Source: Octopus sinensis
Lineage: Eukaryota
DNA: 64,000 bases
NCBI RefSeq assembly: GCF_006345805.1
Contig: NC_043003.1
Location: 13,020,001 to 13,084,000 of the forward strand
Direction of reading: 5' to 3'
Part shown: one piece after another, positions 1-64,000 of the stretch
Numbering within the stretch: the stretch's first letter is position 1
Layout: each line of letters starts with the position of its first letter
Notes under the pieces: generated by a model
Told to the model about the DNA's origin: nothing
Database searches by the model: none
What the model saw: the letters and a program-made list of their open reading frames with translations, nothing else
Program-made: the position numbers and the translations under genes

Positions 1-1068
1 TCGTTTAAGAGAGCAGTCGAGTTTCTTCCAGATATTCTCATTTTAAAAATCATCTCTGGCTAATCATCGAGAGGACGTTGGTGTTGCCTTCGCAGAGGTT
101 TTCACACTCTGAGTGCTCTTGTTATTATTACGATTGGTGAAATAACCCTCCCAAGACACAAATATATATATTCGTATGTATATATATATATATAAATTTA
201 AATAATAAGGGTGAAAAATTGAATATTAATTTGATTAATATCAATTTAAAACCAAGGGTCTAGCATGTTGAAAAATCTGAAGATTCAGAAAAATTATATT
301 ACATACATATAAGAAAGGGTGACCACTAAGTGGACATCCATTATGCTAGATGTAGACCTCATATGGTCTGACCACTAAGAAAAGATTATTCTCAAGAAAA
401 TTCAGCAAACGCTGTTTACATGGACATATTCAAACATGAAATGTCATAACTTTCAATCCTGGCTCTAATTTCTGTAGAAAATTTTGTAGAATTAATTTTA
501 AAAAGTGATTCGACACTACTAACTCAGGTAGAACACTGTATTGGCTCTTAAGCCTTTAGTATTATTGTAACGTAGTTATTCGTTGCCAATTATTTTGATG
601 ATCCTTATTTACACCATAACCATGTGGTAACAATAAAGCATATAATGAAGCAGGGTAACAACAATGTAACAATCCAACAAATGCTCCATGAACTATACAT
701 CATCATCATCATCATCGTCTAACGTCCGTTTTCCATGCTGGCATTGGTTGGACGGTTTGACCTGGGTCTGGCAAGCCATGGAGGCTGCACCAGGCTCTAG
801 TCTGATCTGGCAGTGTTTCTACAGCTTGATGCCCTTCCTAACGCCAACCACTCCATGAGTGTAGTGGGTGCTTTTTACGTGCCACCGGCACAGGTCCCAG
901 GGAGGCTGGCTGCGGCCACAATCGGTTGGTGCTTTTTATGAATCAACAAACAATATTCCAACAAGTTATCCAAACAACACTTTATTAATCCTGCGATTAA
1001 TGCCTACTCTCTTACTCTAATACAGACCGCTACTACTTATAGTCGTTTGGTCAATTCTTTTCTCACAG

Positions 1069-1107
1069 GAGGTGGTGTGACTCTTTCCACAACAAATACA
1101 CTTGGCA
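1069..1107 (+). CDS. Probable 39-nt linker micro-exon (xGGVTLSTTNTLG)
   Basis: ttcttttctcacAG acceptor, GTATGT donor, phase 1-1, Thr-rich, joins in frame to exon at 4269. Confidence 0.5.
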
Positions 1108-1350
1108 GTATGTTATAATTGCATAACTAAATATGGTGTCCCTACCGGTAATTAATATTTAAAATTTAACAGATGTTAAATGATGATAATAATGATGACA
1201 TTGAGAAAGCTTCTTTACATTTATACATATACCCATGCATGTACACACACACATATCATCATCATCATCACTTAACATCAGTTATCCATGCTGGCAGGCT
1301 TGGACAGTTTGTGCGTGTGTGTATATATATTGTTATGTTTAGAAATATAT

Positions 1351-1393
<43 letters not shown>

Positions 1394-1594
1394 TATATAT
1401 ATTGTGTCTTGGGAGAGTCATTTTCTTTCTATGCCTTATGATTTAACACACTCACCAGTAAAATTTCCACTTATTTCTTATTTTTATTTTCCTTAATTTT
1501 CATTGCGTCTTGCAACCTTTTCAATAGTCTTGAAGATGATGATCAAAATAAGGATCATCAAAATAAAGAATCTTTCAAACCAAATCCCAAAACG

Positions 1595-1638
<44 letters not shown>

Positions 1639-1878
1639 ATATATATATATGTATATATATATGTATGTATATATTTATATAATTAAGATTCAGTTGAATT
1701 AGGTACTTAAATTGAGACACCTTGCCAATTCAATATATAATATGCACAGATTCAAATAAGGTGTACAGAATGTAAATAAATTACAAGGAGATACAGGTGT
1801 CAATAGATTATGGCTGTTTGAAGCGGCTCCATTTAATTGATCAATGGAAACATTACATCAATTTGAAAGAAACTGCTC

Positions 1879-1917
<39 letters not shown>

Positions 1918-2176
1918 ACATGTAGCCACGAAACATGTGTCGTTATTCTACCAAATATATACGTTTTATTTATTATTTTGCTCATTACTTAATCATCGGT
2001 ATATTATTGTTATGTTATATTAAACAATTTCTATTATATGTAATTTTCTAGATGGTGTAATTTAATTGTTCATTTTGAATTGATAAAAGGTTGTTTTTTC
2101 TAATCTTTATATATATATATATATATGTATATATATACACATACATATATATACACATACATATATATATATATAT

Positions 2177-4121
2177 TGGCCTCCGTGCTGTGGGCACAAC
2201 AAACACCATCCGATCGTGGCCGTTCGCCAGCCTCATCTGGCACCTGTGCCGGTGGCACATAAAGACACCATCCGAAGACCCGGCGACGTAGTCAGTCCAC
2301 CTGTGCATACCTTCCCTCTTATGACACTTGTGAAGACCTGTTGAGGCAAGTGCGTGACACTTGTGAAGACCTGTTGAGGCAGAGGCAAGTGTGTGACACT
2401 TGTGGAGACCTGTTGAGGCAAGTGTGTGACCCTTGTGAAGACCTGTTGAGGCAAGTGAAAATCAAACCAAATCAAAATAGATGAATATCAATGGAATTTG
2501 TATCTTTGTGGTTCCAGTACCGGTGGCACACAAGAAAACCATCCGAAGTGGCCGTAGCTGGTACCGCATCGACTGGCCTCCGTGCTGTGGGCACAACAAC
2601 ACCATCCGATCGTGGCCGTTCGCCAGCCTCATCTGGCACCTGTGCCGGTGGCACATAAAGACACCATCCGAAGACCCGGCGACGTAGTCAGTCCACCTGT
2701 GCATACCTTCCCTCTTATGACACTTGTGAAGACCTGTTGAGGCAAGTGTGTGACACTTGTGAAGACCTGTTGAGGCAGAGGCAAGTGTGTGACACTTGTG
2801 GAGACCTGTTGAGGCAAGTGTGTGACCCTTGTGATGACCTGTTGAGGCAAGAAAATCAAACCAAATCAAAATAGATGAATATCAATGGAATTGTATCTTT
2901 GTGGTTCCAGTACCGGTGGCACACAGAAAAACCATCCGAAGTGGCCGTAGCTGGTACCGCATCGACTGGCCTCCGTGCTGTGGGCACAACAACACCATCC
3001 GATCGTGGCCGTTCGCCAGCCTCACCTGGCACCTGTGTCGGTGGCACATAAAAACACCATCCAAAGACCCGGCGACGTAGTCAGTCCACCTGTGCATACC
3101 TTCCCTCTTATGACACTTGTGAAGACCTGTTGAGGCAGAGGCAAGTGTGTGACACTTGTGAAGACCTGTTGAGGCAGAGGCAAGTGTGTGACACTTGTGG
3201 AGACCTGTTGAGGCAAGTGTGTGACACGCGTGACACTTGTGAAGACCTGTTGAGGCAAGTGAAAATCAATCAAACCAAATCAAAATAGATGAACATCAAT
3301 GGAATTTGTATCTTTGTGTTCCAGTACCGGTGGCACACAAGAAAACCATCCGATCGTGGCCGTTCGCCAGCCACATCTGGCACCTGTGTCGGTGGCACAT
3401 AAAGACACCATCCGAAGACCCGGCGACGTAGACAGTCCACCTGTGCATACCTTCCTTCTTGTGACACTTGTGAAGACCTGTTGAGGCAAGTGACACTTGT
3501 GAAGACCTGTTGAGGCAAGTGAAAATCAAATCAAATCAAATCAAAACAAATCAAAATAGATGAACATAATGGAATTTGTATCTTTGTGGTACCAGTGCCG
3601 GTGGCACACAAGAAAATCATCCGAACGTGGCCGTAGCCAGTACCGCATAGACTGGACTACGTGCTTTGGGGACGTAACAAACACCATCCGATCGTGGCCG
3701 TCCGCCAGCCTCATCTGGCACCTGTGTCGGTGGCACATAAAAACACCATCCGAGCGTGGCCGTCTGCCAGCCTCGTCTGGCACCTGCCAGCCTCATCTGG
3801 CACCTGTGTCGGTGGCACATAAAAACACCATCCGAGCGTGGCCGTCTGCCAGCCTCGTCTGGCACCTGTGTCGGTGGCACATAAAAACACCATCCGAGCG
3901 TGGCCGTTCGCCAGCCTCGTCTGGCACCTGTGTCGGTGGCACATAAAATCACCCACTACACTCTCGGAGTGGTTGGCGTTAGGAAGGGCATCCAGCTGTA
4001 GAAACACTGCCAGATCTGACTGGCCTGGTGCAGCCTTCGGGCTCCCCAGACCCCAGTTGAACCGTCCAACCCATGCTAGCATGGAAAACGGACGCTAAAT
4101 GATGATGATGATGATGATGAT
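2177..4121 (+). repeat. Compound tandem array derived from an RTE 3' UTR
   Basis: About 395-bp units at 2177, 2574, 2967 with nested about 33-bp subrepeats, then 62-bp units (3797, 3859), then RTE tail with (GAT)n. Confidence 0.88.
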
Positions 4122-4268
4122 ATATATATGTGTGTGTATATATATACACATACATATATATATGTATGTATGTATGTATGGTTGGACGGTTGGACATTCA
4201 TGATATGTAAATTCTAGCCATATTTTAGCTTTTGTTGGTAATACATGATAATTTGTTTTATATTCCAG

Positions 4269-4412
4269 TTATCAACAGTCAACATGTATGTGACTTTGAG
4301 AAAGATCTCTGCAACTGGAACAGCCATAAATCCATCGACATAACATGGAAAAGAAAAGAAGGAAAATCAAATAAACACGAAGCAGAGACCTTGGCCGACC
4401 ACACCACAGGAT
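4269..4412 (+). CDS. MAM1 exon a
   Basis: [16 protein letters not shown]...LADHTTG; ccAG / GTATGT; phase 1-1. Confidence 0.9.
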
Positions 4413-7400
4413 GTATGTTCTTTTCCCATTTCGTTCTGAGCTTTCACTGAAAACTTTAAGTGCTGTGCCACTGATTAAAATGTCATGAACTGAAATCTTA
4501 GCTGTGTTCCACCTTACTGTGATAAATGATAATATCACTTACTAGCAGTATCGCCCGGCGTTGCTCGGGTTTGTTTCGACCCTTTAGAATTGGAATTTTT
4601 GAAAAGTAAAAACTTTGCATTATGAAGCTTGTTATTCTCTTTAAGTGAACATTTTTCTGGTTGAAATACACCGAAAAATGGCAACACAGCAGTAAAAAAA
4701 ATCGTAAAAAATAAGGATTTTCATAGAAAAAAAGCACCTTTTTGATGTAAATAATTTTTGGTGTTAACATGGTCCGATTTTAATTTTTTCTTCTACGGAA
4801 GGAAGAGCAAGCCTTTTTCTATCATACTCTCAGTTTTGGTCAATTTGCGCCGCAGGGTCTCGGAGGAGATAGCGTTAGTTGAAGGCTACCAAACCTGCCA
4901 TACACAGACAACTTCAGCCTTATATATATAGGGATTACAGTAAGGTGGTGAGCTGGCAGAGTTGTTAGCATGCTTGGTAGCATTTCATCTGTCTTTGTGT
5001 TCTGAGTTCAAATTCCACTGAGGTTAACTTTGTCTTTCATCCTTTCGAGGTCAATAGAAGGGCAACATATTTCAAGATCCTTTTTGGGTGTAAGCCAAAA
5101 TCTCCCAGTTTAAATGTCCACTTTTCCATGCTAGCATGCATCAGATGAATTCTGTTGAGGCAGATTTTCTACAGCCAGATGCCCTTCCTGTTGCCAGTCC
5201 TCTCCTGTTTCCAAGCAAGGTAATATTTTCCCCCATGGTCAGACATATTTTCTATGGAAGGCTGAAAATTAACAATATTCTTTTCTACTTTGGGCACAAG
5301 GCCCGAAATTTTGGGGGAGGGGACTAGTCGATTAGATCGACCCCAGTACACAACTGGTACTGAATTTATCGACCCTGAAAGGATGAAAGGCAGAATTTGA
5401 ACTCAGAACGTAAAGACAGAGGGAAAACTGCTAAGCATTTCACCCAGTATGCTAACATTTCTTATTTCTTTACTGCCCACAAGGGGCTAAATATTGAGGG
5501 GACAAACAAGGACAAAGGGATTAAGTCAATTACATTGACCCCAGTGTGTAACTGGTACTTAATTTACTGACCCCGAAAGGATGAGTGGCAAAGTCGACCT
5601 CAGCGGAATTTGAACTCAGAATGTAAAGACAGATGAAAAACTGCTAAGCATTTTGCCAGGTGTGCTAACATTTCTGCCAGCTCACCACCTTGGAAATTAA
5701 CAATATTGCTACTATGATGGTGATGCTTGCTTACAACCGTCACTTTCAGTTTCCTTCTACTAAACCAATGCCTAAGTTTTCAGTTGGTTCAGCGCTGTAG
5801 TAGAAGACTCTTACCCAATGTGTTGCACAGTAAGACTGAACCCATGAAACAAACTTCATAACAAAAACTCCATGCCTGCATCTCTTTAATATTCTAGAAG
5901 ACAGTTTTGGTCCAGTATTATTGAAAGATAATCTTATTCTTTATTTTCCAGTTCAGTAAGTCATGTTTAATGTAATTATAAGGTATTACAAAACCAGTTC
6001 GTTATTTGGGATAAAATATACATTCAGTTACATTTACTCATTGTTTGCTTTATATGTATTTAGTCACATTATTAATGAGAACTGGTTCCTATTTTAACTT
6101 GCTGCTGCTCATATCTTTCTTGCCAAACCCATATTCCCTGTGTGGAGGCACATGGCCTAGTGGTTAGAGCAGCGGACTCACGGTCGAGGGATCGCAAGTT
6201 CGAATCTCAGACCTGGCGATGTGTGTGTTTCTGAGCAAAACACCTAAGTTCCACGTGGCTCCAGCAGAAGGTAATGGCGAACTTCTGCTTACTCTTTTGC
6301 CACAAATTTCTCTCACTCTTTCCTCCTGCATCTTGCAGCTCACCTGCGACAGACCGGCGTCCCGTCCAGGTGGGGAACCTATATGCCAAGGAAACCGGGA
6401 AACTGGCCCTAATGAGCCAGGTATGGCTCAAAAAGAAACAAACAATAACATATTCACTGTGTTAATATAAGATCTTGGCATGCAGTTTCCACTTCTCTTG
6501 ACAATATTTCTTTCTTGAGAAAAAAAAAGTTTAAAAGTTTTGTTGTACTTCCATTAGATTTCATTCTAAAATTTTACTTTGTGTTTATTTCAGCTGGCTC
6601 TTACTTACATCTTGAGTACCAAAATCTGACTGAGAAAAATGTTGCCCAGATATTTACACCAGCATTTCTGCAGATGGACAAAAGCTATTGTTTGTCTTTC
6701 TATTATTACATGTCTGGCAAGTTTGACAAAGTCTTGTATATCTATAGATATAGCAATAACACTCAGCTACAAGATGAAGAAGTTATTGCACTTGAAGGTT
6801 CTCAAGATGAAAACTGGAGACTTTTTCAGACATCATTTAAAACTGAAAGAGAAAATCGGGTAAGTAGCGCTTTCCTTCAATGAACGGGGACATCGAGTTA
6901 GATTTTATTGAAGACATGTATGATTGATAGGGTAAACTTAAAATGCTACAATTCTAGTGCATTCTGTTTGTTACTGTAATGTAAAATGTTTTATTACACA
7001 CATGTGAGTGAGAACACTTTGAGATATTTTTGGTATCTAACATATGTCAGATACTGCGAGTGCTGCTTCTGATTGGTCAATCCATGGTGATGACCCGAGG
7101 TCACGGTGACAGCGCTGCTTCTGATTGGTCAATCCATGGTGATGACCCGAGGTCACGGTGACAGCGCTGCTTCTGATTGGTCAATCCATGGTGATGACCC
7201 GACATCACGGTGACGGCACTACTTTTGTCATTCATAAGTTACAACTAAACGTGAAGAATTTAGTTATTGGGTTAATAAAATATGGTCGTTTATTCGTGTG
7301 TAATAAATAAAATACCAAACTCATTCCCTATGGATACCGTATTTATTACAACTCGTGGCTTGTAAACGTATCTAACTCGCTTTCGCACGTTAGATACGTT

Positions 7401-9323
7401 TACAAGTCACTCGTTGTAATAAATACGGTATCCATAGGGAACTCATTTGGTATTCTCTATTTATTACAAATACAATGAAATGCATGGCTCGAGAAGGAAC
7501 AAACAACAACAACATTGTAATTGCCATAGTTTCAACATACATTTTCCAGTTACCAGTTCCATTCATAAGGTATTGGTCAGGCTGAGGCTAAAGAAGAAAA
7601 CACTTGTCCATGGTGACATGTAGCGGGAATCAGCCCAGACCATCATGATTCCAAAATAAGCTTCATAATCACACAACTGTGCCAGAACCCTCGTGCATGA
7701 GAGTAAAATAGAAGGAAACAGCTGTAGAGACATCAATTTGATTAAGCAGGTTATAAATGTAACAGAAAGTGTTTTAGCATAAACTAGCACTATGACCCGG
7801 TGATGCCGGGTCTAGTGCTAGTGCTTGTTGTTCTTTGCCTGGTCGCAGTAAACATTTCTCACTAAATCAAGAGCTAAGTTTCTTATCGCATTTCAGCCTG
7901 GGCCAGTTTTGTTGTTTATGAGCTAGTTGGAGCTTTTTATGAGAGTAATTAATATTCATTGGACTTTTCACACCTGGAATGACATAATCATGGAAAATTA
8001 GCAGGACTGTGTACATGCCATTAGTCGGGCAAAAAAGGAGGCAGAAGAAAGTAAAGAACAAGAAATTGGCTGCAAAATAACTTATGGGCATAAGGGGTCG
8101 GTTTATCGATTATTTTTAATGGCTTTCTGGGGTGACTGGGGAAATGAAAAAGTCTTCACGACCACCCTCAGACAGTTTTGAAAGCTCATAGAAAATGCGA
8201 GCCTTTTATGTGCAAAACTGTGGATTTGTATAAAGGACACACAGACACACAGACATTTTGCCGTTCATAGATATAGAGATGATTAGAAGACATGCAGTTT
8301 GGGTTTGTTCCCAGACAGGGTACATCTAATGCCTTCTTCCCAGTGAGACAACTGCAGGAGATGTATTGAGCTAAGAGTAATAGACATGATAACTAGCATT
8401 TGTTGACCCAGAGGAAGCTTTTCAGAAGATAGAATATTCTGTAGCCTGATTGTTACTGAGAAAACTAAGTGTAAATGAATGTATTGTGAGAGCCGTACAA
8501 ACCATGTACAGAAATACTGTTAACAAGATGAGAGTTGGCAATGAGTTTAATGAGCAGGGAGGTGTGCGTCAAGGTTTGGTTCTCAGCCCTCCCCTCTTCT
8601 TAACAAAAGTTAATATCATTAATCCAGTTAATGCCCTTGTTATTTGGCATCTTGAAAATTTATTCAACTTTCTATTTCAGCTGATGTTTGAAGCTCATCT
8701 GGAAGGGCCCACAGCTGATATTTCTATCGATGATGTACAACTTAAAGAAGGCTACTGTCCAGAGTCAAATGAGATTACAAGTAAGACACATTAAGATATC
8801 CATTTTAGTAAGGAAATGTGACTCTCTCGTTTTTGTTCTACCTTGTATATAACTAGGAAGTTTCACAAAAATGCAACAACTATTCCAGTTACAATTATTT
8901 AGTTGAGTAATCAGACATGTAGTAACTGTTACTGAAGATTAACCCTGGATCTTTACCTTTTGACCGACAGATTTTAAAAATAATTTTTTGTAACTAAACA
9001 CTTTCAAACTTCGGACACTGGTAGAATGTGTCATATAAAACATGTTTTACTCTTAGCATTTTTGAGAAAAACTTATATTTACAAAGCTATTTCACCTTAA
9101 AGTTATCGTATTTCGATAATTTCAACCAATCAATGACGTGTATTCAGCTGAATAAAATTACTACCGTTGTTTGTTAACAACAACTTCCTGCGGTGTATTT
9201 TTCGTTTGTCACTGTTATTTATGATAACCCTAACACTAAAACCCTAACCCTAACATCCAAACCCTAACCCTAATCCTAAAACCTTAAATCTAAAACCAGT
9301 ACAAATGCATGAACAATGACTGA

Positions 9324-9362
<39 letters not shown>

Positions 9363-9906
9363 TAACAATAAAATATTAGGGAATAAATCCAAACTTACAG
9401 GGAAAAATCAGATTTAGGATTGAATCCAATTTTATAGTAAAATACTATATTATATTAATTAGAGATAAAACCACTATTAGGCAAATCAAACAATGAAAAA
9501 CTTAAGCCAATACATAAAATTAATTAATTTATATTATTTTAAATATATATCAAAAGTATTAAAAGTTTAATAAAAGATAATAAGTAAAATACTACGATCG
9601 TTTCATGGCTGTCCAATTCGTAATAATTCGAGTTATGGTTACAGTCAATCTTCAGGTAATTGAAATATTTATCTTAGCGAGGTTTAGCTAAGATATTTCA
9701 ATTACCTAAAGATTGACTGTAAACATAACTCGAATTATTACGAATTGGACAGCCATGAAACGATCGTAGTGTTTTACTCATTATCTTTTATTAAACTTTT
9801 AATACTTTTGATATATATTTAAAATAATATAAATTAATTAATTTTATGTATTGGCTTAAGTTTTTCATTGTTTGATTTGCCTAATAGTGGTTTTATCTCT
9901 AATTTA

Positions 9907-10001
<95 letters not shown>

Positions 10002-13000
10002 ATACATACATACACACACACACATTATATGTATGTATGTATGAATATATATAAAAGTAGATAGTGTGTGTGCTTGTGTATATGTATACATAATATACAT
10101 ATAAATATATACATATGAAAAAATTTTTCTTACTAAATTAAATACCTGTATGTTTGTTTTTTTCTTTAGATTATGAGTCACTGGGGAATAATACAGCTCC
10201 ACCAACTCAGTTACCTTTCTCTTGTGACTTTCAAGATAATATATGTGGTTTTAAGATGATGTCAGGCATTTTGAAATGGAGACAAGGTCATGGCACAAGG
10301 TCTTACTTCAACAATGGGCCCGTGGACGATCATACATTTCGAACTCGATCAGGTAAAGGTTTTCAATGAATACATTAACGAATTCATCATCATCATCATC
10401 ATTTAATGTCCATTTTTCCATACTTGTAATGAGTCAGACAGAATTTGTTGAGACTGATTTTTCTACAGCTGGATACCTTTCCTGCTGCCAAAATAGCATT
10501 TTCCCATAGCTAGACATGTTTTTATTGTGTCTTGGTGATTGGCGTGTCTGGCTTTACAATCTTAAAATCACGAGTTCAACTCCTGGATAAAGCTGTGCAT
10601 CGTGTTCTTGAACAGGGCATTTCACGTGGCTCCAATCTGCTCTGTTGAAAAATGAGTACCGACTGACTGCTGGTGTATGTTGCCTTCTCTCTTTCTCTTC
10701 CCAATTGTCAGAATGTGACAACTGGAGTGAGTATAAGCTAACAGGTTATACTTACCTGTAGTCTTATGGACACACACACACGCACACATTATCATCATCA
10801 TCACCACCATCATCATTATCCTCATCAGCATTGTTTAACGTATGCCTTCCTTGATAGCATGAGTGGGGCAGTTTGACAGGAGCCAGGCAGGCAGGAACCT
10901 GCACCAGACTTCTGTGACTGCGTTGGTAAGATTTTCACAGCTCGATGCCCTTCCTGGCAACATTAAATGATGGCAGCTTTAAATTCCCATCACTGACTCT
11001 TCAAGAATCATATTTCAAAAGATAAACTGATGATGATGATGTTGACGACGACGACGACGACGTAAAAAATGTAGTTAGTTAAAGTTGTTTTTATTTTTTG
11101 TTTTTTTTTTCGTTTTTTGTTTTTCAGGCATTTACTTATATGCATCAGCCCCTTGGAAAAGTAAGAAAAGAGCGGCTCACTTAGTGTCTCCAGAATTCTC
11201 AGGCAAAGATCAAATTTGCGTTCAGTTTTGGTATAACATGTATGGAGAAAATATCAATAAACTCGAAGTTATTATACGGAATCAAACAGTTTGGTATGCT
11301 GCCGGTGACCAAGGATATGGTTGGAAAGTGGCCTATGTTTCCGTATTGCCAGGAGAAGATTTTAATGTAAGTAATCAGTGGAACTATGGCTTATTTTCAT
11401 AGGGTCTCTAGGAGTTGCGTGAGAACTGCAAAGCTGTGTGGGAGTGAGAGATGGAGTCTGAGGGGGAGAGAGATGGTAATTTTGAGAAGGACCGAGAGAG
11501 CAATGGTGAGAGAGATGTGTGGAATGAAGCTGTCTGATAAAAGGAGGATTGAACTCTCGATGAGGATGCTGGTGTTGGAGGAATCGGTGGAATGGCAGAC
11601 AAGGGCGAATGGAGTGTGGTGGTATGGGCATGTGTTGAGGTGGGACGAGGAGCATGTTCTGAAGAGGGTGCTTGATTGCAAGGTAAATGGACCAAGAATG
11701 CAAGGTAGACTGAGGAAAACGTAGAGGGGACAGGTGGAGGAAGAGATTGGGAGGCTTGGCTTGAGAAGGGAGGATGCCCAAAATAGGGCAAGATGATGAG
11801 ACGGTATGAATGCAGTTGCTATGGCATTGAAGTAGATCCAGCCACCCCTGTTATCAGGGACAAAATCGGATTTATTAGGCTGGCAACTAAGTTCCTACTG
11901 TTTTTTAAAATTAAAATTTTTTAAATAGTTTAATAAAAAAAACAACTAATTAATCAATAATGTATTCACCCTTGTTGTTTACAACTTCTCCCCAACATTC
12001 AACAAGATTTTCAATACCTCATTGGTAGAAATCACCCGATTTCAACTCAAAAAACTGGTCTAACCAAGCTCTCAATTCTACATCAGTATTGAACGAAATT
12101 CCACACATAGCATTTGAAAGAGATCAAAAGAGGTGGAAATCCATTGGTGCCAAATCAGGAGAGTACAGCAGGTGTGGCAGCACTTCCCAGCCATGTGTTT
12201 GAATTGTTTCCTTGGTCATATTGGCTATATGAGGGAGGGCATTGTCGTGCAGCAGAAGAACTCCATGCTGCCAATTAGGTCTTTTCTCTTGAATAGCCGT
12301 ATTGAGTCATTCCATCTGTTGAACATAGAGTTTCGCATTGACCATTTGGTTCCATGCAAGCAATTCGTAATGGATAATCCTTTCCCAGTCCAACCATATG
12401 CTATTTTCTTTAGTCAATACATGGTGATTGCTTATAAGTTTTAAGCTTATAAAAATATTACTATTATGTTTCATTTTGTAGGGATAACCCACTTTTATAA
12501 ATAGATAACTTTTATGTATGGATAACCCACTTTTTCTATCGAGGGCTTATATACCCCAGTATTAGACTATTTTCACATGGTGATTGCTTATAAGCTTTAA
12601 GCTTATTAAAATATTATCATTATGTTTCATTTCACATTGCTCTAGTCCACTCAGCTGGCAAAAATGAGTAATCCTGCAACAGACCAATGTCCTGTCCAGA
12701 TAGGGAATATATAAACACCATGTAAATCAGAAAACTGACCCTCTGAGTCTATATGGCTCTGGAAGGAGCTAAGAAGTGAAGCTTATCTCTTTCTTTCATA
12801 CAATTTTTATTTTTATTTCTGATTCTGTGTTGTTATTTTTACCCCCTTTTCCTCCACCATGTGTTAGTTTATTATTTTTTGTTTAGTAATTAAGACTAAA
12901 GCAAGAGGCAATTCAGTTAGCAGTAACTTTTATACCCAATACATTTTCAGATTACCTTCAATGCTTGGAGCAGTCTTAGAAAGACTGGTTATATGGCTAT

Positions 13001-15731
13001 AGATGATGTACGTCTTGAACAAGGAAACTGCACACGACCAGGTTTGGACCATCTTGTTTTAAAATAACCTTTATTAATAAATCCTTAGCATAACTACGAC
13101 AGTGTTTTAATGACCAGCCCTTCTCTTCATAGCCAGTACCTGGGTAATAGCATATCCTAAGTGGTAAGAAAAGGATTATGATTTTTCTTAGGAATAAACT
13201 ATTTTTACCAGTTGCATTATTTATTTTAAACACATTTTCAAATAAATCGTTGTCAAGATTAGAATATTAATTGTACATTGTATCTGATTGATATAGTTCT
13301 AAGCTGGCTTGTTCGCGTTGCCCAGTCTGCACCACGTGGAGGAGGGGTTGAGTTTTTGCAGACTTATTTAGTGTGACATTGACTTCACCAACTGGGAGGA
13401 AACGGCAAAAAACAGACCACTCTGGAAAACCACCATCCATGAGGGAACGGCGAATTTCGAGTCGAAAAGGTCTGCAGAGCTGGAGGAGAAAAGACGACAA
13501 CGGAAGGAGCGCCAACAACAACCACATGCGACTCTCCCTTCTGGCACTAGATGTCCGCACTGTGACCGATCTTTTCGAGCAAGAATTGGTCTTATCAGTC
13601 ACCTGCGGACTCACCAATAAATTTGCGCGAAGACCATCATCCTCGACCTTGAGGGATTGCCATAGTAGTAGTAGTATAGTCCTAAGATTAATCCTTCTCT
13701 TTAGGGCCAGAAAATATTTCAGCAGCCAACAGCTGCTATCATTCTGCAAGGCTCAAGTGAGGACTGCAATGGAGTAGTATTCCAACATCTAGGATGGTGC
13801 TACTGTTGCACATAGAAGCACTCTGGTTAACTGATATTCAATCACTTACTGACCAACTCAAGCCCCTGGCTCACTGGCATGCTGTCCCTTCTCTCTACTT
13901 TTTTCATTTCTTCTATAATTGTCTCCATTTTTCTCATCCATCCATAATTTCTTCCTGTAAATAGTCGTTATTATTCTGATTCAAATGGTAAAACACCCTG
14001 TAATTAAAAAGTATCCATATTTACATTATCTCGTTAGTTTCTATGTTCAAATTTCTAGAAGAGTGTATGTTCAAATTTCAATGAGTTTCAAAAAAAAAAC
14101 TCTCTAAAACAAGTGGAAGGTTTTGTAAAACCATCACTAAGGTCCCTTGACCCAGTTGTCTTTCCATCCCTTGTCACCCTTGCTGCATCCAGCCCCCTTG
14201 ATCCCATAGTAATCACTATGTCCAGCTCTTTCTCCTCAGAACATTGGCCTTCTGGAATCTTCTCCCTGAAGGTACTAACCTGTAATTGATTAAATGAAAC
14301 ATTTACAGTTCAAACAAAACATTATTAGCTTCAAGATCTCTGGTCCCAGGGGACCCGCACCAAACATGCACAGTGCCCCTTCTTCCAGGTTCGACAAAAC
14401 AAAACAAAAAAAAGATTTTGTAAATAGAATTATTAGCTTTCACCATATATTGACTATAAAACATATTCTGATATTAGGGTGTATAAGCCCCTAATTGGAA
14501 TAAAAAGATCATTAGTACACATGGGAATTAGTCGTACTAATGCCCATTTTTTTCTGTTACAGAGGCTTATATGCCTTAGTATTAGGTTATTTTCTATAGT
14601 CAATATAAAATGAAAGATTACAAAATTTCAGTTACCAGTCTTTCCTAATCTAAATTCACACATATTTACAAAACAAATATATAAACTGTAATTAAATTTA
14701 TAGGTGTAGGAGGGGCTGTGTGGTAAGTAGCTTGCTTATGAACCACATGATTCTAGGTTTAGTCCCACTGTGTGGCACCTTGGGCAAGTGTCTTCTACTA
14801 TAGCCTTGGGCTGACCAAAGCCTTGTGAGTGGATTTGGTAGACGGAAACTGAAAGAAGCCCGTCATATATATGCATATATGTATGTGTGTGTGGATATGT
14901 TTGTGTGTGTTCGTCCCCCCCCCCCAACACCGCTTGACAACCTGTGCTGGTGTGTTTACATCCCCATAACTTAGCAGTTCAGCAAACGAGATTGATAGAA
15001 TAACTACTAGGCTTACAAAGAATAAGTCCTGAGGTCGATTTGCTCGACTAAAGGCGGTGCTCCAGCATGGCCATAGTCACATGACTGAAACAAGTAAAAG
15101 AGTAAAAAAAAGAGTATATATTATATATTAAATATAAATTTTTAAAATATATAAACCGTAATTAAACTTTTAATTTAATTAATCCAATACATTGAACTAC
15201 ATTGGCATTACTTCAAACAATAAAAACTAGTATTATGTTTTGTGCATGTCGTTCTTAAAACATATTTCTCAAATTAAAATTGGAACTAATCATAATAATG
15301 ATTTTGATTTTCTTTCTTTCAAACACATTAAAAGACATCTGCACTTTCGAAGGAGCTATGTGTTCTTGGACTAACTCCAAGCGGGATAGTCTTGACTGGG
15401 TTGAAACAAAAGGTTCTAAGACCCGCAGAATTGGGCCAAGTTCAGATCATACAGTTGGGACAACAAAAGGTAATATAATTGTTCTTTCTCTTCCTTCTCA
15501 TAACTAAAAGGCCACTTCTATGAATATTTTCACAATAATTTTAAAACCACAGTCCCATATTTAAGAGATGAGGAATTACGTACATTATTTACATTATTTA
15601 CATTCGACGGATATTTGTCCTCATCTTGTTTGTTGTTAATACAATATTTCGGCTGATATACTCTCCAGCCTTCTTCAGGTGTCTTGGGGGAAATTTCGAA
15701 CCTGGGTTCTCATTCCTAAGGTAGTTTTCTA

Positions 15732-15774
<43 letters not shown>

Positions 15775-18700
15775 GTTCAGGTCACTGCTTGGAATCGAAC
15801 TCGGAATCTTGGGGTTAGTAGCCCACACTCTTAACCACTATGCCATATTTAATAATATTGACAATAATAATAATAACATCGAAACTCCAAAGAATCCCTC
15901 TCAACACATGGCTATGATGCTCCCCCACTACTTCTGCTCGTGGTCAGAGATGCACACATTGTCAGCCACTCAGGGACATGCTCAACTGGTTATGGTCAAA
16001 CAACTGACAAGCAAATCTGTGGTATTGAGCAGAATATTTGCTGTAGCCCATCTTTTATACCAAGACAAAACAATGTACATGATAACACTTCCAATCAGTT
16101 AAGCTCGGAAGCCACAAGAGCCACTGCCTGGTACTGCATCAGGGCATTTATTATTATTATTAAGGTGGTTAGTTGACAAAATCATTTTTATACTGGACAA
16201 AATGCTAAGTAACATTTCTTCCGGTTTTGAGTTCCGATTCTACCAAGGTCAGTTTTACCTTTCGTCCTTTAGAGGTCAATAAAAGAAGTACCAGTTGGGC
16301 ACTGGAGTTGATGCAATTGTCTTACCCACCTCAGCCAAAAGTGCTAGCCTTGTGCCAAAATTTGAAACCATAATTGTTACTACTACCACTACTACTACTA
16401 CTGATGTGGTGAGCTGGCAGAACCATTAGAACACCAGGCAAAATACTCAGTGGCATTCCACCAATCTTTACATTCTGAGTTCAAATTCTGCCAAGGTCCA
16501 TTCGACTTTTATCCTCTCAATCAGTGAAATATGTACTAGTTGGGGGTCAATGTAATCAACTTACCCCTTCTTCTAAAATTGCTGGCCTTGTAACAAAATT
16601 TGAAACCATTATTTCTACTACTACAACTGCTACTGCTGTTGTTGTTGTTGTTGTTGTTGTTGTTAAGCAACAAGACAGGTAAGGGTGATTAGGTGATGGT
16701 CTAGGGCTTAGGAGCGGGAGACCCCAGACATTGAAAAAAAAAAAACTTTGGTCATCTTGTAGTCGAAGGCTCTTCATTGACGCCCGACACCACTGGGAGG
16801 TGGCCCTTGAAGTTGCTGGAAATGGAGATCTCCAGGTCCAAATTCTTGAACGACTGCTACTGCTGCTGCTATTATTATTATTATTTTTTTTTTACTTTTT
16901 TTAGGGACATACCTGTTTCTCGATGCCAGCAAGTCCAAAGCAGAAGACACCCGAGCTTTGTTAACCAGTGAATCTTTCTCAATGAGAGTGAAGACAAAAT
17001 GTTTACAGTTCTTTTACCATATGAAAGGAAACGTTGGTCAACTGACAGTGTACAAAGAAAACGAAGATCATAAAACAGAGCTTCTTTGGACCCTTGTTGG
17101 AGACCAAGGGCCCGTATGGCATTATGCCTCCATTGAAATTCGACCCCAACCAAATAATTTTTATGTAAATAAATCTTTTATTTCAAATCACCTAATGTCA
17201 TATACTTTGGTATATCTGTCTGTCTGTCTGTATTCACACACATGCACATGTATATATGTGGTTATATGTGTTTATAGTGGTGGTGCAATGCTCCAGTGGT
17301 TAGGGCAGCGAACTTGCAGTCGGAAGATCGTGGTTTCGATTCCCAGACCGAGCGTTGTGTGTTTATTGAGCGAAAACACCTAAAGCTCCACGACGCTCCA
17401 GAAGTGGGGTGGTGGCCACCCCTGTTGTACTCTCTCGCCCCAACTTTCTCTCACTCTTTCTTCCTGTTTCTTGAGTAATGCTGCGATGGACTGGTGTCCT
17501 GTCCAGCTGAGGGGAACACATACACCATAGAAACCGGGAAACTGGGCCCATGAGCCTGGCTAGGTTTGAAAAGGGCGCATAAATATATAAAAAAATATGT
17601 GTTTATACAGTATATGTGTGTGTATATTGCAAGGGTGTGTGGCTTAGTGGTTAGCATATGTGACTCATGATCATAAGATCGTGAGTTCAATTCCAGGTGG
17701 CACATTGTATCTTTGAGCAAGATACTTGATTTTATGTCATTCCAGTTCACTCAGATAGACAGACAGACAGACAGACCTATCTAAGTGTATGTGTGTGTGT
17801 GTGTGTTTGCCAACTAACTACTGCTTGATAACTGGTGTTGGTTTGTTTATGTCTCTGCAACTTAGGGGTTAGGCAAAAGAAACCAATAGAATAAGTACCA
17901 AACTGGAAAAAGAAATAAAAATCATAAGTGCTTGGGTCAAAACCCTTTGAGGTGGTGCCCCATCATAGCTTCTGTCCAATGGATCAAAACAAGAAAAGGA
18001 TAAAAAAAATAACAAAAGCTATTTCTAAAAATCAAAAACAAATGAAAGACTTTTGGTATCTAATTACTTTGGGTTTTTTTTTTACAGTTGGTTGTTGAAG
18101 GAATCGTTGGTCTGAATAACACAGGTGGAATTGCAATTGATGATTTTGCTATGACTAGCATAAAATGTAAAAGTAAGTTTTGTCTTTTATTTCATATTTC
18201 AGGGGGTTTTCTTTTTTTCTTTCACCTAGTTTGTTTTATTGTGTATTTTTATTGGTTAAGTTAAGTTCATGGTAACACCACCTAGCTGATACACGCCTCC
18301 AAACTAGCCTTGGAGAGGAACATTGGCAACCTACTTATAAAAGAAGCTCTGCTGATCCACTGCTTCAACCCCAAAATTAACCTTCAGTGCATTGATGACT
18401 TCTCAACAAAACCTTTCCCAATTGAGCATGAGTTCTCCAGCTGCCTTGCTACTTTTGTCCAACCAGCTCTTGAAATTGCTCTTTTATTGTTCTTTTTCTG
18501 CTTCTTGATCACCTACCCTTTACTCTTTCTCCCATGATAATGTTTTCCAAACTTCTACGTCATCAGATATGGCCATAATAGATAAGCTTTTGTTTTTTTC
18601 ACAATGTTTAGAAGTTGTCGTCTTTCACTTTTGTTATGTCGCACGTTTGGATGCCTCTACAACTCAAAACTGCTCTCTACTCTACTCAACGGTTCTCTCA

Positions 18701-21700
18701 TCTACTACTCTGCTCTGTGCTCCTCTGACTGCTACTCTAATGACGTCTAGACTTCTCCCTCTATATCTACATATTGGGCTAGCCTACTTCATCATCTGGG
18801 GCGTCCACACAACAACTTTCTTATAGTATCCCCAATTGAATTATTCAATGATCCTTGTAAGAAACCCGTATCATTCTCCTATACACTCACATTTCAAGAA
18901 CATTGATTAGATTTTCTTCAAATCTGTCCAGAGTCCATGCTTCATGACCACAAATTCTTATTGACCAAATGAGCACTCACACTAGCCTTGTCTTTAAGTG
19001 TAGCTGTCATAATAAAATTGGAAACATGACTATGGGAGGAGGCAGTACATTTGTGGGCCAGTGGTTAGAGTACACTTTAGAGTATATCAGTGACTCATTG
19101 ATGCATTTTACTGTTTTTATTTACAGCAACTCCTTCAAAAGCAAATTTACAGAAACCTCTTGTCAAGACTACAAGGAAAAGCATAACACCAAGTCATGCA
19201 ACAATTGAACCAGGAAGTAAGTATAAGATACAACAGTTTATTCAGTGAAACCCCTACATACATACATACATACATACATACATACGTACATACATACATA
19301 CATACATACCCCACATCCCAACATCATCACACCACACACCACTACACCATACACCACCATACCATAGATAGCTCTTTTATTTTAATAACAGTCAATCACA
19401 CAGTAATTTCCCTTTGTTTAATGGTCATTTTCATAGCATTTTTACGATGGCCGGATAACTGAAGAGATGGCAGCGTGGTCTTCCACCGTGACATCCAAAA
19501 CTCAGAGATTTATCATGGCTACTGAATAATTGTCACATATTATATATATATATATATACAGGGTGTCCCCAAAAGATGTATACACACCTTAAATAATTGT
19601 AAATTTGTTATTCTTTGTAAGCCTAGTACTTATTCTATCGTTCTCTTTTGCCGAACCACTATGTGTATACATTTTTTTGGGACACCCTGTATATATATTC
19701 TGACTGACTTCAGTGTTTGCTTACAAATATATATATATATAAGCAAAAATGCCTACCCTCCATTCTCATCTGGTGAAGCTGATCTTGACCAGATTGTGTC
19801 AATCGTTCATTGGGTATTTTATAATGTTTCTGTAAGCAGGAGTTCCTTGATAAAAAGAAATTCTGAATCAAATTGTTAATAGAAATCTTTCAACACAAGT
19901 TACACCGAGGCCTTGCTTTTCCTCATTAAAACTATGTTAAAACTACATTCATTGGAAAAATTTGGATAAGGAGTTATCCAGGTCTTCATGCCTTATTTAC
20001 AAGCAAATGCTAATGTGTTACTGAATTTTAACTAATTACTTAATAATTCTTTAAATTATGTTTTGTCTGGGGTGAGTCATTTTTTTTTGTGCCTTATATT
20101 GTAACACACTCACCGGTAAAATTAAAAAAAAAAAAGAAATAAAAAAGAAATAAGTGGAAATTTTACCGGTGGGTGTGCTACAATATAAGGCACAAAAAAA
20201 ATGACTCTCCCCAGACACAACAGAATATGCTTCAACACACAAACTCATATAAAGAATCTTGCAGACCAAATCCAAAAACGAAATTTTTTTAATATCTTAG
20301 TTTTAACAACATCTTAAACTTTTCTTTATCACAGAGGTTGTTATGAATTGTAATTTTCTCAACAATACTTGTAAATGGATTCAAGGACATGATGATACTT
20401 CTGACTGGATTCGGACTCAAAGCAAGAATTTTGGTGGTCAAGGACCAATTGCTGATCACACAAGTGGTAAGTAATGTTAAATTAATATCGATGGAATTAA
20501 CTTTTGAACTGAAGACAACACATAAGTTGCATAACCTTCAAGCAAAAGATATCCTTTTTTATTGCTTTAGGGGGAAAGCAGTGCCCATAACCATTTCAGT
20601 CGATAAATTAAGTACCAGTTGCATACTGGGGTCGATCTAATCGATGTTTCCATTCTGAATTTCCAGATTAATTTTTAATCTTTAATTTGTTGTCTTTGTG
20701 CAGCCAATGGTTTCTATATGAACTTACCATCCAATGTTGGTCAAACCGCTCATCTTCACAGTCAAATCATTACACCTGTCGCAGGGCACCCGATGTGCTT
20801 ATCATTCTGGTATTATATGTATGGTCCAAATATTGAAACATTTAAGGTGTATATTACGAAAAGCAACTTGAAAGAGAAAGCACCGCACTGGGTGAGAGTA
20901 GGCACCCAGGGAAATCAGTGGCAACAGGGGAAATTATTGATATTACAAACACGGCCCTTTAAGGTAAGTGGTCCTGATTTTACTTACGTGATTAACAAAT
21001 TAAACATATTAAATAAAGAAATTTTTACCAGGTGGATCACATATTTTTTACTGCATTATGGTTTAATTTAACATATCAATCCTTACTACATTATAATTAT
21101 CCAACTATTTAATATTACTCAACTGTTTAATACTATCATAATCATTATCATCATCATCATTATTGTTTAATGAATCAGACAGAAGTGATGATGATGATGA
21201 TGCTGATGACGATGATGATTGTGACGACAATGACAATAATCACGAGGATGATGATGACAAAGACGATGACAATGATGAGAACAACAACAACAACAATGAT
21301 GAGGGCAATGATAATGAGGATGATGACAAAGATGATGATGATGATGACAACGACAACGATAATGTTACGGTGATGGTGATGACAATGATGATAAGGATGA
21401 TGATAGTAGTGAGGGGGATGATGAGGATGATGATGATGATGATGACAGTGACGATGGCAATGATGATGATGATGATGATGATGACACTGACAATGATGAT
21501 GACAACGACGACGATGATAATGATGATGACAATGAGAATGAGGACAATGCCGATAGCAATGATGACGATGACGACAATGACGACGATGAGGATTAGCATG
21601 TTTATGGTTTAAAATTTTAGACTGTCTCATGTTGCACTGTAAGACATTTTTTACTGCTTATTAATTCCAGATTACCTTTGAAGGGAAAGTGAAACAATCA

Positions 21701-23582
21701 ACATTCGGTAATATCGCAATTGATGACATTCTTCTCATTCATGGCACCTGTAATGGTAAGTCTAAATGATCTTGTCTCTTCTAATTGCACACAAACGTTC
21801 ATTGTTGATCAAGTAACAAAACCTTTAACAATAATCCTGACAAAAGCATGGCACTAACACTTTAGTTTTTAGGGAGAAGACAAGAAAGATAATGCTATCA
21901 GTTATTTGCTTTGATCGTTGGACTGTGGCCATACTGGAGCACTGGCTTCTATGGTTTTGTAGAATGACTTGATCTCGGTACTTGTTTTTGAAGCCTGGGA
22001 TTTATTTTGTCGGTCTCTTTTGCCAAACAGCTAAGTTATGTGGATGCAGCCACTACCTCCTCCAGGCACTTGATGTAGGCCTCCATGCTGAGTCTGAGGC
22101 CATGTGGGAAGATGAATGGAGGCATAACATCGCCATAACTTGTGCTCACTCCAAACACCATGATGTTGACTGGATGTTTGATTTTTATCACTCTTGGTAC
22201 ATGTTTTGGGGACACAGCAAGCCAATGTTTGTCCTGTGTGTTCACCAACTGATCCTGGCAGAAATTTTTCTTGTCTGAGAAAAACTAAAGCATGCTTGAG
22301 TTTGTTCAAAAGCTTCATAGTGTGGTCTTTCCTCTTGTCCTTGATGGCTTGGGATCAAAGCTATCCCTTTCTCATCTTGTATAAGGAATACCGAATATCT
22401 TCATGCACTACTTGCATGATAAGAAACTCACGCACTCACCTGCCCCTAGCAATGAACCTGATTGACTTGGAGGGATTGTTGTGAATCATGGCCTGGATCT
22501 CACCAAAAAATTCAGGAGTTCTTCTCTTATCAGAGTGAGTTTTCCGAGCTGCCAGTTATTCATAATCACCATTAGCCTCATCTGACTCTTTCCAAATCCT
22601 CTGCACTATCCTCAGATTGATATCCAAACACTCTGAAATGTTTATATTGGAGCTTCTGGCTCAAATGCCAAGCAGTACAGCATGTTGTTTCCAAATTTCT
22701 TATTTCTTTATTGCCCACAGGGGACAAAGCATAGATAGGACAAACAAAGACAGACAAAGGGATTAAGTATATTACATTGACCCCATTGCATAACTGGTAC
22801 TTAATTTATTGACCCCAAAAGGATGAAAGGCAAAGTCAACCTCGGTGGAATTTGAACTCAGAATGTAATGGCAGACAAAATAGCGCAAAGCATTTCGCCA
22901 GGCATGCTAATGTTTCTGCCAGCTTGCCACCTTTTCCAAATTTCTGGCTGAGTGAATTGCATCACAGTGCTGCTTTTCTCACAGACGGTGCCCAACTGAC
23001 CCTACTATACTGTGTAGCTGGCAAATTCAAAAGCAATATGCATGTGCCAACAGTCTGATTTGGCATAGTTTCTATGGCTTGATGCCCTTCCTAATGCCAA
23101 CCACTCTGAGAGTGTGATGGGTGCTTTTACATGCCACTAACATGGGTGCCAGTTGCATGACGCCAGTATCTTCCAAGACTGATTTCACTTGGCTTGATGA
23201 GTCTTCTCAAGCATGGCATATTGTCAACGGTCTCAATCATTTGTCTTTGCATTTGGAAATTTTGATTTGCAACTCACCGTCAATGATTTTATAAACCTGA
23301 CAACGTTTTGTAACAGTGGTTTTTTTTTTTATTAAATGTCTATTTAATTAATTCCTTTAAGGTAATCATTATCCCTCTTTTACTTGCTTCATTCATTTTG
23401 ACTGCGGCCATGCTGGAGCACCGTCTTTAGTCGAGCAAATCGACCCCAGGACTTATTCTTTGTAAGCCTAGTACTTATTCTATCGGTCTGTTTTGCCGAA
23501 CCGCTAAGCTACGGGGACATAAATACACCAGCATCGGTTGTCAAGCAATGTTGGGGGGACAAACACAGACACACAAACATAT

Positions 23583-23638
<56 letters not shown>

Positions 23639-26600
23639 GACAGGCTTCTTTCAGTTTCCGCCTACCGAATCCACTCACAAGGCTTTGGTCAGCCTGAGGC
23701 TATAGTAGAAGACACTTGCCCAAGGTGCCATGCAGTGGGACTGAACCCAGAACCATGTGGTTCGTAAGCAAGCTACTTACCACAAAGCCACTCTTACGTC
23801 TATCTGTTTAATTTATTTTTGGTTTTATTTTCATTCCTTATTTGTTTTTTGGGGGTTTTTTTTTCACATTTACTGATTCCTTTTTATCATTTGCAGAACT
23901 CACAACCAGGAAACCTGATATATCTGTTCCTCTTGCACAGCGGAGTTGTAATTTTGAAGCTAACGACATATGCGGTTTCTCAGTTGAAAACACAACAGAT
24001 TTCCGCTGGAGTCAACATTCTGGTAGCACAGATACCTTAGGAACCGGACCAACAAACGATCATACATTAGAATCATCTTCAGGTAAGATGCTCTTTTGAG
24101 AAAACTACAAACAACTGATTGTTCTGTGGAGTCATCTGCTTTCATTCATAACTTCCATCCATCCATCCATTTTCTTCATCCACCATTCTTGGGAGGTTCA
24201 TGAGAGTAAAGTCCTCGGAAGCAACCATAATTAGACTTTCCAGCTGGATTCCCAAGCACAATCTGGTTAGACTATAGGTATTATCCAACTACCTGGTCTT
24301 TAGTCTCTCCTCAGGTCTCCTGCCAGTTGTGGATCAGCTTCATGGATTCCTCTTGTGGTTCTTTCCTGTGGCATTCTTCCGTTGCATCAACAGTAAACAC
24401 TAAAGTTTTTCCTAAAATCCAGGGTTTTTATAACTGCTCAACTTGACTTTAAAGAATCAAAATCACATACAAATATTCTATAGCCATTTTACTTCTAATC
24501 ACATGTCCACAGTAATGGAACTGTGAAGCCGTGGCTTCCCTACATTTTCATTTAACATAAGATTGCAACAGCTAAAATTTATAAGATACCTTCTCAAGAC
24601 ATCATAGTTCAACATCAGTTCAGAAACTTAATTGACCCATCAAGATATTATCAGTTATTTTTTCCTATCATAATTTTAAATCCAGCTACAGTTGGATTTG
24701 ACATTAAATAATGATGGTGATGACGATGATGAAGATGACGAGGTTGATGATGATGACAATGATGACAATGATGATGATGATGATGATGAGGAGGAGGAGG
24801 AGGAGGAGGATGGTGGTGGTGGTGGTGGTGGTGGCTGTGGTGGTGGTAGTGGTGGTGGTGATGATGATGACAACGACAACAATGATGACGATGGTGATGA
24901 TGAGGAGGAGGATGGTGGTGGTGGTGGTGGTGGCGATGATGATGATGGTGGTGGTAGTGGTGGTGATGATGATGATGATGAAAATGATGAGGACGACAAC
25001 AACAATGATGATGATGATGAGTTGGGAGGAGGAGGAGGGTTTAGTTTTTTAAGTCATAATTTTGGAAAATGAAATAGTGATTTACTCTTTTACTCTTTTA
25101 CTTGTTTCAGTCATTTAACTGCGGTCATGCTGGAGCACCGCCTTTAGTCGAGCAAATCGACTCCAGGACTTATTCTTTGTAAGCCTAGTACTTATTCTAT
25201 CGGTCTCTTTTGCCGAACCGCTAAGTTACGGGGATGTAAACACACCAGCATCGGTTGTCAAGCGATGTTGGGGGGACAAATACAGACACACAAACACATA
25301 TATATACCTATACATACATACGACGGGCTTCTTTCAGTTTCTGTCTACCAAATCCACTCACAAGGATTTGGTCGGCCCGAGACTATAGTAGAAGACACTT
25401 GCCCAAGGTGCCACACAGTGGGACTGAACACAAAACCATGTGGTTGGTAAACCAGCTACTTACCACACAGCCACTCCTCCGCTAAATAAAATACTAATTT
25501 TTTTTGTGTGTTGTTTTTCTTTTTTCCTTTTGGTCACTCACAAAACCTCTTCTTTGTATGAAAAATGTATACATAACCTACCCCTTCTATTTACTGTCTG
25601 TTTTTCAACTCCTGCATACAAATCCCATATCCTCATAACTACTGGGCTCATTGCATTTGTTGCACCAAGCCAATACAAGCTTCAAGGACTTGAAAGTGGG
25701 ACTGGCTCTGCACAAATCATTCCCACTATAATGATATTCACTGAGCAGGTTGTCAAGCAACCAAGACGCCAGCAGTGACACCATCACAGTTTTTCTGTTG
25801 GTTCAGTGGTAATAGGGAAAGAGAGAGAGAGAGGGAGAGCCATATTAAATAATTAGACTTATCCTGTCTCTGCTGCTTTCAGTTTATCTGCATCTGGCTG
25901 ATCTCTCATTCATTGAAGTGATGACAGAGTTCACACACATACATGCACACACATATACATACATATAAATATATATGTGTAATTAATAAAAAAAAAACAA
26001 AGAAAAACACAAGAAAAAAACAACAACACAAGGACATGGTACATGCAAAGTATTAACAGATGCTCAGAGAAGGAAAGAAAGGGTGTTTTACGTTTCGAGC
26101 AAAGCTCTTTTTCAGAAACAGGAGACAGAAGAAAGTCCAAGAGAAAATGAAGATGGAGGGAAAAAATCGCCAACAATCCACAATATATATATATATATCA
26201 CACACAGCTCTCTTAATTAAAAAGACATGTTCATCAATGTAATCCACCTCATCATTGTCATCATGTCTACTTTTCCATGCATGATTGATTCGAAGCAATA
26301 TAAATAAATAAGCCTTACAGTCAACAGATTGATCTGAATGTTAAGAGGTTAATGTTTACTCACAAGCAGCTTTTTTTTCTTCTCTTTGAAAGGTCATTAT
26401 ATGTATGTGAGTGCAATGGACGGAAACGTAACAACGAAATCATCTCTGATAAGTCCATTTTACAAAAACACCGACAGCGTTTGCCTACAGTTTTATTACC
26501 ACATGTATGGAGATGGAATCGGTACTCTGAACATTTACACAAAGGTTAGTTATACGCTTTTAAATTCTGCCAGTGTACAACAAATATACAAGTTCAAATG

Positions 26601-26774
26601 AAGTTGAGAGGAAAAATGGTTGAGTGGTTAAGAAGCTTCCTTTGCAACTGTATGGTTGCAGGTTCAATTCTATTGTCCTGGATTTTGGGTGAGTGTCTTC
26701 TTCTATAACCCTAGGCCAACAAATGCCTGGTGAATGAATCTAGTAGATGGAGATTGTGTGGTGCATGTTGTGTG

Positions 26775-26806
<32 letters not shown>

Positions 26807-27532
26807 ATAGATACAGTGTACATTTAAACACATAAGAGGTATCCGTCATAGGATTCCTTTCACGCTAGAAGGACCAGCTAAAGTCCAAACCCCTATTAGG
26901 GATAAAACTTCGAAGGGAACGAAAAATAAAAACATTTACCATCTATCTCCTGGACCATGGTTTCTGACTTTTTTAACAAATAAAATCATATACATTTATA
27001 TAAAAGAAAAATGGAAAATGGAGGCAAACGCCCAAGATGTTATTTAAATCATTTATATCACCATATCCCCGAAGTCAGTGATATGGTGATATAAATTGTT
27101 TAAATAACATCTTGGGCGTTTGCCTCCATTTTCCATTTTTCTTATGTTCTCCAAAACATGTTCCACATCTTCCTGGAATTAACTCCCACACAAGTGTGAT
27201 TACTAATTCCTAAGACACTTATGTGACATCTGGCAACCTTGTAACTGTTCTTCTGAATCTTTCCTTGTAAATTGAGCATTCATATATATATATATATATA
27301 TATGCTTGTTTTTCCGTTTTCGTTTCTCGTTGAGTTCTACATCTAGTTGTGGTGTCCTGTACTTACGTATATATTTATATATGCATGTATATGTACATGT
27401 AGATGTAGGTACGTACATATATGTTTGTATGTATGCATATATTTTATTTATTACACTATTGTTTGACAGCGCCCTCGCGTCGATTCGATTCGATTCGTTT
27501 GTTTCGTTCCGTTCTTCTTCTTCTCCAAGTAC

Positions 27533-27573
<41 letters not shown>

Positions 27574-29321
27574 TGAGGAGGTGCTGAAAAATTCCTGGCT
27601 TTGGATAAAAGAAAATACAGGAGGATCAGTTAATTATGATTTTATTGAACATATTCTCCTCTCATATTCACATACTTATTGCAGTGGTCCTTCAGTTTTT
27701 CTAAGCCCTATAAAAAAAACTCAGAAGGTTGGTCCTCCAACCAGGCCTTTTGCAACACCCTTAAAACCAGGAACTTTTCAGCACCTCCTCATATGTGGAG
27801 GTATGTGTGTGTGTGTGTGTGTCTTGGTGTATGTATATGTATTTTTGTATTTGTGTTTGTCTCTGCTTACTGCTTGGCAACCAGTACTGGTTTGTTTACA
27901 TTCCCATAATTTAGCAGTTCAGCAAAAGTAACAGATTAAATAACTACCAGATTTACAAAACATATAAGTTTTGGGGTTGGTTTATTTATCTAAGCCCCCC
28001 ATCCAATGTTATATGCTCCAGTGTGGCTGCAATCCAATGATTAAAACAAACAAGAGGTAAAAAATAACATGTGATGGAATTAAAAGAAATATATTCATCT
28101 GTCTTTTACAGGTTGGCAATACTATGGACAGAATTTACCATATTTCTGGAAACCAAGCTAATAAATGGCAAGTGGATACAGCAACAATTGATATTGCAAA
28201 GACATCGAAAAATCTTTACAGAGTAAGTTAAGACTTTCTTACATTTCCATTTATTTTTATTCCACAGCTAGACTTCCATATGGCTTTGTGGTTAAGAAGT
28301 TCACTTCCCAACTGCATGGTTTCAGGTTCAATCCCAGTGTGTGGTACCAAGGACAAATAATAATCATCATCATTTAACGTCTGTTTTTCCAAGCTGGCAT
28401 GGATTGGACGGTTTGACCGAGAACTGGCAAGCTAGATGGCTGCACCAGGCTTCAATCTGATCAGGCAAGGTTTCTACAGGTGGAGGCGCAATGGCCCAGT
28501 GGTTTGGGCAGCAAACTCACGGTCAGAGGATCATGATTTCGATTCCCAGACTGGGCGTTGAATGTTTATTGAGCGAAAACACCTAAAAGCTCCACGAGGT
28601 TCCGACAGGAGGTGGTGGCCACCCCTATTGTACTCTTTCACCCCAACTTTCTCTTACTCTCTCTTCCTGTTTCTTGAGTAATGCTGCGATGGACTGGTAT
28701 CCCGTCCAGCTTGGAGGAGCACATATGCCACAGAAACCGGGAAACTGGGTCCATGAGCCTGGCTAGGCTTGAAAAGGGTACATAAATAAACAGAAAAGGT
28801 TTCTACAGCTGGACGCTCTTCCTAATGCCTACCACTCCAAGAGTGTGGTGGGTGATTTTTATGTGTCAACAGCATGGAAGCCAGTCAAGCAACACTGGCA
28901 TCGACCACATTCAGTTCTTTTTCACAATATTTTTCAATCGGATATGTATCCAGCACTGATGATCAGGGATTAAATAAAATACAGAGGGATAGATTTTTAT
29001 GATTTGACCCCCCCCCCCCCACACACACACTTATTTTTTTTAGATGTGGGGTCAAAGTACTTAAAAGAAAGCAAAGGGGCAATATAATCGCTGTCCATAA
29101 TATTTTGAGTAAAATTCAATGCTCTGCTATTCATTTAGGAGAAATAAGAAATACATATCAAATTCGTTAAGGGTTGTGTGGTAAGAAGCTTGCTTTTTGA
29201 CCACATGGTTCTGGGTTCAGTTCCACTGCATGGCCCCTTGGACAAGTGTCTTCCACTATAGCCTTGGCCCAACCAAAGCCTTGTGAGTGGGTTTGATAGA
29301 TGGAAACTGAAAGAAGCCCGT

Positions 29322-29361
<40 letters not shown>

Positions 29362-31083
29362 TGTGTGTGTCTGTGTCTGTGTGTCTGTGTTTGTCCCCCC
29401 AACATCCCTTGACAACCAATATTGGTGTGTTTACATCCCCGTAATTTGGATTTCTAAAGAAGTGAAAAGTCAAAACTAAAACAAACAAAAAATGAAATTA
29501 CAATCATAAATATAAGTATACATTAAATTACTAATTTCTAATTAGTTATACCATAAATATATATATATAAAACTATAGTTGTGTGAGTGTCTGTCCCCTT
29601 CGATTTAGATTCCTAACTACTCCCACATTTTGCGGTGCAGTTTAACCAACTTATAGTCGTGATTCATATCGAACCCTTCTGGGTATTAGCGCGCGTCTAC
29701 GATGAGTCTACGATTTTAAAAATAATTTACCATCATTTTTTTCCATTTTCATGCATATTTTTTTAAAGGGAAGTAACTCTCTAAAAATGTCTACGTTGAG
29801 TCAACGATTTAAAAAAAAATTTACCATCATATTTTTTCCATTTTTAATGCATTTTTTTGCTATTTTTTGGCTATAACTCTCTAAAAATGCTGTATAGTTA
29901 TTTCCCTTACAAACCCGAGCAACGCCGGGCGATACTGCTAGTTATAAATAAAATTTAATTTGTTTCAGGTGATATTTGAAGCTGTGAAAGGACCAAATAA
30001 GCGAGGTGATATTGCTCTTGATGACATCTCATTTACCTTGGGAGCTTGTTCAGTGAAAGGTAGTAATATCTTCATTTAATTCTTAATTGTAATGGGCCTT
30101 TGACCTCTTAGCAATTCTACATAATGTTGAATTTTAATTGAAGAAATAATAATGATTTCAAATTTTGGCACAAGTCTAGAAAGAATTTTAGCGAGAAGAG
30201 CAAGTTGAGAACATTTACTCCAGTGTTTGCCTGATTCTTTATTTCATTGACTCTGAAAGGATGAAGGGCAAAGTCGACCTTGGTGAGATTTGAACCCAGG
30301 ACGTGTAAAGAGCCACATGAAACACTGCTAAGTACTTTGCCTGGTGTGCTAATGATTCTTTGCTAGCTCATCACGTTTAATGCAACAACAACAACAATAA
30401 CAACAATAAAAATGGTTTCCAATTTTGGCACAAGGCCAACAATTTTAAGAGAGTGAAGTCGATTATATCGCCAACAACCTCGCACCTTGTCAATACTCAA
30501 CTAGTCCTTCTTTTATCAAAGCGAAAAGGATGAAAAACAAAATTGAACTTGGGCAGAATTTCAACGTAAAGAACCAGAAGAAAGGCAGATAATTATTTTC
30601 TCCAACACACTAACAATTCTACCTGCTCAACATCATTATTATGATAACAACAACAACAACAACAACAACACAACAACAACAACAATAATAATAATAATAT
30701 AATAATAATAATAATGGTTTCAAATTTTGCCACAAGAGCAGAATAATAATGATAATAATGATGGTGATGATAATAATAATTATAATAATAATAATAATAA
30801 TCATCATCATCATCATCATCGTTTAGCGTCCGCTTTCCATAATAATAATAATAATAATAATCTTTTCTAATCTAGGCACAAGTCCAAAAGTTTGGGGTGA
30901 GGGGGGGGGGGCAGTCAAGTAGATCAACCCCAGTGTTTGACTAGTACCTAATTTATCAACCCTGAAAGGATGAAAAGCAAAGTTGACATTGGCAAAATTT
31001 GAACTCAGAACATAAAGACAGATGAGATACTACTAAGCATTTCATCCGGCATGCTAACCTTTTCCTCATTATTGATGATTATT

Positions 31084-31114
<31 letters not shown>

Positions 31115-34100
31115 TAATAATGCCCTGATGCAGTACCAGGCATTGGTTCTCATGGCTTCTAATCTTAACTGGTTGGAAGTGTTATGTACATTGTTTTGTG
31201 TTGATATAAAAGATGGGCCACAGCAAATATTCTACTCAATACCACAGGTTTGCTTGTCAATTGTTTGACCTTAACCAGTTGAGCATCTCCCAGTACTTTG
31301 TAATAAAGATTGTTTGCCAACATAACATGGCAGTCCTGGTTTAGGACTAATGTTGCTGTAATTTAGCCCCAAGAGACATCGTCTCCAGCTGTCTATACAA
31401 CATGATCTGTGTCCTTATATTTTTGAATAAGGGAATCTAGCACCCCCACCCAGCTCAAAACAATATATGTTTGAAAATATAAGGACACAGATCATGTTGT
31501 ATAACCAGCTGGAGACAATGTCTCCTGGGGTTAAATTACAGCAACATCAGTCCTAGACCAGGACTGCCATGTTATGTTGGCAAACAATCTTTACTACATG
31601 ATATTTATAATATGCAATCAAGTTCTCCCCTGACGACCCATTGCAGTTAGGAAACCAAATGCACTTGGAACATCCAATGCTGAGTTCCAAATAACTGCAA
31701 TGGTAAAACTTATGTTGGAACTAAATTTTTTATACTGGTGTTTATCTTAATTTCCACTAATGATATTTACATAATCATCCATGCTTACAGTTTTGCATCA
31801 CATAAAAATTATTTACAAGCTCACCGATAAAAATAATCTTGACCGTATAATTTTTCACAGGAGATTGTGACTTCGAAGACCCAAACTGTTTATGGACAAA
31901 TGTTCAAGGTACTGGTGATAATTTTGATTGGATAAAATTGAAGGGCCCAGCTACAAATACCAACACAGGCCCAAAATTTGATCACACACAACAGAATGCA
32001 CAAGGTAATTTTAAAATATCCATTTCCCATGTATTTTTTCATATCTATGTTTAAAGCTATATCTCTTTCCATTCCATGTTATTTTATATTTTAGAAGTGA
32101 TATATCTTTGTAGTATCTGTGAGAGGATGATAAGCTACTCTTTTGAGAAGGTTTTATCTATTATCTTCATCAGATGTCTTGTTCCTGGATACATACATAT
32201 TCAACGAGAATAACACACTTAATGATAGTCAAAGATCAAACCAATTAAAATATAATGTGCAGATAGATAAATGTCAGAAAAATGTTTTATCTCTCGAAAG
32301 ATGAATGGTTTTAAAAGATGAAAGATTTGCATTTTCTCATGCCATTTAAACTGACTAGAACATATTACTGCAACCATCCACTCTATGTGTCATGTTTAAG
32401 TGGTTACTATTAACCTTTGCTTGCTGACATCTTGGTAGGAAAACCACAAAACCAAGGAGAATGCAACCTGTGGGGCTGCTTTTACATGAAGAGTGCAGGA
32501 GTGGCTGTGTGGTAAGTAGCTTGCTTACCAACCACATGGTTCCGGGTTCAGTCCCACTGCGTAGCACCTTGGGCAATTGTCTTCTACTATAGCCTCGGGC
32601 CTACCAAAGCCTTGTGAGTGGATTTGGTAGACGGAAACTGAAAGAAGCCCATCATATATATGTTTGTGTGTCTGTGTTTGTCCCCTAACATCGCTTAACA
32701 ACCGATGCTGGTGTGTTTACGTCCCCGTAATTTAGCGGTTCGGCAAAAGAGACCGATAGAATAAGTACTAGGCTTACAAAGAATAAGTCCTGGGGTCGAT
32801 TTGCTCGACTAAAGACGGTGCTCCAGCATGGCCACAGTCAAATGACTGAAACAAGTAAAAGAGTAAGAGGAGAGATATGACTTTAATTTCTATCATTTAG
32901 TATTTCATTATTTTTATTCTTTTATCACTATTTATGTGTTTTATTAGGTTGTTTCTTCTATTTTATGGTGTTTTCTCATATTTTTTCTAGCTTTAATGTT
33001 CTGGTAGTTTCACATAAAAATATTTATACATAATTCTGGCACCTGTGTCGGTGGCACATAAAAAACACCATCCGAGCGTGGCCGTCCGCCAGCCTCGTCT
33101 GGCACCTGTGTCGGTGGCACATAAAAAACACCATCCGAGCATGGCCGTTCACCAGCCTCGTCTGGCACCTGTGTCGGTGGCACATAAAATCACCCACTAC
33201 ACTCTCGGAGTGGTTGGCGTTAGGAAGGGCATCCAGCTGTAGAAACACTGCCAGATCTGACTGGCCTGGTGCAGCCTTCGGGCTCCCTAGACCCCAGTTG
33301 AACCATATAACCCATGCTAGCATGGAAAGCGGACGTTAAACGATGATGATGATGATGATGAATTCAGGAAAATATGAAACAATGCTCTCTGATACCAGAT
33401 CACTGCCCTCGTTGTCTTCTTTTCAGTTACTTCCACCCTTATATAAAACAGAGTAACCATTCTCTCCTCTACAGCAAGACAGATATACTTGCCTCTCAGC
33501 ACCTGATATGATGATGTCTCCTCCCGCCTTATACTACTATCCCACTCAGTTGAAGGTCTTTTCTTTGTTTCGTGAGTTACTTGGACACCTCACTAATACC
33601 GGTGTCATGGAAAAAGTACCTGCTACACTCTGGCAAGAAACTGGCATTAGAAAGAGTATCCAGCCAAGAGCTCGGCACTGTCTTGTAGCTCATTGGATTC
33701 TGTTGAAAGGACCAAATATTGACGACAATGATGATGATGATGACAATGATGACAACAACACCAAAGATGATGATGGTGATGATGGCGATGACAATGATGA
33801 TGATGACAATGATGACAACAACACCAAAGATGATGATGGTGATGATGATGATGATGATGACGATGATGACAATGATGATGATGATAATGATGATAATTAT
33901 TACCCAGTATCAAGAAGGATGATGATGATGATGACAATGATATGGTGCTGATGATGATGTTAATGATGACAATGATGACAACGATGATGATTATGATGAT
34001 GATGGTGATGACTGATGATAATCATGATGATAATTATTACCCAGTATCAAGAAGGATGATGATGATGATGGTGATGATGATGATAAAGATGACAACGATG

Positions 34101-36555
34101 ATAACGATGATGATTATAATGATAATGATGATAATGATGATGATAGTTATTACCCAGTATCAAGAAGGATGATGATGATGACAACAATGATGATGGTGAT
34201 GATGATGATGATGATAAAGATGACAATGATGACAACGATGATGATTATGATGATAATGATGATAATGATGATGATAGTTATTACCCAGTATCAAGAAGGA
34301 TGATGATTATGATGACAATGATGATGGTGATGATGATGATAAAGATGGCAATGATGACAACGATGATGATTATGATGACAATGATGATGACAATGATGAT
34401 AATGATGAGTGGACAGCCGTCATATGTATTTATATATATTCATGTACATATATATGTACAAACATATATACACACACACACACCTCACACACATAGACAG
34501 ACAGACAGATAGATATATAGGTATTTCTACAATTTAGATTTATTTAGATGTGCATGTTGAATCTACCAAATAAGCAGTGAGACAATTGTATATCTTAGTC
34601 ATAAAACTATGACAAATCACTGTTGTGTCTGAGGAAAGTCATTTTCTTTTTGTGCCTTTAATTTAACATACTCACCGGTAAAATTTCCACTTATTTCTTA
34701 TTTTTATTTTCCTAAAATTTCCATTTATTTCTTATTTTTATTTTCCTAAAATTTCCATTTATTTCTTATTTTTATTTTTCTAAAATTTCCACTTATTTCT
34801 TATTTTTATTTTCCTAAAATTTCCACTTATTTCTTATTTTCATTTTCCTAAAATTTCCACTTATTTCTTATTTTCATTTTCCTAAAATTTCCACTTATTT
34901 CTTATTTTTATTTTCCTAAAATTTCCACTTATTTCTTATTTTTATTTTCCTAAAATTTCCACTTATTTCTTATTTTTATTTTCCTAAAATTTCCACTTAT
35001 TTCTTATTTTTATTTTCCTAAAATTTCCACTTATTTCTTATTTTTATTTTCCTAAAATTTCCACTTATTTCTTATTTTTATTTTCCTAAAATTTCCACTT
35101 ATTTCTTATTTTTATTTTCCTAAAATTTCCATTTATTTCTTACTTATATTTTCCTAACATTTCCACTTATTTCTTACTTATATTTTCCTAACATTTCCAC
35201 TTATTTCTTATTTTTATTTTCCTAAAACTTCCACTTATTTCTTATTTTTATTTTCCTAAAATTTTCGTTGCGTCTTGCAACCTTTTCAATAATGGACATA
35301 GTCAAGACTATTGAAAAGGTTGCAAGACACAACGAAAATTTTAGGAAAATAAAAATAAGAAATAAGTGGAAATTTTACCGGTCAGTGTGTTAAATTATAA
35401 GGCAAAAAAAAATAAAATGACTCTCCTTGACACAACAGAATATGCTTCAACACACGAACTCATATAAAGAATCTTGCAAACCAAATCCAAAAATGAAATA
35501 TAACAAATCCCGTTAAATCAGAAAGACTGATTTAACAAAAAATGATTTAATCTCAGCTTTACATTATCAGAAAACATTAATGCAAAATATCCAGTAGCTG
35601 TATTGTATCGTTTTTCATGTCTTTAACAGCAAAGAATTGCATAAATAATTTAACCTTCTTTCAGGTCACTACCAATATATTGAAAAAGCAAAAGGAAATG
35701 ACCCAGGCCGAGCTTGGTTAGTTAGTCCACTTTTCCAACCACTTACTTCTGATAAGTGTCTGCAGTTCTGGTATAACATGAATGGGAAAGACATTAGTAG
35801 ACTGTCAGTTGTAATCACCGTTGCAGGTTTGTATAATTGATTCCTTTTAGTGAAATAAGTAGGTAGTAACACTATTGACCATTATGATTCTATATCTGCG
35901 TGTGTATGTATAAGGCAGTGTGCTGCCGGAATTGTTAGCATGCCAGGTGAAATTCTTAGTGGTATTTCGTCTGCCACTACATTCTGAGTTCAAATTCCGC
36001 CGAGGTCAACTTTGACTTTCATCCTTTCAGAGTCGATAAATTAAGTACCAGTTACGCACTGGAGTCGATGTAATCGACTTAATCCGTTTGTCTGTCCTTG
36101 TTTGTCCTCTCTGTGTTTAGCCCTTTGTGGGTAGAAAAGAAATAGGTATTTCGTCTGGTACTACTTTCTGAGTTCAAATTCTGCCATGGTTGACTTTGCT
36201 TTTCATCCTTTCAGGGTCAATAAATTAAGTACCAGTCAAGCACAGGGGTCGATGTAATCGACTACCTCAATCCCCACAAATTCCAGGCTTTGACCCACAA
36301 TAGAAAGGTATCTATGTGTGTATGGGTGTGTGTGTGTGTATGTGCATTTGCACATGTGTGTTTGTGTGTGAGTATGTATGTAAAAGGTTTTTCTGTGTAA
36401 ACTATATGTATTGATGATGATGATGATGATGATATATAAGTACATATATATATATATTCATATAAGACACAAGGATTGAAATTCCACTCGTCATGAAATG
36501 TATGTAGCCTGGATCTTATCTACTCCATTCCTCAAGTCTTATATATATATATAAT

Positions 36556-36623
<68 letters not shown>

Positions 36624-38778
36624 TATGTATGTATGTACGTATGAATGTAAGTATGTATGCATGTAAATATGTATTTATGTATATATGTATACATATGTTT
36701 ATATGTATTTTAGTATGCATGTATGAGGGGCTGCTGAAAAGTTCCTGGCTTTGAGCAAAAGAAAATACAGGAGAATCAGTTAATCATAATTTTATTCAAC
36801 ATATTCCCCTCTCGGATTCACACACTTATTGCAGCGGGCCTTCAGTTTTTCTGATCCCTGTAAAACAACTCAGAATGATGGACTGCCAACCAGGGTTTTC
36901 TGCCGAGTTCAAATTCCGCCGAGGTTGACTTTGCCTTTCATCCTTTCGGGGTCAATAAATTAAGTACCAGTTGCATATTGGTGTCGATCTAATTGACTGG
37001 TCCCCTCCCCCAAAATTTCAGGCCTTGTGCCTTGAGCAGAAAAGAAAAGAATACTGTGTAGTTGACAAAATCATATGTGAAATAAAAAATATAAAATGTT
37101 GACAAGTTACCCATGGCAATCTGTGTGTGTGTGTGTATATATATATGTATATAAAATAATATTTTTATGGAGGCAACACAGGCAAAGTCTAAAAGAACAT
37201 AAGCACCATCCGATTGTGGCCATTTGCCAGCCTCGTCTGGCACCTGTGTCGGTGGCACGTAAAAAGCACCCACTACACTCACAGAGTGGTTGGTGTTAGG
37301 AAGGGCATCCAGCCGTAAAAACATTGCCAGATCAGACTGGGCCTGGTGCAGCCTTCTGGCTTCCCAGACCCCAGTTGAACCATCCAACCCATGCTAGCAT
37401 GGAAAGCGGACACTAAACAATGATGATGATGATGATTCGAAACCTATGTAAAAACATATATTCTCTATAAAATGGAAATAAAATTCCAGAATGCATAAAT
37501 ATATATTTCATATTTAATTTCCTCATACTAAAGTATTACAATTTTAAATGTACTTACAATAGAAATTTTTCTTAAATCCAATCGTGTTTCATGTATTACA
37601 TCGACATTTGTCTATTTGTGTATATTTATGTATTCTGTAATTTTTATTTCCATTTTATCGAGAATATATATATTTGTAAAATTTTCGAATGGGTATTTTA
37701 ATTATGTTCTTTTTGACTCCACCTGCGTTGCCTCCACAAAAATATTATTTTGAATATAGCTCAAAACGAGCACTACATATTCCTATCTGTATATCAATGA
37801 GAGTTATCGTTAACATTTTATTATTTATGCACCCTTTTCAAGCTTAGCCAGGCTCATGGGCCCAGTTTCCCGGTTTCTATGGTGTATGGGTTTCCCCCCA
37901 GCTGGACGGGACGTCAGTCCATCGCAGCATTACTCAAGAAACAGGAAGAGAGAGTGAGAGAAAGTTGGGGCAAAAGAGTACAACAGGGGTCGCCACCACC
38001 CTCTGCTGGAGCCTCGTGGAGCTTTAGGTGTTTTCGCTAAATAAACACACACAATGCCCGGTCTGGGAATCAAAACCGTGATCCTCCGACCACGAGTCTG
38101 CTGTCCTAATCACTGGGCCATTGTGCCTCCATTGTTAACATTAAAAAGCTCTAAATAAACTATATTATATATATATATCTATAATATATATATATATACT
38201 TTGGGGGCCACCTGGACATCTCATCACCACTATTTCTTTGTGACTCCTACTTACTCATTCTCACTCTCTTCTCCAAACCTGAGTAACTATGTGGCTTCTC
38301 TACAACACGAACCTTCTCCACCTCTGCCCCTTTCTCTCATACTTTAACCCTCATCATCCTGCATAAATTCACCCCACTTTTGGGTTTTGTGGTCATGTCA
38401 GCTGTATGGAAACCTCAGTAGTGCCAATGACATAAAAAAAACACCCTGTACATGCTGTAAAGTGGTTGAAATTAGGAGGGGCATCCAACCATGGAAACCA
38501 TCCTGATGCAGACATTGGAGCATAACGATGACAATGGCGATGGTGATGATGATGATGATGATGATGATAATATGTGACCGCATGTGTACCGTTGGCGATT
38601 TTTTTTCCTCTGTCTTCCCTTCTTTGGATCTTTCCTTCTCCTATGTTTCCGACGAAGAGCTCCACTCGAAACGTTAAACCCGCCTTCTTTCTTTCTTTCC
38701 TGAGCGTCCAATAATACTATATTTGTTCCACGTCCTCGCATTGTTGTGTTTTTTGCGTTCTTGTTTGGATTAATTATA

Positions 38779-38842
<64 letters not shown>

Positions 38843-41800
38843 GAGGGCATTATTACACATACATGCCACACGCTAAGAGGGACATTAGTCGTTTCTACCA
38901 AATGTCCCTCTTAGCGTGTGGCATGTATGTGTAATAATGCCCTCTATATATAAATTAATATGTTCAATAAGAAAGAATTATTTTCGAAATTTTTCTCTTA
39001 TGAGGTTTTTCACGCTATCTACCTGATAATTTCTTGTTAAGATTCCTTATTAAGAAGTTATCCTTAATTGTTATATATATATATATATATATTATGTACA
39101 TCTTTGAATTTATATAGTAATGTATTTTGATGGACAAATAATTCAAATATAATTCCAGTTGTTTAATATCTTTTTTCTTTTTTTAATATTTTTCATGCTT
39201 TATCCAGGCTCAAGCAATATTACCATTTGGCAATTAGAAGGAAACCAAGGTAAAGCATGGTTACAAGGCCAGGTATCTCTACCAAGGATAAAGAAACCTT
39301 ATTCTGTCGTATTTGAAGGCATCAATGGCAAAGAACAAGGTGGCATAGCTCTGGATGACATCACTTTTATAAACGAAGGCTGCAGAAGTAAGTCCCTCTG
39401 CAGATGATAGCATTATTTTATTATATCTTGTGTCTAATTAGAAATACATGCTTATGTATTTCAATTTTTTGCCTCTCTTTTCTCGCTCTTTCTCTCCCCT
39501 TCTCAATGTCTCTGTCTTTCTCCTTTCCTTTTCTGAGATAACCATGTATACAGTTCTATATTTAAGAGATGAGGAATTATGTACATTATTTACATTCGAC
39601 GGATATTTGTCCTCATCTTGATTGTTATTAACACAATGTTTCGGCTGATATACCCTCCAGCCTTCTTCAGGTGTCTTGGGGAAATTTCGGACCTGGGTAT
39701 TCTTCAATGTTATTATTCTTCGATGTTATTATTATTATTATTATCATTATTATTGTTCAGGTCACTGCTTGGAATCAGACTCAGAATCTTGGGGTTAGTA
39801 GCCAGCGCTCTTAACCACTATGCCACAGGCATATGGCATCAATTGCAACCCGGTCACAGACATGAATTCATGATGTTGCAGTGGATCTACATCAGTAACG
39901 AGGTTGCAATTAGCATGATGAAAATTTTACCATAATAAAAATGGTACCAAAATTTTGGCACAAAGCCTGCAATCATAAGCAGTGGCATAATCAATTACAT
40001 CAACCTCAATGTTCAAGCTTTCAGACCCTGCTTTTCCACACTGGTCTTCTTCTGGGAAGCCATTTAGCCCTGATCCTGAAGTCACTAACAACTAACCTAT
40101 GTAGTGGGGTGCATTCTTCACCTGGAAAAGTTTTGGCATTTATAAGCAGCCATCTGACTAGTGTACCTATTGGGCTTGTAGGTGAACAGGTGACTGGCAG
40201 GTTTCCTGAAGTTAGTATTACAGACCATAAGATCATTTTCATCGCAGAACTCCAGCAGTCTGGTTCCCTCCTCATTGTAAGAACCAAATCTGTTGCCACC
40301 ATGCACTCCATGGAAGCTTCCCAGATATTGTCCAACATGCCCATTGAAGTCACCAGCCACAAAGAGAAGGTCCCTGTCATTCGTCAATGAGGTAGTCTGC
40401 AAGAGAGTGTCATAAAATTGGCCTTTCTATTCATCAAGCAGACCGGGCTGAGAGGCATAGGCCCAGATAATGGTTGCTATTCAATGTTGCAGGACTAGTC
40501 TAATTCTGCAGGACTAGTCTAATGTTGCAGGACTAGTCTAAGAATTCTATCACAGACTCTAATTACCTCGATTACCTTATCAACCTATTCCTCAGCAAGG
40601 AGTATACCCACGCCCCCAACCCCATCAATGTTCCTTACCCAGAAGATCTTATACCTATGTTCTTGGCCTGTGAGGAACCTAACAGAAGCCCCTCTCCACC
40701 TTACCTCTTGGATGCAACACAAATCTACACTCCTCAGTTCAAACATCTCAACAATTTCACCAAACATACTTTTCAATGTGCCAACATTAAGTGTACCAAC
40801 TCTGAGGGTGTGGGCCAGCAAGACCCAGGGATGGAAGACATTTTGAATCTGAAAAGAAAGCTCGCTTGTGCATTTGGTAGACATCGTAAACATACAAATA
40901 GACTTCAACTTGCATACACTTCACCATCATTTTATCCACTTCACAATCACTATATTTACCAGGAGATAAACACTAGATAGGGATGGAGGGAAAGGGAAAG
41001 TGGAGAGAGCATTCCATATGGGTAACCATTAGGCTTCTGGTAGAGGTTAGAAGAGAAAGACTTCCAGTACAGGTGGTAGGGGTGGGTTGGGAGGGTGCAT
41101 TGTGAATGACAAAACACTATGGATGCCCTATTCCCTAACTAAAGGCAACGAAATATATCCACAAACAAAGCAAAAGACACTAAATTAACATATTAATAGT
41201 TTTCACCAAGCTAACATGGCATAGGATGAATGCTTCCGTTGATTAGCTCCAAGAAGCCATCACCTCTAGCTAGCTATGTGACACACAAACCTGTGTCCAT
41301 TATAACCTTCGAACAGGGGAGGTCAGCAGCTTCCCCTTGCTGGTCTGGCATCCACAGACTAGTTTCGGGGTGGTTACCTCTTATCAATGTGGAGTAGCCG
41401 AACCCAGCAGGCATCGCTACTGACCGACTATTCAAAGGATTATTTACCTAAATTCAGTGGAATACATCCACTGGTTTTCAAAAATAGAAATATCATTATT
41501 TCTAATTCTCTTTAAAGGCTTCTTGGAGCTAATCAACAGCAGCATTCATCCTATTTATCTGGACTGCCGTGTTAGCTTGGCAATAACTATTAATATCCAG
41601 TACTGCTGCCGTAGCCTCCTTTAGAGAGAATTAAGAATGATGATATTTTTACTAAATTAACAGTTTTTTTTTAATTGCTAATATGATGTGTATTTATCTT
41701 AGTTTCAACACATAGCCTCAAATTAAATCCCGTACCATACAAGTACATCTCAAAGCTATATTTTTGATAATCTAAATTTTGAATTATTTCAGTAATCCCA

Positions 41801-44021
41801 TCCAAAGCTTATGTAAAACGCAGCATGACAACCGTTAAACCAGCAGCGACAAAAGCTCCAGTCGATGTCTCAACTTCCTGCACATTCACAAAAGATTACT
41901 GTGGATGGAAGCAAGATAAATCAGACGATGGGGATTGGCTAATCGGATTAAGTGAGAAAGCATCAATGAAAGACCATACTGGAGATGGTAAGGAACTTTA
42001 TTTCTGGCAGTAATAAAGAATTCTTTGTATTCTCAATAGTTTTTTTAATTTCTAATTGATGAAAAGTCAATTAGATAGATGTGAGTGTGGCTGAGTGGTA
42101 CAAAAGTCTGTTTCCAAACAACATGAGTTTGGGTTCAGTCCCATTGGGCAAGTGTCTTCTATTGTAGCCCCGGGCTGACCAAAGCCATGTGAAAACATTT
42201 AGGAAATTGAATGAAGCCTGTCATATATATTACGTACGTATATATATGTGTATGTAATGTTTGTATTTATGTATGTATATTTGTATGTATGTATGTATGT
42301 ATGTATGTATGCATGTGTGTATGTATGTATGCATGCATGTATGTATGTATGTATGTATGTATGTATGTATGTATGTATGTATGTATGTCAGTCGGTCAGT
42401 CAGTCAGTCATTGTTCATTTTTATTTCAAGATTTCTTGCCAATAAGGAAAGAGCTGGTTTTTGACCAAGATCCAAGGCTCCTTCACTGGAACTTCAACAA
42501 TATCAACAGGGTATTTTTGTATGTATATATACGTGCAGATTTGTATGTTTTGTTTTATGCATGCATTCTCATGCATATAGCTCTCTATATAGACATACTC
42601 ATATATACGTAAATGATAGACTTCTGGAAAGTTTTACAGATTTTTACAGTTCCAGTGATGGTTTGGATCTGTAGTCTTCAAATCAACTTCCTCCTTCCTG
42701 ATTTCGAGAAGCCTAATTTCTCAAGATTGGTATTCAGGCAAAGTGTTACATATCCCAGTGCCCCAGTAATTAGATATAAACCTGTTATGTCACACGTTCG
42801 GATGCCTCTACTACTCCGACTGCTACTCTACTCTTGACTCTCTACTACTCTCTGGCTTCTAGACTTCTCCCACTATATATACGTATTGGGCTAGTCTACT
42901 TCATCGTCTGGGGGCGTCGACACAACAAAATCTAAACTTGTAATCTGGATAGAGTAACTGCAAATTTCTCAATAATTCAACTTAGGTATTTTCTTTTCCA
43001 CTGATCTTTAGCTTTATGTTAACATCCACTGGGCAGCTGATTTTCATAATTGTATGCAGTTTCTCTTCGCTATTTCAAATCATTGTGTCAGGTTTATTAC
43101 TTTTGCATTTTATTAAGGTTTTCACTGGGACATTCCACCAGTACTCCTTTTTATTATGAGTGGATTTGGCTTCCACCATACTGTCGGTTCTTATTTCTTT
43201 GTCTTTGGAGTTATGTGTGTATGTATAAACAATATTCCTTTATTGTGACTTAACATTCTATTAATATTTCCATTAAGATACAAAACTTTATAGTCTTTGA
43301 TAATCTATGATTAACCCTTTTGATACCAACCCGGCTGAAACTGGCTCTGGCTCTGTAGTACAAATGTCTTGTTTTCATAAGTTTTGAATTAAAATCTTCC
43401 ACCAAACCTTAGTCACAATTTATGTTCCCAGCACTAGCTTAATGATGACTAAGTTATTTTACTAAATTCTTTGTTATATTTAAAATAATTGAAAGAAACA
43501 CAGAGCATCTCAAAATATATACGGTAACGAAAGGGTTAAAAAAATTATATGTCTTTTTTAAAATTCTCTGTTACAGCTAAAGAAAGGAAAAAATTTCAAG
43601 ATAATCCCGCCCCACTGCAAAATACTACTTTATTTTACAAATTTCTGTGTTTTGGCAAACTTTTTTAAAAGCATATTTTTTTAATTATTTTCTCTTATTT
43701 TCCACTTTAGACGGCGGTCGCTATATATTTGTTAAACATTTAAATCAACCAAACAAAAAGTTCCGGCTTATCAGTCCAGACTTCACTCCAACTAGTGATA
43801 CAAGTTGTGTTACATTTTGGTATTACAAATATGGTTATTCTTCAAATTCCCTCAGAATGTACATAAAAGAAGGCCTTAATTTACCATCTTCACCTGTATT
43901 AGCTGTAAATGGATTTCCAGCTAAAAGGTGGGAGAGAGAGATGTACAGTGTCCACATAAACAAAACGTTCAATGTAAGTCAATATATATAGTTATTATTA
44001 TTATTGTTATTATTATTATTA

Positions 44022-44084
<63 letters not shown>

Positions 44085-44086
44085 CA

Positions 44087-44151
<65 letters not shown>

Positions 44152-45635
44152 TATATATGCATGCATGCACACACATACACACACATGTGTGTGTGTAAAA
44201 ACAAATATCTCTCTGTGTATATGTTCAAAATGCAGTCTTGTTATGCATTCTGTATTTGATATTTTTTAATTCTAAATTTTGAATATGTTTTAAGTCTTAA
44301 ATTGAGTTTTTCTTACCTGTTGTAATAATAGTTTACCTTCTATAAATAGTATATAAATATTTATTCTATGCCTGTATGGTGGTATTTGAAATTAACTTTG
44401 AAATTCAACATTAAAATTAAAATTCCAACCACTTTTCCCTCTCAAAATCTTAGGCAAAAAAGACAGGTCATTCTTGGCTTCCTTTCATCAGTCAAGTACC
44501 ATAAGTCATAACGATTTTGGATAGTTACACTTGAGATGGTTCCATGTGCTTGTCCCTAAAAAAGTCTAAGCTAAGAGCATTAGACCCCTTTGTAAAAAAG
44601 CTAGTGAATGTGTGTGGCAACAAGGATGGAAAAAACAAACAAACAAAAAGAAAACGAGAACATGGTACACAATTACGAATACAACAAGAAATAACAAAGG
44701 GAGAAAAAAAGTAATCAGGCTTGGGAACAAATGAAATGAACAGGATAAGGAAAAGCATAAATATCCCAAAGACAAATATCCCTTCTTCAGCTGTTGACTG
44801 AAATTTGATAGTTTCAGCATTGATAACAGGATCACTATTTCAGCACACTATTAGACTTAATGTGGAATTCTATTAGAAAAAAATTAGAAAATAGAGAATA
44901 ACAAAGGGTGGGATCAATGAGACATGGAACAGTGGGCTTATGCTATGAAGGGACAAGACAACAACATATATACAAGAATATATGAAACAAATATGTATGA
45001 CAAACATCAATCTATCAACTTACTAAAAAGGATATGGAAAGATGTATTTTCTGCTTGAGAGAATAAAAAAGCTGGTGCTCTGTCAGTTGCAACAAGGGTT
45101 CCAGTTGTTTTGATCAATGGAACAGCCTGCTCATGAAATTAACGTGCGAGTATCTGGGTAATCTACAGACATGTGTACCCTTATTGTAGTTCTCAGGAAG
45201 ATTCAGCATGACACAGAATGTGAAAAGGCTGGCCCTTCGAAATACAGGTACTACTCATATTTTGTCAGCTCAGTGAACTGGAGCAATGTGAAATAAAGTG
45301 TCTTGTTCAAGGACACAATGCATTGCTAGGAATTGAACTCACAACCTTACAGTCATGAGCCAAATACCCTAACCACAAAACCACACACCTTCACATGACC
45401 TGAAACAAACCAGACAAGGGATAAAGTAATTAAAAGACTAAGTAGACAGTCTTTTGATTGAAGTAAAGCAGAACTATAAATTGAAAGTGTGTGGCGTGGT
45501 AAGAAGTTTGCTTCCCAACCATGTGGTTCCGGGTTCAGTCCCACTGTGTGGCACTTTGGGCAAGTGTCTTCCACTATACCCTCAGGCCAACCAAAGCCTT
45601 GTGAGTGGATTTGGTAGACGGAAACTGAAAGAAGC

Positions 45636-45677
<42 letters not shown>

Positions 45678-48058
45678 ATATACGTATATAAATTAGAGAA
45701 GAACTACCATGTAGCAATTCAACAACGATATAATTAAATCACGCCATATAGAAAAAATTAAAGATACGATAAAACATTTACCTAGAACTAAATAAAGTAC
45801 GAAATAATAAATAAATAGTATATAATTATTTACTAATTTATATACTATATACAAATTATATACTATTTATTTATTATTTCGTACTTAATTTAGTTTTAAG
45901 TAAATGTTTTATCATATATTTAATTTTTTTCTGTATGGTATGATTTAAGTATATCATTATTGAATTGCTACATGGTGGTTCTTCTCTAATTTTTATACAT
46001 GTATTATATATTGTGAAATTTGATTTAGTATTACTAAATTGAATTTTACCCTGTAAGTTTGGAATCATATTCCCGAAGATATGTATATATATATGTGTGT
46101 ATGTATGTATATGTATTTTTTTTTTTTTTTTGTACTTGTTTCAGTCATTTGACTGCGGCCATGCTGGAGCACCGCCTTTAGAGTGGTGAAAGAGTACAGC
46201 AGGGATCACCACCTCCTGCCAGAGCCTCGTGGAGCTTTTAGGTGTTTTTTTCGCTCAATAAACACACACAACGCCCGGTCTGGGAATCGAAACCGCGATC
46301 CTCCGACCGCAAGTCCGCTGCCCTAACCACTAGGCCATTGCGCCTCCATGTATATATATATATATTCGTGTGTGTGTGTGTGTCTTTGTGTCTATGGTTT
46401 TGCCACTACCATCACCATCGCTTCATTACCGATGTTGGTGTGTTAATGTCCCCACAACTTAGCGGTTTGGCAAAAGCAACTGATAGAATAAGTACCAGGC
46501 TTACAAAGAATAAGTCCTGGGGTTGATTTGTTCAGCTAAATGTGGTGCTCCACCATGGCCACCAAATCACTGAAACATGTAAAAGAATAAAAGAATATAG
46601 GCAACACCAAATAGAAAGAAACAAAGGAGCTGTTAGTGAAGAATCCAGTAGCCTGAAGTGTGACTGAGCTTAAAAAAGAATAGAGGATATGCATGAACGC
46701 TAGGTAAATTGAATGGGTCAACAAATCCTACGTAACTGGACTTTTCTTAGACTGTTTTTCCTTCTGAAGACGGGCCTTTGTGATTGAAATATAAAGGTTT
46801 TGTTAAATTTTCTGCATTGTCAGAAGCTGTCTATTTTCTCTCTTTTTAGATTCTTCAATAAAATGTTAGTTAAATAATTCATTTTCCATTTCAAAATTTT
46901 ATCAATTTATTTGTTTTAAGGTTGTGTTTGAAATTCGAAGTGATTCTTTTGGCATCACAGCTTTAGATGATGTTTCTATAACACACGGAGCTTGCAAGAA
47001 TGGTAAGTAAGCAATACTTTTCAATCACCACATTTCTTTTTTGTTTCTGTTTTATTTGTGCTGAAGATAAATTCTGATAAGTTAATAACATATAAAAATC
47101 AGAATCTGACATAACATATGATGGCTGCATTTGCAGAAGGCATCAAGTAAAATTTGCAAATTTTCAGTATAAGTTTAAAAGACATTAAGAAACATAAGTA
47201 CCCACACTTCAAGCAAGGCTATTTGGTGAAGAGAAAATTATTATGCTTTTTATGTTTAACTCTGATATATATACTTTATTGTGGGTTAACAAGGTAACCA
47301 ACTGTTTCATGTGAAAGGATCTTCACAATTGTTCAAAACAGAGATCAGAACAAACATTCCAACAAGGTGATTAATCTTGATTAATCTTCATCAGTGACCC
47401 ATTACTTCATTACTGAGGGTTAAAAACTCGACTCACCTTATCAGCCTTACAGAGAACACCTTAGGAAACATTGACTGATTCTGAAAACGGTGGAATGAGA
47501 ATTATAAATTATTAGGGTGGCTATTTGCAATTTACAACCAAAAGGTAACAAATATAGTCATCACTAAAGTGAATGAGGGTGCTATTCAGCAGCAACACTT
47601 CTAAAAATAAGAGTCAAAACAACTCTTAGCCCCGTAAGATTAATTTTCTAACAACTGACAAGAGAGACAAGCTCCCAATGGCAAGCAAGGTGGAGACATA
47701 TTGACACCGATTTCAGATTTGATCAATCTTTGTCAGTGACCCATTGTTCTGTTGCTGAGGGTTAAGAACTTGACTTGTCTTGTCGGTCTTATAGAGAACA
47801 CCATAGGAAACATTGACTGATTCCGAAAATGGTGAAGTGAGAAATATGTTTTTATTAAGGTAAGTCACGGATGAAGATTAATCAAATCTCGAATCATCGA
47901 TGATATGACTTACCATAAGGTACTTGTCTCCCTTATCATTCATTAGAAAAATGCTCTCATGTGTCTAAGAGTTGTTTTGACTCTTATTTCTAGCAATGCT
48001 GGTGCTGACTAATTCCTCTGTCATTTTAGTGACAACTATACTTATGCCTAATATATAC

Positions 48059-48093
<35 letters not shown>

Positions 48094-50686
48094 CGTTATA
48101 ATTATATACGTTATATAATTTTTGAGTATGCATTGTCTGGGAGATTTTTCTTATAGTAGAAGAAATAGCTAAGATTTTTTGGCTGCTATTTCTAAAAGTT
48201 CGGTGTGTGGTAAAGTAAATTATTTTACTGAACCCTAATTATATAACATAATGTTTTAAATATACCGTAAATGGTCTTTTTACATACTGAACACTACTTG
48301 GTAAAATTAATTAATAATTAATTAATTTTACCCTTTTATTATTGATAATATATATGATAGATGGACACTTTTGGTTTCTCACAAGTCGTTGGTTGGCCTG
48401 GAACTATAGTAGAAGATACTTGCTCATGGTATCACTCAGTGGGATTAAACCTGAAGCTATACACTTGGGAAGTGAACATCTTATTTCACAAAGCCACTCC
48501 TGCACCCATCCAAATTCAATAAAATTAGTATCTGTAATATAAGTAATATGATGTAAGTTAGCCAATGGACTCTACTTCTCAAACTTCGATTTTTACTTTT
48601 TTTTTCTTTTTCTTTTGCAGATTTCAGTCAATCATTATCCTGTGATTTTGAAAATAAAGATATTTGTGGTTTCCAGCAAGATACCCATGGGAAGAAACCC
48701 TGGGTTAGGCATCAAGGCAGCACATCAACCCTCAATACAGGTCCTTTATCTGACCATACTTACAGGTCTAACAAAGGTATTTTGACTTTACCCTTTAGCA
48801 AGCAGATTACTTTGTCAAATATAATGCTTATTTATTCAGTTTCAGATGGATTGGTATCATCTTCATCATTATCATTTATGTCTGTCTTCCATGTTCACAT
48901 GGGTCAGATGGGTTGGCAGGAGCTGGCAATCCAGAGGACTGCACCAAGCTCCACTATGTTTTGGCATGTGTTTCTTTTATGGCTTGATGCCCTTCCTAAC
49001 ACCAGCTACTTTACAGTGTGCACTGGGTGCTTTTTACATAGCACCAACTCTGGCAAGTTTTGTTTTGGTATAATTCTTATGGCTTGATGCCCTTCCTAAC
49101 ACCAGCTGCTTTACAGTGTGCACTGGGTGCTTTTTACATGGCACCAATACTGGTGAGTTTTGTTTTGGTATTTTTTTACAGCTGAATGCTCCATCTAATA
49201 TCAACCACTTTACAGAGTGGACTGGGTGCTTCTTACATGGCAGCAACAGGGGCAGTAAATAATTTTCTCTTTATCTTAGATAGATTAAGATTGATGTACC
49301 ATCTTATACTGCAGGTCATTATATGTTTGTGGAGGGCAGTAACACAAAACCAAATTCCAAAGTCCGACTCTTCTCACCAGTCATCAAGCTAGACAGTTCC
49401 TCATCGTGTGTTGAGTTCTACTTCAATATGAAAGGAAATGTTGGAATGCTCTCTATCTATCTCCTGAGTGGAAATCGTGCTTCATTTCTCTGGAATCGAT
49501 TCGGTAAGTTGGAATTTACCTTTCATTGTTCTTGAATTAGGCCTTTTGACTTCAGTCTTCTGTTGAAATAAGTTGTCTTTGTTTCTATAAATTTTGAAAA
49601 TGAAGAAGAATTTAGCAAAATAATGATGCCATCATTAAACCGGTATTTGAAACATAAATTAACATAAATTAAAATCTTCATGATGGAAGATTTTAATTGA
49701 GATTTCTTCAAAACACTAAGTTAGTTGTTATGTTTATGTATTTGTTTTGTAAGATTCCTGATGTGAAATCGTGTGTAGAAACAGATATTGTTTATACTTA
49801 GGGATGGCCATATTTCTTTTTTATTTTGTTAAATAAACACATGCACTGTACATTTGTTCTTCACTATAACTTTATCATTGTCAAGTACATTTGCCACTTA
49901 AATGTGGCTAACCCTTAAGGGTGGATGCTACTGTAGCTTGTGGCCCCAGAAGACACCCTCCTCCAGCTGGCTATTGACACACTTTCTGTGCCCTATCAGT
50001 ATTTTCAAAGGGAAGCCATCCTTCCCATCTTCAATCTGACATGATACACACGGACTCGAGGTTCTGGGTATTGACCCGTCATTGGCATGTGACAATCACA
50101 AATTGATGAGGAAAAAGTGGGTTCCTTCATCGGCTATCAGTGATTGTCACATGCTGATGACGGGTCAATACCCAGCAACTTGAGTCCATGTGTATCATGT
50201 CAGATTGAAGATGGGAGGGATGGCTTCCCTTCGCAAATACTGATAGGGCACAGAAAGTGTGTCAATAGCCAGATGGAGGAGGTGTCCTCCTGGGGCCACA
50301 AGCTATAGTAGCATCCACCCTTAAGGGTTAGCCACATTTAAGTGGCAAATATACTTCACAATGTCGTGCAGCTACTATTTATACCTCGCTCAGAGATTTA
50401 TTATTGTTTATTATGTTTATTATTGTCCTTTGTCTTAAATCTTTCATTAGACATCCTTTAACCTCTTCAGTGATTCTCCAAACCATGTGTCTCCTCCTGT
50501 TTAATCCATAGAATCACTGAAGAGGTCACAGGATGTGTGATGAAAGATTTAAGACAAAGGACACTAAAATAAGAACAGTAATAAAGCTGAATTGAAAAAC
50601 AAATATATAGTCCACAGGCATATGGCACAGTAGTTAAGAGTACTGGCTACTAACCACAAGATTTTGAGTTCAATTCCAAGCAGTGA

Positions 50687-50722
<36 letters not shown>

Positions 50723-53700
50723 TAATAATAATAATAATAATATAATAAATATATAGTGCTTGTGTTTATTTGGCATAAAAACATAATAATTACTATTCCA
50801 AAATATAACAATACTAAGTTAGTTGTCATGGACCTAAGATTAGTCTCAAGTGAGTTGGTATCAAAAGGGATAATAACAACCAAATAAAAACAATGATACC
50901 AGGTTCTCTCAGATGTTAAGCTTACATATTCTTGCTAATTCTTAATCTATCACATATACTGAGATTAAGATCACTTGGATTAGAAATTTTAAAGCTTTTG
51001 TAATTAAATAAACAAAAAAAGTATTAAATGCATGTATTCTGTGCGTCATTTTTCTTCTTCCTTAATTTTAAATACAAACATCCTAATCCCACCAAATATT
51101 GATTTCAAATTTTGGCACAAGGCCAGCAATTTTGAGGGTGGAGATAGGTCAATTACATCAACCCCAGTACTCAACTGGTATTTATTTTATTGAACCCCAA
51201 AAGGATGAAAGGTGAAGTTGACCTCAGCAGAATTTGAACTCAGAATGTAAAGACAGACAAACTGCTGCTAAATGCTTTGCCCGGTGTGTTGAACAATTCT
51301 GCAAGCTCATTTACCTTATTAAAAGAAGAAAAGATATTAAAAGAAAAAAAAAAGAAATCCAAAGTTTGAATAATTATATTTTCAGCTAGTTAACAGTTTC
51401 ATTAATGAATAACAAAATCATTATTAACTAAATTACATTTGTTTTACTGTTTTTTTTCTTTTGTTTTATTCCATACTTTGTAATATTTTTGAACAAAACT
51501 TTCAGTTTTTCACTTTATTTTTTTTATTTTCACTTCCAGGACATCAAAATTCTGACTGGCAGTTATCATCAATACAAATAAATTCTCATAAGCAATATCA
51601 GATTTATTTCCAAGCTATTGTTGGTGGTAAATACGATGGAGACATTGCCATTGATGATTTTACTGTTCGCAGTGGCCAGTGTAATAAACAAGGTAATTTT
51701 TTTTGTTTTTTTTTTAACCCTTTTGCAGTCAGAATTCATCATCATCATCATCATCATCATCATCTTTATCGTTTAACGTCTGTTCTCCATGCTAGCATGG
51801 GTTGGACGGTTCGACCGGGGATCTGGGAAGCCAGAAGGCTGCACCAGGCTCCAGTCTTATCTGGCAAATTTTCTACAGCTGGATGCCCTTCCTAACGCCA
51901 ACCACTCTGTGAGTGTAGTGGGTGATTTTTACGTGCCACCCGCACAGGTGCCAGGTGAGGCCATACCAAATATAATGCTTATTTATTCACCTTGTTTTGA
52001 ATAAATTATGCATTATCTCATGGCTTTGATTTGGTGGATGATGTAATTGTTCATGTTTAGAATGCTATTTTAAACTAGGTTCACTGTCGAAATTTTGAAG
52101 TTAGTTATATAACTAGGGATAACAAACATATACTCTTTACTCTTTTACTCTCTTTTACTTGTTTCAGTCATTTGACTGCGGCCATGCTGGAGCACCGCCT
52201 TTTAGTCGAGCAAATCGACCCCGGGACTTATTCTTTGTAAGCCCCAGTACTTATTCTATCGGGTCTCTTTTTGCCGAACCGCTAAGTGACGGGGACGTAA
52301 ACCCACCAGCATCGGTTGTCAAGCAATGCTAGGGGGACAAACACAGACACACAAACACACACATACATATATATATATATACATATACATATATACGACA
52401 GGCTTCTTTCAGTTTCCGTCTACCAAATCCACTCACAAGGCATTGGTCGGCCCGGGGCTTTAGCAGAAGACACTCACCCAAGATGCCATGCAGTGGGACT
52501 GAACCCGGAACCATGTGGTTGGTTAGCAAGCTACTTACCACACAGCTACTCCTGCGCCTATGTAAGCGTCCAGTAAATAAAACAATATTGCAGTAAATAA
52601 AACAAATAGAACTGTCCTTAAATGAGGATAGTTGCTTAATATGGATTAAAGCCATGTGAGTAGATTTGATAGATGGAAACTGAAAGAATCCTGTTGTGTG
52701 TGTGTGTTTACCTTACATGGAAACAGGTAAGGGTTGGCTAAAGGAAATAATCATGAAATAGACTCTTCAAACCCCCAAAACACATATGTAATGATTCTTT
52801 TTTTTATCACTCAAATTTAAATTATATTTCAGGAACATGTAACTTTGAAAATGGAATCTGTGACTGGGAAATGTCAGATGAAAATGACTTTGATTGGCTC
52901 ATTCAGAAAGCTGATGTAAAATCCAAAGCGTTAGGCCCTCTCACGGACCACACAAATATCAAAGGTGAGTTAGCATCAATTAACTCTTTTGTTACCATAT
53001 TTCTCTTAAAATATACTTCCTCTAACATCAATCAATAAAAATATAGAACAGTAATATATAAAGGTTCCACTGTGTTTGCCATAGTTTTGAAGGGATAAGG
53101 GACCAAATCACATTACTTAATTTAAAATTTACATGGGTATAGGGCAGCAGAGAATAACTACATGGTTACACAACTCACTCTATAACCACATAGTTTCAGG
53201 TTCTATTCATTGTGAGGAACTTTGGGCTTCTACTATTGACTCAGGTCAACCAATTCCTTATCAGTGAGTGGAACTAGTAGACTATATGGAAACCACATTA
53301 TCATCATCATCATCATCATCACCATCATCCTCATCATCATCATCATCATCATCATCATCACCATCATCATCATCATTATCGTTTAATGTCCATTTTCTAT
53401 GCTGGCATGGGCTGGACGGTTTGATAGGAGCTAGCCAACTGAGGAGCTGTCCAAACTCCAATTGTCTGTTGTGGCATGGTTTCTACAGCTGGATGCTCTT
53501 CCAAATGCCAACCACTTTACAGTGTGTGTTGGGTGCTAACCATCATCATCATCGTCATCATTGTTTAACGTCCGTTTTCCGTGCTAGCACGGGTTGGCTG
53601 GTTCGACCGGGGTCTGGGAAGCCAGGGGCTGCACCAGGCTCCAGTCTGATCTGGCAGTGTTTCTACAGCTGGATGCCCTTCCTAACGCCAACCACTCCAC

Positions 53701-56700
53701 GAGTGTAGTGGGTGCTTTTTACGTGCCACCGGCACAGGTGCCAGGGGAGTCTGGCATCGGCCACGATCGGTTGGTGCTTTTAACGTGTCACTGGCACGGA
53801 AACCAGTCAAGGCGGCGCTGGCATCGGCCACGTTTGGATGGTGCTTTTTATGTGCCATCGGCACAGAAGCCAGTCGAGGTGGCGCTGGCATCAGCCACAT
53901 TCGGATGGTGCTTTTTATGTGCCACCGGTACAGGTATCACAACTACTATTTCCATTGATATTTGTTTCAATGTTCATGTACTTGACTCAATAGGTCTCCT
54001 CAAGCACAGAGGGATGTTCTGGTATCCAAGGTACTTTTAATGGGCAGGGGCTATGTGGGACTGGTGCAGGAAGCAGCCCGGGTCTTTGCAGTCACAGCAT
54101 ATCTCCAGAGATCTCGGTCCTTTGCCATTGCCTCTGTGAGGCCCAACGCTCTGAGGTCATGCTTGGCTGTCTCACCCATGTCTTTCTGGGTCTTCCTCTC
54201 CCCCTGAAACCTTCAACTGTTTGGGAGCAGCACTTCTTCACACATCTCTCCTCATCCATCCACAGTACATGACCATACCATCGTAAGTGTCACTCTTGCA
54301 CACCACATCTGATGCTTCTTATGTCCAGCATTTCTCTCAGGGTGCTTACCCTGTCGTGTGCGCACACTGACATTACACATCCAGCAGATCATGCTAGCTT
54401 CATTCCTTTCAAGTCTACGCATGTCCTCTGCAGTCACAGCCCATGTTTCACTACTGTGAAGCATGGCAGTTCGCACACATGCATCATACAATCTACCTTT
54501 CACTCTAAGCGAGAGACCCTTTGTCGCCAGTAGGGGTAGGAGCTTTCTAAACTTTGCCCAGGCTATTTGTATTCTAGTGGTGACACTCTCTGAGCATCCA
54601 CCTCCACTACTAACTTGGTCACCCAGGTAGCGGAAACTATCAACTACTTCTAGTTTCTCCCCCTGGAGTGTGATGGAATCTGTTTTCTGAGTATCTGTGG
54701 TGTCTATTGTCCCTGTGCATCTGCCGCACATGAAAGCTATCTTATCAGTTAATTTCCCTTTGATGTTGCTGCACCTCTTATGCGTCCATAGCTTACACTG
54801 GGTACATCTTATGGAGTTTTTACCTACACCTTTCCTACAGATCGAGCAGGGCCACCTGCCCGAGGGTGTGTGTGCTGAGTTCGCCTTTCTGCTCACTATA
54901 ACTTTGGTCTTTGCTACATTTACTCTAAGGCCCTTTGATTCTAAACCTTGCTTCCACACCTGAAATTTCTTTTCTAGTTCCGGTAGTGATTCTACTATGA
55001 GAGCCAGGTCATCAGCATAGAGGAGCTCCCAGGGGCAACCTGTTTTGAATTCCTCTGTTATTGCCTGGAGGACTATGATGAATAAAAGGGGACTGAGGGC
55101 TGAGCCTTGGTGTACACCTACTTCTACCCGGAATTCTTCACTATATTCGTTGCCAATTCTAACCTTGCTGACAGCTTCTCTGTATAGGGCCTGTACAGCC
55201 CTTATTAGCCATTCGTCAATCTCCAGTTTCCGCATCGACCACCAGATAAGGGATCGGGGGACCCTGTCAAAGGCTTTCTCCAAGTCCACAAAAGCTATGT
55301 AGAGGGGTTTATCTTTAGCTAGGTATTTCTCCTGCAGTTGTCGGAAAGTCCTGGCCTCCAGCCAAAATTAGAAAAGAATTATTGGCATAATGGCTCTTTC
55401 AAAAAATCTGTTTCAACATAAAAATTCATATCAAGAGTCATGTGAACCAAATACAAAATTGAAATGTCAGTTGTTATTTTACATAATTACTAAATACTTA
55501 ATGTTTTTTTTTCCTAAAGTTATTTCCAAAGGTCACTATCTTATGGCGAAATCAAACAGTGGTCAAGCTGGCAGTATTTCTAAACTAGTAAGCACAGATT
55601 TTAACCCAACAGTCAACTGTCTCCATTTATGGTACAATATATATGGGAAGACACCCGCCACAATGACAGTGTACAAGAAGGCATCAAATACAAGTATTTT
55701 GTGGCAGCTTACAGATGAGCAAGAAGGAAACTGGAAGGAAGCACAAGTTCCTATATCAAACACTTCAGAAGTATTTTCAGTAAGTTCTCACTTTGTATAT
55801 CTACCTGTTATTATTTATAGATGCAATAAGGTGGAGAGCTGTCAGAAGTATTAGCATGCCAGGTGAAATGCTCAGCTGTATTTTGTCTGCCGCTACGTTC
55901 TGAGTTCAAATTCCACTGAGGTCGACTTTGCCTTTCATCCTTTTGGGGTCGATAAATTAAGTACCAGTTAAGCACTGGGGTCGATATAATCGACTTAATC
56001 CGTTTGTCTGTCCTTGTTTGTCCCCTCTGTGTTTAGCCCCTTGTGGATAGTAAAGAAATAGGTATTTTGTCTGTTTTTACGTTCTGAGTTCAAATTCTGC
56101 CGAGGTCGACTTTGCCTTTCATTCTTTCAGGGTCGATAAATTAAGTACCAGTTATGCACTGGGATTGATATAATCGACTTAATCCGTTTGTCTGTCCTTG
56201 TTTGTCCCCTCTGTGTTTAGCCCCTTGTGGATAGTAAAGAAATAGGTATTTTGTCTGTCTTTACGTTCTAAGTTCAAATTCTGCCGAGGTCGACTTTGCC
56301 TTTCATCCTTTCGGGGTCGATAAATTAAGTATCAGTTGCATACTGGGATCAATATAATCGAGTGGTCCCCTCCCCCAAAAGTTTCGAGCCTTGTGCCTAG
56401 AGTAGAAAAGATTATTTATAGATGAAATGCCAAGCAAAATGCTTAGCAGCATTTCATGTCTTCACATTTTGAGTTCAAATTCTTCTGAGGTAGATTTACC
56501 TGTCCAACTTTTAGGGTCGATAAAATAAGTACCAGTTGAGTTCTGGGGTCAATAGGATTGACTTAGCCATTCCTGTGAAGTTGCTCGCCTTGTGCCAAAA
56601 TTTGAAACCAATATTTGTGGATGCAAGTATTGCTATGTGATTAAGAAGTTTATTTGGCAACCACATGATTTCACCTTCAGTCCCACTGCATGGTACCTTG

Positions 56701-56899
56701 GGCAAGAATCTTCTACTATAATCCCAGCCTGACCAAAGCCTTCTGAATAGGGTTAGTGGACAGCACTGAAAGAAACCTGTAGTGTGTGTGTCATTGTTCA
56801 GTTTTATTTCAAGATTTCTTGCCAATAGGGAAAGAGCTGGTTTCTAAACTAGATCCAAGGCTCCTTTATTGGAATTTCAACATCAACAACGGAGTACTT

Positions 56900-56931
<32 letters not shown>

Positions 56932-57201
56932 CGTATGTATGTATGTATGTGCAGATTTGTATGTTTTGCTTTATGTATGTATTCTCATACATATAGTTAC
57001 ATATCTAGACATGTTCATATATATTTAAATGATAAACTCCTCGAAAGCTTTACAGATTTTTACAGTTCCAGTAATGGATTGAATCTGTAGTCTTCGAATT
57101 AGCTTTCGCCTTTCTGATTTTGGGAAGCCTAATTTCTCAAGAACCCCAATTTCTCAAGTATGTAACTATGTGTGTACATGTGTGTGTGCACGCATGTGAG
57201 T

Positions 57202-57237
<36 letters not shown>

Positions 57238-60147
57238 TCATCTTGATGCTTCATGACAGCCGTAAGCAAGTGTCACAGTCATAAAAGCAGTGTTCATCAT
57301 TTCCAGCTTTTTGCAAAAGCATGTCTGACCACGAGGGGGAAATATTCCCTTGATTGGAAACAGATGAGAGTTGGCAACAGGAAGAGCACCCGGCTGTAGA
57401 AAGTCTCCTTCATACAAGCATGAAAAAAGCTGATGTTAAAACATTGATGAGAAGGAAGATGGATATGCATGTGTTTGTGTGGTATGTATATGCGTGTGCA
57501 TGTGTGTGTGTGTGTGTATACATGTGCATGCATGTATGTGTGTGTGTTGCTTAATATTTACAGTTTTATATTTAAAAGATGAGGAATTGTGTACATTATT
57601 TACAGGCATATAGCGTAGTGGTTAAGAGCACGGGCTACTAACCCCAAGATCCCGAGTTCAATTCCAGGCAGCCGACCTGAATAATAATAATAATATTAAT
57701 AATAATAACAACAGCGAAAAATACCTTAGGAATGAGAACCCAGGTTCGAAATTTCCTCAAGACACCTGATGAAGGCTGGAGGGTATATCAGCTGAAACGT
57801 GTTAACAACAAACAAGATGAGGAGAAATAATCTATCAAATGTAAATAATGTAAATAATGTACTTATTATTTATTTATATATTTTAATTCATTCATTCAAT
57901 AAAAGTCCCTTTACTTTATCTTCATAGATTGTAATTGAAGTTAAGTCTGGCAGCAAAAGCTATGTGGCAATTGATGACACACATTTTAACAAAATACATG
58001 ATTGCGCACGTAAGTACCTTTGTTTTTTCATCTATTTTTAAGGCAGCAAGCTGGCAGAAATGTTTAATGGCATTTCATCCATCTTTGAGTTCTGAGTTCA
58101 AATTCTGCAAAGATCAACATTACTTTTCATCCTTCATGGGGGTGGGTAATGAAATAAGTGCCAGCTGTGCATGGCAGTCGGTGTAATTGACTTATCCCCT
58201 TTGCCATAATTCCTGGCCTTGTGCCAAAATTTCAAGCTGATATTTCATCTGTTCTTCTCCTGGTTTCTACCCCATAATTCTTGGCCTTGTGCCAAAATTC
58301 AAAACCAAAATTTCATTGTGAAATATTGGTTTCAAATCTCAAGTGAAATATTGATTTTGAATTTTGACACAAGGCCAGGAATTATGGAGTAGGAATTCAG
58401 AGAAGAATAGATGAAATATCGGTTTTGAATTTTGGCACAAGGCCAGGAATTATTCTTCCCCTGGTTCCTATACCATAATTCTTGGCCTTGTGCCAAAATT
58501 CAAAACCAATATTTCATCTATTCTTCTCTAAATCATCTATTCTTCTCCTACGACCATGAGTCCACTGCTCTTACCACTGGACCATTGCGCCTCTACATAT
58601 ATATAGACACACACACATGCACACACCTGTAGGTTAAACCTTTTGCATTTAAACCAGCCATATCAGGCCTAAATATTCTATGTTTTATGTTCAAACTGGC
58701 TGAATTTAGCCTCTCACACCTATCATACCATGCCATTCTAAAAATATACTACTGTCATCGTTTAACGTCTGCCTTCCATCCTGGCATGGGTACATCATTG
58801 AAATCTAGAAGCAGGATTAATGCAAATCAATTTGAATAAATAAGCATTATGTTTGACAGAATAATCTGAATGCTAAAGGGTCAAAATACTAGATATTGTG
58901 GTCCCAGTGCTGGGGATAGCAGGGCTTTATCACCCCTCTAGCAATATAAAGAAGGGTGCATTTTGCATTAAAAAGCCAATATGAGAGTCTCTCTCATGGT
59001 ATCTACCACAGTATAGTTTGTTCTAACAGAACATCCACATGAGCATAAATGTTACCTCTCAGTATTTATACTGCTTCTGTCACTTTTATATGTTTACTAA
59101 TTATTTTGAATCTTCTCAGGTAAACCAAGCAATGCTATTGCTGCTCATACTACGGCCAAAAGATCATATACCACTAAGCCAGCAACAGTTCCTCAGACAG
59201 GTGAGATAATCTATTTTATAATTATATGAATTTATAATTACCATATTTTAATGTATATAAGGAACCCTCGTGTATAAGGAACCCCTAATTTGGGGGCTTA
59301 AAATTTAGAAAGAAGGTTTTGTAAGGGAGTATATTACTATCCATGTATAAGAAACTCCCATATTTTTTTATCTAATTTTTGACAAAAGTGGGTTCCTTAT
59401 AGACATTAAAATACAGTATGTGAATTATTTATTTATAATTATATGAATTATATAAATTACAATTTATAATTATTTGAATTATAATTCCTCATTGAGGAAA
59501 TGGAAAGGGACCAAGAATCATGGTGATTTGCTGTACCTGAGAACATGCGTGAAATTAAGTAAAATCCCTGTGATCCGTATATACAGGTTTGTCATTCCAG
59601 GTGCCAGTGCCACATAAAATGCACTCATGCCAGTACCGCATAAATGGACTCATGCAGATGGCACGTAAAAAGCACCCAGCATGCTCTGTAAAGGGATTAG
59701 CATTAAAAAGGGCACCCAGCCATAGAAGCCGTGCCATGACAGATCATCGGAATTAGGATAGCTCCTTGACCAGCCAGCTCCATGTCGAACCATCCATCCC
59801 ATGCCAGCATGGAAAACAGATGTTAAACGACGACGATGATGATGATGATGAGGAGGAGGAGGAGGATATAAATATTTGTTGAACTGACAGTCTAAAAAGC
59901 AGGGGGGATCCCAACTAAGAGGTAGGAGCATGCACCCTGCAAGATGGCATTTCAGTGGGATATGATGAAGATGGGAAATTAAATAGACTATTTCCTCAAC
60001 TCACTACCATCATCTCATTTCCCACTGGCCTGTAATATTCACTCCTTTAAGCTTTCTGTCAATCAATATCATTTGAATTTCTAGGCCCCTTCTTTTACAT
60101 ATTTGTAGTCCCTTTATAATGTGGTGGCCTAAAGCTTTGTTTGGGAC

Positions 60148-60185
<38 letters not shown>

Positions 60186-63100
60186 TATTTACTGTCTGTT
60201 GTCCATGCTGGCATGGGTTAGACAGTTTGACTGGAACTGGTAAGATGGAGAGCTGCACCAGGTTCTAATCTGATTTGCATGGTTTCTACGGCTGGATGCC
60301 CTTCCTAATGCCAACCACTCCAAGAGCATAATGGGTGCTTTTTACATGCCACCGGCCCAAGTGCCAGTTACACAACATCAGCATTGGCCACAACTGCTAT
60401 CACTTGGCTTGATGAGTCTTCTCAAGCACGGCAAAGATCTCGGTCATTTATCATTGCTTCTGATTACAAGTATCTTGGGTCATACATATCATCATCTGAA
60501 AAAGATTTTCTAACTCGAAAGAGTATGGCCTGGTCAGCCTGTAATGATATGCATAAGATCTGGTCATCAAATCTAAGTAGAGATTTCAAACTTAAAATCT
60601 TCAAAGCCACAGTCGAACCAATTCTACTATATGGCTCAGAAACCTGGACGTTATCAAAGAAGCTTGAGAGGCGGTTGGATGGAGCTTACACTCACCTCCT
60701 TATGAGAGCTCAAAATCTCTCGTGGAAGCGTCATCCAACCAAAGTACAAATATATGGGAAACTACCACCTGTATCATCTCTTGTGAAAAGTAGAAGAGTC
60801 CAGTTTGTTGGACATTGTTGTAGAGCTGAATACGAGGTAATTTCTACACTTCTCCTCTGGAAGCCATCTGCTCGCGATACCAGAGGGCGCACACTTTCCT
60901 ACCCTGATGTAATCTCCAGGGATACAGGCATCCAGCAACATGACCGCCGTAATGCTATGATGAACCATGAAGTCTGGTGTAGCATAGTAAAATCCATTGT
61001 CTCGACCACGATCGAACAACGATGATGATGATGAGTCTCTTTTAAACAAAAAAAGAAAACAGATTGTTGGAATCACTGGCTCATCATCGAAATGTACCTT
61101 CATTGTGTCTTTCTTACAAGTATTTCCACCGTCATTACTCTGACAGGTGAATCGTTTCCCTGTTAAGCTTCCTGTTAGTCTTAAGTCCTTTTTATTCTAA
61201 AAGCTCACCAGTATCATTTTGTTTTCTTCTAGTCCAGTGGTTCCCAAACTTTTTTAGGCTGCCTCCCCTTGGACACCCAACCCACATTCCTAGTACCCCC
61301 ACCCCAACTAACCATCACAAACATAGACCCCTTTCTAAAGCATATTCAAAGCAACTGTATTTAACAAATAAAACTTAACCTCATGAACCCATTTGTTGTT
61401 TTACATAAATTGCTACCCATTATCAACCCACTTTTTATATGAATCGCCATCCCCATTATTGCCCTACTATTCTTCAGTGCCCCTTTGGAACTTTCCACTG
61501 CCCCTATTAGGGGCAATATTGCCCACTTTGGAAACCACTGCTCTAATCTATGATATTCAGTCTCTCAAGCTTTCTGCCAATCAACAGTATTTGTAGAATT
61601 TGAAGGCAGCGATCTGGCAGAAACGTTAGCACCCCAGGTGAAATGCTTAGCAGTATCTCATCTGTCTTTATGTTCTGAGTTCAAATTTCGCCAAAGTCAA
61701 CTTTGCCTTTCATTCTTTCGGGGTCGATAAAGTAAGTACAAGTTGTGTACTGGGGTCGATCTAATCGACTGGATCCCTCCCCAAAAATTTTGAGCCTTGT
61801 GCCTAGAGTAGAAAGGAATATTTTAAGGTGGCAAGCTGGCAGAAACATTAGCACCCCAGGCGAAATTCTTAGCAGTAATTCGTCTGTCTTTACATTCTGA
61901 GTTCAAATTCCACCAAGGTCGACTTTGCCTTTCATCCTTTCAAAGTCAATAAATTAAGTACCAGTTGTGTATTGGGGTCGATCTAATCAACTGGTCCCCT
62001 TACCAAAAATTTCAGGCTTTGTGCCTAGAGTAGAAAAGAATATCTTAAGGCAGTGAGCTGGCAGAAACATTAGCATGCTTAGCGGTATTTCGTCTGTCTT
62101 TACGTTCTGAGTTCAAATTCTGCCAAGGTCAACTTTGCCTTTCATTCTTTCGGGGTCAGAGTAGAAAGAGTATCTGTAGAATTTTAAATTTGTAGCTCCC
62201 ACTTCTTTCCGTTCTTTGTAGTCCCTTTTTCTATAGTTACAAAATCACACAAAGCACAGTATTCTGTTCAGCTCTCTGATCCAAAGATATCTTCCTATCT
62301 TCTTTCAACTAATGTTGGAGGCTTGGAAAGTTGTCCTCAGAGCTGCTCTTCTTCCACTGACCATGGTATCAAAAATAATAAGTTAAAACAAGTTTTTTAA
62401 AAATGCTTTTTTTTAAATTGGAGCTTCTTGTTTTGTTTCTTATTGTTATAACCTTTGCCTTAGCAAAGGTGGAGGTATTGTTTTCAGTTGTGTTTGTTTG
62501 TTTGTCCATGGACAAGATATCTCAATAACCGCAGAATGGATTCAGATGAAACTTTCAGGAATGTTTGGCCTTGTGACTGGCATAAACTGATTAGATTTTG
62601 GGACAAGGATACTGGATCATTTTTCCAATTTTTTACTTAATTTTTGAGAACAATCAGGTTCCTTTCTAGTATTTTTGTTTGTGAGAGCAGTCGAGTTTAT
62701 TTCAGATATTCTCATTTTAAAAATCATCTCTGGCTAATCATTGTGTTGCCTTGGCGAAGGTTTGTGCTCTCTGAATGCTCTTGTTATTGTGGCTGTTGTT
62801 GTTTTTTATTATTCCTGTTTTGTTTTTTATTGTTATTGTTTTGTTTTGTTTTGTTTTAGACTCTTTTAAATCATGTACATTTTCAACTGGGTTTTGTGGT
62901 TGGCAACAGCTTCCTGGTAGTAAAGTAAAGTGGCAAATGAAGCGAGGTAAAACAGCTACACAGGATACAGGACCGAAAAGGGATCACACCACTGGCAGTA
63001 AGTATTTAAATAAATAAGGATTATTTCACTAAACAGTAAGCATATGGTGCAGGCATGGTTGTGTGGTAAGAAGTTTGCTTCCCAACCACATGGTTCTGGG

Positions 63101-63469
63101 TTCAGTCCCACTACATGGCACTTTGGGCAAGTGTCTTCTACTACAGCCTCAGGCTGGGCAAAGCCTTGTGAGAGGAATTGGTAGACAGAAACTGAAAAGC
63201 GGTGAGCTGGCAGAAACCTTAGTACACCAGGTGAAATACTTAGCGGTATTTCGTCTGCCACTATGTTCTGAGTTCAAATTCTGCCGAGGTCGACTTTGCC
63301 TTTGATCCTTTCAGGGTCGATTAAATAAGTACCAGTTACGCACTGGGGTCAATATAATCGACTCAGTCCATTTGTGTGAACTTGTTTGTCCCCTCTGTGT
63401 TTAGCCCCTTGTGGGCAGTAAAGGAATAAGAAACTGAAAGAAGTCCATGGCATGTGTGTGTGTGTGTGT

Positions 63470-63538
<69 letters not shown>

Positions 63539-64000
63539 AGGATGGTTTGACAGGAAACTGGTAAACTCCAGGGCTGTGTCAAGCTCCAGTATCAACGTTG
63601 GTAAGCTAAAACATTAATATCTTCTTTGAAACTGAAATAAATTTTTGCTTTGTTAAAAGCTGTTATAATTTGAACCTTCAAGTTTGTACCAGCCTGCACA
63701 TATACACACACAGATGATAGTAATATTTTTGGAACTTTTTACAGCTGGAAACTATATCTATATTGAAACATCCAACCCGGTTGTATCAGGAGACAGCACT
63801 CATCTTATCAGTCCCAAATTTCAAGTACCAGGATCACAGGAATGGTGTCTAAGTTTTTGGTATCACATGTATGGATATGGAATTGGTACGTTGTCTGTGG
63901 TATATAGAGGCAAATCTGATGTAGTTGCTTGGCAGAAGAGGAAATCTCAAGGAAACAAATGGATAAATGGTCAAGTAAACATCAGAGGACCACAAGAACT
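4269..64000 (+). CDS. Multi-exon gene for a large extracellular tandem-MAM-domain protein (>=10 MAM domains, MALRD1/MAMDC-like but no LDLa seen); incomplete at both ends
   Basis: 32 AG/GT-bounded exons splice into one open frame. Each unit shows MAM motifs C-x-F-E..C-x-W, DHT, G-x-Y, L-x-S-P, C-L-x-F-W/Y-Y-x-M-x-G, W, F-E-G, I-A-I-D-D..C. No start, signal peptide or stop in window. Confidence 0.93.
4541..4932 (+). mobile_element. Helentron/HINE-like non-autonomous element
   Basis: 5' ACTAGcagtatcgcccggcgttgctcggg, 3' ttatatatatag; same 5' end on - strand at about 29560-29942; relative at 7783-8281. Confidence 0.6.
6594..6859 (+). CDS. MAM1 exon b
   Basis: GSYLHLE...[11 protein letters not shown]...ENWRLF..ENR; tttcAG / GTAAGT; phase 1-0. 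Confidence 0.92.
7062..7235. repeat. Three tandem about 58-bp repeats
   Basis: gctgcttctgattggtcaatccatggtgatgacccgaggtcacggtgaca x3. Confidence 0.85.
8285..8605 (+). mobile_element. Degenerate RTE reverse transcriptase fragment
   Basis: [34 protein letters not shown] with stops. Confidence 0.75.
8681..8780 (+). CDS. MAM1 exon c
   Basis: [33 protein letters not shown]; phase 0-1. Confidence 0.92.
9446..9916. repeat. About 470-bp fold-back palindrome (Penelope-like)
   Basis: About 230-bp arms, 8-nt loop 9679-9686. Confidence 0.9.
10170..10352 (+). CDS. MAM2 exon a (with short linker)
   Basis: [27 protein letters not shown]...[12 protein letters not shown]; phase 1-1. Confidence 0.92.
11128..11366 (+). 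CDS. MAM2 exon b
   Basis: GIYLYAS...[26 protein letters not shown]; phase 1-0. Confidence 0.93.
11400..11872 (+). mobile_element. RTE LINE C-terminal fragment
   Basis: [34 protein letters not shown] with stops, RTE-type 3' end. Confidence 0.8.
11873..12435 (-). mobile_element. mariner transposase 3' fragment with terminal repeat
   Basis: LLHDNA and [22 protein letters not shown]; TIR-like tattaggctggcaactaagtt at 11873. Confidence 0.85.
12951..13041 (+). CDS. MAM2 exon c
   Basis: [30 protein letters not shown]; phase 0-1. Confidence 0.9.
13304..13674 (+). mobile_element. RTE (BovB-like) LINE 3' end with inverted 5' piece
   Basis: Frame from 13372: [41 protein letters not shown] stop 13620; (TAG)n tail; TSD-like tatagt(t/c)ctaag at 13292-13303 and 13675-13686. 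Confidence 0.82.
15335..15469 (+). CDS. MAM3 exon a
   Basis: [30 protein letters not shown]; weak aAG acceptor, GTAATA donor; phase 1-1. Confidence 0.88.
16905..17164 (+). CDS. MAM3 exon b
   Basis: [42 protein letters not shown]; phase 1-0. Confidence 0.93.
18088..18172 (+). CDS. MAM3 exon c
   Basis: [28 protein letters not shown]; phase 0-1. Confidence 0.92.
18300..18420 (+). mobile_element. Penelope-like GIY-YIG endonuclease C-terminal remnant
   Basis: [19 protein letters not shown] resembles the E-A-L-x-I..P-x-x-N end of PLE GIY-YIG domains. Confidence 0.45.
19127..19216 (+). CDS. Inter-triplet linker exon 1 (T/P/K-rich)
   Basis: [29 protein letters not shown]; ttacAG / GTAAGT; 90 nt, phase 1-1. 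Confidence 0.78.
19559..19689. mobile_element. Tc1/mariner-type MITE
   Basis: TIRs cagggtgtccc..atgtatacac / gtgtatacat..gggacaccctg, TA flanks. Confidence 0.82.
20335..20466 (+). CDS. MAM4 exon a
   Basis: [27 protein letters not shown]; phase 1-1. Confidence 0.9.
20704..20963 (+). CDS. MAM4 exon b
   Basis: [31 protein letters not shown]; phase 1-0. Confidence 0.93.
21140..21605. repeat. (GAT/GAC/AAC)n compound microsatellite
   Basis: Degenerate trinucleotide run inside an intron. Confidence 0.9.
21671..21755 (+). CDS. MAM4 exon c
   Basis: [28 protein letters not shown]; phase 0-1. Confidence 0.93.
22050..22690 (-). mobile_element. Degenerate Tc1/mariner-superfamily transposase (maT/DD37D-like)
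   Basis: [37 protein letters not shown] plus broken N-terminal region. Confidence 0.7.
23897..24082 (+). CDS. MAM5 exon a (with short linker)
   Basis: [41 protein letters not shown]; phase 1-1. Confidence 0.92.
24715..25040. repeat. (GAT/GGT/GAG)n compound microsatellite
   Basis: Degenerate trinucleotide run inside an intron. Confidence 0.9.
26393..26544 (+). CDS. MAM5 exon b1
   Basis: [35 protein letters not shown]; phase 1-0. Confidence 0.93.
27574..27791. mobile_element. mariner-type MITE
   Basis: TIRs tgaggaggtgctgaaaa..cctgg / ccaggaacttttcagcacctcctca, TA flanks; truncated second copy 36724-36900. Confidence 0.85.
28112..28222 (+). CDS. MAM5 exon b2
   Basis: [37 protein letters not shown]; phase 0-0. 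Confidence 0.88.
28480..28795 (+). mobile_element. tRNA-derived SINE family A (copies: 6143-6432 +, 17281-17584 +, 37821-38131 -, 46185-46348 -)
   Basis: A/B-box head ggcgcaatggcccagtgg..tttcgattccc, shared body ending gaaaccgggaaactgg; 13-bp TSD aaggtttctacag. Confidence 0.88.
29969..30059 (+). CDS. MAM5 exon c
   Basis: [30 protein letters not shown]; phase 0-1. Confidence 0.93.
31300..31597. repeat. Inverted repeat, about 125-bp arms
   Basis: aaagattgtttgccaacataacatggcagtcc mirrored by ggactgccatgttatgttggcaaacaatcttt. Confidence 0.9.
31861..32004 (+). CDS. MAM6 exon a
   Basis: [31 protein letters not shown]; phase 1-1. Confidence 0.92.
32493..32865 (+). mobile_element. tRNA-derived SINE family B (copies: 14703-15112 +, 23376-23795 -, 25083-25480 -, 29172-29445 +, 52125-52558 -, partials at 42083, 45490, 63050)
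   Basis: Head gtggctgtgtggtaag..gggttcagtcccactg, CORE-like ccttgggcaagtg, internal (TA/TG)n, tail gactgaaacaagtaaaagagta. Confidence 0.88.
33035..33360 (+). mobile_element. Short 3'-UTR-only RTE copies (others: 700-940 -, 37200-37436 +, 51737-51960 -, 59560-59850 +, 60170-60450 -, 28365-28910 -)
   Basis: ggttggcgttaggaagggcatccagctgtagaaac..ggacgttaaacgatgatgat, matching the 3' UTR of the RT-bearing element at 53541-54250. Confidence 0.82.
33720..34410. repeat. (GAT)n microsatellite with higher-order units
   Basis: tattacccagtatcaagaagga recurs at about 33898, 34035, 34148, 34279. Confidence 0.88.
34680..35262. repeat. 34-bp minisatellite, about 17 copies
   Basis: aaaatttccacttatttcttatttttattttcct repeated head to tail. 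Confidence 0.92.
35665..35826 (+). CDS. MAM6 exon b
   Basis: [29 protein letters not shown]; phase 1-1. Confidence 0.92.
38833..38954. repeat. Perfect 54-bp-arm hairpin, 14-nt loop
   Basis: 38833-38886 is the exact reverse complement of 38901-38954. Confidence 0.92.
39208..39387 (+). CDS. MAM6 exon c
   Basis: [39 protein letters not shown]; phase 1-1. Confidence 0.93.
40020..41000 (-). mobile_element. Degenerate RTE-clade LINE endonuclease (APE) fragment
   Basis: [29 protein letters not shown] and [21 protein letters not shown] in broken frames. Confidence 0.85.
41793..41987 (+). CDS. Inter-triplet linker 2 + MAM7 exon a
   Basis: [46 protein letters not shown]; phase 1-1. Confidence 0.88.
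43315..43535. mobile_element. piggyBac-type MITE
   Basis: TTAA on both sides, TIRs cccttttgatacc / ggtaacgaaaggg; weaker relative at about 58634-58884. Confidence 0.8.
43711..43973 (+). CDS. MAM7 exon b
   Basis: [32 protein letters not shown]; phase 1-0. Confidence 0.92.
45065..45380 (-). mobile_element. tRNA-derived SINE family E (others about 10530-10720 +, 17634-17755 +)
   Basis: gtggttagggtatttggctcatgactgtaaggttgtgagttcaattcc head followed by gtgtccttgaacaagacacttt. Confidence 0.7.
46921..47002 (+). CDS. MAM7 exon c
   Basis: [27 protein letters not shown]; phase 0-1. Confidence 0.92.
48621..48776 (+). CDS. MAM8 exon a
   Basis: [35 protein letters not shown]; phase 1-1. Confidence 0.93.
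49315..49503 (+). CDS. MAM8 exon b
   Basis: [31 protein letters not shown]; phase 1-1. Confidence 0.93.
49876..50363. repeat. Long inverted repeat, about 225-bp arms
   Basis: tttgccacttaaatgtggctaacccttaagggtggatgc mirrored at the other end; about 40-nt spacer. Confidence 0.9.
51540..51692 (+). CDS. MAM8 exon c
   Basis: [38 protein letters not shown]; phase 1-1. Confidence 0.93.
52833..52964 (+). CDS. MAM9 exon a
   Basis: [27 protein letters not shown]; phase 1-1. Confidence 0.93.
53541..55343 (-). mobile_element. 5'-truncated RTE-clade LINE: reverse transcriptase, 3' UTR with ~62-bp repeats, (GAT)n tail
   Basis: ORF 54252-55289: [39 protein letters not shown]; frameshift near 54350; tail reads catcatcatc on + at 53541. 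Confidence 0.92.
55532..55779 (+). CDS. MAM9 exon b (in-frame alternative start possible at 55520)
   Basis: [39 protein letters not shown]; phase 1-0. Confidence 0.9.
55832..56600 (+). mobile_element. tRNA-derived SINE family C, tandem cluster (others: 5285-5690 -, 22705-22930 -, 30165-30370 -, 35913-36300 +, 51100-51310 -, 61605-62170 +, 63200-63430 +)
   Basis: Head gagctggcagaa..ttctgagttcaaattc; central ctttgcctttcatcctttcggggtcgataaattaagtaccag resembling the Deu/Nin SINE domain (from memory). Confidence 0.85.
57605..57865 (+). mobile_element. tRNA-headed element with (AAT)n spacer and hammerhead-like 3' part (copies 15565-15847 -, 39550-39830 -, head only 50612-50720 +)
   Basis: tagcgtagtggttaagag..gagttcaattcc head, (AAT)n, then ccttaggaatgagaacccaggttcgaaattt..gacacctgatgaaggctgg..gaaac. 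Confidence 0.8.
57928..58009 (+). CDS. MAM9 exon c
   Basis: [27 protein letters not shown]; phase 0-1. Confidence 0.9.
59120..59200 (+). CDS. Inter-triplet linker exon 3 (T/P/K/A-rich)
   Basis: [26 protein letters not shown]; ctcAG / GTGAGA; 81 nt, phase 1-1. Confidence 0.78.
59241..59416. mobile_element. pogo/Tc1-type MITE
   Basis: Imperfect TIRs ccatattttaatgtatataaggaacc / ggttccttatagacattaaaatacag, TA flanks. Confidence 0.75.
60455..61033 (+). mobile_element. 5'-truncated RTE-like LINE 3' end
   Basis: [29 protein letters not shown], followed by (GAT)n tail. Confidence 0.85.
61235..61540. mobile_element. hAT (Charlie-like) MITE
   Basis: TIRs cagtggttcccaaa / tttggaaaccactg; 8-bp flanks ttctagtc / ctctaatc. 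Confidence 0.78.
62448..62790 (+). mobile_element. Helentron/HINE-like element; its 3' part is also at 1-124
   Basis: gagcagtcgagttt..cagatattctcattttaaaaatcatctctggctaatcat..ctctgaatgctcttgttatt shared with window start. Confidence 0.55.
62860..62997 (+). CDS. MAM10 exon a
   Basis: [29 protein letters not shown]; phase 1-1. Confidence 0.92.
63745..64000 (+). CDS. MAM10 exon b (runs off window end)
   Basis: [40 protein letters not shown]. Confidence 0.93.

Follow-up and report, generated by a model that had tools for sequence, protein, structure and literature searches.

MAM domains are beta-sandwich modules for adhesion and oligomerisation, found in meprins, RPTP mu and neuropilins. Several large proteins carry them in numbers. 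In zonadhesin, a MAM array is followed by mucin-like sequence and by VWD, TIL and C8 domains, and in zonadhesin as well as in fish zonadhesin-like proteins the tandem MAM domains are separated by linkers of 30-40 aa. Vertebrate MALRD1 (Diet1) and MAMDC4 (endotubin, or apical endosomal glycoprotein) are large and extracellular, as are certain coral proteins with many MAM domains; MALRD1 and MAMDC4 alternate MAM with LDLa modules. Outside this domain family, the super-repeats of titin (Ig/FN3) and nebulin arrange distinct versions of one domain type in an order that is conserved along a very long protein. To our knowledge, no periodic partner structure has been reported for a MAM array. In coral proteins named "MAM and LDL-receptor", MAM domains stand together with LDLa, EGF, fibronectin and trefoil modules (PMC4890752), and Pro/Thr repeats lie between the modules of coral skeletal-matrix proteins (PMC4043741).

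The gene described here lies in a window of 64,000 nucleotides of Octopus sinensis DNA (the whole stretch that was analysed, from contig NC_043003.1) and encodes ten MAM domains, M1 to M10, in a repeated order of three classes, A, B and C. The best explanation overall, which we hold with considerable confidence, is that it is an orthologue of an ancient MAM-only family whose array of tri-MAM cassettes was multiplied before the octopus lineage. A protein search with the full model returned 236 proteins, and a query with M1-M3 alone returned four distant matches. The top matches were giant MAM-only proteins, namely, that of the oyster Crassostrea virginica (P0005, 2772 aa), which covers 100% of the query at 36% identity, and those of amphioxus, a crinoid, scallop, Biomphalaria and Lingula; no cephalopod orthologue was present among the 236 proteins. 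The family relatives are the oyster protein, with 16 MAM domains, Lingula anatina P0010, and proteins of Pecten, Haliotis, Biomphalaria and Lymnaea. The window gene has in common with the oyster family an exclusive use of MAM domains, the A-B-C order, a 5-residue connector between B and C, and a long linker between C and A with a start of the PSxA type. It departs from its homologues in its long linkers, which contain less Thr and more Lys/Arg, and in the unusual divergence of M1 and M7.

MALRD1, MAMDC4 and the coral proteins are weaker homologues (22-26% identity), and bird MALRD1 shows no A-B-C order, with spacings of 15-67 aa. No LDLa-like cysteine/acidic motif was found in a six-frame scan of the window and, since no LDLa module was found, the gene is, judged by its predicted domains, not of the MALRD1/MAMDC4 type. 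The database name "MAM and LDL-receptor" given to its homologues is a misnomer for it, as neither the model nor the window contains LDLa. Unlike the window gene, three fish zonadhesin-like proteins (P0030, P0044 and P0079) are A-type-only arrays devoid of 5-residue junctions, and VWD/TIL domains were not found within the window. The likeness to titin and nebulin is by analogy only, the domain family and the cellular location being unrelated. In the literature we found neither a tri-MAM super-repeat nor A/B/C classes of MAM domains described, and no experimental study of any member of the MAM-only family. The gene is thus an ordinary representative of a family that is widespread and uncharacterised, no new kind of biological system is revealed, and what seems to be undescribed is the conserved A-B-C grammar, together with the way in which the cassettes keep their positions. 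Proteomic work mentions proteins of the same name in octopus skin mucus (PMC10138644) and in coral skeletal matrix (PMC4043741, PMC4890752); a common name does not make them products of this gene, and the coral ones contain LDLa modules.

To build the gene model, MAM-coding pieces were located by phmmer and HMM scans of stop-free segments, using MAM exon seeds and small HMMs, and exons were linked by hand through GT-AG sites that keep the frame, with a simple splice scorer of our own. All stop-free segments of the window were scanned and MAM-coding pieces were found on the + strand only. The resulting model comprises 32 exons encoding 1689 aa without stop codons, and spans from 4269 to the window end. 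Pfam identified in it 10 MAM stretches (PF00629), with a total of 1120 bits for a cut-off of 26.4, and no other family. Four conserved Cys per domain of ~155 aa, together with DHT and (I/L)A(I/L)DD motifs, are present in all of M1-M9; M10 is truncated by the window end. A typical MAM domain is encoded by three exons, a, b and c. The a/b intron is in phase 1, immediately 5' of the G-x-Y that comes after DHT; the b/c intron is in phase 0, ahead of a hydrophobic-x-F-E strand; and the intron after exon c is in phase 1, a few residues past the last Cys. Exceptions to this plan are M5, which has an extra intron, and M6 and M8, in which a displaced intron replaces b/c. A tblastn comparison of oyster, Lingula and abalone proteins with the window matched 24 of the 32 exons, and neither strand had a match outside them; the basis for the eight short exons consists of HMM matches, splice logic and orthologous intron positions.

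The first cassette is encoded as follows; here and below, each exon was identified by scan, splicing, tblastn and a coincident oyster intron unless its evidence is given. Exon a of M1 (class A) begins with a phase-1 acceptor (4269..4412; scan and splicing, with the following intron common to oyster). Exon b (6594..6859) and exon c follow, the latter including the start of the A-to-B linker (8681..8780; scan, splicing, oyster intron). The remainder of this 25-aa linker is joined to exon a of M2 (class B), which contains the ICGF motif (10170..10352), and M2 continues with exon b (11128..11366) and with an exon c that ends 4 residues past the last Cys, at CTRP/DIC (12951..13041; scan, splicing, oyster intron). 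M3 (class C) is made of exon a (15335..15469), exon b (16905..17164) and exon c (18088..18172; scan, splicing, oyster intron). A separate linker exon in phase 1-1 lies between M3 and M4 (19127..19216; splicing, with a separate linker exon also in oyster at this place).

In the second cassette, M4 (class A) has exon a at 20335..20466, exon b at 20704..20963 and exon c at 21671..21755. An 18-aa A-to-B linker and exon a of M5 (class B, again with ICGF) share the exon 23897..24082. M5 exon b1 (26393..26544) is followed by the extra phase-0 intron, also found in oyster domain D5, then by exon b2 (28112..28222; HMM scan, splicing, oyster intron) and exon c, which ends at CSVK/GDC (29969..30059). M6 (class C) starts with exon a (31861..32004), and its exon b1 (35665..35826) is followed by the displaced phase-1 intron, also present in oyster D6, and by a combined exon b2+c (39208..39387). 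The 30-aa C-to-A linker that comes next lies in one exon with M7 (class A) exon a (41793..41987), as in oyster D7, and opens the third cassette. M7 exon b lies at 43711..43973 and exon c at 46921..47002 (scan, splicing, oyster intron). A 9-aa A-to-B linker precedes exon a of M8 (class B, with ICGF) in 48621..48776 (scan, splicing, tblastn), and M8 exon b1 (49315..49503) is followed by the displaced phase-1 intron, also in oyster D8, and by exon b2+c, with the junction CNKQ/GTC (51540..51692; scan, splicing, tblastn). M9 (class C) has exon a at 52833..52964, exon b at 55532..55779 and exon c at 57928..58009 (HMM scan, splicing, oyster intron). A second separate linker exon in phase 1-1 stands between M9 and M10 (59120..59200; splicing, with a separate linker exon in oyster there), and M10 (class A) is represented by exon a (62860..62997) and by an exon b that is cut by the window end (63745..64000; scan, splicing, tblastn).

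Two scans of positions 1-4268 for a signal-peptide exon yielded no credible candidate, but microsatellite-derived ORFs only. In the oyster gene, the signal peptide is divided from MAM1 by the first intron, which lies in phase 1 after aa 16 and matches the phase-1 acceptor at 4269; M1 would thus be the first domain of the protein, with one short upstream exon missing. Very probably, the window holds about exons 2 to 33 of an orthologue in the ancient metazoan family of MAM-only giant proteins. Both gene ends would lie outside the window, and secretion or anchoring is suggested by the homologues. That the window might contain several tandem genes was considered and rejected, as stops, terminal exons and signal peptides are absent between cassettes, and the collinearity of the model with a single oyster gene also contradicts it.

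The spacing of the domains follows a period of three. From M1 to M10, the linkers measured from last Cys to first Cys are 25, 5, 36, then 18, 5, 30, then 9, 5, 33 aa, and the chance that nine lengths sort perfectly by position modulo 3 is 6*(3!)^3/9! = 0.0036. The original prediction had described three junction types, short or medium between A and B, direct between B and C, and long between C and A, and the measured lengths bear it out. The three direct junctions that it had listed, CTRPDIC, CSVKGDC and CNKQGTC, are found exactly so in the spliced model, and the T/P/K-rich composition that it had attributed to the C-to-A linkers agrees with the measured 36-39% S/T/P and 6-7 K/R in each. These long linkers open with TTPSKA, IIPSKA and RKPSNA; two of them are the separate phase-1/phase-1 exons and the third is the one fused to M7 exon a. 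Cassettes start at model residues 7, 536, 1061 and 1564, so that the A-B-C unit measures ~500-530 aa. When species are compared, xxPGx is the consensus of the B-C connector, and the C-A linker opens with x-x-P-[S/A/G]-x-A; the long linkers of the homologues contain 43-71% S/T/P.

Inside the gene, the classes are also marked by motifs. The B domains M2, M5 and M8 have ICGF, with F where the MAM family has W, and this is a true derived character. They also have DHT(F/L/Y)x(T/S)xxG, and in A domains the gap between DHT and G-x-Y is 1-2 residues shorter. The class motifs that had been predicted are present; however, the C signature CxFE..CxW..DW is not specific to that class, as it corresponds to the general MAM consensus, with DW also in M4 and M7. 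Pairwise identity between window domains is 22-40%, M5 and M8 being the closest pair at 40%. When the nine full domains were grouped by summed Smith-Waterman score, the A/B/C partition ranked 1 of all 280 3x3 partitions; it ranked 2 on exon a alone and 29 on exons b+c, the signal being mainly in the N-terminal third. The expectation that a tree of the ten domains would give the clusters (1,4,7,10), (2,5,8) and (3,6,9) failed: the tree (NJ, a distance method, like all trees here) was star-like and did not recover the classes. M5+M8 reached 70% bootstrap, the sole pair at that level, M10 paired with M6, and support for the three predicted groups was 3-19%, below 10% for (2,5,8) and (3,6,9). This lack of resolution reflects saturation, not missing structure.

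Homologous proteins gave a clearer picture of the classes. We labelled 95 domains from eleven homologous proteins as A, B or C by linker context alone, and built from them three class HMMs that included no window sequence. These HMMs called M2, M5 and M8 as B, M3, M6 and M9 as C, and M4, M7 and M10 as A, that is, 9 of 10 domains as predicted; the scores of M1 tied, with 105.3 bits for A and 107.9 for B. The best match among the 16 oyster domains was of the expected class for all 10 window domains. Among the 105 domains taken together, 95 had a nearest neighbour in another protein that was of the same class, and an NJ tree of all 105 gave a clade purity (F1) of 0.96 for C, 0.84 for B and 0.82 for A, as compared with at most 0.61 for shuffled labels. 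The two domains that have diverged most, M1 and M7, grouped with B in this tree, and the class membership of M1 appears ambiguous by sequence. Thus, the claim that three sequence classes track the linker period is upheld by the cross-species HMMs and by the oyster best matches, with M1 tied by HMM. As far as such comparisons tell, A, B and C are shown to be old classes spread over phyla.

The linker rhythm itself is widespread. In oyster P0005 the linkers run 19 5 41, 8 4 30, 14 5 48, 21 5 35 and 13 5 36, and in Lingula 5 41, 10 5 34, 17 5 55 and 24 5 35. A matching rhythm was found in about ten database proteins, with oyster, scallop, abalone, Biomphalaria, Lymnaea, Pomacea, Lingula and a rotifer represented, and a coral protein shows a similar run of 6, 5, 32, 6. 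The A-B-C order occurs with other spacings in proteins of a sea star (a-5-B-5-C-17 repeated), lobster, spider and amphioxus, one amphioxus cassette having an additional B-like domain.

Beyond class, each domain has a positional counterpart. On sliding the window array along those of other species, the mean domain score peaked at register k=0 for oyster (286), scallop (296), abalone (303), a JGI protein (297) and Biomphalaria (239), and at k=-1 for the N-truncated Lingula protein (294). Secondary peaks, separated by troughs, were seen at multiples of 3, and the comparison of oyster with Lingula had the same register outcome. With the amphioxus and crinoid proteins the period was kept, and the register scan showed no positional orthology. 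For all 10 window domains, the positional oyster counterpart outscored every paralogue of their own gene (403 vs 306 for M5; 388 vs 242 for M6). We mapped exactly the 50 exons of the oyster gene (L001) and counted an intron as matching when it lay within 2 aa and had an equal phase. In a global alignment to the oyster protein, at 37.1% identity, oyster introns coincided with 29 of the 31 in the model. Among these are the features peculiar to single domains, namely, the extra intron in M5/D5 and the displaced ones in M6/D6 and M8/D8; the layout of linker exons, separate at 3/4 and 9/10 and fused at 6/7, is also common to both genes. This agreement in introns and register validates the hand-built gene model. 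Moreover, since orthologues outscore paralogues and domain-specific introns are common with oyster, the array would already have existed in the common ancestor. The comparison shows a cassette array that, on sequence evidence, was present nearly intron by intron in the common ancestor of octopus, bivalves, gastropods and brachiopods. By the same kind of evidence, the triplet array predates the mollusc-brachiopod split, and its age is to be counted in hundreds of millions of years.

These data bear on how the array arose. The original prediction was that the gene grew by tandem duplication of a tri-MAM cassette of roughly 520 aa. The multiplication of an A-B-C unit stands, and best explains why the classes follow the linker period; the timing has to be corrected, as the duplications took place long before the octopus lineage. 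A recent, lineage-specific duplication of the ~520-aa cassette, with copies that have since diverged, would account for period-3 linkers and class motifs within one gene, and for the closeness of M5 and M8 with their 40% identity and 70% bootstrap. We consider it very improbable, because paralogous domains are just 22-40% identical, no domain is as near to a paralogue as to its positional oyster counterpart, five lophotrochozoan proteins give a register peak at offset 0, and the domain-specific introns are common to the oyster gene. Nor could we attribute much to the way in which the model was made, or to a chance order of nine lengths. The model was built from genomic DNA, some splice sites score weakly (including the donor at 13041 and the acceptors at 15335 and 26393), and both separate linker exons are symmetric, so that skipping either one would keep the frame; wrong linker exons or splice sites might then have produced the pattern. 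Yet, the optional exons have no part in the three 5-residue junctions or in the 6/7 linker, the C-A linker lengths match those of the oyster orthologue (36/41, 30/30 and 33/48 for window/oyster), the 29 coincident introns come from an independently annotated gene, and the pattern recurs in the ten or so database proteins. With a perfect sorting being so rare by chance, an artefact has in our opinion a negligible probability.

A different possibility is that the periodicity does not come from common descent of cassettes, and that the classes converged under structural selection acting on position, as when a domain placed after a 5-residue connector is driven towards a C-like sequence; the array could then have grown domain by domain. 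The class signal in the window gene is indeed concentrated in the N-terminal third of the domains, adjoining the linkers, the additional B-like domain of the amphioxus cassette indicates that single-domain changes occur, and fish zonadhesin-like arrays are of A-type only. In contrast with what such convergence would predict, the classes were recovered over whole domains from 105 sequences of several phyla, the C-to-A linkers themselves have a common motif and exon arrangement, and the duplication of cassettes would be expected to give register peaks at multiples of 3, as observed. This makes convergence improbable, and we retain the ancient multiplication of an A-B-C cassette.

We examined the fold of the unit on the orthologous oyster cassette D4-D6, used as a proxy for the window gene, by running AlphaFold2 with an alignment of 21 cassettes. 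The A-B-C cassette gave a pLDDT of 86.6 and a pTM of 0.57, and the B-C pair alone a pLDDT of 89.0 and a pTM of 0.64; both pTM values fall between our own rough expectations for independent and for rigidly packed domains. Single domains were modelled with confidence, junction blocks were the least confident, and no fixed mutual orientation was predicted. The MAM trimer that the original prediction had put forward as a possible functional unit is, on these models, no more than a candidate. Foldseek against the PDB placed the oyster cassette model best on 8yt7, the scavenger receptor-C of Spodoptera frugiperda (rmsd 1.7 A, 37% identity), and the window M5-M6 sequence matched solved MAM chains with E-values of 1e-9 to 1e-26. 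The solved MAM structures, namely, 8yt7, neuropilin-1 (5l73), RPTP mu (2c9a), meprins, enteropeptidase and MDGA1, have the same fold. In this Foldseek search of the PDB, MAM domains appeared singly, each beside other domain types, and no tandem-MAM structure was found.

A picture of the protein can be proposed from these elements. Homologues have a signal peptide directly before MAM1, and in the Lymnaea protein the last domain gives way to a mucin-like stretch, after which come a transmembrane helix and a short tail. By analogy, the octopus protein would be secreted or anchored in the membrane as a type I protein. Its MAM beta-sandwiches may act as multivalent adhesion or ligand-binding modules, a function suggested by the domain type and the architecture of the homologues. 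The 5-residue connector would keep B and C close together, the A domain would be tethered to B by its linker of 9-25 aa, and the C-A linkers of 30-36 aa would set the cassettes apart. Rich in S/T/P, and here also in K/R, these long linkers could be extended and probably O-glycosylated spacers, giving the appearance of beads on a string. One would thus have a very long glycoprotein with many binding surfaces, made of B-C pairs, each with a tethered A.

The conserved positional identity of the cassettes suggests that they may not be interchangeable. A stronger version, which we advance tentatively and with somewhat more doubt than conviction, is that the A-B-C cassette is a structural and functional unit that predates bilaterians, and that its copies are non-interchangeable and have kept their place and private introns since before the mollusc-brachiopod split. 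If this were true, each cassette would have its own partner, or the reading of the array would keep to a fixed register, as with a molecular ruler, and the xxPGx connector of 5 residues would make B-C a rigid pair.

The analysis replaces annotations that read "MAM, MAM, MAM" by a grammar with three old classes, two conserved connector motifs and a positional orthology of cassettes over phyla. It offers a rule by which to annotate and name a large and widespread family of invertebrate surface or secreted proteins that is now mislabelled as LDL-receptor-containing, and natural construct boundaries for structural and binding work, either the A-B-C cassette or the B-C pair. It also provides a case in which to study the stability of long domain arrays through hundreds of millions of years, and illustrates that a tree of paralogous domains from one gene can miss a real super-repeat that is visible in cross-species comparison.

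As for its general composition, the DNA of the window is AT-rich, with a GC content of 33-43%, and contains many microsatellites and transposon fragments. In keeping with an octopod source, an intronic ORF for a reverse transcriptase is 75% identical to a predicted protein of Octopus vulgaris.

The ten MAM domains of the gene, M1 to M10, fall into three sequence classes in repeating order (A, B, C), and the A-type domains M1 (4269-8780) and M7 (41793-47002) were far more diverged than the remaining domains. In domain comparisons, these two gave the lowest scores against everything, and both were misplaced in the neighbour-joining tree of 105 MAM domains. This divergence could have arisen because, in cassettes 1 and 3, the A position is under relaxed constraint or has taken on another function.

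M1 also has a transposon remnant at the border of one of its exons. A reverse-transcriptase-like fragment (8450-8680, + strand) lies immediately 5' of exon c of this domain and shares its frame. Because the fragment adjoins the exon in frame, an open frame (8450-8791) runs from the transposon remnant into the exon. The predicted acceptor at 8681 leaves the fragment out of exon c.

Three zonadhesin-like proteins of cyprinid fish (P0030, P0044 and P0079) carry long MAM arrays with regular linkers of 32-51 aa, in which class assignment placed every domain in the A type and found no B or C domains. Such A-type-only arrays are a different mode of MAM domain expansion. In the Branchiostoma belcheri protein P0006, domains 4-7 form a four-domain cassette consisting of A, an extra B-like domain, B and C (linkers 9, 9 and 5). 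Single-domain duplications therefore occur within the array too.

The oyster homologue P0005, a MAM-only protein of Crassostrea virginica, ends at its C-terminus in a truncated 16th MAM domain. In the oyster locus coding for it (L001), in the stretch 29592-30550, the next called gene, whose product is listed at 10,233 residues, begins just 42 bp past the end of the P0005 gene. Given this short gap and the truncated last domain, the two neighbouring models may be pieces of one much larger oyster gene. As to cephalopods, the homologue search returned no orthologue of the MAM gene among its 236 matched proteins, from a database that does contain Octopus vulgaris proteins. It may be that the gene is absent or fragmented in current cephalopod annotations.

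The introns of the MAM gene hold two further open reading frames. The longer one, of 345 aa (54252-55289, - strand), is a retroelement insertion inside the intron between exons a and b of M9; it carries reverse-transcriptase and PHD-finger domains (Pfam). At 74-75% identity it matches one protein from ENA and a 'hypothetical predicted protein' of Octopus vulgaris, which makes it the strongest pointer to an octopod origin of the window. The other, of 213 aa (60384-61025, + strand), lies in the intron that separates linker exon 9/10 from exon a of M10. Its sole Pfam match was a weak, below-cut-off one to DUF6451, and it resembles the C-terminal portion of a protein encoded by a retroelement.

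Repeats are also present in and around these introns. SINE-like units form short tandem arrays of 2.5 copies at 55878-56361 (184-bp unit) and at 61603-62151 (222-bp unit), and a 62/63-bp unit occurs both 5' of the MAM gene (3704-3953) and in an M6 intron (33035-33189); fragments of these same elements were found again across many introns in the window. The intron between exons a and b of M6 contains, in addition, a long GAT-rich microsatellite (33766-34408) and a minisatellite of 17 copies of a 34-bp unit with 97% identity (34679-35264).
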